Shown here: positions 1 to 64,000 of the stretch, piece by piece | Layout of the letters: each line of letters starts with the position of its first letter | Numbering within the stretch: position 1 is the stretch's first letter | Source of the DNA: Trichosphaerium sp. ATCC 40318 | Taxonomy: Eukaryota > Protista > Tubulinea | Reading direction: 5' to 3' | DNA length: 64,000 nucleotides | NCBI GenBank assembly: GCA_038496445.1 | Contig: JALMLS010000071.1 | Span: forward strand, 62,001 to 126,000 | Translations under genes and position numbers: made by a program | The notes under the pieces: generated by a model | Told to the model about the DNA's origin: nothing | The model's input: only the letters and a program-made list of their open reading frames with translations | The model's database searches: none

Positions 1-70
1 ATTTGAAAAATGTTAAGTGAAACGTGACAACATTTCGGTTTTTGGTTCAACTTTAAACGTAATAATCAAT

Positions 71-804
71 ATGAACAAAACGTACTCTATTGCTCCGTAC
101 CAGGTATATTATTTGTAATTGATGCATTTTTAACACCCAATATTAGGGAATTGAGTGTTTAGAGTCAAACTTCCCTGTATTGGTAGCCACTGATGTAAAC
201 AGTGGTAAAACTACCAATATAGACGCAATAGCAGGTTTTGACTACGCTTGGGGACATAAATACGTAGTCGAAGTAGGTAGGCCTCAAAACTACAACAAAT
301 TCCTCTAATCGCATGTAAAACAGAGGAGAGGAAACTAACGGAGGACGAGTTTATGTGCGATGGACCTGACTACGTTTGGACTCTAAAGAGCATAAAAGAG
401 GATAAAATAACACCTGCAGGTATATTCTTAGCGCCTTATAACCAACAAACGCCCGCAAAGTGAATTCTGTTTTTGGCGCATTCAAAAAAAATGAAATTTC
501 CATTAGGTACAGAATTCACTCTGAGAATACCACAAAGTATGGTGCGACTTGGCCACTATCCTGTCATACGTACTTCCGGATTATTTTCCAAGACTTACGC
601 CATTTGGGGAAAGTATAAGATAAAACCAACTCAAGAACTCAAAGTACGCAATAATAATCGCTGTTTGACTTAAAATGTTGTACTTACGGCTTTAAGGATG
701 CCCTTAGTCAGAACAATGATTTTGATATTACATTAGCATTCCAGGGAAACCCCAGCGATCCATTTGTTGTTCGCAATGTAATAATAGTAGAAAGTATGTA
801 TTAA
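71..804 (+). CDS. DUF4377-like protein (bacterial-type domain), 5 exons
   Basis: Spliced across GT-AG introns: MNKTYSIAPYQ|GIECL...IAGFDYAWGHKYVVE|...DGPDYVWTLKSIKE...; resembles the DUF4377 motif IeGFdYepGyeYvl; ends TAA at 804. Confidence 0.6.
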
Positions 805-846
805 AAACAATCAAAGTAAATTTTTATATACAAACAAAATCTGACT

Positions 847-1515
847 CTACGTGCACACGGTTAAACACTTGCTCATATTACTCTTGAAAGGCCTTTGTAG
901 CAAAAAAACGTGACGTCGATGACAGCTTTTCGCCGAGGAAACGTCTTTGGCATGTTTATTCACTAACAGTTTAATTTTTATATGCTCTCTGACACGTGAA
1001 TGATGTGAGAAGTCCTTATCTACACTATATGCAAGAATAATGAATGTTTCTTGACCTGGCACTAGCTCACAGTCTTTTGGATCGCTTATTGATCTGTTAC
1101 ATTCGCATGACACGATTTTTGATTTTTACCTGATAGCAGAGGAATAGTAAACGATATTTTAGTTATCCCATGTTCATGACAACCTTTCAAATTTGTCACT
1201 CTATTTTTACCACCATATTTTTCTTTGTTGTAATGTCGCGGAGGTTCAGCGATATGTTCTTCACTTTCAACATTGCCATTTTCAAGAAGTCTGAGAAACA
1301 CCAGCTTAGATCCAGCAAGACTATGATTTTTCGTATTAAATCCAACGAGTAACCACCCTTGTGCTTTGTTAGACGATGTAAAAACAAGGGGATTTTTTGT
1401 AGTTTGTACCTTGAGTCTTAGCACTTATACACCCGTTAAAAACGCCTCCATCTTCACTACTTGTATTCCACTCCAAGTTTATACCTCTTTTCGTAATGTG
1501 TTGGGCGCTAGCCAT
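847..1515 (-). CDS. DOMON-domain protein (bacterial-like), 3 exons
   Basis: MASAQHITKRGINLEW...AKTQ|GWLLVGFN...GITKISFTIPL..|DPKDCELVPGQETFIILAYS..DFSHHS. The second intron (about 1085-1129) leaves the frame off by 1 nt: a lesion, an assembly indel or an alternative donor. Confidence 0.6.
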
Positions 1516-1940
1516 GTGACAGTCGCACTGAAAAGTCTAAAAAAGCCTCAATTGCCTTTTTCGCAGAATTTCGCAGATACAATTCATTGCATTGACAGAA
1601 TTCATGTTATTTTCACGTGACATAACTGAACGAGCGCTCAGCGGTACCACTGTTGCTAAAGACATTGATCAATGCACACCGTAGGACGACTGAGGAGTGG
1701 TATTTATTGACAATGGATTAGAGAGGCAAAAAGGCTTTTAATCGGTTATGTTTAGTTATAAACTTGTATTTTGTGGGGTTTTGAGTTATACTGACCCATT
1801 CCCACATTTTACATTTCTTAACTCGAGCGTCAGAGTTACATATAGGTCTGCACGCGTATGGGTTGCTTGTTGATAAATATAACTCAAATATATGCTAATA
1901 AGCAAGGGTTTTAAGTAAACATCTTTCGTTTTTGTTCTAG

Positions 1941-2839
1941 ACTCACTAAAATCCGCAACAATGCTCGTGCCAGAGCGTGATACTACTTCTTCATCTCCTT
2001 TACAACACAACGACTGGCATGAGCTAGACGGTCGCGTAAAAACCCACGAGGGAGCGTAAGTTGCCACAGTACCGCCGTATAATGTATTAATCGCGTATTT
2101 GCAGAAACGCTCTACATTCGGGTCTTATTGCTTTGTACTTTAGAAAGCCAATACCAGAATGGCAACAACGCTACATGATACTAACAAGTACAGACTTATT
2201 TATGGAGTCTGGATCTAAAACCCTTACAACAAGGTAAAACATTTTTTAAAAGATACCAAACAATAGCCTACGCAGTTTATTATGCTTTAAGATACATTAG
2301 AAGGAAAAGTAGAATCGGTCTTAATTTTCAGCAAAAACCCGTTGTGAAATGTCACTTTTTACTCGTAAATTTGGGAGCTTGTTGATTAGCGACTGTTTAT
2401 AAAACCAATACTGACAATAGAATCCTTAGACGTAATGTTCCTTTAAGAGCTATAAGAAGGGCTTGTATGTGTACACTAAGGAATAAGACAGCGAGTGTTT
2501 TTCAGGTAAGTTTTCTTATCAATTTTCTTCATGTTTTTCTTACTTTCTTCACTTCTTTGATCAGACACTAATGTTTTTTGTAGATTGACTTTGTAGATAA
2601 AAGAAATCCCTTATTAGTTCGTACAGATAACGTTGTTGGTGCGTAGTTTGGGACTTTGACACCATTTGATACCAAAAAAAAATCAAAAAAAAAACAAAAA
2701 AAAAACGAACCCAATCGAAGATGTCAACTGACGTTTTGTTTGATTTTTAGAAGCTGGTGATTGGGTGACTGCTATTAATGCTGCGAGAACAAAGTTTTCT
2801 TTACAAGGTGATTTTGTTCTCATAAAGACAGTGGATTAG
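1941..2839 (+). CDS. PH-domain protein, multi-exon (5' end uncertain)
   Basis: Spliced: HSGLIALYFRKPIPEWQQRYMILT...FQ|IDF...LLVRTDNVV|EAGDWVTAINAAR; matches the PH WxxRY and C-terminal helix WvxAI motifs. Confidence 0.65.
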
Positions 2840-3176
2840 AGGGTACGGCGGTTCTCTAGAAGAAGAAGCAATTGAAATTAGTAAAACTCGAATTGTACAA
2901 TAGAAAAAATTTTCTAAAACGCCTTGTTTGCTGTTCTTAGGAGTCCTACTGACGTTTTATCTTATTTTCATACGTTTTGTTCTTATTGCTTTTCTAAATG
3001 ACCAGCGACTGTATTTCTCCTTCCTATCGTTTATTGCAACGCAATATTGTGTACCACAGCTCCGAGAGTCTTCGCTTCAACGAAATACTTACAACGGTTT
3101 TCGCTATCGTCAATTTTTCGGAAATGTCAACGCTGGTCTTACAACATTATTTAGAACGTAACCAAACGAACACACA

Positions 3177-3563
3177 ATGAGCAAACCAGGTGGTATCGGC
3201 GCAGAGAAAGAAATGACTGACATCGCAACTCAAGGTACACCTAAACGCTTGAGTTACTTTGTTCGTTAACGAAACGAAGCTGCAAACGCTGTTAAAGCAG
3301 ATATTGAGAAGAAACTGAACAAAACACTTGCCACGTACGAACCGATCAAGTTTTCCTCCCAAGTGGTCGCCGGAACCAATTTCTTCATAAAGGTACTATT
3401 TTTTTCGCTTTCTGTGCGCTTTAAGATAATAACACCAAAAAAGATCAAAATTGGAGAATCGGAGTACATACACGCACGTATCTATCGCCATTTCAGCGGC
3501 AGCACAGAGTTAAACAATGTTGAAGAGAATAAGAGCGCAGATGACGCAATAACCTACTTTTAA
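3177..3563 (+). CDS. Type-1 cystatin (stefin A/B-like), 3 exons
   Basis: MSKPGG...SQVVAGTNFFIK|IKIGESEYIHARIY...DAITYF; QVVAG motif and typical stefin C-terminus. Confidence 0.92.
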
Positions 3564-4423
3564 ACCAAGAAATGTCCCGTGACTAATAAAAGGGATTTTG
3601 TGACGCTAAAAAAAACTTTTCGAGCCTAACATGTTGATAGATTTTTTTTTTGACTTTCGAGCAAGTCTTTGAATCTTCTATGCTTTTATTCTTCTCAATT
3701 CCTGAGGTAGTCGGTGGAAGTTGTTACTCACTCAACTTGCAGTTTGGTGTCACAATTTTGTCAACATTGTGACGATTTTCTGGATTCTTTGTTTTTCATT
3801 GCATTGATTTTAGCAAGTGCTATGTTTGCGCGTGTTATCTAGTGACTATAAATTGTTTGTCACGTGATTAATTTTGTCCATCGTTCTAAAGCGGTAAGGT
3901 TTCAATTCACACTGAGTTCAAAAAGTATTTAAAACATTCAACACCATAGACCATCAAACACTCCAGGAAGATCCATGAACCTTGATTGATTTAAACACAT
4001 TTTTATCTCGGATCTGTCGTTCGGTTAGGACCAGAAGCTGAGCTTTACTATCAAAGGCTTGTATCTAGAAATCGTACAAGAATGCAAACTCGATGTAGAG
4101 TTTAACAAAACTCGCGAAACTCTTCGATATGGCACCTACACACGAAACAGATCAAATCTGCCAGGCTTTTATTGTTAAATTGGACTGGAAGAACAGACGT
4201 ACAGAGACTATTTTTTTACACGTGCTCCTTGATGAGCTTTTAATCTCTATGTAGCATTTTATGATCAAGACATTATGGCTGAGAGTACTCTATCAACAAT
4301 ACTCAAAATGTGTTAGATCCTGCTAATAACACTTAGATGCTGGGATGATGACTTGTTGCTATTTCATGCTACAGAACGATGTAGTTGATAAGGTGTTGAC
4401 AAGTGTTTATTTAGAACAATTTA

Positions 4424-6333
4424 TTACTCATGCATTGATAGTTGAACTGAAAGCCCTTCTATTCTCAATGCAGGTTTTAAAACAAACTTTATGTCTTTTA
4501 GATGACATCCAGGTGCTTCTGATACCTTGAAATTGTAGCAAATCAATGCTGTGTAGATCACTAATTCTATGATTGCAAGATTCTTTCCTAGACAAACACG
4601 TGGACCTCCACCAAAGCCAAAGTATGGTAAAGTTTCTTGAAAAGAAAGTAAGAAAAAAAAAATTGAATTATACTACTGATGTACCTGTTGTATTAAATCG
4701 ATCAGGATTAAATTTATTAGCTTCTTTAAATATGGTATTGTTAAGATATCCAGATTGTGGGCTCAGAAGGACCATAGTTCCTGCAGGAATCGTATAAGCT
4801 AAACAAAAACAGTTAGTACTAAATATTTCTCTTTTCCTCTTTTAGAAAATAACTCTTACTCCCGTGTTTGGACTTCAATGTGTAATCTTTAACTGCTTTG
4901 CGATTGAAAAAAATTGTTGGCCCATAGAGTCTCAAGACTTCTTTGACAAAGTTGGATAGTGTTTTGTTATTCATAAAATCATAGAAATTTAGGTTGTCTT
5001 TCTTCATTAGTGGTGCAACCTCGTTATAAATAATATCCTGAAACTCTGTATGCTTGCATAATGCAAACAATATTGCTACCATTGTATTTGATGTCGTCTC
5101 TACACCTCCAAGATATATACCAAGAGCATTTGATATGATACGTTCACTATTCCAAAATTGTTTATCTGTTTGTAGCAACATTTCCTTCAAAACAATCTTT
5201 ATTAGCAAAGTGACACGTGGCAGATAAGTACCTCTATTATATTACCTGGTTTGCGTCCAGGTACTTTCAAGTTGTTTTTAGCTTTGTCCAAGACCTGTTC
5301 TAGAAATGGAAGAACAACCTTGCTCAACGAATTATAAAAGTCTGTTTCTTCCTATTTATAATTAGAACGCTTTGTGTTGACTCACGTAGTTACCTTAGGT
5401 ACTAAAAATGGTAAACGCCAATATTCCACTGGGGCAGATCCTCTTCTTATAAGAACTATCAATAACTTCTGAAGAGTGTCCAGTAACTCACGTTTTTTGA
5501 GTTTATCTTCTAAAGACAACTTACAAAAAGAAAAGAAAAGAAAGCTCACCACTTACCTTCAAACTCACTAATCTTCAAAAACATGTTAGATAAAACACCG
5601 AATGTTATTCTTGACGCTAATTCATAAGGATCTTCCAGAGGTTTACCATCCTTTGCAAGATTCTTTACTTCGTCAATCTTCTCTTCAAGCGCCTGTAAAA
5701 TACCATCGAACTTTGTACTTAAATACTTGTTTGTAAACTCAGGAGCGACTAACTTTCTCATCACTTTCCATTGATCTCCATGTTGGAATCCCAAGGCGCG
5801 ATCTAGTTTGAGCGACTAAAAATGTTATTAAGATCACGTGATTAAACGTTTGGTAAGGAAGGTTACAATAAAAAAGAAGAAGCAAAGCCAGATTTTAGTT
5901 GTTAGATCACAGTCTCATATGGATATTTCCGAAAGTAATGCGAGTATATGCCAACGTTATTGAATAGAAGCGTACCTCTAATACTTTGTCGTTTGAAACA
6001 AGTGACGAGCAAAAGTAGGTTTTCTCTTGAAAGATTTTCTTGATGTCATCAAAATCAGAAACCACTATCGAAGTCTTTCCAAACACTTTAAATTGGTACA
6101 CGTTACCGTATAACTGACGCCACTACAGCGAGTTTAGAAGTTAATCTAAACGCAGTTTTATTCTTCCGTACCTCTTCAAATACCTCGTGAACAAGTCCAC
6201 TATTTTTTGATAGCTTTATAACGCTCCCAATGAAAGGATATCCAGTCGGTCCAGGAATGTTACTTTTATTTTTCAATAGCCAAGCCACAAATGCAACAGC
6301 GCAAAGAGCTATGAGTATACCTGTGTATAACAT
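4424..6333 (-). CDS. Cytochrome P450, copy 1 (multi-exon)
   Basis: N-terminal TM anchor, PGP hinge, I-helix GGVETT, K-helix EVLR, FNPDRF and heme motif FGGGPRVCLG. Confidence 0.93.
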
Positions 6334-6876
6334 GTTGCGAAGCTGTTCCCAATACGAATCAACTGCGATGAACAAAGCAAGGTCAACAATGTTCTCGCAA
6401 AACCGCGAAAACAGAATCACATGATGTTTTTAAGTGGGGAAAGTAGTTTTTTTACTTGACACAAGTAGGATGCAGTCCCGGCGCGTTTAAAAAAAAGTTG
6501 TTGTCAAAGATTTATTGAACGGTTTCTGAAATCACGTGAATTTTGGGCGGTTCTGCTTTCACAGAAATAGTGCAAGGGATTCAAATTACGCCTGCGACTG
6601 TTACTGATAGTTGATATTCGCATACAGTTGAACGCCTGTTAAGTCAGAAAAAGCGGTACTTCCTTTTTTTGTAAATGAAGTACCGTTCTCCAATGTTTCC
6701 CTTTCCAAGAAAGCCTCAAAAGTTAGTGTCTTTCAGCCCATGCGATAAAGATTGAGCAGACAAAACTGTTGTATTGCTTGTTGTATTTATACCTCAGCAT
6801 TGGTAGCTAAAAAATACGCTTTATTTACTTCTAAACCCTGGCTGATACCAATGTGTTAATTGTTTTGAAAGACTTT

Positions 6877-7780
6877 TCATGTCTTGGGATATTTCTTTGC
6901 CATCTCAATAGCTGTAAAACGTTCTTTGCATTGAGGACACCAACCACAATGTTTTTCATGACCCAATAAACATGAATAAGTGTCATCAATATCCTACAGA
7001 AAAGACATAAGCCTCCATCAGTTGAATAGCTTGGAAGAAAAAAAAAGCTTAAACAGAAACAAAAAAGACAAGATTCACGCACTAATCCATATGTTGCTGC
7101 AGCACCCAGAATATCGTATTTTGTCATATGTACAAGAGGTGTTTCTAGCTTTATACCTGGCTCTAATATATCCACAACTTTCTGAAAAGCATCAGCAAAC
7201 TTGAGAGTATGATCCTCAACAAGTATTTTATCTTCATCACTTTTATTAATACCAAGAACAACAGCCTCAGCATTCTCCTGTATAGCATAGCTAACTATTG
7301 CTTAGCAATAACACATAGAACATATACATACCTTACACATAGTGCTGCAAGTGGAAACAAACGCTGTGGAATAGGAGAGTGTTTTTTCATTCTTTGATTT
7401 TCATGAAATTTCTCCCCAACTTTGGACATATCGAATGTTACAAGAGGTAGAATGTGGTCAAGCTTTGAGCATAATTTCTCGCAAGCTTTAGCTTCTGGGA
7501 TCCGCGGACGTTGTCCGTAATTAATAAATACTGGTAGACTCCATCTAACTTCTATTTGAACATGTTAGTGTTGGTTTTATGCGTTTTTACCTTTGTTTTC
7601 TGCCGCCGCTTGTTTATTATCATAATGTTGTTTATAAAGCGCTGTGGCGCTATCTAAACCACCAGAGAGTAATACAACGGCTTTTTTGGCGTCTTTTGGA
7701 GGAATAGTTGTGTATTGTCTACGAGTAAGCGTTTTGTTGCTCTGATATGTTGTATGAGATACAATTGTACACCTACGCAT
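6877..7780 (-). CDS. queC: QueC-like (7-cyano-7-deazaguanine synthase family) PP-loop enzyme, 4 exons
   Basis: [32 protein letters not shown] and [21 protein letters not shown] (Zn site) joined across 3 GT-AG introns. Confidence 0.85.
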
Positions 7781-8152
7781 TGTTGTGACGTCGTTTAGCT
7801 TTTCTTTAATAAATATGTTTGTTTTTGTTGGCATTCTTTGAATAAGACAACGTATTTGCAAAAGCGGCAACTCACTGAGTTCCCACACTTTCAGTTAATA
7901 ACGAAACGACGCAAGCAAGAAATGTTGGAGAGTGGGATAGTTTATGAAGTAGATTTAGCAAATTGTAAATTTACAATTGCTTGCAGTGTTAACATAGATC
8001 TCGATAAAGGCATTTGCTCGCTTTAAATTTACAGGCACATGAGTTTGTGTGAACTTTAAATCTAAATAGAAACAACTCACATTAACTGCTCTCACCTCTC
8101 ACTGGCACTAGATTGACAGTGTCAAATTGGGATCACACTCCACCTGTCCCAC

Positions 8153-8213
8153 ACTTCAGTGACAGATGAAAGTATCAAATCGCTCAAAGGCATTCATACT
8201 ATTTATCTTCACG
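8153..8213 (+). pseudogene. Orphan LRR cassette fragment
   Basis: TSVTDESIKSLKGIHTIYLH, the same repeat type as 8547-9809, with no surrounding ORF. Confidence 0.65.
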
Positions 8214-8356
8214 TGATTTTGTCCAAATGTCAAAATAACGTAACAACAGGCACATTTTGACAAAAAAAGTAGCAGCTAGCGTGATCTAGTTTTACCACTA
8301 AGTTTGTTAATAAGCGCTAATAGAGGGCTTTCAACCAATCTGTAGAACTTTTAATT

Positions 8357-8523
8357 TTAAGGTGTTTAGACTGATATCTTGAAACCGGACTGGTATCGTA
8401 CCAGTATTTGCACTTAACTTGTGCTCGTACCTTAATACCATAGCCTAACTGATCCTTTCGCATACCGGTCCATTCTAGATATTGGCGTATAAAAAGTACA
8501 TTTTAACCATTAGACGTCCTTAA
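8357..8523. mobile_element. TTAA-flanked MITE-like element (GG...CC termini)
   Basis: ttaa|ggtgtttag ... ttagacgtcc|ttaa, plus an internal inverted repeat gatatcttgaaaccggactggtat / ataccggtccattctagatatt. Confidence 0.45.
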
Positions 8524-8546
8524 TACCATCACAAGGACGATATACA

Positions 8547-9809
8547 ATGCTTCCTATTACTACGTGTTATAAAATCAACAACATCGCACATGATAATTTG
8601 TTGCGGCTACCTACAGAGATATTAGCGCATATTTTGGTTCAAACAACCACATCACGATTTGCAGCTTGTCAAACATGTCGTATATTTGCTTCTATCATTC
8701 ACGACATTATCGGATACCACGCTATCAGGGTTGAAACTATAAACCAAGTAGAATCAGTTGTAAAACATCGTGGGATTCTGAAAAATACCAGCATAGACCT
8801 TAGCTTTTGTGATTTTGGCGATACCAGCATCACACAATTTGCTGGAGTTCATACTATTTACCTCAATTATACTTCAATAACAGATGAAGGTGTAAAAGCA
8901 CTTGTTGGAGTTCATGCTATTGGCCTTGATAGCACTTTGGTAACTGACGAAGGCATTAAAGCACTTGCTGGAGTTCATACTATTACCCTTAGTTGTACTT
9001 CAGTAACTGATGAAGGTGTAAAAGCACTTGTTGGAGTTCATTTGATTAAACTTAATCGTACCTCAGTAACAGATGAAGGTGTTAAAGCACTTGTTGGAGT
9101 TCATACTATTGGCCTTGATAGCACTTTGGTAACTGATAAAGGCATTAAAGCACTTGCTGGAGTTCATACTATTACCCTTAGTCGTACTTCAGTAACTGAT
9201 GAAGGTGTAAAAGCACTTGTTGGAGTTCATTTGATTAACCTTAATCGTACCTCAGTAACAGATGAAGGTGTAAAGTTGCTTGCTGGAGTTCATACTATTA
9301 CCCTTAGTCGTACTTCAGTAACAGATGAAGGTGTAAAAGCACTTGTTGGAGTTCATACTATTGACCTTGATAGCACTTGGGTAACTGACGAAGGCATTGA
9401 AGCACTTGCTGGAGTTCATACTATTTACCTCAATTATACTTCAATAACAGATGAAGGCATCAAAGCACTTGCTGGAGTTCATACTATTTACCTCAATTAT
9501 ACTTCAATAACAGATGAAGGTGTAAAAGCACTTGCTGGAGTTCATACTATTTACCTCAAGTATACTTCAATAACAGATGAAGGCATCAAAGCACTTGCTG
9601 GAGTTCATACTATTGGCCTTGATAGCACTTTGGTAACTGACAAAGGCATTAAAGCACTTGTTGGAGTTCATACCATTGGCCTTGATCATACCTCAGTGAC
9701 TGATAAAGGCATTAAAGCGCTTGTTGGGACAAAAAAATTATATGCACGTGGCACTTTAGTAACAAATGAAGGAGTTAAAGCTGTAAAAGGAACTCGTGTA
9801 TGGATATAA
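8547..9809 (+). CDS. Intronless F-box + LRR protein (14 x 21-aa repeats)
   Basis: LLRLPTEILAHIL...CQTCRIF F-box-like N-terminus; tandem xGVHTIxLxxTxVTDEGxKAL repeats. Confidence 0.9.
   Translation: MLPITTCYKINNIAHDNLLRLPTEILAHILVQTTTSRFAACQTCRIFASIIHDIIGYHAIRVETINQVESVVKHRGILKNTSIDLSFCDFGDTSITQFAGVHTIYLNYTSITDEGVKALVGVHAIGLDSTLVTDEGIKALAGVHTITLSCTSVTDEGVKALVGVHLIKLNRTSVTDEGVKALVGVHTIGLDSTLVTDKGIKALAGVHTITLSRTSVTDEGVKALVGVHLINLNRTSVTDEGVKLLAGVHTITLSRTSVTDEGVKALVGVHTIDLDSTWVTDEGIEALAGVHTIYLNYTSITDEGIKALAGVHTIYLNYTSITDEGVKALAGVHTIYLKYTSITDEGIKALAGVHTIGLDSTLVTDKGIKALVGVHTIGLDHTSVTDKGIKALVGTKKLYARGTLVTNEGVKAVKGTRVWI
8841..9722 (+). repeat. Coding tandem array of 14 x 63-nt LRR units
   Basis: Constant framework (ggagttcat...gaaggtgtaaaagcactt) with a short variable block in each unit. 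Confidence 0.95.
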
Positions 9810-10989
9810 TTCCAATAAAGTTGCAGTAGATTGAACAAAGGCAAGTAGTAATCAATCAAAAAACTCCTTGCACCCTAACCCACAATCCTTTTTTTCTTTT
9901 GTGTAAAAATTCAGTTTTTGTTCCTTTTGTTCAACATTGCATGAGTGTACCAAAATGTAGAATAAATCTGCTTGTGGCTACACTAGAGCCACTGAAGACA
10001 GGGAGGCTTTCCTCGAAGAGTACCCTTTGATATTGGCCCAATCATAAATAATGTTAAGTTTTAATTGGTACAAGGCTTACAGCATTAAGTTACAAGTTAG
10101 TTTGCAGCCGAAGTTTTGGCTTGCACATAAGTCACTGTAGTATGAGGCTTAGTGCATGCTGATCCTCTAGTACAATGGAAGTGACGCAGGGATTTCCCTT
10201 TACATGGCGTCCTGGCAAACTCGGACCAAAGGTTTGACAGAAATCAAAACGGGCAGGAAACAAAACCGCCCTCGCCCATAGGCTACTGAATCTTCATTAT
10301 ACTGGACGGAGTACCCATATAATATTTGCTAGACTAAGTTAACCCCAGCACTTGTTTAGCAGGCCGTCAATGAGGCAACAAAGCGAACCAGTACTGATTA
10401 CTTTTCATGTGAAGGGATCTCAGGTACCACATTAATTCTACAGCATTGTAGGAGTACACGCCATAATGGCTGAGTTCAAGAAGTGTAAACAATTTCAGTC
10501 TTCCACTTATACCATCTCTATTTATTACATTAATATTTTCAGCACTAGGAAAAATACAACTTTCCATAAACACAATATTTAGCAAACCTCCTCATATGTA
10601 TATATACAATATACAGTAGCAGCATGACATTAACAGTATTGATGACTTTCTCTACTACTATTCTATCTAAGATGGCGAATACAACAATCAATGCTTATAC
10701 AAAAGAGGGTTGAGATTTCGGGTAGAAATAGGCTTCGATGGTACAAAATACACGTGAGGCAAGTTTATTTATAGATTGGTAGCCTTGTCATTTGCTTCAT
10801 TGTATGGAGATACTCTTACTGGAATTGTTTTGATGGACTCTACTACGCCACAGCAGTGCACTAACGAAACTTTTTTGACAAGCCTAGTAAAAATATCTTC
10901 GCATGTGATCTTTTTCGAAGTTTTGCGAGAACATTGTTGACCTTGCTTTGTTCATCGTACTTGATTCGTATTGGGAACAGCTTCGCAGT

Positions 10990-12903
10990 ATGTTGTACAC
11001 AGGTATACTCATAGCTCTTTGCGTTGTATTTGTGGCTTGGCTATTGAAAAATAAAAGCAACATACCTGGACCGACTGGATATCCTTTTATTGGGAGCGTA
11101 TTAAAGCTATCGAAAGATAGTGGACTTGTTCACGAGGTATTTGAAGAGGTACGGTAGAATAAAACTGCGTTTAGATTAACTTCTAAACTCGCTGTAGTGG
11201 CGTCAGTTATACGGTAACGTGTACCAATTTAAAGTGTTTGGAAAGACTTCGATAGTGGTTTCTGATTTTGACGACATCAAGAAAATCTTTCAAGATAAAA
11301 CCTACTTTTGCTCGTCACTTGTTTCAAACGACAAAGTATTAGAGGTATGCTTATATTCAACAATATTGTATACTCTCATCGGTTTCGAAAATATCCATGT
11401 GACTGTGATCTAACAACTGAAATCTGAATTAAGGCTTGCTTCTTCTTTTTTTTTTGTAACCCTTCCTTACCAAACGTTTAATCACGTGATCTTAATCAAA
11501 ATTTTTAGTCGCTCAAACTAGATCGCGCCTTGGGATTCCAACATGGAGATCAATGGAAAGTGATGAGAAAGTTAGTTGCTCCTGAGTTTACAAACAAGTA
11601 TTTAAGTACAAAGTTCGATGGTATTTTACAGGCGCTTGAAGAGAAGATTGACGAAGTAAAGAATCTTGCAAAGGATGGTAAACCTCTGGAAGATCCTTAT
11701 GAATTAGCATCAAGAATAACATTCGGTGTTTTATCTAACATGTTTTTGAAGATTAGTGAGTTTGAAGGTAAGTGGTGTAGCTTTCTTTTCTTTTCTTTTT
11801 GTAAGTTGTCTTTAGAAGATAAACTCAAAAAACGTGAGTTACTGGACACTCTTCAGAAGTTATTGATAGTTCTTATAAGAAGAGGATCTGCCCCAGTAGA
11901 ATATTGGCGTTTACCATTTTTAGTACCTAAGGTAACTACATGAGTCAACACAAAGCGTTCTAATTATAAATAGGAAGAAACAGACTTTTATAATTCGTTG
12001 AGCAAGGTTGTTCTTCCATTTCTAGAACAGGTCTTGCACAAAGCTAAAAACAACTTGAAAGTACCTGGACGCAAACCAGATAATATAATAGAGGTACTTA
12101 TCTACCACAAGTCACTTTGCTAATAAAGATTGTTTGAAGGAAATGTTGCTACAAACAGATAAACAATTTTGGAATAGTGAATGTATCTTATCAAATGTTC
12201 TTGGTCTATATCTTGGAGGTGTAGAGACGACAGCAACTACAATGGTAACAATATTGTTTGCATTATGCAAGCATACAGAGTTTCAGGATATTATTTATAA
12301 CGAGGTTGCACCATTGATGAAGAAAGATGACTTAAATTTCTATGATTTTATGAATAACAAAACACTATCCAACTTTGTCAAAGAAGTCTTGAGACTCTAC
12401 GGACCAGCGATTTTTTTCAATCGCAAAGCAGTTAAAGATTATACATTGAAGTCCAAACACGGGAGTAAGAGTTATTTTCTAAAAGAGGAAAAGAGAAATA
12501 TTTAGTACTAACTGTTTTTGTTTAGCTTATACGATTCCTGCAGGAACTATGGTCCTTCTGAACACCACATCTGGATATCTTAACAATAACATATTTAAAG
12601 AAGCTAATAAATTTAATCCTGATCGATTTAATACAACAGGTACATCGGTAGTATAATTCAATTCTGTTTTTTTCCTTACTTTCTTTTCAAGAAACTTTAC
12701 CGTACTTTGGATTTGGTGGAGGTCCACGTGTTTGTCTAGGAAAGAATCTTGCAATCATAGAATTAGTGATCTACACAGCATTGATTTGCTACAATTTCAA
12801 GGTATCAGAAGCACCTGGATGTCATCTAAAAGACATAAGGTTTGTTTTAAAACCTGCATTGGGAATAGAAGGGCTTTCAGTTCAACTATCAATGCGTGAG
12901 TAA
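10990..12903 (+). CDS. Cytochrome P450, copy 2 (inverted duplicate of copy 1)
   Basis: Same motifs and intron positions as 4424-6333, with near-identical nucleotide sequence. Confidence 0.93.
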
Positions 12904-13522
12904 TAAATTGTTCTAAATAAACACTTGTCAACACCTTATCAACTCTGTCATTCTGAGCATGACATAGCACAAGCCATCATCCCAGCACCTAAGTGTTGTT
13001 AGCAGGATCTAGCAATAGCTTGGTTCAGTATTTTTGTTTGTTTGGTTGAGTTGATACAAAGCTTTGTCAGGCCATGTTGTTCTACTTGTACATTGGTTCC
13101 AGTTGAGAAATTTGTTCTAGTACTGCTAGCCAGAAAACTATCGGCAAGTCAAATTGAGTCTTTAGCTTTTTTGTGAAACTATCAGAAAATGGCAATAGGA
13201 GCAGTTTGAAAACGTTTTACAATGCTGATGGTTTAATGTGTCTACATTAGCCAATGACGTTTTTCAAAAAATCAAAAAACGTGGCTTACAGCACACACTT
13301 GAAATTTGAACCAGCCAATGCAACCTGTTAGTTCTCATTTCCCCAGATTTCAGCCATCTACCAATAACCAAAATACAATCACCCCTTGAACTTAGCTACA
13401 AGTTCATTAAACAAAGCTTATGGTTGTATAGATACACGTGCACTTAACAAAAAAAAACAACACAAGAAAAAAAAAACTTTGTTAGATTCTTGTTTTGTGA
13501 AACAGATTTCGAGTCTATGTGC

Positions 13523-16500
13523 TCACTCTCTTGGGTGTACTGAGTGAACGGAAGGCGTGGCCCACATTTGTCTTTTAGTAAGCATATCACCATCATCGCT
13601 GAATGAGTCTGAGCTTAGTGTATCTTCTTCACTTGCTTCCTCTTCGTCTTTGTCAGGTTGCGCTCCATCTGGTGAATCCCCGCTTGTTTTTTTGTTTAGT
13701 GAAGATTCTTTCCACATCTTTCTTTGTTCTAGCATATCACCATCATCATCGCTAAAGTCATCGTCATCACTATCTGGGGTAGAACTTTTTTCTTGTTTTT
13801 TTTTCTTGACATCTGTTTTGCTCTTTCTAGTCGCTCTCCCCGATTTGCCTCTCGATTTACTTTTGCTCTTTTTCGCTTTTCTGGCATACACAAGGTATTT
13901 CGGTACAATCTGAGCTTCCTAGCAATAAGTCAGTACCACACAATAAACCTTGTTACGGAGTCTATGCTATATCACGTGGCTTTGTTTCATACCTGAAATA
14001 CAACTAGCTCTGTGAACTTTGGTCCTCTACCTTGATATATTGTTCCTTTACGACCTACTTCAACGCAATGGGACTGATAACCAGAGATTCCTTGGCATAA
14101 AATAATGAGCAAATCAATAAAAACAAAATGCAATTCAACCAAATTTAATACACGCTCACCTGGCATCCCTTTTAAGAGCTTGATCCATGAGGTTCTTCAA
14201 TCACAGGATACATATTTCCAGGTATAATATAACTTACAATGAAAATCTTAACTTCATCGGTAGAGTACTTTGCAGCGTATTCAGCATTGTCAGTAAAGTA
14301 CATGCCTTAAACAAAAGAACAATAAGTTAACAACTGTTTTTACATTGGCTTCTTACCTCGTCCATACCAACCAGCATCAACTGTAGCAAGTGAAGCGAAT
14401 CCTGACTGACATATACTATCAACAGCCCCAGCTGATGTTCCATGAACACCGAGGTACAGGGACATCTAAGGTGTTAGTGATAGGCCATCTGTTTGTTTTG
14501 TTATAGTTGATTACCTTTCTGTTCTTGTTGAATGGATATTTTGCCATTGCTGCTTTGAATGAGTTTAAAACAGCGTTGCGTTTGTTCATTTTTCCCAGTT
14601 TTTTCCAGTGCTCCCTTGTTAGTTCAGGTTATTATCAAATTTCTTTAAAAATTGGTTTTGCGGTTGCCTTACCTTTTGAAAAGCCACGGAGCTTTATCCT
14701 AAAAAAAAATCACGTGTGAGCGGTGCAGTTAGTCTACGTAATTTGCTTTTATCTTACCCATTTATTTTGGAGTGTATTGTATTGTGATTGGAATTGCATT
14801 TCTAGATCCTTACTCTGTATGGCATACACTTTGTCAATATCAAAAGAAGCACCATTTAAATGATTACTGTAAAGAATTAGAACCGTTATATTTAGATAAA
14901 GAATAGAACCACTTTACATACTTCCAGTAATTCATAAACTCACGATGTTCCATGTTAGACCAGTAACCAATCTTTGTATCATCAAGACAGTAAATCGAAT
15001 AAGGATTTCTCCCGTATCCCTTAGGTTGCCATCCATGACCAACATTTACAAACTCAGGTGAGAATCCCCAAGGCCTGTGTTCAGGTTCTTTTGAAAGGAA
15101 TAAAGTAAAACTGTACCTAAGAAAACAAGCGTCAAAATTCTGTCACACGTGATGAAACACAAATGGTTTTATACCCTATTTGAACATCTGAAAAGTCAAA
15201 GTCATCAAATTGTGGGAGTCGTATGAACTCCTCTTTCGTATCATGGATACTGTCTCCTAGCCCAAGCATTCCGTTTGGATCTTTGCCGTTCATATAAACG
15301 CCACCACACTCTTAAAAAAAAAGGTAAGAAAAACTGTTTGTTCACTTTTTTATATTTACCATCAATGATTGCTACGAAATGGTTATATATTCGTCCACAT
15401 GGTGTAGCGATAACAATTGTTGGTTTTCCTTCCTGTTGTTTATAAACGATAGGCTCCTTTGTTATCTTTAAAGGTTCATTAAGCTTGCCCTTTTGTCCTA
15501 TCCAATGGTACACATCACCACTTTCTATTTATTGTATAATCAATACAAAAGTTTACCAGTTTCTAGGTCCCTTACCTGTTACTGCGGTAAAACACATGAT
15601 ACGGTATCTTATGTTGACAAAATTATTTCCTTCTGAAAAGGGAATAACAGTATTATCATTATTTACTCGAAGGATATCTCCCTCCTCTTGAAGTAAGTTA
15701 ATAGTTGTTTAAGAAAAAAATCAGAAAATCAGAAATTTATTTTTTACCTGAAAGAGCGAACACAGCTTTTAACTACAAGTAGTATACGTTAGTTTTAGGA
15801 ATTTAATAATTGAAGTGTACGTACGCTTACTGCTATACTTTTTATCTTTCCAAAGTCATGGTTGATCCTTAAATTGAAAAAAAGTTCAGTCAGATTTTTT
15901 ATGTCTATAATCTTGTCTTAACGTACTTTTTAAACGAGCTTCTTTGTTCGTATATCTCGCCTTTGTTGCTCAATACAATAGTTTGTTCTTTACCACAATC
16001 AATCATAGATATCACTATGTTATCAATATCTTGCTTTACTGGGGAGTAGTATTTTTCGGTTGACTTGTACTACAAACATGTTAGAAGATTGAAACTTTGA
16101 AGATGGTCTACCTGTCCCCAACAAAACAGTTGATCATCATGTGTCACTGCTGCAGCGCATACTATACCCGCGCCTATTAGCTTAATCTGATCATGGAACA
16201 TTATTCTATGTGGCTCAGGGAAGTTATCGCCCTGCACACCAATGCCAAGTCTAAACAAACACTTTGCAAAAGATCGATTGTTGACAACTTACTCTCCGTT
16301 AAAGTTGGCTCCCCACGAATAAACTTGACCAGTTGCTATCGATACGTAAATATTAACACGTGGTAGTATGTAGTACTTGTTAACACATAGCAAGATGACC
16401 TGCCGACAGCAATTGCCTTTAGTTTAATATTGTTTAGCTGAGTAACTAGCGTTGGGACATTCATCTTTCTTCTTGACATGCTTCCGGTCATCGCAACTCT

Positions 16501-17406
16501 ATTGCTCATCAAAACAAAGCTTCATTATTTAACATACCTATGCTTGACATTCGCGCTCTACGATTTTAGTTAGAAACAGCCACTGATACGAAAAAGAGAC
16601 CGTACCTCTACTTCCAACAAAGATGGAACATCCTCCAAATTATAAACAAAAGGAGCTGTGAAATTGACTTTAAACGAAGCAGTAGATGCTTCAATACCAA
16701 TGACCGGATAGAAATTTGGTACTTTCGCACCCAATGTGCTCTGAAATCCTAGAAAAGCGCCATTTAAAGTGACGAACACCTATTTTCAAAAACCACAGAA
16801 TTAGTAAAGAATCATCATACGAAAATACTTACTTTTCCTGTGACACTGTCCATGCCCATACCAACTGTTGTTCCATGGTAGGCCCAAGGTTTAGATATAA
16901 CACGGTTTTCGTAGCCTTCAAACAGGCGTCCATCTTTGCTGTACCAAGCTAAAACACTTTAATGCTGAAGGCGGGTTTTTTTTGTAAAATGGACTTGAGG
17001 TTAACGGCACGTGATTCCAACTTGCCTACAACACCGTCATCTTCCATAAAATGCACTGTCCCGTCTATTAAACCCATTGCCATTTGCAAAGCTCCACCTG
17101 AAAGCCCCAACACAGTAACCTACGCATAGTAACCATGTATAGCGTTGTTTGTCTTGATTGTTACCTCAAAGTACTTTATTAGTCTAGGTTTGTTTAATTT
17201 CACGTGCCAGCCTTCTTGGTCTTTGAAGGAACATGTAGACAATATGTTAGGGTAATTGTCAGGATCTAAAACCGAGTTACATCTTTTTTTTTACGTATTG
17301 GGGAAACAGGTTACTGTCTTTGATCTTTTTTATGTACACACGTACTCTCTTTAAAATCAAACTCAAGGGTGTCGCCCTTTCTAACGTAATCTATACCGTA
17401 TTCCAT
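13523..17406 (-). CDS. SPRY + RCC1-repeat + PARP-like ADP-ribosyltransferase; apparent 1-nt deletion near 14173
   Basis: SPRY (YFEV, VGMG, FYPVIG, VNF); RCC1 (YSWGANFNG, FCWGQ, GMLGLGD); catalytic HGT...GWYGRGMYFT...GYQSH...TELVVFQ; acidic/Lys-rich tail. In-frame TAA at 14172-14174 unless one T is restored. Confidence 0.78.
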
Positions 17407-18099
17407 AAGGTGCTTCCCGTGTTGTGTTGTTGAGAAGTGATGGCTACAAATTTGTCCGCAAACCCAAAATTGGCGCACCTAAGAAAAATAGCTGAAAATA
17501 TCGCAAGGTAGGCACGTGATAAACAAAGAAAACGTGGTGGATGAAATTATATCGGCTCTAGGTTGTATTTTTTTCCCAACGTTAGGCGTACTCAATACCC
17601 ATGATGTTTAAACAAAGTAAATGACAAAAGAACTGGATTATTCACTCCCCCAAAAAGAGCTTACGTTTTTTTTTTTACCAGGTGCTTGTCAGATCAAGAC
17701 AATCCGACATTTTAGACGAATACGTTTCGGACAGATTTGACGCTTTTTTCAAGGCCAAAAAACAGAACTCAAAAATGTGATCCGCAGCTAATATTATGGC
17801 TTGATGGCGAAATTGTTAGACAAAACAATGATTACTTTACAGAAAACCCTACGGTACCACATGTGGCCATCTAATAGCCTCAAACCTTTTTGTATGGCTA
17901 CAAGCTCATTGTATTTTTTTATTGATGTAAGAATCTTGAATCACATGCAGAACATTCTCATAATTTCAAAAAAAAAGATGAAAAGACTTAACAGTAGTTT
18001 TTTATTTTATTTTTGCTTTTTTCTCTGTCTGAAACTAAAATTAGGCAAAAAAGTTGCTTCACTCCTCGAGTTTAACATCTTCATCAGTGGAATCATTCT

Positions 18100-20842
18100 C
18101 AACCGCAGCCCACATCTAGGTTTTCCCAAATAAGTAAACGAAAAAAAATACTATTTGATAAAAAGAAGACAAAAGGCTTACATTCTGTTGTGTATCGGTG
18201 GTATCAGCTGCGCGCCTTGTTTTATCTCTATGACGCCATACACATATCACTATAGTAAATAAATACAAAAATTACACATGAGTGTTGGTAACACACTCAA
18301 AAACAAAACATGTCAGAAAGCAGCAACTTCAAGTTTTTTCTTCTGTGTTAGAAAAAAGTTATTACGCACTCAAGCAGCCAAAGATACCCAAAAACAGTAA
18401 TCCGGCAATACAAGAAGCTAGTACAATCCATTGTTCATGATTAAAATGGTATTTTGATGTACAAGTCTTGCTGTACAAATGAGCTTGTGACCCAGAAACT
18501 AGAACAACAAATGAGCAACAAAAAATATACAACTTATTTCTTTCGTACATTCACATGCTCCAAAAGGTCCTATTAAAGCTATATTACACTCAACGTCTGA
18601 TACATCATTCGATGAAGAGTGTCTGTTATTCTTCATCTCTGTACTGTCAATCTCAATATGAGATTGTTCACAAAAAATACCGCCACCTAAAAAAATTAGC
18701 TTGAACTTCATATTAACTTTCTTACCAAGTCGCGTTACAACATTTCCATCAAATACATTATTATTATGAAGATAGAGCTCACTTGAAGACTGTATACTCA
18801 TACCTCCTCCACGGATAGCTATAAATATATTAGGGCTGATAATTTTATGAAAACTGGTGCCTGTGTTATTTATTATTTTTGTCGAAGAAATATTACATTT
18901 TGATTGAATAATACATGCCAAAGCACCTAAGCAAATTATAAATATCAACATATTAAAACCTGGTTGTAAATATCACCTCCATTACTAGAAACGACATTCT
19001 CAACGAACATTGTGGTTGTAGTATTGACAATCTACAAAAAACATGAACAACAACAGGATGTTTTTTTTCTCCTAAAGCAAAAATGACTCACTGCTTCTGA
19101 AGCAAAAATACCACCTCCATTGAGTGCAGTATTTTTTGACAAATATGTCTGTTCAAAACATGCACATGCACTCCTAGCACAGTATATACCACCACCAGTG
19201 AAGGCATGGTTTGAAAGTAATGTAGTATTTTTTAACCTGAGATCACCTAAAAAGGAAAAATAAGAGACAAACTCAAATTGCGGTTACAACAGCTTAAAAA
19301 CAAGAAATAATCATCAAAGTACCTGCAACAGCTGAAATAGCGCCACCATAGCTCTTTCCTTTATAAGAAGCTGAATTTTCTTCAAAATGGGAGCCGTAAA
19401 TAATACAAGTTCCTAAACAACTTTTACAAAAACAAAAAAAAACGGCTACCAAAACGCTACCTGCATGGACTGATATAGCACCTCCATAATCATTTGCAAC
19501 ATTCCTGGAGAAGGTCGAAAAGTTTATTGTACCAGTAGCATACTCGCCTTTGGAATAAGTCAGCCTCAATCTTTGAAGAGAACAGAACTTTTTTATTTTT
19601 ATTCTTTGTACCAACGTAGAGAGCACCACCCTTAACTGAAGCAGAGTTACCTGTAAAAATCCTAGACATTAAACATTAATAATGCAAATGGGAGATATAA
19701 CACGTGCTACAGTTCTATTTGAAACAAAAGATGAAATGATTAAAAATAACGTACGAATCATCGATAGAATACTTTGTTGCCCAAAGGCGTACAGCGGCAA
19801 CGGATGATGCTGTATTGTTTATGAATTTAGAGTTCTTAATAATCAATTCTGATTCTTTTGGATCAGCACCATGAATTGAGATACAAGATCCTGTCCTTCC
19901 TGACAATCCAAAAAAAGTAAGCGCAATATATTTTTCTAAAGCCAATTTTGGACATACCTTCGTTCCTTTCGAAAGCAACACCTTCAACGCTCAATTTTCC
20001 CTTTGATAGCAATTCAACAATAACACCATCAACTACAAAGGGTGTCACATTTTGTGACACATATCTAGGTGTCTCACACGAGCATTTAAACGTCCTTAGG
20101 AAAATAATAAAAACAGTTCCAAAAAAAAAAAAGTTTTTTGTGTTTTCTTGAGTACCTTCTTCGCTCACACAATCAGAAAACGTCAAATTAATTAAAGAAA
20201 GTGATAGAGTACTGTTAGACGCAGTGCCGTTGCTTAATAAACGTTGTTAGATTTGTTTAGAAGAAAGCTAAAAAAAAACGCTTAAAGAGGCGTAAAGAAA
20301 CGTACAGTGTAATTATAGAAGTATCATTAGACGCGCAAGTGATTGTAGTAAGTGCTGCGCCATTTTCGGACGTAATTGTAAGATCCTGGTTTATAAGCGT
20401 CACAGGTGGTACTGTAGTAGTATTAGCAAATGGGTACGGCGTAGAGCGTAATTTATGGGTTTAAAATGTGCTTGTTTATGAACCGGTGTCCCAAATGGTT
20501 TCAAGAGGATCCACAAGTTATTTTAGTGCGTTTTGATGTGGTTTGCGTACGTTTAAACTTTCCGTTACCAACAATAATTCTACCGACATTACCAGCAACT
20601 GAGATAGCTTCTATTATACTCAAACAGGGCTGGCCTTCGTTTCCGCAACCAGGATCATCGCTACCTGTTTTTTGGACATGAATGAGCTTCTCTACGCGCA
20701 CATCTGTTTAAGGGCATCAGTAATAACCATTTAGGTGCGCCAGCTTCAACATCATTTTATTTAACGTACCGCGTTTTGTACTGGCCAGTACTATTGTTAG
20801 TACAACTCCAATACAGACGCAAAAGAGCGTAAGATTGCTCAT
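18100..20842 (-). CDS. Membrane protein with polymorphic-membrane-protein / pectin-lyase-like GGAI repeats
   Basis: Signal peptide, GSDDPGCGNEGQPCLSI, repeated FxxNxA..GGAI, C-terminal Cys-rich segment and TM helix; 3' end approximate. Confidence 0.75.
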
Positions 20843-21138
20843 ACGTGCTTTTAAATAACACAATTGCAAGTACACTGCCTTAACATTGATTGTACCTGCA
20901 CGTGGGACTCTGAAGCCTACATGGAGGCAACAATAGGGTATTAGGACTGAGTGGCAGTAATACTCAGTAACCGTTTTAATTTAGCGAGCAACTGAACACT
21001 TGTAATTGTAACACTACGAAGAGCCGATCCATGCTGATTATTGACAGGCTCGGCGGTCCAGATTTCCACACGGAACGGAAAATGGAGGAATGTGATTTTA
21101 GGAACCGCTTTAGTTTCAAGTACTAGATTGTGTTAGCA

Positions 21139-23829
21139 ATGAGTCGTATATCAACTAGCGGCGAAAGAAACGGCAAAACAACACGCCAGGAAACATGCAC
21201 CAACAATCTGGTCGATGCGTTACTTACAGACTTGTATCAAGTAACAATGGCGTATGCTTACTGGAAAACAAAAAAACATGAAGTACACTCTGTTTTTGAT
21301 TTGTACTTCCGTAAAAACCCGTTTCATGGTGAATATACGATATTTTGTGGTCTGGGAGAAGTACGGAACGCCTTTTGATTACTTTTAACAAAGTGCTAGG
21401 TATTATGCTTCCTTCAAAACTACAAATTCTCCGCTGAAGGTGTTGAATACCTAAAAGGTACGCTTCCGCACGTTGATAGCGGATTTTGGGATTGGCTGCA
21501 AGCAGTTGATTTGTCACAAGTAAAAGTACGTTAAAACTATCTTAAACCGTTCTTTTACGCTAAACGCGTCTTAGGTGTACGCTATCAAAGAGGGAACAGT
21601 AGTATTTCCACATACTCCTCTCATTCGCGTCGAAGGACCTCTAGCCATTTGCCAACTGCTAGAAACTACGCTATTAAACCTAGTGAACTATGCTAGGTAA
21701 CTTACAAGCACAAAACGTATCAATTGTACTAAGTATTCTTTTTTTAGCCTGGTAGCAACGAACGCAGCTCGCCACAGAGTAGCAGCTGGTAAAGATAAAG
21801 TGCTGTTAGAATTTGGCCTTAGAAGAGCACAAGGTCCAGATGGAGGTGAGTTTTAAGCAAAATCGTTGAACAAATCGGTTCGCGTTTTTCGAACACTTCT
21901 TCGAACATAAACATTTCGTCGTATTTAATAGCATTTACATAGGAGTTAGCGCTTCTCGATACGCTATTATGGGCGGATACAATGCCTCAAGTAACGTAAA
22001 AGCTGGTAAGTTTTGAACGTCTTTTTTTCATTGAAATCGAAGAAAACCGGTTTGTTGGTTTTATATCTAATACTATTGTTAGGTCAGATATTCAAGGTGA
22101 ATATTGCAGGAACTCAAGCACATAGTTTCATATCGTCTTTTATTGGACTATCAGACTTGTCAACTACAAAACTCGTATGTTCACAACATATTTCTACAAC
22201 TTTATTGAATTTTTGAGTGATTCGTTTTTTTACTCTTTTCTCGGATGTCAAAATTGTTTTTTAGTGTTATAACACCTATGCTTAGGAGAGTAAGAAAGAT
22301 GGCAAGGAATACGACTTTTTAGAAATCACTATGAAGTATAGAAAGCAGCTACCAAATGTTGCTTCTGCTAAAGAAAATGAACTTGCTGCGTTCTTGGCAT
22401 ACGCTATGGCTTTTCCAAATGGGTTCCTCGCACTTACTGATACGTATAATACTATTCATAGCGGTGCAGTCAACTTCTTGGCAGTAGCACTAGCACTTGA
22501 TGAACTCGGTTACAAGGCGGTAAGTGCTATTTTTAAAAGAGCCATTTTACAAAACCAAAACTTTTGCGAATTGTTTATATTGTAGCTTGTACAAGAGACT
22601 ACTACGCATGAAAATCGGTTTATATATATGTATAATGTTTTGCGCAACGCATTCACTACTCTATATTTAAACTGATCAATAGCTCGAGAGCTTGAGAAAC
22701 TTTTTTTTTGAAATTTCTCATTATCTCTTTCTTCGTTGTATTTAGCCTGTGCATCCTTTATATCTTAGTAATCTTTAGGTTGGTATTCGTCTCGATTCTG
22801 GTGATTTAGCTTACTTCTCCAAAAAAACACGTGATGTATTTAAAGCAGCTGCAAAGCAATTTAATTTACCTTACATTGCTGATCTCAAAATTGTTGCGAG
22901 TTCAGATATCAGTGAAGAGATTCTTCACTCACTAGTTCACCAGAATAGTGACATTGATATTTTTGGAATTGGTACAAACTTGGTAACATGTAAACGTACA
23001 CCAGCTCTTGGATGCGTATACAAGTTAGTAGAAGTTGATGGTTTGCCTCGAATGAAGATTTCGAATAATGTAGAGAAAGTCAGTATTCCTGGTAAGAAAG
23101 ATCTTTACAGATTATTTGGACAAGATAATAGACCAATTCTGGTATGTATCTATTTTATAGTTTATATAATATACATGTTTTGTGAACTACAAGTTCAAGA
23201 CGCTTGCCAAAACGCAAACTATTTTATTTCTATTTTATTTTTTCTTTGTACATTTTCATTGTTTTGGTTACTTCTTTCTTATTTTATTAAAGGATTTGAT
23301 GGTATCTGCTGGAACTGAAGCTCCGAAAGTAGGAGAACGTATACTATGTCAACATCCATATGTTGAAAGCAAACGTGCATGGGTACGAAAGAATTAGTTT
23401 AGTTTTATTTTTATCTATTTTTATCTAACTTTTCTCATCAGGTTCGCCCAAGTAAAGTTGGAGCTCTGTTTCACAAGGTGTGGGACGGTAAACGTGTAGA
23501 TACTGAAGCAATTTCGAATGATATTTATGATACACGGTACGTAGTAGCGAGATAGGAAGAGGAAAAAAAGAAAAAAACATTATCTTCTAAACAGCGATCC
23601 GTTTTTAGGGAATATGTTCTTGAACAGATTTATTCACTTCGTGAAGATATTCTCCGTTATGTTAATCCTACGCCATACAAGGTATGATTTTACCTGTAAA
23701 TAACTATCACGTGATTTTGTTACATCAAGTCTAATGCGTTTTTAATACTAGGTGTCAGTTGATAGGAATCTGTACAAAGTATTTCATGACTTATGGACAC
23801 ATGAGTTACCAATTGAAGATCTACAATAA
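21139..23829 (+). CDS. NAPRT: Nicotinate phosphoribosyltransferase
   Basis: [79 protein letters not shown]. Confidence 0.96.
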
Positions 23830-24225
23830 ATACAAAAGTTTGGTGGCTATTGCTTGCCTTTACTAATAACATCTTTTGTAACAAACGAACAACCATTCAA
23901 CTAGCTCTCGTGCGTCTACCAAGCTAACAGTAGCCTGGTAACCCTCTTACTGAGTGATGAACGTCGTTTTGTTTCTACAGGCTCCAATATCGTAACAGGT
24001 ATGCAATACCAGAGTACTTATCACAAAATCTTATTTTTTTCCATCTTTGATAGAGGCTTCATTTTGGTCTAAACAAGAAAGTTTACACCTAAGTCGTTAC
24101 AACCCTAAGACACTAATACCTCTATGAAAACAACCAAAATATATGCACGTGGTTGTTCGCACGTGAAGGCAAATAGCAACTATTAAGTGTTTGTTTATTG
24201 CTCTACACAATTCGTTACTGTTCTC

Positions 24226-24999
24226 TCAGCAGTAGTCGTGTTCAAACCATAAGACACCAGCTACAAAACCGAATCTGTTGTACCCAAGAACGAACGTGAT
24301 GTAACAACGATAGCTCCTAACATTAGCTACATTATATGTATCCTTTACGCTGACATCATCCAGATTACCTGAACAATAGCTCAATGTCTTTGGATCAAGG
24401 CGTGTAACCTTGTCGTAAAAGTTCACTCCTTTCATGCCGATAAGCTTTAGCAAGTTTTGGCCAGATGGAGGATGCTCTTTACTTTGTTCTGATCTCTTGT
24501 GGTTGCTGGTATGTAAAAACCCAACAACTTCGTAGTCTAGACGAAAACCATTGCCGTAAGAGAGCCCTTCCGTTTCCGTGTGTTCAAAGGATAGGTATTC
24601 TTTCAAAGATAATAGTGTGAAAAGCCTCTTTTTACAATCTCCAATATCACTTGAGCATGTTGTGGGGTCTAGAAGAAGAGATGTTTCCTTTGGCACTAAA
24701 ACTCTAAACAACTTTTCTTTACGTGAAGCCAATCGAACCAAGTTATGTTCAAAGTTACTCTCGTAACTAGAGTGGTCTGATATCTCCTTTTTAATCTCAA
24801 TTTGCCATAATTGTATGTAATACGCTATCGTTGCTTGTGCAATGCTTTTACAGATTGTATTTGAGCGAAATGTAAGTGACACAGACAAACAAACGGTAAG
24901 TGCTTCCAGGTCTGTTAATAATACCTTTTTGAGTATCTCTTGTATAATCTCTGGTGGTATTGATCCAAATGAATCAGCTACAGCCTCTTCTTTAGACAT
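24226..24999 (-). CDS. Intronless F-box-like protein with unknown C-terminal domain
   Basis: FGSIPPEIIQEILKKV...CLSVS F-box-like N-terminus; uninterrupted ORF of about 257 aa from the ATG at 24999. Confidence 0.65.
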   Translation of the reverse strand: MSKEEAVADSFGSIPPEIIQEILKKVLLTDLEALTVCLSVSLTFRSNTICKSIAQATIAYYIQLWQIEIKKEISDHSSYESNFEHNLVRLASRKEKLFRVLVPKETSLLLDPTTCSSDIGDCKKRLFTLLSLKEYLSFEHTETEGLSYGNGFRLDYEVVGFLHTSNHKRSEQSKEHPPSGQNLLKLIGMKGVNFYDKVTRLDPKTLSYCSGNLDDVSVKDTYNVANVRSYRCYITFVLGYNRFGFVAGVLWFEHDYC

Positions 25000-25254
25000 C
25001 GTATACGAAATCATGTGACATCGGAATAAAAATAAATTTCGCCGTTTTTCCACGAAAAAACAAAGTAGGACACATGGTTTGAACTAGAGCACTTTGGTCT
25101 TCCATTAGTACTGTTCTAAGGTGGTTGTTTATGTGTCCATTCAAAAAACGTGAACTACTATCTTTTTGCTGTATGAGTTGTAATTTGCATAGTTACAACT
25201 GATACTGTTTAATAACTACGAAATTTAGCAAGTGCTTCCTTTGTCTTGATCTTC

Positions 25255-26043
25255 CTCATAAACTAAGATGTGCTCCATTGAGTGCTTCAATACCACCTTT
25301 GTTTGTGTAATTACAGCCACGAAGATCGATGTCATAAACTCCAGTGAGTGCTTGTATGATTAATAGTGAACTCCTGCAAGTGCTTTAATCCCTTCATCTG
25401 AAATATTCTGACAATAGGTGAGATTAATAGTGTGAACTCCAGCAAGCGCTTTAATGCCTTCATCTGCAAGGTTCCAACAGTCAGTAAGATTAATAGTATG
25501 AACTCCAGCGAGCGCTTTAATGCCTTCATTTGTCACTGAAGTTCTGCTAAGGTCAATAGTATGAACTCCAGCAAGTGCTTCAAGCCCTTCATTTGTACTG
25601 CTGTAATTAAGATTAATACTATGTGCTTTAATAGTTTTACCTGTTATCTTACTACGGCAACTAAGATTAATAGTATGAACTCCTGCAAGTGCTTTAATCC
25701 CTTCATCTGTTAAATGATCACAATGATTAAGATCAATGGTACAAACTCCAGCAAGTGCTTTAATCCCATCATTTGTTACTTACAATGAAGACTAATGGTA
25801 TGAACTCCAGCAAGAATTTTACAAACTTTGCAGGAAAGCAGCTAGCCAAGTCAACCCGTGTATGTTTCAAACAACCTTTGTAAGAAATGAATTTTTTCGC
25901 TCCTGTAGTACTTCTGTGTATCCAACAATATCGTGAATAATAGCTGCAAAGCAACGACAAGTTTGACAAACCGCAAATCGAGCTTTTGTCATAAACAAGA
26001 ACACGAGAGCTAAAATCTCAGTTGGTATATTCAACAGAATCAT
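25255..26043 (-). pseudogene. F-box + LRR pseudogene (paralog of 8547-9809)
   Basis: LLNIPTEILALVF..RFAVCQTCRCFAAIIHDIVGY followed by about 7 AGVHTIxL..TDEGIKAL units broken by several deletions and frameshifts. Confidence 0.85.
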
Positions 26044-26751
26044 TTCGGTGCTAGTAGAAGACTTTTAGAACGAATTAAAACCCTCAAATAGAGCATTAGA
26101 CATTACCTTCGACTTTAATTAGCGCTAGACTCCATTATAACCTTATCCCCTGATTTGCGGACTGTGCAATAGCGATGTGCTGAATAATCTTGACACTTAA
26201 GTTTAACGTGGTTGACTCAATAATCCTGCCAAGAAATTGAACGGAAAAAAGAAAAGGAAATGCGGTGTTAGTTCTCCTGTGTTAAAATACAGTTTACGTG
26301 ATGTCAGGTGAAGTTTGTTGGAACAACGGATGGCGATAGTTACAGGTGTGAATTTATTATTGCATCTGGCGAGAGCCCATTTGACGTATTTCATTACAGA
26401 GACTGTAATCCATAAGCTTGTTTCGTTTTGGAAGTTTGCAGAACAACGTGATCTGTAGCGTATGTATAAGGTGGTGATGTATAGTCTGTTAAGTTTAGAA
26501 TCTAGGTTGGAGGTGGAAGAGGCGTGTTGTATTCGTCAATAGCTTCTATGCAATTAGATTATTGAGGTGTCCTTGGATGATGTGATTAGTGTGGGAGACA
26601 AAATCTACATTTAGTTGGTGTTGTTACATATACAGAAGTGTATAAAGTTTTTGTCAATGCACGTGTTGTTTTCAAGGCATAAGTGAGCCAATTCAAAGCA
26701 CTTCCTGAGGGTCGTCATGAGTCTTGATTAGTTCACTTAGCAGGCAGCAAA

Positions 26752-28330
26752 ATGATTAACAACACGGCTATAACTTGTAACGATAATAATTGTTATGGCG
26801 GTGGGATGTGCTACAAAGGAGAATGTAAATGTTTTTATGGACGCGCTGGTGAATGGTAGCGAAAAAAATGTTGTGTACAATTGTTCTAATATTGTTTTCA
26901 AGGTGCGAGCTTGGCGCTTCGAGTACGTCACGTGACGACTCATTTTTTCTCGAATTAACGGTTCATTTCTCGAAGACGGGTTTGTCTTGGCGTATAATTT
27001 AGTTTTTGGGGTAATATTTGGGATTTTAGGAAGCTATACACTGTACGACGGTTTTTTTTTTTTTGATTGACAACAAAGAATTTTCTTGTATCTATTGATT
27101 TACTGTTTTAGGTACTGTATTATTCGCTTCAATATTTATAAACCTCCGTATACCAGTAACTCGATGACTATAAAAATGTTATGGCTTTTTATTTTCTTCG
27201 TATGCGTTGGTGAGTAGTAATACGTTTAGAATTCACCTCTAGTTTGTCATTTTGTCGTTTTTTTATTTGGGGTTTTCGTTTACCCAAAACCCGTAAAAAA
27301 TCTTATTCGAGCGATCAAAACGCACGTGTGCTTTTGTGTACTAACTTGTTAAGGAAATTTTTGCTCTGCTGTTTTTGATCCTTTTAATACAAGGAATATT
27401 TCTTCAATTGTACAGATGTTGTTTGAAAGAGCCACTAAAGCTGTCTTCTTTTCCGTACCAATATTTGTCTTGAGATTATGGTAACTAAAAACAACACACT
27501 TGAAATCTGAGCGATGCTTATTTTAGAGTAGGGCACTTATAGAGCCTAGACCAGGTAAATTTATGAGGTTTTTCACATCTGTATTGTCATGTATATTAGT
27601 AGGAGGCACGTTATTCCCATTTTCTTCGTGTTGATTTATGTTTTTTGTTAGCTCTGTTTCTTGTTGAGTTGCTCTTTTTTGTGCTGTATGCATGTATCAG
27701 AGGAGATGCCTTGGCACCTATTTGGATAATAGAAAACGTCTATTCATTGTTGTCATTTATAATTCTATTTGGAAGCTTGATTTGCATGGGCTTCAAAACA
27801 AGAAGTACATTAAGTGTTAGCAAAGATGCTTTCAGAGAATTGCGGAAAAAAGTACGTGCTAAGTAGCTCCCCCGCAATACTTTATTGTTGTTCCCTTACT
27901 ACTGTTGATTCGTTTGCAGTCTTGGGAATAGTGATATTGAGTGAACAGCGAAGGAATGTTGAGTGGGGCTCAAAACAGTTTCTTTTTGAAAAGGACTCAC
28001 TTTGTGGTAGATACATATCCTTGTATTGGTTTCCATATCCGTTTTCTTTATTGTGTTTATCACGCTTGTACCAATGACAATTCTATTTCTAGTCAAGTTT
28101 ACAGCTGAAAAAGCAGAACGTGTCACTGCAAGTGTTGTTTTTAGAATTATATTAAACCTTACAGAGTGCATTCTTATCATTGGTTTTATTGTAACAAAGA
28201 CACCAAGTAGTCGGAGAACTACAAGTGAAACGTGTATGTACCCTAAAAATAGTCTTAATTATATTGACTCGATGCTTAGAAGTCTCAAATCCGCGGGAAA
28301 TCATTGGCAAATCAACATGTGCTTCAATAA
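26752..28330 (+). CDS. EGF-like + multi-TM (GPCR/THH1-TOM1-like) membrane protein, copy 1
   Basis: CNDNNCYGGGMCYKGECKCFYGRAGEWC followed by several hydrophobic exons; paralog at 45378-46929. Confidence 0.7.
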
Positions 28331-28669
28331 AATCCTCACGTTTTTAGTACCTTTGTTTACATTGCACTATATTCTTGAGAACGGGGGAATTCTGAACTTG
28401 AGAATAGTGTTGTAGGTACTGACGCATAGTGTTGTTAAACGACTGAAGTCGACTCAAAATTTTTGGCATCGGCTGACTGTGTGACTCGACCTCAATTTCA
28501 GAAAAAACTAGGTAGCATAGCAAAAAAAAATTGTAGGAGCAAAGTATATTTATTAACAAGAGCATATTGTGGTACAATATAGTAACAGTAAGGACAGTAC
28601 ACTGTCAACTAGACGGTGGTAGATTGTAATCATGAGGATGTGACTGTCCGCCATTGTTAGGTTCAATGG

Positions 28670-29254
28670 TCATAAATCGGCTTCTTCACCATCCGACCAC
28701 TCTTCTAAGTTTTTTGATCCGTCTTCATGCCAAGCATGATAATAACACACAATGTGGTCATTCTTGTAAACGCATTTCGTCATCAGTTGTCCGTTGTCAT
28801 GCCACTCGACATAGTCACCATTCATCACTCCAAATGTACAAGTATAAACACATTTGCGTTCACCATTAAAATGCCACGACTTGAACTGGCCATTGAGACC
28901 TGAACGAACATAGTTTGCAGTCCAAGCTAAAGTTCCATTTGGATACCATTCATTAGCCTCTCCTTCAACCAAGCCTTCTTTGTAGAAACGCACAATTGCA
29001 ACTTTTCCATTCGGATGATATTTTGTGCTTTTGCCATGCGGTTTACCGTTCTTGTAGTTCTGTAGATGCTTATATGTCGCTTGTGGACCACTTTTTAGCC
29101 AAGCGCCACTCTTTTCGAAGTCTTCGTTAAACCGTGTTGTTGTAGCTGCTAATTTGCAAAGCAATGGCCATTTTAAGTAGATTTCACGGTCAGTATTTAA
29201 TATCAAGTGTTGTAGCTCCAGAGGGAGTACGGTTAATATTGTTGCCTCTGTCAT
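28670..29254 (-). CDS. Intronless F-box-like + MORN-variant repeat protein
   Basis: LTVLPLELQHLIL..YLKWPLLCK; repeats YkNGxxhGxxxxWyxNG. Confidence 0.85.
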   Translation of the reverse strand: MTEATILTVLPLELQHLILNTDREIYLKWPLLCKLAATTTRFNEDFEKSGAWLKSGPQATYKHLQNYKNGKPHGKSTKYHPNGKVAIVRFYKEGLVEGEANEWYPNGTLAWTANYVRSGLNGQFKSWHFNGERKCVYTCTFGVMNGDYVEWHDNGQLMTKCVYKNDHIVCYYHAWHEDGSKNLEEWSDGEEADL

Positions 29255-30904
29255 TGCTTAATTCTACAAAATTAGAATTAATTGAGCGATTAGGAACTTG
29301 CAAGGGCTACCACGTAAGCAGTTTTACAATTTTTGGTACAAAGAAAAGTGTTGACACAATTCAATTATTCTGTGAATTATTGCACAACTTACTTACAGTA
29401 AACTCAAACGCCGAAATTTCAGTTGAAATACGGTGGTTTTTTTTTCAGTAAGTATCATTTTCATTTAAAGACGGTCACTGTAGTTCGATTATACCAAAAT
29501 AGCTTATCAAAAGTCAATGTGCTTCTCACTGTACTCACTGACGACGGCCACCATAGCCATAGATATTAATTACCTGATACCATATTGAACTGTTGAAAGC
29601 ACATGCTAGCTTTTACAGCCTTGGACAATCTAGTTGTAATTTACGGGTAGAATAATCAAGTTTGACTTTTTTAGAGAAAGGCCTGTTTTGGCCTGATAGT
29701 GTACAACGATCAAAAATATGCTTATCGATAAACACTGATACCACTCAAGCCTCCTAATGCTGCTGACATTCAGAACGAGTTAATGTAATAAAGAAGAAAA
29801 CGCCTTTGATAGAGCCTTACTCATAAAGGGAGCTTGTGGATGATGTTGCATATGGCAATGTGTATCTTTGACGTTCCAAGTTGGAGTGTCTTTTACACAT
29901 CTCCTTGAATCGAGTACATCAATGAAAGAGTAGATGTAAGACTTTTTAACAAAGTACAAAATCCACTTACAAATTACAAGCGTGAAGTACTTTAAAAAGC
30001 TGGACGCTTCAAGCACAAGTCGAAGTAATGTGGCAATGTGTTAAGCATATTCACGTGATATGTATACTAGAACGCTGGTGTCTAAAAAGGCAATTTACAC
30101 AACATATTCTATCTCTTTATTCACATATCTCTTTCGGTTGGTTAAGGCTACTCCAAGTCAAACAGGAGTGGTCCGAAAAGCCACAGTCAATCTTTTCTTT
30201 GGTTCAAAATTTCGGCGTACACCAGATAGGATCTTCAACAAGAAGCACAAAAGGGCTTACGGAAGCCCGAATGTCCGTATTGGTTCTCAAAAGAAGAACC
30301 ACCAAAAAGTTGTATTGGTACAACTTTGAAGTCAACTATGGCACTACCAACACAATCACCAAGATGTTAAAATTCTATGGAAAATCGCTTGGTAATACTT
30401 TTCAAGGGCTGCAACGGGCAGCTCACTTCAAACCTATTCCTCTACTTAGAGATAACTTGCTTCGTGCAATTCTTCGGTGCCTTAGGTGCTCTTATTCAAA
30501 TGAGCAAGACCATCCTTTTCAAGTCTCCAGCGTTATGTCTTGCAAAAATCACAGTAGGAAATTAATTAATTTTCATTCACTTACAATATAGATAATTACA
30601 TAAGTTAGTGCTTCTAGGTTCAAGTGATCAAATCAGATTTGCGGTTCTGGTTAAATGGACTTGGATATTTTGTCAAAGTGCGTTTCACTCTAACGGGTTA
30701 CCTCCAATGTCTTCACATAAGACGTTGGTCGAAAAAGAATGCTCTTGGGCGATCCAAAAGTCAAAGACAAAAGCGCTCACACTACCGGTGATCACGGTGT
30801 TATGATCTGGTCGCTAGTAAAATCTAAAAATTACAAACAAAAATCAACAAACTATGAAAAATAGAAAAAAAACGGAAAAATTCGTATCATTTAGAGTGGT
30901 CCTC

Positions 30905-31037
30905 TAGTTCAATAATTTGAAAAAAACTCATGACTGTGGCGTCAGGGTCAGCACCTGAGATCTTTGTCCTACCGGTGTAGCGTCACTATAGTTGTACGAT
31001 TATTAAATAATAAAAAAAAAAAAACTATTAGTTCAAT
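30905..31037 (+). mobile_element. Putative short retroposon (structured head, poly(A), 9-bp candidate TSD)
   Basis: tagttcaat at 30905 and 31029; multi-hairpin core 30932-30993; A13 tract at 31012-31024. Confidence 0.35.
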
Positions 31038-31232
31038 TTTATTTGTAGGCGTAAAGCAATCCCCAACTTAGAATTGTTACAATAGTAAAAACCATCAATC
31101 TTGGGAATATTTAATTTAGTTTGTAGCTACTACAGTCCGAGTAGCATTTTCCACTTATTCTCACAACTCTTTATAAAGTTTATATTGCACCAGTGTATTT
31201 AAGTGTCATTCTAAATCGTCATCAAATGAGAT

Positions 31233-32156
31233 TTAATTTCTATTCATAAATAACTGTGTATATTTGATACCCAATGATTCAGTAATCTCCTCCGTTATCT
31301 GGTTATCTCCCTTAAAAAAGTACACATACATACCTTTGAGAGATACCAGATACCTCAAGCAATCATTTGTTATCTTACCAGAACAAGAACAGGCGGTGAG
31401 GTTCTCAAGATTGATCATACCTTTAAACACTGAGTCTGTTATTTCACAGCAATTAAGGAATAAGCCTTTGACATTGATCAATGCTTTGAGTCCTTTTCCT
31501 GCTGTTAATTTTGTATCATTTATGCTAACAGTGTGGATATTAGCAAGATGTTCAAGCCATGATTCTTTTGGATTATCAATTTCAAGTTGATGAACATTTC
31601 TGAGTGCCTTTACCCAATCAATTGTAACATTAGAACACCCACTAATACTTATTGAACTTGCATCGCTAAGTTCCTGTATTCCCTTAATAGTAATATTCCT
31701 ACACGGACCTAAGTCTATACTGTGCACACCCTTTAGAGCCTTCAATGAAACATCTGTTATATCTGAATTGTGAAGGCGTATATAGTGAATGTTATGCCCT
31801 CCTGATGTCAATGCAATGATATCATCATCTGTTGCGTTATTCAAGAAGATGGTGCGAACGCCATGAAGGCAAGCAATGTCTCTTTCAGTTAGAGAAATAT
31901 CAGAGCTGAATGTAAATGCTGTGCTTCTTAATAGCGGACTGCCTTTAAATAAGCGACATTCATATGACGCCTTTAGTTGTAGGTGACCGAATCCAATATT
32001 GGTGCGAATAATGTCATTAAATAACTTAGAAACAGCTGTAGCTGTTATACAGTCGCTTCTGTTTAAAAACTGTAGAATATGCGTTAAACTCTCTGGTGGT
32101 AGCTCTTGAATACCACAGTTAACGTTCCGTACTTGTATAACACGTTTTAAAGACAT
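31233..32156 (-). CDS. Intronless F-box + divergent LRR protein
   Basis: IQELPPESLTHILQFL...VSKLFNDIIRTNIGF; repeats ITDVSLKALKGVHSIDL. Confidence 0.85.
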   Translation of the reverse strand: MSLKRVIQVRNVNCGIQELPPESLTHILQFLNRSDCITATAVSKLFNDIIRTNIGFGHLQLKASYECRLFKGSPLLRSTAFTFSSDISLTERDIACLHGVRTIFLNNATDDDIIALTSGGHNIHYIRLHNSDITDVSLKALKGVHSIDLGPCRNITIKGIQELSDASSISISGCSNVTIDWVKALRNVHQLEIDNPKESWLEHLANIHTVSINDTKLTAGKGLKALINVKGLFLNCCEITDSVFKGMINLENLTACSCSGKITNDCLRYLVSLKGMYVYFFKGDNQITEEITESLGIKYTQLFMNRN

Positions 32157-32376
32157 GCTTGGGTGCAATTGCTTGTTGAAGCGAACAATACTTAAACGTG
32201 AGATTAAGTTAGTCAAAAAATAATGAAAACTGTGGCTGTCGTGGCTTCGAAGATAAAGCCACTTAAGCATGCGGTCCAGTTATAACTCGTTACTCACACC
32301 AGCCACTTCATTTTGCTACACTTAAAGAACTCAGTTTGTTATCAACAAACTAATATTGTTTTTATTACAAGTAACT

Positions 32377-34488
32377 TCACGTTGTCACCTCCATATTGTT
32401 TAGTTCTGTTGAGTCTGCAGCTGAAGTAATAACTGTGCCAACTGCAAAAACATTCTTTGGTCGCCTTTTGAAAGGAAACAGCCACAGCGGTCGGTAAACA
32501 AGAGCAAGTATGATTATAACAGTAACCAGTAGTAGGATAGGTACTGTTATAGCAGGTATTATAATTGGTAAATTATTGCTTATGTTTTCCGAACTACAAG
32601 TGGACAGATTCAAAACAATAAGTAACCTGGTGCCATCTATAAGAATAAAGTAAGAATTACAAATAACAAATAGTAATACCCATTATGACAGCTGATGCTG
32701 ACCTGCAATCATTGTCTGATGTAGTCACAGTTGGTACTTCTTTCAGTTTCGGACAATTAGGAAGTCCTTTTTGTACAAAAAAATCGAATGTAGTATTTGC
32801 ATACTCTGTAGAATTAACAAGAATAACTTGTGAGTCTAGGCGATTTGTTAGTGTTGTGAGACGTACAGCTTTTTTTGCACCTTCTAAAACCAAGCATTCA
32901 GTCACATTGATTAAAAGGGGAGCCATAAGCACAAAGATACTATTTGATACAATGAGATTGCCTAAAAAGGAATAAGCCAAGTGACATAAATCTGTTTTGA
33001 ATCTACCTAGTATATTGATAGACGATGATAGGATAATGCGAGAGGACGTAATTGTCCAGATATTGTTAATGCATACAGCTTCTGGTAAATCTAATGTAAC
33101 ACCACCACAGTATTTGGTACTGTTTTGTGTGCTGTTATTTGACAAACCAGGAGTTGTTGGAGGTTGTGATGGAGTTGATGATGTAGGTTGTGTTGTTGGG
33201 GTCTCCGTAGTTGGAGATTGGGTAGTTGGAGTTTGTGTTGGAGTGTGTGTAGGAGCGGAAGTAGGTAAAGGCCGAAACACAATAATATTCGCAACTCTGA
33301 CAAGTGTTGTGCCATCTATCGGGTTCAGCCCCACGCTTTTAAAAACGGAACCACTGTTCTCGTAGACAAAAATCAGAGGACCTACAAACCTTAGAAGGGC
33401 AAACAAAGACTTTTTTTTAAGTAAATACGCTAGTACCAGTTTCAAATACTCTCCATATGTGAATACCAGCAACAAAAACCAGCGACCCAGAAGCAGAAAC
33501 GATATTTTCAATGTCAGTACCGTTGATATTTGGGTTGAAACTTGTAAATGATGCTAGACTGGTACTCATATCAATGTTGTCTAAGAAGTGTGCTGTTAAT
33601 TTTGAGAAAAAAAATTGAGGTCATACCAACATTGCTATGAATCCAAATGGTGTCATTAATGCCTATTGCTAGTGAATTATCCAAAAAAGCGCAAGCCTGT
33701 AATAGATGTTAAAGAAAACATGGAAGGTAAGAGTAAGGAGTACTTGAGTGACGAGGTTTGTTGCAATAAATGCTTTTTTCTGTGGGATCAAAGAAGTAGC
33801 ATTGAACTCGAACAGATGTAGACCTTGTTCATTCCCTGCGGACACAGAAACTGCCAAGAATTTATTTTGATCATCTATGGATATTTGTCCTATTGTACTA
33901 CTGTCTACATCCGGTATAACAAAGCCATCAACTAAAGAAAATACAATTCCATTCCAGTTGTAAATATTCTAAAAATAGAGTGTCAATGTCGCGTGACACG
34001 GAGTGTTTGCTTTTATCTTACAATAGTATCACTGGCGCCACCGCCTACATATAGATACTCATCACTAATACCTTTGAATGCGAGGCCTACAAACGTTTTA
34101 GCTCACACTAAAAAGCAAGCTATGCGAGTTTCATATTTACTCCCTAAGTAGCGCATGTCGAACCTTGAGGTTGATCGCCACTTGTTGCAAAATCACTCGG
34201 TGATATAACTTGTACTGAACCTGAACAACGAGTTAGCGTTAAGTAGAATAATACAGTGACAAACCTTTAAAAACTCCTTCGCCATCTGCACTATAAAAAA
34301 TACTACTGTTTGAATACATAATTGCTTGTGTTATTGGTTGTCCGTAAACAAACGAAAGCACTAGTAGAAAAAGTAAGCGTACTGCGATAGCGTTGAAGAA
34401 TGAAAGGATTTAAAGTACCTTGTAGGAAGCAAACAAGTACAAGTAAATTAGAGAATACTTTATAGCGCGTATTACGCTCATTAGACAT
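32377..34488 (-). CDS. Single-pass surface protein with Pro/Thr-rich mucin-like stalk
   Basis: Multi-exon; PTHTPTQTPTTQSPTT stalk; C-terminal TM IIIPAITVPILLLVTVIIILALVY. Confidence 0.65.
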
Positions 34489-34769
34489 ATTTCTCCTGAA
34501 AGTTGTTTCTTTCTATACTGATAACGTAGTAGTACACTCTATGCTACTAAGAAAATAATCAGCTACGTCAGAGCAGTGTTCAGCAAGAGTTTAACTAGTT
34601 CGTCTCCAAGTGTTCAGACAACACTAATACACCAAGTTCTTAAATAAACCAATAAAACACTCGCGTGATAAGGGATTGACCGAAGACGGAAGATGGACCC
34701 AGAATAGGAAATAAAGTGCGACTTATCTAGAACAACTTAATTTTAAGTTGTCCCTCACAATAGCCGGCT

Positions 34770-35303
34770 TAAAAAAGTAGGTTCTGGCCGTCGTCTAATG
34801 ATCATGCCAGTTTCAAAGCAAGGTATGCACCTTCCGCTACAGTGCGTGAGCTAGGTGCAAAAGCGTATATACCTGCAGGTCTCTCTGATAACATAGTTGA
34901 CCAAGGTTTTAAAAAGAAAATAGTGACCAAAACACTTAAAGAAGTTCAGCGTATTCTGGTTACAACACGCATGATATATATATCAAGATGTAAAAAGCAC
35001 GAGAAATGGTGGAAATATAACAATGGCGAATATGTCCAATGTCCGGAATTAGACAGCATATATAGACGGTTTGTAGAACCGCTATCACATAATTTATTAA
35101 TTACAACTTCCTGAGGTGAATCTCGATCCACCCGAAAGGACAACAGCGGGTCTACTCAGACTACCCAACCCCATGTAAGAGGCACGCAAAGCACGCCTTG
35201 GGAAGGGTACATGGCGGCTAACGCAGTGACTTATGTGCGATACGATTAAGGACTCTGAGGAATTTTGACTTGTCAAATACCTACTTCAAAAAAAAAAAAA
35301 AAA
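34770..35303 (+). mobile_element. 5'-truncated non-LTR retrotransposon remnant (RLE-clade-like C-terminus, structured 3' UTR, poly(A))
   Basis: KQGMHPSATVRELGAKAYIPAGL...KTLKEVQRILVTTRMIY resembles the end of restriction-like endonuclease domains; GC-richer hairpin UTR 35115-35287; A tract 35288-35303. Confidence 0.5.
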
Positions 35304-35496
35304 CAGGACGTATTTGTCAAAGCTGAGGTGAGCCCTTGGCTATAAAATTTTACCAAGGCCAAAGAGCAGTGGACTCCTTGGCGTTTGTAAGTGATTTTGC
35401 TCAATTAGTACCCTTGAACGTGTAATAGATAATACCTGTAAGCACGTGCGTAAAGGTTAAGTTGCCTTAAACATTTTGGCTAACATTTTTCGGGTA

Positions 35497-36339
35497 TGGC
35501 CACACCTCTGCAGGTAGCGACCCTTATAACACTGTGTTGCGCTCTAAAGTTGTAATAGATCACAAGAGACACAGCATCAGCCAAATGCCCTCTATTGCTT
35601 ACCTTTTGAGCTACAGCTAGATATTGTTGAACTAGACCATGAAGTGTATGTAAAGTATCCCCTTTTATCAAAACAAACGGCAACAAGCACGAGGTTTGAT
35701 AACATGTTTAATAAACACGGCAAATGGATAAAAAGACAGAGTTTAAACATCACACCTGCACAAAAAAGATACCTTTGGTTTGGGACGCAGAATGTCATGC
35801 CATCGACAGAGTGTTTTTACAGACATGGTAAACTACATGGAGAAGCTAGGGCGTGGGAAAGGGGTTTATTGGTAAAACAATGTTGGTATGTTGATGGTAA
35901 ACTTGATGGAGAGTATCGGAAGTGGAATCCTAGTGGCAAGTTGGAGCTACAACGTAATTATGTCAAAGGAAAATTATCAGGAGCATATAAGAGATGGTTT
36001 GAGAGTGGCTTATTGCAAGAACACCGTCATTACACCAATGGTATCGAAGATGGAGAAATTACACTATGGTACCATAATGGCCAATTGTGTAGACAAGCTA
36101 CCTATGTGAATGGTAAGTACGAAGGAGAGTACAAGTCGTGGTATGATAACTCGCAATTGTATCAACAAGGTTATTACATAAATGGTAAACTAGATGGAGA
36201 GTACTGGGAGTGGCACAAAAACGGGAATAAACGGATGAAGCGCAATTTTGTCAAAGGTGAACTTCAAGGAGATTACAAGCAGTGGCATACAAATGGCAGA
36301 GAAATGGATAGGTATCATGCTAACCCAGTGTTCTATTGA
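35497..36339 (+). CDS. F-box-like + MORN-variant repeat protein (short first exon)
   Basis: LYCLPFELQLDIVELD..YVKYPLLSK; about 7 MORN-type repeats. Confidence 0.85.
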
Positions 36340-36671
36340 GAACGATATGTAATGAACAAAGTAAGGCTTTTATGTTGTGACGTGTACAAGTATAATAACT
36401 TGGGTATGCCTTAATTCCGTACCTGGCGTACAGTATGTGAGAAAAATATGTATTGGATGTGTACCCAATAAATCTTCAAGCAGTATCAGTCTTGTAAAAG
36501 AACAACACTTGCACATAGAAAAGCAAAAATGAGACATTTTTGGACAATAATATCAACCACAAGGGGAATGAAATTACAGTCACGCCGAGATAAGCTTTTG
36601 TAGACAAGGAAAAAAAGTCACGTGCACTGCGACTTAACTTTCTAGTTCACAACGTGCCACTAACCGTCGCA

Positions 36672-39600
36672 ATGAGGAATATAGCTCATATACTTATCTT
36701 TACGTTACTTTTATGTGTTGGAGCCAGTTTGGCCGACATTGCTGACGAAACAAACGTCCAACTCTGGGATTGCGGTATAATACATCTAAAATACTTATTT
36801 AACGCTATCCTAGGTTCAAACCCTCAAAAATGGGCCTACCACTCTGACGATCAAACAATTCGCTTGGAACAAGACTGTACGACTTTAAAATGAACATACC
36901 ATATCACTATGTTAAATCTCAGGCGCATTACCGTTTCAGAAAAGTTTTTCCGTTTAATATTTGAAAGTACTAACACAAATCAAGCGAAATGTCTTGATAT
37001 CGCGAACTATGGGACATCTGATGGAAGTAACGTTTGGTTGTACACTTGCCATACTAGCGATCCAGACCCTTCTCATAAGAATCAAGAGTGGGTGCTTAAA
37101 TCAGACGGCAGTATTGTGAGGTATTTATCTTTTTACCATTAAAAGTTGAAACAGAAAAACTTCGCTCGAAAAGTCTAGCTACATTTTTTTGCCTTGTTCT
37201 CTCACACTTTCAATAGTACTCTATCAGGTAAATGTCTTGATGCTTCTGCTTATGGTACTTCGCCTGGTACAAACATACAAATATGGTGAGCGAAAAGTAC
37301 AAAACTGTTTTTTTTTCTTTGTCACGTGACATAACTTTTTCGGAGTAACTTTCTAACACACCTGAAACAGGACTTGTACTGGCGCTGATAATCAAAAATG
37401 GAGTTTCAACGCCACTGACTCCAGTTTGAGAGGAAAACAATCAGGTGAGTAGTGTTTTAGCGTTTAACTTACTTCTTGTGTTTTTACCTAATTAAAGGTC
37501 TTTGTGTTAACGTTGGTGCTAAATACGGCAGCCCATGCGAAGACGCAACAAATAAGGGATATCCTTTCTGCAACACTGCATTGTCATTTAGCGACCGCGT
37601 CAAAGATCTTGTATCAAGGTACTTGAACTTAGATCCCTTAAGCTACATCCTATTGTGACATGTTAATATAGAATCCCTGCCTCTGATAAAATTGGTCTAT
37701 TTGCAAACGGTGCAGCAGCTGTACCAAGCCTCAAGCTTCCGTCTTATCAGTGGTGGAGCGAAGCTTTACATGGAGTTGCAGGTACTACTGACTCACAAAC
37801 CCAAGTAGATTAATAAATTGTTTAAAGGAAGTCCTGGCGTTTCATTTGGCGGAACTACGCCTTATGCAACAAGCTTCCCACAAATTGTATCAACTGGATG
37901 CACTTTTGATTCTAAACTTGTTTCTGAGATTGGTAAAGTTGTTGGTACAGGCACGTGCTCTTTTCAACGAACCGTTTTTAGTTTTAAAGCTAAAATATAA
38001 TTACAGAGGGTCGTGCTATGCATAACGAAGGACATGCTGGACTTACTTTCTGGTAATTTTGACAAACTAACGCTTCATCTTACTGATATCTTATGAATAG
38101 GGCACCAAACGTTAACATCTTCCGTGATCGTATGCTGATGTTTGCTATTTCTCATTTTCGCTGATTTTGCTTCTTAGCTCGATGGGGTCGTGGTCAAGAA
38201 ACTCCTGGAGAAGATCCTTACCATGCTGCCGAGTATGCTTATAATTACGTATCTGCTCTTCAAGGTGATGATCCAAAGTACTTGCAAATATCTTCTTGCT
38301 GCAAACATTGTACGTCTTGTTTTACCCTTACAAAATTGAAGTATTAATTTTAATCGTTTTTTATCAAAGTCGCTGCATACAACCTTGAAAATTGGGGTGG
38401 AAAGAACAGACACGACTTTAACGCTATTGTAACACAACAAGTACGCAAGTTATCGTACAGGGATTGATACTTATTTTGTATTAGGATCTTGATGACACTT
38501 ACTTTCCAGCATTTAAGGTACGATTCACTTTTGTGAGAGCTTTTTCTTACTTGTTTCATTCAGAGTTGTTCTATGAGAGCCAAAGCAAGTTCAGTAATGT
38601 GCAGTTATAATGCAGTTAATGGTGTACCATCATGCGCTGACTCGAGTATTCTAAATGACTTGGTACGTGCTTTTCGTTTTCTTTTTTACTTGCAACTGTA
38701 CATACCTAACATAAACAATTTAGCTTCGTGCCAAATGGGACTTCCAAGGTTACATCACTTCTGATTGTGGCGCTGTATCGAGTACATATATCATATCACG
38801 TGTTTTGTCAATATTAATTTATCATGTAGACGTTTATTCAACGCATCACTACACAAACACAACAGATGAAACATGTAAAGTCGTTTTAGAAGCTGGAATG
38901 GATATTGATTGTGGCGGTTTCCTAAAGGACAACCTTGAAAAAGCTATTGCGTAAGTAACTTCAATCTGCTTTAACCAACCAATACTTATTTTATTATGGG
39001 TTAGGAATAAGGCAGTGTCATCAGAAACTGTTGATAAGGCATTGTACAATTTGTACATGGTTCAATTTAGATTGGGCATGTTCGATCCTCCTTCAAGTCT
39101 TTCAAAATACTCATCACTCAGTGCCAAGGATGTTGATACAACGCCTTCTAGAGTACGCTCGGTCTTTGAATATACAAGAGTTGAAACTTACGATATCATT
39201 CTAGGATCTCGCTTTGACAGCAGCATTGAAAGCAATGACTTTGTTGAAGAATGATGATAATACTTTACCTTTTAGTAAATCAATGTCAAAGATTGCTCTT
39301 GTTGGTCCTAACGCTGATGCTACAAACGTTATGCAAGGAAATTACAACGGAAGGGCACCTTACTTGATATCTCCACAAGCAGGATTAGCAAAGTACGCTT
39401 TTGCTTGTTAATACTTGGCTGGAAAGGGTTTTTTGTTAATTGTTTGTGAAGGTTTACCACTGTTGACTATGTCAAAGGATGTGACATAAGCTCAAGCGAT
39501 AAATCTGGGTTTACAGCTGCTTGTGATGCCGCCAAGTCATCAGATGCTACTGTTATGATCATGGGTTTGGATCAAAGTCAAGAAAAAGAAGGCCATGATA

Positions 39601-40779
39601 GGTAAATAATATATGTGATTGGCAAACGTTTAACAATCTTCAGAGATATAATCTCTTTCCCTGGTGTCCAAGAAGATTTCATATCCGAAATAGCTGGATG
39701 TTCCAAAGGTCCTGTAGTATTGGTGATCATGTCAGGAGGTCAAGTTGATTTATCACTCGCAAAAGCAAACAAGAAGGTAACTATCATTTCTTTACATCTT
39801 AACCAATACTTACCAATCAACAGGTCGGTGCCATCATGTTTGTTGGATATCCAGGACAATCTGGTGGTGATGCTATCGCTCAAACAATCTTTGGAGAGAA
39901 CTCACCAGGTAATTAAGTAACAGTACGAGTATAGAAACGCTAACACGTGGTTTTTCAATCAAAAGCTGGAAGACTTTCGTACACAATTTATCCTGCAGAT
40001 TATCTCAAGAATGTATCAATGTTCAACATGAACATGCGTCCATCTGAAAACTATCCTGGTAATGTCAAGTAAACTGAAATACGTGCTATTATCTCACGTT
40101 GTTTATTAGGAAGAAGTTACAGATTCTACAACAACGCTCAAGGCACTGTGTACCCAGTACGTGTTAAAACATTCAACAGAAAAAGCTTGCTAAACAAAAA
40201 TTAGTTTGGACATGGTCTTACATACACTAACTTCAGCGTCTCAACAACTTCTTCAGTATCTTCTATCCCTATCTACAAGATAAAGGTATATGTCTCTCTA
40301 GAAACAAACAATCAAAGCAAGCTCTTACACATTGTTTCAGGAAGGTGTTAAAGGTGACAAACAACTACGTGCTTGGGAACAACCTTCAATCTCAGGTACA
40401 ACAAACACTCCTCATTGTATTCTCAACATTCTTGTAGATGTTTCAGTAGTTGTAAAGAATACAGGAAGTGTCACAAGCGATTACACATTCCTTTCATTCG
40501 CAGTACCACCAACACCTGGTAAAAACGGCAATCCATTGAAATACCTCCACTTCTTCACTCGATTGTATGATGTGAAACCAAACGAGTCAAGAACTGTTGT
40601 TGTTCCTCTTCGTGCAACTGATCTCATTTTGGCTGACACGTGCGTCTCTTGTTTGGTAAATACTTGATCATAGCAATAACGTTGATGATAGGGATGGCGT
40701 TCGAAGACCAATACCTGGAACATGGAAGATAGAGATTGGACCATACGCAACATCATCTACAACCTTCCTTGTAGAGTGA
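36672..40779 (+). CDS. Secreted ricin-B lectin + GH3 beta-xylosidase/arabinofuranosidase-like
   Basis: QxW ricin repeats; [60 protein letters not shown]; Fn3-like C-terminus. Confidence 0.95.
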
Positions 40780-40916
40780 GCCAAGCTTGCTGAATTTCCT
40801 TCAACAAGTCAAGGCGTGTTCAGGGTGTTTTTATAAAAACTGAGCTCCACAATACTTGACCTTTTGTTTTGAATTTATTATCGCAACTCTGTGAGCACAA
40901 TGCGTTTTTAAAGTCT

Positions 40917-41881
40917 CTATGCATAGTAGTATTTTTTATGTATCCTGTAGAATTTATCATCGCGGGGCTTGACTACCCAATAGCGGTCACTCAATTCACC
41001 ATCAACGTAATTTCTTTTGTGAATAAGTCGTCCGTTAAAGTCCCAAACCTCGTCTGACCTCTCACCGGTTAATTGCCTTGAAAACTTTAGTTGCCCATTT
41101 TTATACCATCTCTTGTGAACGTCTGGTGTTTTGTGTAGCTTAATTTGTCCGTTTGGATACCACTCTTCAAATATACTGAAGTCCACGTGCTCTTTCGGTT
41201 GTATGTCTGTAAATACTTTTTTTTTGTAGGAAGTTATTTGTCCGTTAGTGTATTGCTCCTCTTCCTCAACGGTACCCATGTTAAAAAGTAACCGTGTCTT
41301 CCGTTGACCGACTTTATTTTTGTATATCCATTCACCATGTTTCTTAAATTGTACCCTCATGCCTTGTACCCGTGTGTGTCCATTCGAGTATTTCTCAGTA
41401 TACGAACCATTTTTGCGCCCGTCTTCATAGAACTCATGTATTGTAATACGCCCTGAACCTGAAGCTACGTATTTTTGTTCGCCATCAAGGACTCCATGTT
41501 TGTAAGTTCTTAGGTGTTGCTGATATCCTCCAAATTCTGTTTGTGCTCCATGAAGCTTTCCATTGTTGTCAAACGATTTTCTTCGAAGAAGGAACACCTC
41601 GCTTGTTCCACTACGTCGCCATGCCTTCCATTTGCCAATTTGTTTCAACCGCAATGAGTAGTGAGTCATCATGGCCGCTCTTCGTGATAGAACATGCCTG
41701 AAAAAGTATCAGTCTGATGGTAATTCCAAGTAAACAAAAATAGTCACCATTTTGAGTGTGTAGTGCGGTCCATCTCACAGATATATTGTTGTATTTCAGG
41801 TGGTAGTGACAACACCATAGAACCATCATCACAAGGAATGGATGTTAATTTTTTTGTGGGTACACGTGGTATAAAAAACAT
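40917..41881 (-). CDS. F-box-like + MORN-variant repeat protein, with an intron at 41698-41747
   Basis: VLSLPPEIQQYICEMD..HSKW|HVLSRRAAMMTHY; splicing restores the family motif shared with the other MORN genes. Confidence 0.8.
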
Positions 41882-42361
41882 AGAACCTGAGATAGGTATT
41901 AAATCGCAGTTTATGCTCAACTTTAAACATACTCTGTTTGGGAACGAAAACAAATGGTTCTACATCAAGTCTTGACGTTTGTTGTTTGGCTTTAAAAACA
42001 AAAACATCATCTTGCTCTTTATCACCTGTAGTCTTTGATAACACGTTGACAGGTTTGAAAACAAACGGTGCAGAACGGGCTTTTGGGAGTTAATACAAAG
42101 TTCTTTGTGGTCCAAGTTTTACCTTTGTCTAGACTTGGCCACGCTTTCATTCCGTAGCTACGTATTTGTTGTGATGTTTTGGATTACAAAAATAAGTCAC
42201 GTGAATTATGCGAACGCATTTGTGCTGCACAAAAAAGAGCACTGCGCTTTCCAAGAAAATTGTGGTTAAAGAACAAAAAACTCTTTCGAAGAATCGTCTA
42301 TTTACTAACTTCACTCCAAATACAAAACATGTAGTTATGTACAAAAATCAGAGAATAGACC

Positions 42362-42450
42362 CTTAGGAACGTGTACCCAATGCCTGTACAGCTTCTTTTG
42401 TTATACTCGTTTTGCTATTGACATGAATATACTTGATGTACTTCATACAA
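42362..42450 (-). pseudogene. Remnant of an LRR C-terminal cap
   Basis: IKYIHVNSKTSITKEAVQALGTRS resembles the end of 8547-9809 (VTNEGVKAVKGTRV). Confidence 0.35.
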
Positions 42451-43099
42451 GAGTCATACAATCCAAAAGTGCAAGAAGAATAAGTGTTTGTGAAACCAAA
42501 TTACAGTATTCGTAATGGTTCACCATGACGGTTTTTAATGTTGTCTCCATTGCCCGTATTTTCTGTGGTTTAAGAACATGGAAAGGTATGTAGCTCCAAA
42601 CTTAGGAAGGTTGGAGTACAGAATTGATACTATGAACTTTAATAAATTATGAAGGTATTGCATACAATTAATATAATTTAAACTATGAAGGTATAAATTA
42701 TTGCACATAATTAATCTTTAGGTGTACCATGAGCACCTATCATGTAAAAATTCTGAACTGATCTCAATGCCCAAAACCTGTATTGGATGCGGCAAAGCTA
42801 TGTAATGATCCCTGAAATAATAACTGACTAAGACCGTACAACTAGAACTTTGAATGAAAATAAACCAAACAAAATCACATTATTATCTTAGAATAGTAAA
42901 ATAATAAATGGTTTCCAATAATAGATACTCCTCGTTGCTTACCATTTTGCTTGAGTAAAGTAAGTTACCCAAAACGGTTATTACTTTGAATGACTGTTTT
43001 ACTGGGGATGTGGAGGAGTCATGATTCCTTGGCAAAACGATAAATTCCTTAGATAACACAAAGAAGACCCAATTTTTGCTACAAAATAGAACAGTTTAT

Positions 43100-44522
43100 T
43101 TATTCCTTGTAACATTGTAACGCTTTGATGACTTTGATACGTTCAGACAAACTGAAACCGATCTCTATGAGTGCATCCATATCAATTTCTGAAATTTTGG
43201 CACGTGCTACATTCATAAGTGATCCAAGCTCTTGTGCTCGTTTACTTTCAAAGCCCAATCTAATTAATTCCAACTCCCAATCTGTTACTGACTGTTGCAC
43301 TGAGTCATTTTGAGTATTAGTGAAACTTTCCTACATAAAAAGGTAAATCATTTCTATGTACCAATTCTAAAGAGTACCTCATTGATGTCAGAAACAGTAG
43401 GCTTGCTACTCCATGAATTTTGAGATATAAGTTCCTCAATTGAATTTGTCTTTGACAAAATATCAATGGCATCTTGAAGTATATGATAATCTTCAAGAGC
43501 ATCTCCAAACTTTTTGTACTCATATTCAGGATCAGCTACAAGCTTTGGTAAGTACTTTTCTCCTGGGCTCTCTTTCAATATCGAATGTAGATGTTTTGTA
43601 TCTACTTTATTTGGTGTTGTCAAATCATTTTTATCTCTACCACTCATAGGTTCAACCGTTGGAGTTACATTGCTCTTTGCTTCCTTAAGGGGGGCAGGTA
43701 TTAATTTACCCTCTTTGATTTTTTTGCCATCTTTGAATTCACAAAGAATTTTACTTCCGTCCTGGAAATTTTATCACTCCTTCTCCATGGTACTTATTGT
43801 CTTTAAAATTGCCAATATAAACTACCCCATCTTGTGTTATGGACTCTCCTAAGCCATGAAATTTGCCATTTTTATATTCACCTGAATGCACAACCCCACT
43901 TGGCGTAGTTGTTTTCCCATCACCATGTAGTTTACCATCTTTAAACACCAACCATTTTAGTTCCATCAGAGAAGTGCACTTCTCCTACGCCTTCTAAGAA
44001 GCCCTTGTTGAATTTGCCAATACAAACAGTTCCATTTGGTAGTATCATCTTGCCTAGACCATGGGGTTTCCCATCTTTAATTCTGCCAATAAATCTACTT
44101 CTGTCTGGTAATAGCCGCACTCCTTTGAATGTAAGTTGTTGGGGTTTGCACTCTTGCTCCGCGTCTGTAATGTCAGGTGTTAAAACCAGTGATACACTGC
44201 TAATCACTCCATTGTTGATTTCACAACTATATGTCGTTCCATCAGATTGTGTTAAAAGTGCTTTGCCGTGGATCTCGCCTTCTTTAAATTCACCTGTATA
44301 TTTATTTCCATTCGGCATTGCTATTGTTGCGCTACCACTTCGGGACCCCTTGTTGAAGTTTCCAGTATATATAGTTCCATCTGTAAATATCATCTCTCCT
44401 TCACCATGGGGTAAGCCATTTTTAATTCCGCCAATATATCTAGTTCCGTCTTGAAATATCCACTCTCTGGGGCGTTTGCTCGCACCTGTATTTTCACCAA
44501 CATATTTGGTTGTTTCTGCCAT
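43100..44522 (-). pseudogene. Classical MORN-repeat protein with SAM-like C-terminus, frameshifted
   Basis: YxGxFxxGxxHGxG repeats spread over three frames (shifts near 43943 and 43762); C-terminal IDMDALIEIGFSLSERIKVIKAL. Confidence 0.75.
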
Positions 44523-45377
44523 GTTTAGTATTATTACTTAGTTTCTAACGTAATTTGATGATACACGTGGGTGTGATCACTTTTTGTTCGCAACAAACGA
44601 GCTTAGGGGTCAAAGTGTTTCAACCATCGCTGAAAACTTCTCTTACAGTTTCTTGGTTTGTAAAGGTAAGTGAGTTTGATGTCTATCCCTGGTTGTAGAT
44701 CCTTTCTTTACCCTCCCTGGTTGCAAGTGATTGCCAACTGCTTATACGCTCGACGAAGGCTTATGGTCAGAATACATATTGCGCTTTATTGGCAAACTAA
44801 TAAGCTGACATTACATTCCCACAGATGCCTTTTTTACTTAATGACCACAGGGTGGCAAGTTGGGTTAGTGGAACCCTTTCATTTCCCACGAATCGGAGTG
44901 GTTTTTTATTACTCCCTGCAGTTGAAAGATGGCAAAGGTGCTTGTACCACCAATGATCCGTGTTGTGTGAATAAAAGCTGGTTTCATTTCACCAGGGAAG
45001 ATTTTGTGGCGGGCAAACGGCCGTTGTGTTGATCTGTACAAGATAAACAATCGACCTATTTCTTTGATTCAACATAAACACGGCAAAAACTACATCCCTG
45101 GAGGAAATAAGCAATGTCTTATTCTAGAACGTTCTTGTAAATTTAATCATGTTAAAGAAGTGCAAACAAACGAGCTAGTAACCAAACCTGGACTCTACAG
45201 TTTTATGCATAACCATCATACGTATCAGTTCCTATCACTCACATAACTTAAAAAAGTTCCAATTAAGAAATAAGGAGATATAAACAATAGACAATTTTGG
45301 TGGCTATGGCTAACCTACAACATAGACTGTTTGAGAAATTGTGCGTGCGTATTGAAACTACAAATTGGTAAGTCTTT

Positions 45378-46929
45378 TTATTGAAACAATGATAACGCAA
45401 TACCAGTATGTCTTCGGTGATTGCCTCTAAACTGTAGTTGAGTAACAATAGATGTTTAGTTTGTTGTACATTGCTCACTTGTAGTCCTCTTTCCAATAGG
45501 CGTCATAGTTACAATAAACGCAATGATAAGTATACATTCTGTAATACTTAGAATAGTTCTAAAAACAACACTTGATGTGACGTGTTCTTCTCTTTCGGTT
45601 GTAAATGTAACAAGATGTAACAATGACATTAATAGAAGGGTGCTAAATACTGTAGCAAATACAATCGTAGCAACTATAACCAGGACGTGTATCTAGAAAC
45701 ATTGTGATTACATAAACACATGTGAATAGAAGCAAGAAAAAAAGAAGAAAAAAAAAAGGCATTTTGATGTAAATAGTCGCAAAAAAGATACAAATGATGT
45801 CAAACATCTTTGTAAAAATAGGCAAAACATTAAAATTCACTAGGGCTGCACTAAATTCGTCCGAAGGCTTACCTTTTTTCGCAGTTCTTTGAATGTGTCT
45901 TTACTTGTGCTTAGCGTCTTTCTTGTTTTGTATCCCATGTAAATTAAGCTACCAAACACAAATATGAATACAAGTAGTACGTAAATAGTATACAACAACC
46001 AAACGATCGAAGTATCTCCTCTGATGAAGACCAAAAGAGCAAAAACAAGCAGTTCAACAAAAAAAATAGCTAAAACAAGTTACATAGATACATCAAGCAG
46101 AACTAACTTAATACATGCCTCCAACGACTAAATATGATAGTGTAGATATGAACAACCTCATTGCACGACTTGGTCTGGGCTCTACAAGCGCCCTAAAGTC
46201 TGTAAGTACCAAGAAACCGAACATCAATTACCATAATCTCAATACAAATATTGGTGTCGAAAACAAGACAGCCTTGGCTATTCTTTCAATAAAAATCTCA
46301 AGCCTCCATGAAATATTCCTCGTATTGAAAGGGTCGAAAACGGCAGAACCAAAATTTCCTATGAAAAAAATAGGCCACGTGCGTTTTTTTTGACGAAAAC
46401 GACATAACAAATTGACAATCAGTAACGCGATTTTGCGACTGTATAAAATAAAGTTCTATGCTTGTTAATACGTACCTACGCAAACCAAGAAAATAAAAAG
46501 CCAGAGCATTTTTACAGTCATTGAGTTACGGTTATATGGAGGTTTGTATATTTCGTAGCGGATGACACAATACCTAAAGAGGACAAACAAGTTAAAACCG
46601 GAAAAACTATTCCTAACAAAACAAAAACCAACTGGCTGTTAATCTTACACTGTATAGCTTCCTAGTAGTCCAAATATCATGCCAAAAACTATATTATAAG
46701 CCAGAACCAATCCACCTTTGTAAAAAGATTAATTTGGATAAGAAAACTGGCAAATCACGTGACATACTCGAGGGCCCAAGCTGACACCTAGAAAAAAGTT
46801 AATTAGAGTAAGGAAACCGTTTATTTGTTACCATTCACCTGCACGCCCGTAGAAACATTCGCATTCTCCATTAAAACATAATCCCCCTCCATAGCAATTA
46901 TTATCAGCGCAGGTTATATTCGGATTCAT
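45378..46929 (-). CDS. EGF-like + multi-TM membrane protein, copy 2
   Basis: CADNNCYGGGLCFNGECECFYGRAGEWC; exons are collinear with copy 1 while introns are diverged; 3' end approximate. Confidence 0.7.
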
Positions 46930-47169
46930 CGTCTTTGAATCTTGAGAACTTCAAAGACTTAGTCACTGCCTAACAAATTATAATTTTTGCAAGTACATAA
47001 ACACTCATTGTATTGGTGGTGAAGACAGTAATTTTTTAATTACATGATAGCACTATGCAATGACCTTTACTACTCTCAAACAATTACAGCCAGCTTTTGG
47101 AACTTGGAACACTACAAACCGAGACACAAAAACAAAGTGCGAAAACGCATTTACTTCATACAATTCAAT

Positions 47170-47373
47170 TTGATTCCACTGATGTAACAGATGAAGATGT
47201 TAAAGTATTGAAAGGTGCGCTCAAATCAACGTATTTCATTGCGAAATAACAGATGAAAGCATTAAATCATTGGCAGGTGCTTATTCTATTTGTGTAAGCT
47301 ATTGTGAGCACGTGACATACGAAAGCCTTGCAGTTTTGAAAAGTGTTCACTCTTTACGATTGTGGTACATCTA
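47170..47373 (+). pseudogene. LRR remnant
   Basis: TDVTDEDVKVLKGA / CEITDESIKSLAGAYSICVSYCEHVTYESLAVLKSVHSL, with a frameshift. Confidence 0.65.
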
Positions 47374-47593
47374 GCAGGTATACTATCAAGTCACTACAAG
47401 ATGCCTCAGTCCAGGTTCTGGGAGAATATTAGATAGGCCACAGTCTTGGTTAGAAACTGCATTATTCTAAACAATAAATAGTTACAATCACATTTTTCTT
47501 ATTCATTAAAGACTACCACTGAAATCTGTGAACAGAATGTCAAATAAAATGGTTAAGTTCAGTTTTAAGTAGAATCAACAAAGAACGCCACCA

Positions 47594-47932
47594 ATGCAAA
47601 TAAAAATAAAAACACTAACAGGAAAGGATATAATGATTGAACTGGAGCCAAGTGACACTATTGAAAACGTAAAAGTAAAAATCGAAGACCAAGAAGGTGC
47701 AAAAACAAGATTAAACGCTCTAATCAAGTAAAATAATACATTTGTAGGTATTCCAACTGACCAACAGAGACTTATCTTTGCTGGGAAGAGACTAGAGGAT
47801 TGCAAGACTTTAGCGCATTATAAAGTAGAAGATGGTTCTATGTTACACCTTGTGCTACGACTTAGAGGGGATAGCGGTAGTCATGGTCAGGTCAAGGACG
47901 TCCAGAACAACACTACCTGTCGTTTAATGTAG
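47594..47932 (+). CDS. Ubiquitin/NEDD8-like variant A with RGD tail and CaaX-like end
   Basis: [34 protein letters not shown]|[18 protein letters not shown]...[29 protein letters not shown]; one 51-nt intron. Confidence 0.88.
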
Positions 47933-48549
47933 AAGCGACATCTCCTCTTGCTATAATCAAGACCTGTACATAGTTAAATAAACACAACTAGGAGCCCAAA
48001 ACCGTTGACTTAGCACTGATTAGTCAGTAAGTGCTCTTCAAGAGACACACCATAAGGATCATAAATACTGTTGAAGGTATCAAGTCAATAAGAGATTCAC
48101 ATGATTGGGCAAGGATTGAAATTAGCCATGCTGTGTACCGAATACAATCAATAGTAAATTCAAAAGCTTAACACTATCACATGGCTATTGACTCAAGTTG
48201 GAAACTCATTGTACACATTTAACTCTTTTAATTGTTTCAAGGTTGTTACTAAACATATAAAATCAAAATATATTTGTAAACGAGGATAAGTCTATCAAAT
48301 CCTGCAAAGGTACATCCATTTAGCTATATATACTTAACAGTTTGAATGTTGTACGTGTACTTGTAACCTTTTGCAAGTACTTGATACCCTTGTCGTTTCA
48401 TAAAGCTAAGCTTAAATGTTTGTTTTTTAATACAAATATCATTTATTGCTTTTTTTGTTGTAATTTTGTTTATGTTCAATCATCTTCTTTCCTACCATAA
48501 CTTATGTGGTTCAGGCCTAGAATGTTTAAGCCACCAGTACTTGCTTTCT

Positions 48550-49678
48550 CCTTCACCGCAGAAAGATTCAAAGTGTGGTCTTTGCATTTCACTATAGAAG
48601 TGTTTGAAAGCATATATCCTTAGTTCCTAAAGGTTGTTTTATCAAAAGTGTTGTTTGTATAAACAGCTTTAGCTTACTGGAACATAAGCAGCCATACGAT
48701 CACACATTTCCATAAACTGCGGTTGAATTTGTGTGATGTGTAAATCAGCAAGCATGGCTGCAGTGCCAACATCCTCATAGAAGTTTAGCTTTGGTCTTTT
48801 TTCTTTTGGCTGATTTGTACAAAGTATTAGTTTACCACGTGGTAAGTAGGACGTTGCGCACAATTATCCAGTAGCTATTATACATATGTAATGCTAGGTC
48901 ATGTGATAGTATATATGCACCGCCAATAGCGTATTTAAGAGGAAGATATTTGCTTGGTACAGAAGAAGTTGAGTCATTGTATATTCCTGTAATCCCATAG
49001 TACACTCCTCTCTTTGGGAAGTACTTTGAATACTCCAATATCTTGTTTGGAAGAAGCCACGAGTCATCATCACCTTTTTAAAGGCATTAGATGTCAGGTG
49101 ATGACAGGCGATGACAGGTTCTGTCGGGTTTTATTTGTGTATCAAAAATTGGTACATTTTAGAATGTAGTCAAAGTTGTAAGTCTCAATCGCGTATTTTA
49201 TAAACAACATCGTCTTCATAGAAAGGTCCTCGTATCTATCTACCATTTGAACAAGTTTAATGTCTCCATATGTCTCGTTCTCTATCTGTCTTGAGCATGA
49301 AAGGCTAATTAAAAAAAAACATGCAGATTCCTGTAACAATATTGTTGTTAATACTTACCGTTTCTAAGTTCCTTTATGGTATCAGGACCTTTATGTACAA
49401 GCTATTTTTAGTGTTTACAGGTTCCACCACGTGTTTCTTATCGGTGTTCTCCTCTGTGCGTATAGCGGTGCCGAAAATACTCCAAAAATTATTTTTCTGT
49501 GCGGTAGCGATTGGTTTCTTTGTCTAGGAATGTACGGAACTGAATCTCTAATTTTAGCCATAGACGAGACTTCTGGAAGGCTTAGTTGTATGATTTGATT
49601 TTTTGGCCTTGTACTCACAAAAAACAATATTAATATTATACTGTACAATAAGAGCCAATATGATTGCCAGATACGCAT
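48550..49678 (-). CDS. GT31 beta-1,3-glycosyltransferase-like
   Basis: Type II TM anchor, RRTPIRNTW, ENETYGDI, YILK|GDDDS, YAIGGAYILS, EDV; 3' end approximate. Confidence 0.85.
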
Positions 49679-50421
49679 TTGCACGGTGTATAACAAGTGC
49701 TATCTTGACAAATAGAGACTACGATTTTAGAATTTATTTCATGACTATGACTCGCTCACAAAATCACTTACAAACTTGCCAGTATACACGTAATAGACTT
49801 GTATATTTGTGGGTAAAGAAACTGATGGTTTTCACTCAAGTAATCGTGAAAGAATATTGGTGACTAAAGCAGTAGGCAGATCATACAAATAAATTATCGG
49901 ACCAAACACCTTCGCATTACTCCAGGCCATTATCACAAATAGCCATTTATAGATATTACAAGGCCATGGCTGTAGAGAAGACAAGTCTGTGGTAACAACC
50001 CATAGATAAATCGCTCCAAATAGAAAGAGCACATAAAACCGTTTCAACTGTCTCATCATTACAGAACTAACAAAACCTGATGGAAGCTAAGCAACAAAAA
50101 GAATGGCTGTACACGTGTTTTCTCCGTTACAGACGTTTGGGTAAGACTTGGTATGACTCATAAATCAACTACAAACGCCTACAACGTGTACAAGAACATG
50201 GCGAGCGGCAATCACCCACATCCCACCCAAAAATTTCCTTTTCAATTTGTTTTAAAAACCTGTAAAACTTTCTTTTATTTTCCAAGTGTTTCTTGTATAA
50301 TAGATAACAAATGCTTGGCGCTGCGCTAGAGCCACAAGACATTTTGTCTTCCTCCCAAACATCGTCTAAGTTGAGTCCCTTTGGTTAGTTGATAGAAGAG
50401 TAGTAGTTAGTATCAGAACTC

Positions 50422-51110
50422 TAACGATCATAGGCTGCTATGCAGTACCTAATCATAGTTTATATAGAGCTTTTCCCTAACGGCAGAACTCACCTCTATA
50501 TCGGACCTTATAATTTTCTTGGCCCAGACCGAGTTCCTAAGTTAATTACGTGCTACTTACGAGGACATGCTGGCTAATGTAACGATTCAAGCTTTCACAC
50601 TACGTCGGATTAAGATGGAACTTTTCACAATTCCACCTCGCAATGCATACACCCACTAAGCTAGACGGAGGACTCCCTTAAATTGTTTTCGACCAAATGG
50701 CTAGGAAGCCCCACGCGTGGTGCACACACTGCAACTACTACAATTTACTCAATATTTTCGTTTCTTTTTATACCCATAAAAACTAGTGAGAAATAAATTG
50801 TGGGATACAGAGCGTACTTCACTGAAAATTCTATTGCAATTACTCAAATATGGATAATGCACATTTCAAAACGCTCTTAAAGGCTTGCGCTTGCTAGTTA
50901 CAAGTGTGAAAACCGTATCAGCGAAGTTTTGGTTCAAAAAACGTGCAACTAATCGAGAACTTCTTTTTCTGGTTGTATTGTCGATACACTTCACTAAATC
51001 TAATTTAAGTACTCAAAAACGGATAATACGTATTTAAACACGCTCATACAGGTCTGTGGTAGCTAGTTACTTGTGTGGAAACCTTATCGGCGATGTTTTG
51101 GTTCACAAAA
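50422..51110. repeat. Non-coding module A, left copy (inverted copy at 61541-62235)
   Basis: Near-identical reverse complement of the right copy; includes a GC-richer 330-nt block and two diverged units of about 170 bp. Confidence 0.9.
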
Positions 51111-51822
51111 CGTGACACGATGTATGTTGTGTACCCAATAAAAACGCAAGTAAAGGTCTGGATTAGAAAGTTGTCACAAATGGAATTCGGTTAGTAAGGC
51201 TTCGTGTGTATTTATTGAGCGTACATAAACACAATAAAGTACCTAACATTCAAGTGTGTTGGTGACTTTTACAGGTTTCAACAGAGTACGTAGTTTAATG
51301 AACGAATTTAAAAACAGTTGCAGTTATCACCGTTGGCATGGCTATGTTGTTGTAGGTTTTAGTGTAAACAGTATTTTACCCAGCTCTATGCAACCAATTT
51401 GAACCAAAGTCACAACTTAAGGGAGCATAGTATTAGAGAAACACTGAGTACCATCCAAACAACGGTAGTAATTCTTAAAAGGTCAAAGTATAATAAACGG
51501 TAGGCCACTCTCATATCAAATTCATGCTTTTTGCAAAGCCCACACTGGTGTTATAGAAGATGCTACAACCAAGATAGTTTGTAACTGTAAAGTTCAGTGA
51601 CTGGACCATTGTCAAATGTTTGAAGGAACTGCTTATGTTGATAGCAAGTCACCTAAAGCGGCTATTCCTTAAATGTATTAATTGTCTACACGTGTTTTTT
51701 TATGTTACTTAATACTGGTATTTATTGTATCATAAGGATTAAGACGTACATACAAACTCGTATAGCCTGTTGTACCCTAATTAGGTCATCGCTATACTCA
51801 CAAGTATTAAATAGTATTTAAA

Positions 51823-52450
51823 ATGGGCGCACGACAATCAACAACACCTGAGGTAATTAGTTTATGCCAAATGATGTACTTAAACCAAGCATAGGACATA
51901 ATTTCTGAAGCAGAGCAATCTTGCCACCTACTACACCTTCCAGTGGAGCTACACCTTATTATCACAGAGCTAGATGTTCAAGTTTATATCACGTGGGCAC
52001 TCTTATCCAAGCGCACAGCAAGAACAAGATTTGATTCTGATCTTAACAAACATGGCATGTGGCTGAAAACAAGAAGAGTAACCAGAGCTATACCACCTTA
52101 CGTAATCTCAAAACTAAAAATCATAGAGAGAGGATATTGGAAACATGGTCAACGTCATGGCGAGTCTACTTGTTATTTTAACAATGGGAAACTGGGATTA
52201 CAAAGAACTTTTGTTGATGGAAAACAAGAGGGAGAATGCAAGGAGTGGTATGATAACGGTCAATTAGCAAGCTTGCGGTATTATGTCAATGGTGAGGTTG
52301 AAGGACAGTACAAGAGATGGCACTCTAATGGTAAATGGTACTTTTAAAAAAGGTCAGCGCCACGGAGAGCAAAAAAAATGGGATTTTAATGGTGAATTAC
52401 ATGGGCATGTGCTGTATATAAATGATGTACTTCAAACAACAATAATATAA
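51823..52450 (+). pseudogene. MGARQS (myristoylation-like) F-box + MORN gene with an 11-nt deletion
   Basis: MGARQSTTPE|DII..LLHLPVELHLII..YITWALLSK; lacks gtcagcaatgt near 52339 relative to the 63.6-kb copy. Confidence 0.8.
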
Positions 52451-52956
52451 AATAAGAGTGTACTTCCTTGACCAAGGTGTCCTCCAAAAAGCTTTCTCTG
52501 TGTCACTAATACAAAAGAATCATTCAATTTTTCAACTTGTATGGAAAATTTAGCAGGGCGTCCTACTTTTGGACCTTTTTAAGTAACTTTGTTAACATAT
52601 TTGCCGATAGTGTCCTATTTGTGCAACAACAGTGCATTAACCACAGCTTTACACCACCGAAACCTGTGAACAGAATGTTAGAATAACTGTTGACAACTAA
52701 TACGCAATTGTTTGGGAGAAAACACAACGTCTTAGTGACTATCAATAGCACACTGATGTCGTGTATATTTGTTACATAAAACACCACAGCGCACTCGTGC
52801 GAATTATATTATATTCAGTAAAGATATGAATTTCAAGGTTGAGCTTAGGTCTCACGAATTCAAACGCCAGCTGAAATGATTGACATACTCATTCATCAAT
52901 CAAAAAAAAAAAGTGTTAAGTTTAGTTTTAAGTAGAACCAACAAAGAACGCCACCA

Positions 52957-53060
52957 ATGAAGATAAAAATAAAAACACTACCAGGAAATGATATAATAAT
53001 TGAACTGGAGCCAAGTGACACTATTGAAAACGTAAAAGTAAAAATCGAATTCAAAGAAGG
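52957..53060 (+). pseudogene. Ubiquitin variant B, exon 1 only
   Basis: [34 protein letters not shown], then joined to a copy of 51510-51668 instead of the intron and exon 2. Confidence 0.8.
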
Positions 53061-53296
53061 TACCATGACATTTTCATATCAAATTCACACTTTTTGCAAA
53101 GCCCACACTGTAGAAGATGTTACAACCACGATTGTTATTTTCTCTTTGTAATTGTAAAGAACTTTACATTCAGTGACTAGACCATTGTCAAATGTTTGAA
53201 GGAACAGGTTAAGTTGATAGCAAGTCACCTAAAGCGGCTATTCAAAATATATTTCCCTTTGGTGACAGCAAAAAATAGAACAGTTTATTAATTCGT

Positions 53297-53895
53297 TCAC
53301 ACATTGTTACGCTTAGCTTTGATGACTTTGATACGTTCAGACAAACTGAAACCGATCTCTATGAGTGCATCCATATCAATTTCTGAAATTTTGGCACGTG
53401 CTTCATTCATAAGTGATCCAAGCTCTTGTGCTCGGTTATTGTCAAAGCCCAATCTCACCAATTCCAACTCCCAATCTGGTACTGACTGTTGCACTGAGTC
53501 ATTTTGAGTATTAGTGAAACTTTCCTACACAAGAGATGTAAATCAGTTCTATGGATCAATTCTAAAGAGTACCTCATTGATGTCAGAAACAGTAGGCTTA
53601 TTACTCCATGAATTTTGAGATATAAGTTCAGAAATATTCTTGCTTTACCATGGAACACCCCTTTTTTAAATTCGCCACTAAATTCAGCGCCGCTTGACAT
53701 AATTGCTCGCCCTGTGGCGTGTAACGTGCCTTCTGAAATTCCGCCAGTGTATTTAGAACAATCCGACAATATCATATCTACTTCACCAGTGAGTTTGCCA
53801 TCCTTACTTTCGCCATCTACAACAAAGGAGCTTAGTAAACCAAAACTGGCCCTACAAATATAGACATAACTACCATATGTATCAGTTCCTACCAC
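53297..53895 (-). pseudogene. MORN-SAM-like remnant; 3' part duplicates 43085-43430
   Basis: Direct duplicate of the SAM-like exon fused to different MORN repeats; the intron donor is mutated. Confidence 0.7.
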
Positions 53896-54090
53896 CTAGT
53901 TCCTGCTGACAACACTTAAAAAAAAACTGCCAATTAAGCGAAGAAATAAATAGCTAGCTATGCTCAAGAAGACCACGGAATGTATCGTTATTAACTTGTT
54001 AGCATTTGGTGGGTCACCTTTACGAAAAAGAAACGTCAGACTGATTTTACATTTTGTTTTTTTTTTATTTGGACTCCATTAGCTTTTTCT

Positions 54091-57000
54091 TCACTTCTTG
54101 GGTTTCATAAAGCTTGAAAAAAGACGTTTCATAATACCAAGCCTTGGTTGTCTTGTTTCATTATCATCATCACCTTCATCACCATCTTTAGATCCTTTTT
54201 TTTCGGCTAATAGTGTTTTTTCTCTTTCTTCTTTTTCTTTCTTTTCTTTTGCTTCTTTTTCAGCTCTTTCTTTTGCTAACTTCTCTGCAGCAATTGCTTC
54301 TTCTAATGCATCAGGTTTTCTAACATAATCAAAAGCATAGTATCCCTCAGGAGGAGAAAACTTGAATGGTTTTCTTCCAAAATTGAAGTCAGCCTCTGTC
54401 ACATATCTATTCATAGATAACCCAGGTGCTAACCCACCAGTTGTGTCAATACCAACAAAACAATTTCCTATAATAACAGTAAGCAAAGCAACAAAAATGC
54501 ATCAACACTGAAAGGCAAGGATTTTGTTCGACTTTCAAGAACATAAAAGTTATTGGTTTTGTACCTAGGTCTTTTCCATTGTGTCCAAAACCTAATGTTC
54601 GGTTATCCAAGTCTACGTAGCATTGAATAATATCTCCTTTGTTCCAATGAGACACTATAAAGGGAAGAAATAAGTAATAAATTGCACACAATAAACCACA
54701 AACAAATCAAAAAATGAAAAAAAATGAGTCCACAAGTAGAGCAGAACAAAACCAAAGGTAAAAACTAACCTTTGCTCTTTATCGGAATAATATCTTTAGC
54801 ATGCCATATAATAACTCTACCAAGATCTATACCCCATCCATACTCGTCATCACCAACACCACAACCTTTCATACGATTCATATCACAAGCAGGTCGTATC
54901 CAACCTAAAAAAAAGTCAAAACCTCCGGCTTTGTTTAAAGAAAAAAAACCAACAAAACACTGTCGGTTTAGGTATTGTATCTGTTTTATACCTATCTGCA
55001 TTACTCCGGCATCATTCAGTATCTCTACTTCATAATACCATCTACCAGTTTGTGCGAATACATTCGCTTTTCCACTTTCAAAGAACGGAAAGATATTTTT
55101 TGTACGTGTTCCTCCAGCATCAACAATAACACCTTCAGTAGCACGTTCCATAACCACGTCCTTTTCTTTATCATATTGAAAATCTCCTAAACATAATAAT
55201 CAGTGAATAATTTTCTTGTAGAGCAAATTAGAGTATAAGGAAGCCGTAAAACAACCAAAAGAAGAAATATAAGAAAAAAGGAGGAAAGCTTCCACAAGGT
55301 TCCTTTAAAAAAAAGCCTTTATGGCGAATTCTACTGCAAAGCACAAAACAATACGAGTAGTATAAAAAAGTACTAGATTAATTAAAAACTGTAAAATAAG
55401 GTTACCATCTATGACATCAATAGTTGATTTTATCCAAAAGCCTGCAATCTTTTCTGTTTCGTCCTTTTTCGCTTCCGTGCCAAAAACAGAGAGCTTACTT
55501 GCAGCCTTCCATTGTTGGTACTTAGACTTTAAGTACTCTTGTATTTGAGAAAGCTCAAAAGCATATTCAATTCGTACAGCCTCATGAGAGGCTAAGCTGT
55601 GGATAACAAACATTGCTGTGTTAAAAGTTTCACCATCAGTTTTTTTGAGTATTTTCAGCATGAACGTCAACAAGTTGAGCTTACACACTTGGAGAGCTAT
55701 ATCTTCTAAACCAAAAGAGTTAATACAACATAAAAGTAAATCATCAAAATAAATGGCAAGCGAGTTTGATAACCAAACAAACAATAGTAAGAAGAGAAAA
55801 AAAAGATAGAAAAAATTTACCTTTCAAACAAAACGTGTGGAGTAGTTGTAAAGCACTACGTTCTTTACCCGCCTCAGCGGTAACTACACAATCAACAGTC
55901 TTTTGTTGTAAATCTCCTACAGATAATTATAAGCAAACACAAGTTCTTCAACCAAAACCAGAATATCGGCTTTTTTGCAACGTACGATTATCTGTGAATA
56001 AAACAAGAAGCTCCATGATAAGACCCAAGAAGTATTGTGTCCATTTTCCATGACCTTCTATTTTTTTACGAAGAATTGTTATTCCTCCTCTATCCAGAAA
56101 CTCGCTTACACTCTGTTCTAAACAAAAAAATGTTACCGAAAAAAACTTACAAAGGAAGAAGTTGCTTTCTTTGAAAAAGAGCCGTAACACCAAGATACTT
56201 TCTCCACAATTTCCAAAACGACTGTGAAGTAAATATAGATAACATAGGAGAATTTAAGCGTACCATAATTATTCAGTACATGAGACAGGAGCTGAATACC
56301 AGCAACTTTTGATGGAAATAAAGTCAAGATTTGGAATATCATTTCATAACCTCCTTGCTCAATAAAGAACGAAATATTCCTCTCTAAGGAAAGATGAGTA
56401 TTGTAAAAAGAATTTAAAAGGTCCTTTAGACCCAAAAACCAAGAAATACGGATTTTCTCCCTAATTTTGTTTGGGCGTTGTGTTTTATCTTACCTGATAG
56501 TAAAAAGTACTCTACTAGACCACATAGCTTCCATGTGCCCTCATCATCCATCTTTTCAATACAATACTTGCAAATATCTATAGCAGATTTAAAATCATCC
56601 AAATTCGTTACACCTAAAGACTGTTATTTAGCACATGAGCAGCGGAGTCAAAAAAAAAAACTTGAATCAATCTACTAAGTCAAAAATTTGTTATGTGCTT
56701 CGTACGCTTTTCATGTAATAAGAATCCGACACCATGGTATTTCAGACGATTCATAGATGTGATTAACTAGATAAAGAAAAGTTAGAGGGCGAAGACATGA
56801 TGTAGATAAAACATACGCTATAGATATACTTTGAATCTGTTTTGTAGTGTTTTTTAAGCGCTGGAAACATTAAAGACCAAGCATCAAGATCAATAGCAAC
56901 TTTGAAAAAGTTGGGCCCCATCTCATTGCCTTCTTTGTGATCTAAACAAAACATAAGCAAACAAAGGGAAAAAAATAAACATAACAAAAAATTGCACAAG

Positions 57001-58779
57001 AAGCTGCAACCATAGTTACCAATGGCGTTGTAGTGGTTGAACACCAATGCTAACAGCTAATAAACATGATATTTTCTCACATACCATTGATAGCTATAAT
57101 ACCCAAAGCCTCACTAGCAGCTACCTTTAATTGCGTTTAGTATGGATCAATTGTAAAAAAAAAATATATTGTCGTTCAAATTTATACTTATGCCGTACTT
57201 GAACTTCAGGGTGATCACTGTTGTTCCGTACAATATCACAAAGCATCTCAGCTATCTTTTTTTCTTCAAAATATTCCCAATCATCAATACCATACGTCTT
57301 AACAGTCTTACCTACAAGCAACAAAAACGTAAGTTCATCACCTACACGGAAAAAAACAAAGCATTGTAACTGCATGTGTCTATCACGTGTGGCTATAAAC
57401 ACTTACGCATTATCTGATAGAATATTGTACTAAGAGTAGAGAGCGCGAATTGAAGCTCTTTACCACCTCCATAACGAATTTTATTCAAGATTGTATCCAA
57501 CACATTTTGCTGTAAAGGTCGCTTCAAAATGACCGATAGTCTCAACCCAAGATCAGCGAATGGATCTTGACCCAATTGAGATATATAATCAAATGTGCAT
57601 AAGTGCGATACACACCTAGATCCCTTTCCTAGAACAAGCCTAAATGATGAATTAGCGCACTTCAGAAAAAAAGTTTCACGACTTAAAAAAAAACATCTAA
57701 AAAAACGCACTTTGCTGTTGGTGCATCGACACCACCTGGAATTATATTTCTCATAAATACACCAGCATCATCTGCAATCTCAGTAGTTTGCATAGAATCG
57801 TATGTGCCAAGAGCCATTCTACATAGGAGGCCAGATTTTGCTTTCCACAAGATTTTTCCCTTTATTCCTAAACAAAAATTAGAAGCTCGGTTCCAGTTGT
57901 TTTTTGCGTACTTGAGTGTAGAATGGTCGTTTCACCATGTGTTACCCATCCTGCTATTATTAGTGGTTTATCAATATGAACATCATTTATGAATAGAGAG
58001 TCAGATAAGAGAATGACATCCCAAGGTTTAGCAGCACTTACAGAAAAAATTAGAAATTTTTTTCTGGACATGGTAAAAACTTCAATACGCACTCAATAGC
58101 ATCCTGCATCAATAAATATTTTCTTTTCGTACGCTTGGGTGTACCTTCTTCTTCATGTGGCTCTAAAGTATCATGGCTTTTACAAACAAAGGAAAACGAA
58201 GTCTACAAAATGTAAGCGAAGGTAAACAATAAAAAAATATTAATTCAATAAAAAAAGAATTCAGCATCCGTACGATTGCGCGGTACAAAAACTTCCCAGT
58301 GAGCTCAGGTATTAAACCATGATACCCTTGACCTGTAGGATCAGCCTTAATTACTTTAATAAAGTTTATCATGAGTGTTTCAAGAGCAAATGGTTTATCT
58401 TTCGGAGAAATAATTTTTTTTTTTCCTGCGTCATCTTCTTCTTTTTTCGAAGCCAGTTCTTCTTGTTCTTTGTCGAATTCTGCCACGTTTTTTTGAATGC
58501 TTTTAACGTATTGTTGGTAAACAGGCTGCCTTTTAAGCGCGTTAGAGTTTTTTAACGTCTGCAATTAGAATTAAAGTGTTTTATAACGGTTTTGCGGCCA
58601 TTCGAAGTTTCTAGCCAAAAATACAAATGAATTTCATTGATTTCAGGAGAATAAGCTTTCAGCTGTTGTGTGGAGTACTTAAATCACGCTGTAACGCGAA
58701 ATAGCTAATGTATTGTTTTATGTAAACGAAGAACTTACCAGACGTCTCTGTCGCTATCACCGACTTCCTTCCATAGCAT
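54091..58779 (-). CDS. Large helical-repeat (ARM-like) protein with C-terminal SPRY domain
   Basis: GRWYYEVEI..GVMQIG|W...GVGDDEYGWGID, WNKGDIIQCYVDLD, FNFGRKPFKFSPPEGY; many exons. Confidence 0.8.
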
Positions 58780-59363
58780 GCAAACGCGTAATGAGTTACA
58801 TAAGCTGACGCCATCCAAACATGTTAAAATTTGCACCTACAATATACTTATTATGATGGGGATGCCACTGGGCATACTAAAAGCTCCAAAGGAAAGTAAT
58901 CAAATGGACTGGAGTCTGAGTCATCTACAGGCTCTTCTGCGTCCATCAAATCCATGCTCCTCTTATATTCGGTCAGCTTGGTTGTCTTTACAGAAATGAA
59001 TTCGCTTGACAAAAACTTTTGTAAATGGCGCCTAATTTATCCCTCGCAACGTGGTAAATGTACGTCACTTCGTCTAGGTCGTAACGTAGAGTGGAAAGGA
59101 TTGTTGAACAGTTAGCTGTTTGTATATTACAGTATGTATTGCATGCTGGACGTTTAGTGACCAACTAAAGCGAAAAGTTAAACCACTTTTGGGTTAGATG
59201 GCTTTTTTACGTTCAAACAGCTGCTTAGCTTGTAAATTGCGCGTGAACAAAAGGTAAAACAATAAAAAAACTTCAATTCCAAAGAGAGCTTACAACATCT
59301 TGAAAGAGAGTTTGAAAAAAACGCGAAAAAATGGTCTCTTGGAGACTACTGTCACTTCCAACT

Positions 59364-61168
<1,805 letters not shown>

Positions 61169-61540
61169 TTTGATTTCTGGCTTTTCTCGTTTTACAGACA
61201 AAACGACTTCATGCAGACTTGTTGTTGACTATTTCTACCCTAAAATTTTTCCTTTTTTTGTTTCGTTCACTTTAATGGAGCAGCACGAGAGATTCTTCAA
61301 GCTAAACGTTCTAGCACTGGAATCTGCATCATTGTTATTGTTTTAACCACTCAGAATACTACTCGTTAACAGAAATACTATTTAGTAGTAAAAATCACGT
61401 GGAAGTTGATACGTACACTATTCCTAATACGTCGAAGCAAACAGATGCACACTTGTGAATGCAATTGCGGTACTTTAATATTTTTCATCTTATTATGTTC
61501 AGCGAGGAACCGTCTATACTTCCATGTGGTTATCTTACAG

Positions 61541-62235
61541 GAACCAAAACATTACCGATAAGGTTTCCACACAAGTAAATAGCTACCACAGACCTGTATG
61601 AGCGTGTTTAAATACGTATTATTCGTTTTTGAGTACTTAAATTAGATTTAGTGAGTGTATCGACAATACAACCAGAAAAAGAAGTTCTCGATTAGTTGCA
61701 CGTTTTTTGAACCAAAACTTCGCTGCTACGGTTTTCACACTTGTAACTAGCTTGCACAAGCCTTTAAGAACGTTTTGAAATGTGCATTATCCATATTTGA
61801 GTAATTAAAATAGAAATTTCAGTGAAGTAACCTTCTAGAAGCTTCTATTAATACCACAATTTATTTCTGATTAGTTTTTATGGGTATAAAAAGAAACGAA
61901 AATATTGAGTAAATTGTAGTAGTTGCAGTGTGTGCACCACGCGTGGGGCTTCCTAGCCATTTGGTCGAAAACAATTTAAGGGAGTCCTCCGTCTAGCTTA
62001 GTGGGTGTATGCATTGCGAGGTGGATCCGCGAAAAGTTCCATCTTAATCCGACGTAGTGTGAAAGCTTGAATCGTTACATTAGCCAGCATGTCCTCGTAA
62101 GTAGCACGTAATTAACTTAGGAACTCGGTCTGGGCCAAGAAAATTATAAGGTCCAATACAGAGGTGAGTTCTGCCGTTAGGGAAAAGCTCTATATAAACT
62201 ATGATTAGGTACTGCATAGCAGCCTATGATCGTTC
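61541..62235. repeat. Non-coding module A, right copy
   Basis: Reverse complement of 50422-51110. Confidence 0.9.
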
Positions 62236-62542
62236 TTTTTGATACTTGGCTTTCATCAGGTTTTGCACTATAAACTTGTTTACAAAAGATTACAAAACAA
62301 CATCAAAACAGCGTAGTATGGTAAGAAGTCTGCGATAGTTACACTTTAGGCAACAGAAATTGACTGATGTGATTGAATTAGAATTCCCGTCTTCTTTAAC
62401 GCACCATTGTTCTTCCCTGTCTTTCAAATTCAGAGACTGCTGCGTGTCGCCAAATGTACGAGGGTAAGGTAGTCAAGTTGTATACTATTTATTATGTCTT
62501 TCGTGTCATGAGTGCATTGATTGATTTAATCAACTTTCCGCC

Positions 62543-62812
62543 TTACATTCGTATCTGAAGGAATAATATAGAACCATCTTCTACTTTATAATGCGCTAAA
62601 GTCTTGCTATCCTCTAGTTCCTTCTCAGCAAAGATAATTCTTTGTAGGTTATTTGGAATACCTACAAATGTATTAATTTACTTGATTAGAGTGTTTAATC
62701 TTGTTTTTGCACCTTCTTTGAAGTCGATTTTTACTTTTACGTTTTCAATAGTGTCACTTGGCTCCAGTTCAATTATTATCTCCCCTGTTATTGATTTTAT
62801 TGTTATCTTCAT
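62543..62812 (-). CDS. Ubiquitin variant C, intact ORF with no GG tail
   Basis: [33 protein letters not shown]|[39 protein letters not shown]. Confidence 0.8.
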
Positions 62813-63519
62813 TGGTGGCGTTCTTTGTTGATTCTACTTAAAACTAAACTTAAGGGCAGTTATCCCAATCAGTGAAGGCTATTTGGCCTAATTACCATTC
62901 TGTTAACAGTAATTTAAACACAAAAACAGCCTTAGATCCTAATCAGTGAACGCTATTTGGCCTAATTACTGTTACAATAATGTCTCAACAGTGGTCCTCT
63001 AATTTAATTAAATGCACTCGGGAGTCCCATTCTTTTTATCAAAATATGCTGATTTTTTATTTTTGCTGGATTTATGCTTAGCGGCCACCTAATTTTTCAA
63101 ATAAAAACTTACTGGTGGATTGTTACTCCAGAGCCAATTTCTTATCCCACCATGTTGGTTAGAGTGAAAATAACCTTGATTGTAAAAATCACTGAGATGA
63201 GTGTCAATCATTTCAGCCGGTGTTTGAATTCGTGAGACCGAAGCTCAACCTTGAAATTCATATCTTTACTGAATGTAATTTGCACAACTGCGCTTTGGTG
63301 TTTTATGTACAAATATACACGACATCAGCGCGCTATTGATAGTCACTAAGACGTTGTCTTTCCTCCAAACAATCACGTTTAGCCTGTCGTAACAGTTATT
63401 CTAGCATTCTGTTCACAGGTTTCGGTGGTGTAATGCTGTGGCTAATGCACTGTTGTTGCACAAATAGGACACTATCGGCTAATATGTTAACAAAGTTACT
63501 TAAAAAGGAAGTACACTCA

Positions 63520-64000
63520 TTTATATTATTGTTGTTTTTAGTACATCGTTTATATACAGCGTGCTCATGTAATTCACCATTAAAATCCCAGCTCTTTTGC
63601 TCTCCGTGGCGCTTACCTTTTTTAAAAGTACATTGCTGACACCATTTACCATTAGAGTGCCATCTCTTGTACTGTCCTTCAAGCTCACCATTGACATAAT
63701 ACCGCAAGCTTGCTAGTTGACCGTTATCATACCACTCCTTGCATTCTCCCTCTTGTTTTCCATCAACAAAAGTTCTTTGTAATCCCAGTTTCCCGTTCAA
63801 GTAGACTCTCCATGACGTTGACCATGTTTCCAATATCCTCTCTCTATGATTTTTAGTTTTGAGATTACATAAGGTGGTATAGCTCTGGTTACTCTTCTTG
63901 TTTTCAGCCACATGCCGTGTTTGTTAAGATCAGAATCAAATCTTGTTCTTGCTGTGTGCTTGGATAAGAGTGCCCACGTGATATAAACTTGAACATCTAG
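63520..64000 (-). pseudogene. F-box + MORN gene (inverted copy of 51823), 10-nt deletion; runs off the window
   Basis: Reverse complement of 51969-52450; lacks ttattttaac near 63798. Confidence 0.78.

Follow-up and report, generated by a model that had tools for sequence, protein, structure and literature searches.

Two dispersed repeat-protein families and probably co-duplicated ubiquitin derivatives without Gly-Gly in a Trichosphaerium contig

The stretch of Trichosphaerium sp. ATCC 40318 DNA analyzed here (contig JALMLS010000071.1; 64,000 nucleotides, hereafter the window) probably carries two dispersed, lineage-expanded families of repeat proteins together with co-duplicated ubiquitin derivatives that lack the Gly-Gly end, with no functional pairing between them. 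Family 1 joins a true F-box to 21-aa 'GVHTI' LRRs, and family 2 joins a conserved LPxEL N-terminal module to an array of MORN_2 β-hairpins. Both families have giant-virus counterparts yet look long resident in the host, and would evolve as cassettes are duplicated in tandem and local segments are duplicated, rearranged and lost to decay.

The window (GC ~37%, intron-rich eukaryote) was found to agree with the Trichosphaerium sp. draft genome as published (37.69% GC, 8.7 introns per gene) in its GC, its intron-rich context and the dispersal of these genes among host genes (PMC10521059). In that genome, host genes are interspersed with about 1,570 giant-virus-like gene models, in which F-box and MORN are the most frequent domains and which were read as transfers from giant viruses (PMC10521059). 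As originally predicted, the family members of the window were found to lie between intron-rich, multi-exon host genes, including NAPRTase, ricin-B lectin and SPRY genes as well as cytochrome P450 and GT31-like genes (both assigned by eye). The density of repeat-receptor genes is clearly not due to chance, since the genes are real paralogues. About five of the loci look intact, in the sense of an open frame only, and three of these do so only when a putative intron of 42-67 nt, inferred from the DNA, is spliced out; frameshifts were detected at three loci (25255, 51823 and 63520). The features are listed below, with the methods used for each in parentheses.

8135-8212, plus strand: LRR remnant of ~1.2 units, just upstream of the intact 8547 gene (tblastn)
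8547-9809, plus strand: F-box-LRR gene, 420 aa, single exon, intact (Pfam, TRF, AlphaFold, Foldseek)
24226-25053, minus strand: 275-aa ORF with an IPPEII motif and a sub-threshold F-box-like match (Pfam, ESM Atlas)
25363-26043, minus strand: F-box-LRR pseudogene, the 25255 locus (direct DNA reading, placed pieces, protein alignment)
28670-29254, minus strand: MORN_2 gene, 194 aa, single exon, intact, with LPxEL module (Pfam, AlphaFold, Foldseek)
31233-32270, minus strand: F-box-LRR gene with irregular LRRs, intact, divergent paralogue of 8547 (Pfam, tblastn)
35497-36339, plus strand: MORN_2 gene with a putative intron (direct DNA reading, Pfam)
40917-41818, minus strand: MORN_2 gene with a putative intron inside the N-terminal module (direct DNA reading, Pfam, tblastn)
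47154-47368, plus strand: frameshifted LRR remnant of ~4 units that lacks an F-box, with ubiquitin variant A 226 bp downstream (tblastn)
47594-47932, plus strand: ubiquitin variant A, 95 aa (sequence comparison with ubiquitin)
50423-53061, no strand assigned: arm 1 of an inverted segmental duplication, carrying a MORN gene and a ubiquitin element (self-BLAST of the window)
51823-52700, plus strand: MORN_2 pseudogene (direct DNA reading, pairwise alignment with the 63520 copy)
52916-53061, plus strand: ubiquitin variant B, a fragment with its ATG at 52957 (comparison with variants A and C)
62543-62812, minus strand: ubiquitin variant C, 72 aa (sequence comparison with ubiquitin)
63399-64000, minus strand: MORN_2 pseudogene, inverted duplicate of 51823, its 5' end beyond the window (self-BLAST, alignment)

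The original prediction of at least nine F-box-like genes held in that the genes are real and lie where they had been placed, but sequence comparison supported an F-box only for the three LRR-type loci at 8547, 31233 and 25255. At each of these, F-box and LRRs were found together as had been claimed, with the 25255 locus being broken. The 8547 protein matched Pfam F-box-like at 24.9 bits (cut-off 24.3; residues 18-55) and LRR_6 with an E value of 3.5e-34, and its gene includes 14 tandem 21-aa 'GVHTI' LRR units at 8839-9727, which TRF reported as 14.1 copies of a 63-nt period. The AlphaFold model of this protein (pLDDT 89.9) has three helices at residues 23-55 followed by a solenoid. Variation among the 14 repeats peaks at unit positions 8, 10 and 11, which are the x positions of the LxLxx strand. 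The 31233 protein scored 28.0 bits for Pfam F-box and 28.1 bits for F-box-like, and matched 8547 by tblastn with an E value of 1e-19. The pseudogene at 25363-26043 retains an intact F-box (50% identical to that of 8547), followed by in-frame stops, a 1-nt frameshift and about six LRR units that are 67% identical to 8547 by protein alignment. Single-base frameshifts, such as that at 25255, may be assembly errors if the assembly is long-read.

The N-terminal F-box above Pfam cut-offs and the predicted order of three-helix F-box then LRR solenoid liken family 1 to the FBXL family (Skp2, FBXL2, TIR1, COI1), and Foldseek matches of the 8547 model include FBXL2-SKP1, COI1-ASK1 and TIR1. By contrast to FBXL proteins, which have a longer, cysteine-containing LRR, the unit of the window is of 21 aa on a near-invariant GVHTI..L..T.VTD.G.KAL scaffold, and the array arose by recent expansion, in tandem, of a small number of cassette types. 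By homology, the F-box would dock Skp1, and the concave LRR face would present bound substrates to an SCF ubiquitin ligase.

Two of the three LRR remnants originally noted (at 8153 and 47170) were recovered at E values of 1e-6 to 1e-7: the piece at 8135-8212 was 58-64% identical to the 8547 protein (tblastn E 2e-6), and that at 47154-47368 matched in two frames (tblastn E 3e-7). The third, at 42362, was rejected as a single degenerate unit at chance level (E ~5). The ORF at 24226, also among the genes predicted as F-box-like, fell below the Pfam cut-off for F-box-like (13.5 bits, E 0.064); its best ESM Atlas score of 0.82 is a lead only, and no paralogue of it was found in the window.

Five loci that had been described as F-box-MORN genes (28670, 35497, 40917, 51823 and 63520, the last spanning 63399-64000) proved to be of MORN_2 type (PF07661) and to share the LPxEL N-terminal module. 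At 28670, Pfam MORN_2 was matched with an E value of 3e-12, and the AlphaFold model consists of a β-hairpin array at pLDDT >90, which matched MORN arrays by Foldseek, and an N-terminus at 48-82. The 35497 gene starts with an ATG and six codons before a putative GT-AG intron of 55-67 nt; the open frame from 35548 encodes the LPxEL module and about seven MORN_2 repeats (Pfam E 1e-16). At 40917, exon 1 (41818-41748) and exon 2 (41697-40917) flank a putative 50-nt GT-AG intron (41747-41698), and, once spliced, the N-terminus can be aligned with the three other modules; the Pfam MORN_2 match was weak (E 0.05) and the tblastn match to 35644 had an E value of 4e-13. The 51823 copy has a 10-codon first exon and a putative 42-nt GT-AG intron (51853-51894) ahead of the LPxEL module and its MORN repeats, and is shifted in frame by an 11-bp deletion near 52338, as judged by alignment with the 63520 copy, which is itself shifted by a 10-bp deletion near 63797. 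The F-box part of the claim found no backing for this family: for the N-terminal module, neither Pfam at E<=10 nor a profile search of the PDB yielded a match, hhalign comparison with the LRR-type F-boxes gave a probability of 0.2-2.3% over only 10-14 columns, and AlphaFold returned one long, low-confidence helix.

An alternative is that the window holds recently integrated giant-virus DNA, in which the F-box-LRR and MORN genes were viral host-manipulation effectors that are now decaying. A giant-virus link had been proposed originally and was borne out. A 102-kb giant-virus contig (L021) encodes a close structural and sequence homologue (ORF 1983-2624), an F-box-LRR protein with the same GVHTI repeat (45-58% identical to the LRR family of the window, E 2e-52) beside a NUDIX gene and a gene whose protein has an mRNA-capping-enzyme domain. 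For both families, the closest clusters of the ESM Atlas are Nucleocytoviricota with the same domain sets. Introns are also scarce or absent in the window genes, several of the copies are no longer intact, and such Trichosphaerium genes have been interpreted as giant-virus transfers (PMC10521059), with the same domain architectures and a similar dispersal among host genes. Against recent arrival, the best viral relatives share only 45-58% identity with the LRR type and 28-49% with the MORN type, no relative of the LPxEL module was found in viral contigs, and no viral hallmark gene was noticed within the window. The repeat-receptor genes have the GC of host exons (0.37-0.41), well in excess of that of the viral contig (0.27), and the putative short GT-AG introns of 51823 and 35497 lie at positions that differ from that of 40917. 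The F-box signature RF..AQ[TS]C...IIHD[IV]VGY, which the viral ORF has only loosely, is more fully common to marine-protist sequences, at least one of them amoebal: two MMETSP transcripts (P0152 and P0154) and a JGI protein (P0155). A Clydonella sequence (P0193) combines GVHTI repeats with a looser version of this signature. Host-like GC, apparent introns at different positions and a signature common to protist transcripts thus make recent capture of viral effectors, one of the origins suggested at first, unlikely. GC, introns and dispersal among host genes instead point to families that have long been resident in the host.

The window has exactly three ubiquitin-like loci (ATGs at 47594, plus strand; 52957, plus; 62812, minus), and each was found, as predicted, to follow a repeat gene or remnant in the same orientation, at a distance of 226-587 bp. 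Variant A (exon 1, 47594-47696; 51-nt intron, 47697-47747; exon 2, 47748-47932) matches 54 of 76 ubiquitin positions, carries G76D and has a 19-aa tail in place of Gly-Gly. Variant C (exon 1, 62812-62713; 51-nt intron, 62712-62662; exon 2, 62661-62543) matches 40 of 76, with substitutions that include L8I, H68F and V70Q, and stops after residue 72 without the RLRGG tail. Variant B retains exon 1, with exon 2 reduced to scraps; the similarity of B to A and C ends at the exon 1/intron junction. Thus, the Gly-Gly end is absent from all three and, unlike ubiquitin, they could not be conjugated. Ordinary ubiquitin was at least as close to them as were viral or metagenomic ubiquitins.

Variants A and C differ at ubiquitin positions 2-14, 31-33, 38-53 and 66-76, among them three residues of the Ile44 binding face (L8, H68 and V70), and are identical even in DNA at positions 15-30 and 54-65. 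The differences fall in clusters (p=0.004 by variance of spacing), and nonsynonymous divergence (0.149 per site) exceeds that of synonymous, intron and 5' flank sites combined (0.054; Fisher p=0.01), with a dN/dS of ~2 that is not significant on coding sites alone (p=0.34). Owing to this clustering and nonsynonymous excess, A and C do not resemble products of simple neutral decay, and the comparison leaves room for selection or gene conversion. Engineered ubiquitin variants bind and inhibit ubiquitin-system enzymes; the window copies, one of them truncated and one a fragment, differ from one another mostly on the surfaces of strands 1-2, residues 42-49 and residues 66-73, the surfaces randomised in the engineered proteins.

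That these genes form a cell-autonomous, diversifying SCF-receptor defence repertoire, in which variable LRR or MORN receptors work in pairs with neighbouring ubiquitin variants as modulators of the ubiquitin pathway, is very doubtful: the consistent placement, the A/C pattern and the concave-strand position of the variable LRR residues of 8547 speak for it, but all three elements adjoin dead receptors (one LRR fragment without an F-box and two frameshifted MORN copies), no ubiquitin-like neighbour of any intact receptor was found in the window, and adjacency is cheap where receptors are so dense. The nominal chance that, in two contexts, a co-oriented element would fall in the 600 bp downstream of a receptor is ~0.003, a post-hoc estimate calculated as (11 elements × 600 bp / 128 kb of strand) squared. 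Only two contexts were counted: variants B and C both lie inside one inverted duplication, whose second arm (64000-61541) is 90-94% identical to the first and rearranged, so the three loci provide no more than two independent contexts. The pairing originally proposed was therefore not supported. Co-duplication within a rearrangement-prone stretch (~42-64 kb), rather than partnership, would explain why the elements adjoin receptors, and they probably form a small local family copied as a unit of ~310 bp.

Birth-and-death turnover, also part of the original prediction, is visible in the window: local duplicates are 90-95% identical, individual copies have frameshifts of their own, some are fragments, and cassettes have expanded in tandem. 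Both repeat families are typical duplicate-and-decay gene families. Expansions of F-box/LRR effectors are likewise described in Parachlamydiaceae, which are amoeba-associated bacteria (PMC4209131). Like these and the Ralstonia GALA/RipG and Legionella LegL1 effectors, family 1 has an F-box followed by short LRRs, and the Foldseek matches of the 8547 model include the LRR domains of RipG4 and LegL1. Unlike the bacterial effectors, the window genes show neither a secretion signal nor a bacterial context, are situated on a eukaryotic chromosome between spliced host genes, and have eukaryotic transcripts and a giant-virus contig as their sequence relatives.

GC content was 37% along the entire window, readable introns were 42 to 67 nt in length, and F-box and MORN genes were dispersed among host genes, in agreement with the published draft genome of Trichosphaerium sp., for which 37.69% GC, 8.7 introns per gene, a mean intron length of 75 nt and approximately 1,570 giant-virus-like gene models, with F-box and MORN as the commonest domains, were reported (PMC10521059). 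The multi-exon host genes were as follows.

Cytochrome P450, two copies, read by eye from translations
NAPRTase
Ricin-B lectin, exons at 36654-37142 (Pfam E 5e-7)
SPRY protein
GT31-like glycosyltransferase, read by eye
Classical-MORN protein

The multi-exon cytochrome P450 genes were located in a 2.1-kb inverted duplication (4311-6423 vs 10902-13014, 95% identity), the arms of which are separated by 4.5 kb; in this segment the intact F-box-LRR gene 8547 (loci are named by start position in the window) is accompanied by an LRR remnant and a QueC-like gene. The ricin-B lectin exons were directly downstream of the MORN gene at 35497-36339.

A profile-recognisable F-box and a putative C-terminal substrate-binding repeat domain were found at each of the LRR-type loci 8547, 31233 and 25255, and fragments of LRR sequence were detected at two additional positions.

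8547-9809, plus strand, intact ORF of 420 aa with an F-box-like domain above the Pfam cut-off and strong LRR_6 repeats
31233-32270, minus strand, intact divergent paralogue of 8547 (F-box 28.0 bits, F-box-like 28.1 bits)
25363-26043 (locus 25255), minus strand, F-box kept, with stops and a 1-nt frameshift ahead of the repeats
8135-8212, LRR fragment
47154-47368, LRR fragment

The F-box-like domain of 8547 scored 24.9 bits compared to the Pfam cut-off of 24.3, and the F-box of 25255 was 50% identical to that of 8547. The repeats of 8547 were recognised as LRR_6 (E 3.5e-34, 14 units) and at the DNA level formed 14.1 tandem 63-nt units (80% matches), with a protein unit of 21 aa and a nearly fixed scaffold in which most of the variation was carried by positions 8, 10 and 11, the x positions of the LxLxx strand. 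An AlphaFold model of 8547, built with 12 aligned sequences, had a pLDDT of 89.9 and displayed three short helices directly after LPTEIL (residues 23-35, 37-43 and 45-55) followed by a regular solenoid of pLDDT >90; its Foldseek matches were ribonuclease inhibitor, FBXL2-SKP1, COI1-ASK1, TIR1, RipG4 and LegL1. By homology, proteins of the LRR type would act as SCF substrate receptors; the window itself has no Skp1 gene. When the DNA of 25255 was read for introns, no GT-AG intron of plausible size was found that takes out its stops or frameshift. At locus 24226 the F-box-like match was sub-threshold (13.5 bits, E 0.064, against the cut-off of 24.3), and an ESM Atlas score of 0.82 serves as a lead only. 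The LRR remnant proposed at 42362 was a single degenerate unit (E ~5) and was taken as a chance match.

Relatives of the F-box-LRR family were found in viral contigs and in protists. An alignment-based scan of viral contigs detected in L021 a 213-aa ORF that opens with LPxEI and has the GVHTI repeats of the window family (45-58% identity, E 2e-52), located on a 102-kb contig of GC 0.27 beside a NUDIX gene and a gene for a protein with an mRNA-capping-enzyme domain. No match was obtained when the viral sequences were scanned with the single protein 8547, and two other viral-contig matches (L022 and L023) were set aside as generic LRR proteins. In the protein database, the best matches to the LRR type (34-48% identity) were MMETSP transcripts and JGI records (P0152, P0154, P0155, P0157 and P0163), and a transcript of the amoebozoan Clydonella (P0193) was also matched. 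Taken together, these relatives show that transcripts of the family occur in marine protists, of which one or more is an amoeba, and that giant viruses carry it as well. The window copies had a specific F-box and linker signature in common with P0152, P0154 and P0155, which was loose in the Clydonella and viral proteins. These same three records have an extra conserved N-terminal domain of ~100 aa (MNF..[VI].QA..YY..) before the F-box, which the window copies are without.

The five MORN-type loci had in common MORN_2 repeats and a conserved N-terminal module (LPxEL ... Y.KW.LLSK.TA..TRFD...NKHG.W.K). Pfam MORN_2 (PF07661) was matched at E 3e-12 to 1e-16 in four of the loci and weakly in 40917. 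The tandem repeats were modelled by AlphaFold as a confident beta-hairpin array (pLDDT >90), with Foldseek matches to MORN1, SET7/9 and radial-spoke MORN proteins, and the loci thus belong to the MORN_2 repeat-protein family. Their structures were as follows.

28670, intact, single-exon
35497, putative 55-67 nt GT-AG intron (35515-35569) after six codons, needed for an intact frame
40917, putative clean 50-nt GT-AG intron (41698-41747) inside the module, the spliced form of which gives the family consensus
51823, putative clean 42-nt GT-AG intron (51853-51894) after ten codons, and a frameshifting 11-bp deletion of its own
63399-64000 (locus 63520), inverted duplicate of 51823 with a private frameshifting deletion of 10 bp

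Two of the putative introns are positioned before the LPxEL motif and one after KW, in genes that are otherwise single-exon; these differing positions suggest that the family has gained or lost introns. A disrupted N-terminal module in 40917 was rejected, as splicing of the putative 50-nt GT-AG intron would restore the family consensus. Introns were rejected as a rescue of the frameshifts in 51823, 63520 and 25255, for which the candidates were 22-34 nt long or without GT-AG. With its duplications, private frameshifting deletions and fragments, the window bears out the birth-and-death description of these genes.

Whether the MORN_2 N-terminal module is itself an F-box was examined by profile, structure and relatives. 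The LPxE[LI] motif was the sole feature it shared with the F-box. Pfam returned nothing for the module at E≤10, and hhalign, using a shallow profile of 4 sequences, aligned it to the LRR-type F-boxes over 10-14 columns around LPxE with a probability of 0.2-2.3%. A search of the PDB with this shallow 4-sequence profile gave no match. AlphaFold presented the module as one long low-confidence helix (pLDDT 48-82), and searches with the module alone yielded no relatives in the protein database or among viral and metagenome contigs. On the other side, the nearest ESM Atlas clusters were from giant viruses, with an F-box beside MORN_2 in 10-19% of their members, and two viral MORN_2 ORFs (L002 and L003) have F-box-like starts. 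Searches with a MORN-type protein yielded one weak match when word-indexed and 17,916 matches by HMMER, mostly long MORN_2 proteins that were uninformative on the N-terminus. The nine loci that the original prediction had listed as F-box-like genes are real, but the F-box was over-counted, since the MORN type and 24226 are without an above-threshold F-box. The connection to giant viruses that it had drawn does hold, through the viral ORF with GVHTI repeats for the LRR type and the viral nature of the nearest ESM Atlas clusters for the MORN type.

These viral relatives could point to captured viral genes, and the window was considered as an endogenous giant-virus region. It does not appear to be a contiguous viral block of viral composition with hallmark genes: copies of the families were separated by multi-exon host genes, GC equalled that of the host, and no viral hallmark gene was noticed among window ORFs of at least 120 aa. 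The putative introns at differing positions, the host-like composition and the F-box signature shared with protists speak for a family that has long resided in the host, and against recent insertion from viruses. The two repeat-protein families shared with giant viruses are, therefore, most likely long-resident and either host-encoded or long-domesticated. Nothing in the window supports a role of these genes in defence. Expansions of F-box, LRR and MORN genes common to amoebae and giant viruses are already known and functionally unexplored; what the window adds is locus-level detail on host residence and an LRR-array variation that is confined to three strand positions.

Three ubiquitin-like elements, and only three, were found in the window. 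They share a unit of ~310 bp that begins 42 nt before the ATG, with a 51-nt intron in codon 35.

A, 47594-47932, plus strand, 95 aa, 54/76 ubiquitin positions matched, G76D, ending in RGD and a 19-residue tail
B, 52916-53061, plus strand, fragment with exon 1 kept and only scraps of exon 2
C, 62543-62812, minus strand, 72 aa, 40/76 ubiquitin positions matched, stopping after residue 72, before the RLRGG tail

All three elements lack the C-terminal Gly75-Gly76, and none is conjugatable. A viral origin of these variants was rejected, as the best viral and metagenomic matches (65-76% identity over 40 residues) were no better than ordinary ubiquitin.

The original prediction had paired the ubiquitin variants with receptor genes. 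Element A comes after an LRR fragment without an F-box; B and C each come after one of the two frameshifted MORN copies. As B and C are within one inverted duplication (50423-53061 vs 64000-61541), the independent contexts number at most two. The chance of two independent co-oriented placements ≤600 bp downstream was ~0.003 by a rough post-hoc estimate in which elements and distance were chosen afterwards. The stretch from 42 to 64 kb is pieced together from duplications. Within the window, all receptors adjoining a ubiquitin element are dead, and none of the intact ones is next to such an element. With only dead partners, at most two contexts and no conjugatable element, the pairing is unsupported in the window.

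Comparison of A with C gave a dN of 0.166 and a dS of 0.082; coding sites alone were not significant (p=0.34), and nonsynonymous divergence exceeded that of synonymous sites, intron and 5' flank combined (p=0.01). The 35 differences between A (47552-47866) and C (62543-62854) were clustered (p=0.004), with long identical tracts including the intron. They are found at ubiquitin positions 2-14, 31-33, 38-53 and 66-76, and positions 15-30 and 54-65 are DNA-identical. This pattern fits either selection acting on the Ile44 face or gene conversion that was patchy and drew on unseen paralogues, and not uniform neutral decay. The copies devoid of Gly-Gly most likely represent a small side family, decaying or possibly diversifying, that was caught in local duplications. 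It is quite improbable that they are diversifying non-conjugatable 'ubiquitin variants', with an Ile44 face changing by selection or cassette-like gene conversion, that act as decoys or inhibitors of host or giant-virus ubiquitin-system enzymes and are amplified together with SCF-type receptors in islands prone to rearrangement. If true genome-wide, the ubiquitin-variant idea would mean that engineered ubiquitin variants have an equivalent in nature; the evidence at hand falls short of this.

Additional duplicates and ORFs were observed in the window. A minus-strand host gene has its 3' part duplicated at 92% identity (43083-43434 vs 53272-53629), next to ORFs of the classical-MORN type (PF02493) at 43941-44522 and 53455-53895; this is a second duplicated gene family within the same rearranged stretch. 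Two paralogous genes for a multi-pass membrane protein, in inverted orientation (26769-28228 vs 46918-45475), share 66-74% DNA identity; next to one is MORN gene 28670, and next to the other is the LRR remnant at 47154. On the minus strand, a 284-aa ORF at 32657-33511 without a Pfam match is rich in Thr and Pro along one stretch and may encode a surface mucin-like protein; it is followed at 32377-32613 by a short ORF in which a hydrophobic stretch looks like a transmembrane segment.

Follow-up and report, generated by a model that had tools for sequence, protein, structure and literature searches.

A ubiquitin-derived gene family in Trichosphaerium sp. and one member with a probably re-surfaced fold

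Few eukaryotic proteins are as conserved as ubiquitin, whose binding face is the textbook case of a surface that its many partners hold fixed. The 64,000-nucleotide stretch of the Trichosphaerium sp. genome analysed here (the window) carries three ubiquitin-like copies, A, B and C, and a sequence-only reading had remarked that A and C differ almost only by amino-acid changes around a nearly identical intron (Table 1). How could such a pattern arise in such a protein, and are these copies, as that reading proposed, ubiquitin variants under positive selection?

Table 1. Ubiquitin-like copies and associated features in the window
Feature	Position	Strand	Basis or remark
Conserved upstream element, 31 nt, 60-90 nt ahead of A's ATG	47508..47538	+	
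Copy A, whole gene	47594-47932	+	gene model from sequence
Copy A exon 1, 34 codons + 1 nt	47594..47696	+	PF00240, E = 5e-7
Copy A intron, 51 nt, GT..AG, phase 1, inside Gly35	47697..47747	+	sequence
Copy A exon 2	47748..47932	+	PF00240, E = 8.5e-14
F-box-LRR gene relic, directly 3' of A	48046..48249	+	tblastn, 39% identity over 100 residues, E = 7.6e-5
B-side arm of recent inverted, permuted segmental duplication	50423..53061	+	repeats I1-I13
Copy B, exon-1-only relic, then unrelated sequence	52957..53059	+	
C-side arm of duplication, extending past window end	61541..64000	-	repeat search and blastn
Copy C, whole gene	62812-62543	-	gene model from sequence
Copy C exon 1, 33 codons + 1 nt; in-frame 3-nt deletion at codon 12	62713..62812	-	
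Copy C intron, 51 nt, splice sites intact	62662..62712	-	2 differences from A intron
Copy C exon 2; codon 74 is a stop	62543..62661	-	A homology lost near codon 75

A ubiquitin-derived family without a Gly-Gly end

The derivation of the copies from ubiquitin was borne out by Pfam: scanned each on its own, both exons of A match PF00240 (29.7 bits for exon 1 and 51.5 bits for exon 2; cut-off 25.4 bits). A census over the whole 70-Mb assembly found seven ubiquitin-derived family members. Three of them (A, D and F) are intact and C is divergent; the other three, namely B, E and a fragment on contig C19, are relics. Over 73 residues, A differs from the genome's own ubiquitin at 22 positions, D at 23, F at 25 and C at 34. 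A retains Leu8, Ile44, His68, Val70, Ile36, Leu71, Leu73, Gln2 and Lys48. As the sequence-only reading had it, neither complete copy in the window has a C-terminal GG: the ubiquitin fold of A closes with LRLRGD, followed by a 19-residue tail finishing CRLM and a stop, and C ends ...QIRM at position 73. Positions 75-76 read Gly-Asp in A, D and E and Gly-Asn in F, so that Gly76 is absent from all three intact members. With no Gly-Gly end in any member, the family products can be neither activated nor conjugated.

Several known classes were considered and rejected. With canonical ubiquitin, as encoded by the organism's own polyubiquitin genes, the family shares the PF00240 fold and the phase 1 intron inside Gly35, whose site and phase recur in the canonical polyubiquitin gene, in its first unit. 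In contrast to canonical ubiquitin, however, the family genes are single-unit, with AT-rich codons, an upstream element of their own and no Gly-Gly end; ubiquitin proper is ruled out by this last feature and by the absence of near-identity to the canonical 76 residues (22-34 differences over 73). NEDD8, which is marked by an LALRGG end and by Ala72 where ubiquitin has Arg72, is ruled out by Arg72 in all copies and the lack of a GG end, and the residues at which A agrees with NEDD8 against ubiquitin are all variable inside the family. A processed (retro-)pseudogene, for which lost introns and a poly-A tract are diagnostic, is ruled out by the intron, which is kept in A, C, D and F and mostly kept in E. 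The CRLM end of A fits a CaaX prenylation box, and this, together with being a non-conjugatable ubiquitin fold, is a likeness to the membrane-anchored ubiquitin-fold proteins (MUB/UBL3; PF13881). The family is much nearer to ubiquitin in sequence than MUBs are, however, and membership is ruled out by a PF13881 score of 18.5 bits, where 23 would be needed, and by the restriction of CRLM to A. The box is likewise excluded as a family trait, as a Cys-ending tail is missing from C, D, E and F.

The intact members A, D and F are under purifying selection, with omega between 0.13 and 0.21. The comparison of A with D gave an omega of 0.21 and a dS of 0.18, with 8 of 51 intron positions different, and that of A with F an omega of 0.13 at a dS of ~1, where synonymous sites are saturated. 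The family overall is therefore not diversifying, and the acceleration is confined to one copy.

Outside the genome, exon 2 of A returned only generic ubiquitins from a 5.8-billion-protein word index, IMG/VR and JGI metagenome contigs (65-78% identity over the fold), and no homologue of A's tail was found in any of these. The protein-index search returned no product of C's gene. On these comparisons the family would be specific to this lineage, unless relatives exist that have yet to be sampled. A viral origin is unsupported, since the IMG/VR viral contigs carry generic ubiquitins only (65-73% identity).

Upstream element, neighbours and local duplication

A pattern built on the conserved upstream element matched genome-wide only 5' of A, D and F, and a reversed control pattern had no matches. 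The element is kept in F despite the saturated synonymous sites. Diverged copies lie at 52656-52676 and 63406-63426, within the MORN gene end, and the element of C has been pushed to ~590 nt by insertions. The idea that the ubiquitin-like gene forms the closing exons of the MORN gene 5' of it was rejected: the conserved block is not maintained as a reading frame, being interrupted by a stop in F, and it is unique to A, D and F.

An F-box-LRR gene stands directly 3' of D and of E, and with the intact open reading frame after D as tblastn query we found the relic 3' of A. A first look at the genome gave 1398 F-box candidates.

Copies B and C lie in the two arms of a recent segmental duplication. 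The B-side arm contains a repeated non-coding block, a MORN gene with its reading frame broken, and copy B; the C-side arm has this block again, together with C and a MORN open reading frame that is intact (63396-63911). The flanks differ at 60 of 1528 aligned bases (3.9%, blastn). An Rfam scan of 44-64 kb, covering the duplicated block beside B and C, gave no family at threshold, and base composition is even along the whole window.

Rate and placement of the changes in copy C

The counts behind the original observation were reproduced on recounting. The introns of A and C have the same site and phase and differ at 2 of 51 positions; exon 2 holds 12 non-synonymous codon changes and 1 synonymous change, where about 12 and 1 had been given; L8I, G47E, H68F and V70Q are all found in C; and the core stretch said to be invariant in the three copies is encoded by 47 nt of exon 1 that are identical in A, B and C, and also in D (0 chance matches expected). 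Exon 1 adds 12 nucleotide differences and the in-frame deletion, which is the sole indel in a gene with an open frame. Over the coding sequence A and C differ at 29 of 216 positions (~25.5 non-synonymous, 3.5 synonymous), a divergence of 13.4% against 3.9% in the intron, and the Nei-Gojobori method over 72 codons gave Nd of 25.5 per 171 sites, Sd of 3.5 per 45 sites and dN/dS of ~2.0. Whole-assembly DNA and protein searches place A as the closest genomic relative of C (68% protein identity), and the synonymous sites of codons 5 and 67 likewise group the two.

Rates were estimated with a branch model in our own small GY94-type maximum-likelihood implementation, on the tree ((A,C),D,F). Omega on the C branch was 2.4 against a background of 0.13, and a one-ratio model was rejected (p = 2e-6). 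From the codon data alone, omega above 1 in C was not significant (p = 0.14; Fisher test of non-synonymous against synonymous changes, p = 0.2-0.46). The intron had been suggested as a neutral baseline, and used as such it raised omega on the C branch to 3.3-4.0, with likelihood-ratio tests against 1 giving p = 0.011 for the intron alone and 0.0013 for the intron plus 41 nt upstream. Compared directly, A-C differences in exon and intron alone gave p = 0.085, and adding the proximal 41 nt upstream gave p = 0.004. Changes on the C lineage fall at 24 of 171 non-synonymous sites against 3-4 of 137 neutral sites (p <= 0.0006) or 3-4 of 92 unconstrained neutral sites alone (p = 0.005-0.02), for a full range of 0.0002-0.02; the neutral baseline comprises ~50-140 sites and is partly constrained, with the ends of the intron and the final 24 nt of the 5' leader kept even in F, and with its most conservative form the excess in C is only ~2-fold. 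After the split from B, exon 1 of C changed at 7 of 100 positions, against a flank expectation of 30 per 1528 per lineage (p = 0.006), and exon 1 of B at 1 position. All these nominal p-values are optimistic, since the case was chosen by eye out of a large scan.

The 22 amino-acid changes in C are unevenly placed on the fold. By residue lists drawn from general knowledge of ubiquitin structure rather than derived with a tool, they affect 1 of 15 hydrophobic core residues (Fisher p = 0.03) and 8 of 10 recognition-patch residues (Fisher p = 0.0007). Nine fall at positions invariant among A, D, F and canonical ubiquitin. Inside the segments that vary between A and C, the beta-strand residues that point inward (3, 5, 13, 67 and 69) are kept, while their outward-facing neighbours are altered.

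C could instead be a decaying partial duplicate which, having lost its tail and promoter spacing, drifts under relaxed constraint as B, E and the C19 fragment do; the excess and placement of its amino-acid changes would then reflect chance together with the small, partly constrained baseline. An omega of 1 is unrejected from codons alone, the gene stops at codon 74 with homology to A gone past codon 75, its upstream element is displaced, 3 of the 7 family members are clear relics, and the MORN gene at the sister locus is frameshifted. Simulated neutral decay leaves the frame open in 0.20 of runs; however, it spares the core in only 0.05 and alters the patches equally in only 0.001, with a joint probability of ~1.5e-4. 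Exons drifting neutrally should also diverge no more than the intron, whereas here they diverge more, and a branch length fitted at omega = 1 predicts ~8 intron changes where at most 2 are observed. The A-C differences are moreover clustered inside the coding sequence (permutation p ~0.001), and E, with few substitutions and a divergence much below that of C, shows the ordinary pseudogene pattern of three frame-breaking indels. We consider decay a somewhat unlikely account.

Local gene conversion had been named as another way to explain the identity of the introns. A single tract cannot produce the pattern, since exon 1 has its variable parts flanked on one side by a conserved upstream stretch and on the other by the conserved intron. 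What could be proposed is a mosaic, in which an older, uniformly diverged C was homogenised with A by several short tracts (over the 5' leader, exon-1 core, intron and mid-exon 2) or in which the variable segments were copied from a donor missing from the assembly. The two genes lie 15 kb apart in inverted orientation within a zone of recent segmental duplication and rearrangement, identical and variable blocks alternate, and all 3.5 synonymous differences are inside the variable blocks; exon-restricted segment switching, of a mechanism not known, has been described in snake venom genes (PMC2711939). Such a mosaic would nevertheless require at least 3-4 separate tracts of ~40-50 nt, each ending at a structurally meaningful boundary, and tracts cannot yield unchanged inward residues beside changed outward ones. 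Non-synonymous changes exceed synonymous ones even within the variable blocks. B is intermediate, with 4 of C's exon-1 changes (derived residues at positions 2, 14, 32 and 33) and the A state elsewhere, as for stepwise substitution, and DNA and protein searches with C and B found no candidate donor in the assembly. We regard conversion as quite improbable.

Of the positive selection originally proposed for the copies, the part that finds support concerns C, with its accelerated branch and its changes on recognition patches; the codons alone do not establish it, and A, D and F show the opposite. C is probably under positive selection, as judged from the comparison of its exons with neutral sites. 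Replacement of the patches above the neutral rate, with frame, splice sites and core intact, points to selection for a re-surfaced fold.

The observed gene structures, census, substitution rates and structural spread of changes would fit the following history, which in our estimate has an even chance of being right as a whole. A ubiquitin gene with the Gly35 intron would have duplicated in this protist to give a small lineage-specific family of free, non-conjugatable ubiquitin folds, with Gly76 replaced by Asp or Asn and followed by a short variable tail. The recognition residues Ile44, Ile36 and Gln2 are retained in A, D and F, the members under purifying selection. The ancestral unit appears to have been a ubiquitin-like gene with an F-box-LRR gene 60-100 nt downstream, in the setting of a very large F-box repertoire. 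The B/C lineage may then have arisen by the recent local duplication on contig C146, B becoming frozen as an exon-1 relic and C preserving its open frame, splice sites and hydrophobic core while swapping nearly all recognition-patch residues faster than neutral. If C is translated, and if selection rather than hidden recombination was the driver, its product would be a ubiquitin fold with a new surface, which has given up the usual partners of the family and has probably gained another, whichever particular partner that may be.

The stop at codon 74, the displaced upstream element and the death of sister B and two other members count against this history.

Candidate roles and comparison with known systems

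The sequence-only reading took the copies for natural decoys or inhibitors of deubiquitinases or E3 ligases. In the specific form in which these targets belong to the host or to viruses and the copies are caught in an arms race, we think this unlikely. The copies are indeed non-conjugatable ubiquitin folds, the changes in C cluster on the partner-binding face, and the abundant F-box candidates, together with the F-box-LRR genes after D and E, make this a setting rich in E3 substrate receptors. However, acceleration is seen in one copy only, and the conserved members A, D and F resemble stable mimics of a housekeeping type. The part of ubiquitin gripped by deubiquitinases is the Arg74-Gly75-Gly76 tail, which C lacks along with His68 and Val70. 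There is also no viral link, the ubiquitins on viral contigs being generic. Most of the canonical binding patch is gone from C instead of being tuned, and this fits a new or lost partner better than it fits a decoy of ubiquitin. Positive selection is known to act on F-box families (PMC8120010), and engineered ubiquitin variants also have chosen residues diversified for tighter binding (PMC10453149, a review that lists no positions).

A related proposal, about equally doubtful in our view, is that a protist with a ~1000-gene F-box repertoire evolved its own encoded ubiquitin variants modulating particular E3 ligases, deubiquitinases or ubiquitin receptors, born beside F-box-LRR and MORN genes and re-surfaced on their binding face by positive selection after each duplication. 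If true, nature would have its own equivalent of the UbV inhibitors made in laboratories. A paralogue re-surfaced in this way would also offer a handle on the means by which a protist so rich in F-box genes controls its ubiquitin system or makes it more diverse.

C resembles the engineered UbVs in that the scaffold is retained, the core spared and the binding face changed, whereas those are laboratory products selected for tighter binding and C is natural (PMC10453149). G47 and Q49 are reported to be intolerant to mutation in ubiquitin display libraries (PMC10453149). C is altered at both, which counts against our best explanation.

Human UBB pseudogene 4 (UbKEKS) and other expressed variants like it offer a precedent, as natural and divergent copies of ubiquitin that had been written off as pseudogenes and may encode functional products; a re-analysis of public RNA-sequencing and proteomics data calls these variants functional (PMC7066184). 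The window copies cannot be conjugated and, unlike these, are known from DNA alone. Should C prove to be unexpressed, it would serve as a caution that exon-biased divergence in one small gene can mimic selection.

A parallel in pattern is found in snake venom families, described under accelerated point mutation and ASSET, in which exons differ more between copies than introns do, changes are limited to surface segments of a retained scaffold, and the genes are recently duplicated and clustered (PMC2711939, PMC6062510). Those families, in contrast, are secreted animal toxins with many paralogues and strong statistics, and here a single intracellular-type ubiquitin fold is accelerated in a protist. 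The pattern of evolution is already known, and what is unusual is the protein that it affects. A natural paralogue that keeps the fold and has nearly its whole binding face swapped at a few percent neutral divergence would show the ubiquitin scaffold to be no less evolvable in nature than in display libraries.

Gene models and local history of the ubiquitin-derived copies

Three ubiquitin-derived copies, A, B and C, lie in the window, and DNA and exon-by-exon protein searches brought the family to seven members in the whole assembly (eukaryotic, 70.3 Mb in 642 contigs). The exon 2 of A carries the end of the fold, LRLRGD, and then a 19-residue tail terminating in CRLM. Copy C has lost 3 nt at codon 12, which leaves the frame intact, and a stop replaces its codon 74.

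Ubiquitin-derived copies and associated features. Positions without a contig or locus name are those of the window (C146:62001-126000); L002 and L004 are loci extracted from other contigs.
Feature	Location	Strand	Description
Copy A	47594-47932	+	exon 1 of 103 nt, 51-nt phase-1 intron inside Gly35, exon 2
Copy B	52957-53059	+	exon 1 alone, then unrelated sequence
Copy C	62812-62543	-	architecture and splice sites as in A
Copy D	C239		intact, ends GDGGSQ
Copy E	C239		5' truncated; indels of 10, 2 and 13 nt
Copy F	C26		intact; 79-nt intron; ends LSGN plus 10 residues
Exon-2 fragment	C19		decayed; internal stop
31-nt upstream element	47508-47538; C239:36926-36956; C26:455768-455798
Diverged copies of element	52656-52676; 63406-63426		in last codons of MORN genes
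Tandem motif	62860-62965		~60 nt, twice
Duplication arms	50423-53061; 61541-64000		inverted, permuted
Non-coding block	50423-51104; 61541-62234		~690 nt, inverted
MORN gene beside B	51943-52686
MORN gene beside C	63396-63911
F-box-LRR genes 3' of D and E	L002:2023-2853 (C239); L004 ~1247-1309	same as D, E
F-box-LRR relic 3' of A	48046-48249		100 residues
F-box ORF	8547-9809	+
F-box ORF	31233-32270	-
Ubiquitin-like unit L008	C60:212698-212973	-
Polyubiquitin gene L042	C8:450300-450760	-

Copies A and C differ at 29 of 216 exon positions, while their introns differ at only 2 of 51 and the 41 nt upstream of the ATG at one. Nei-Gojobori counting gave 25.5 non-synonymous and 3.5 synonymous differences (dN 0.166, dS 0.082, ratio 2.0). 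The sequence-only reading had described this pattern, and its observation was confirmed: the two intron differences were re-derived, a recount of exon 2 again gave 12 codons with a non-synonymous and 1 with a synonymous change, the substitutions L8I, G47E, H68F and V70Q in C relative to A are all present, and the invariant core stretch of exon 1 corresponds to 47 nt identical in A, B and C, for which the chance expectation is 0 matches.

The B and C loci are arms of a recent segmental duplication whose flanks have diverged by 3.9% (60 of 1528 aligned bases); homology of A with both is confined to the gene and its short leader. B has four derived residues of C (positions 2, 14, 32 and 33) and the state of A elsewhere, and by sequence it is an intermediate between A and C. 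The MORN gene beside C can be read through its 171 residues in a single frame. Its counterpart beside B is frameshifted and broken up among several frames; this arm of the duplication is therefore decaying. The duplicated non-coding block (94.5-98% identity) matched no Rfam family at threshold.

Origin and constraint of the family

Each exon of A matched Pfam ubiquitin, and the intron of A has a counterpart, identical in site and phase, in the first unit of the genome's polyubiquitin genes. The family therefore goes back to a ubiquitin gene duplicated at the DNA level and not to retroposition. Membership tests rejected assignment to ubiquitin proper, NEDD8 or the prenylated MUB/UBL3 proteins; 22 of 73 residues in A depart from the ubiquitin encoded by the same genome. 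The earlier claim that neither complete copy in the window has a C-terminal Gly-Gly holds. Position 76 is Asp or Asn in the family, so this loss is ancestral to it.

The A-D pair (dN/dS, omega, 0.21; dS 0.18; 8 of 51 intron positions different) and the A-F pair (omega 0.13; dS about 1) are, on these sequence comparisons, under ordinary purifying selection. A 31-nt element lying 60-90 nt before the ATG is likewise common to the three intact members, A, D and F, and is unique to them genome-wide. Its conservation in F despite saturation of A-F synonymous sites makes it a probable promoter or regulatory site specific to the family. Purifying selection and the common upstream element together argue for a functional gene family, ubiquitin-derived and predicted to be non-conjugatable. 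No relatives outside this genome were found in a large protein index, IMG/VR or JGI metagenome contigs.

A separate ubiquitin-like unit (L008) has its intron at the family's position. It lies directly behind a sequence ending in SGG, its reading frame closes right after Leu73 (LRL), and it resembles a fusion in which a non-conjugatable ubiquitin follows another domain. In the canonical polyubiquitin gene L042, Gly35 of the first unit is interrupted by a ~106-nt intron, and the next unit has an apparent second one after Gly10; the codons of this gene are G+C-rich, whereas those of the family are AT-rich.

Tests for selection on copy C and placement of its changes

A purpose-written GY94-type branch model was applied to the tree ((A,C),D,F), which is backed by intron sites and by synonymous sites in codons 5 and 67. 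All selection p-values here apply to a case picked out visually in a large scan. The model gave an omega of 2.4 for the C branch against a background of 0.13, and a one-ratio model was rejected (p = 2e-6). From codons, a C-branch omega of 1 was not rejected (p = 0.14), and Fisher's test on non-synonymous versus synonymous counts was non-significant (p = 0.2-0.46). With intron divergence as the neutral clock, a check that the sequence-only reading had suggested, omega on C was 3.3 (p = 0.011), rising to 4.0 with the 41-nt leader added (p = 0.0013); this baseline is small and partly constrained, and the most conservative version leaves only a ~2-fold excess.

Polarised with D and F, nearly all changes fall on the C lineage, where 24 of 171 non-synonymous sites changed against 3-4 of 137 neutral sites (p <= 0.0006), or against 3-4 of 92 when only neutral sites not conserved in F are used (p = 0.005-0.02). 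Since the split from B, exon 1 of C has changed at 7 of 100 positions, compared with a flank expectation of 30 in 1528 per lineage (p = 0.006), and exon 1 of B at one. The proposed positive selection stands for C under the intron clock, but not from codons alone, nor for A, D and F with their purifying selection; the suggested decoy or inhibitor function is putative. We consider positive selection on this one copy to be moderately supported by these comparisons.

The A/C differences are not spread evenly over the coding sequence but form clusters (p about 0.001). Among the residues that we take to form the hydrophobic core of ubiquitin (1, 3, 5, 13, 15, 17, 23, 26, 30, 43, 50, 56, 61, 67 and 69), C has altered 1 of 15, by a conservative Leu to Ile change (Fisher p = 0.03). 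For the residues that we take as recognition patches (Ile44 patch: 8, 44, 68, 70; Ile36 patch: 36, 71, 73; Phe4 patch: 2, 4, 12), the count is 8 of 10 (Fisher p = 0.0007). Nine changes affect positions that do not vary among A, D, F and canonical ubiquitin, and within the variable blocks outward-facing strand residues changed while their inward-facing neighbors did not.

No single gene-conversion tract can account for the pattern, since exon 1, with its variable ends, is enclosed by a near-identical leader and a near-identical intron. Conversion in pieces would require three or four separate tracts, each 40-50 nt long, and would not produce the alternation of inward and outward residues. DNA and protein searches of the assembly found no donor for the variable segments, although one outside the sampled sequence is conceivable.

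C might instead be a relic and not a live gene, given the stop at codon 74, the displacement of its upstream element to ~590 nt, the death of its sister copy B, and the changes at G47 and Q49, which are poorly tolerated in display studies (PMC10453149). When neutral decay was simulated as 29 random substitutions on the coding sequence of A, the frame stayed open in 20% of runs, the core was spared as well in 5%, the patches were hit equally hard in 0.1%, and all three held jointly in 0.015%. Pseudogene E has the opposite pattern to C, with few substitutions and several frame-breaking indels. We read C as a recent duplicate that would have kept its fold while being re-surfaced above the neutral rate; this suggests a changed partner, which we hold to be about as likely as not. 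Between the leader of C and the displaced element lies the tandem motif, part of ~330 nt inserted relative to the B locus.

Possible roles, known parallels and genomic setting

Judging from their sequence features, A, D and F, which keep the Ile44 patch and Lys48, may be free ubiquitin mimics that undergo neither activation nor conjugation. Their partners could include ubiquitin receptors, E2 or E3 enzymes, or the proteasome, and the three may be tied to the adjoining F-box-LRR genes. Such a gene lies 60-100 nt 3' of D and of E, and a relic of the same gene is found 3' of A; the ancestral duplication unit seems to have comprised the ubiquitin-like gene and the F-box-LRR gene.

The A/C pattern, in which introns are conserved, surface segments accelerated, the scaffold kept and the duplicates young and clustered, is that reported for snake venom gene families (PMC2711939, PMC6062510). 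In ubiquitin variants engineered by display, chosen residues are varied to alter binding, but the review describing them names no diversified positions to set against the changes in C (PMC10453149). Human UBB pseudogene 4 is a known source of natural, expressed ubiquitin variants (PMC7066184). A brief literature search turned up no report of a natural ubiquitin paralogue that cannot be conjugated and is having its recognition face rewritten. C would be an unusual protein showing an evolutionary pattern that is already known.

F-box families are known targets of positive selection (PMC8120010), and the F-box repertoire of this genome is very large, with 1398 first-look candidates, of which all 150 scored pass the Pfam cut-off. 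F-box-LRR, MORN and SPRY genes are densely packed in the window, where G+C content is ~37% throughout and introns are short, with GT..AG boundaries.
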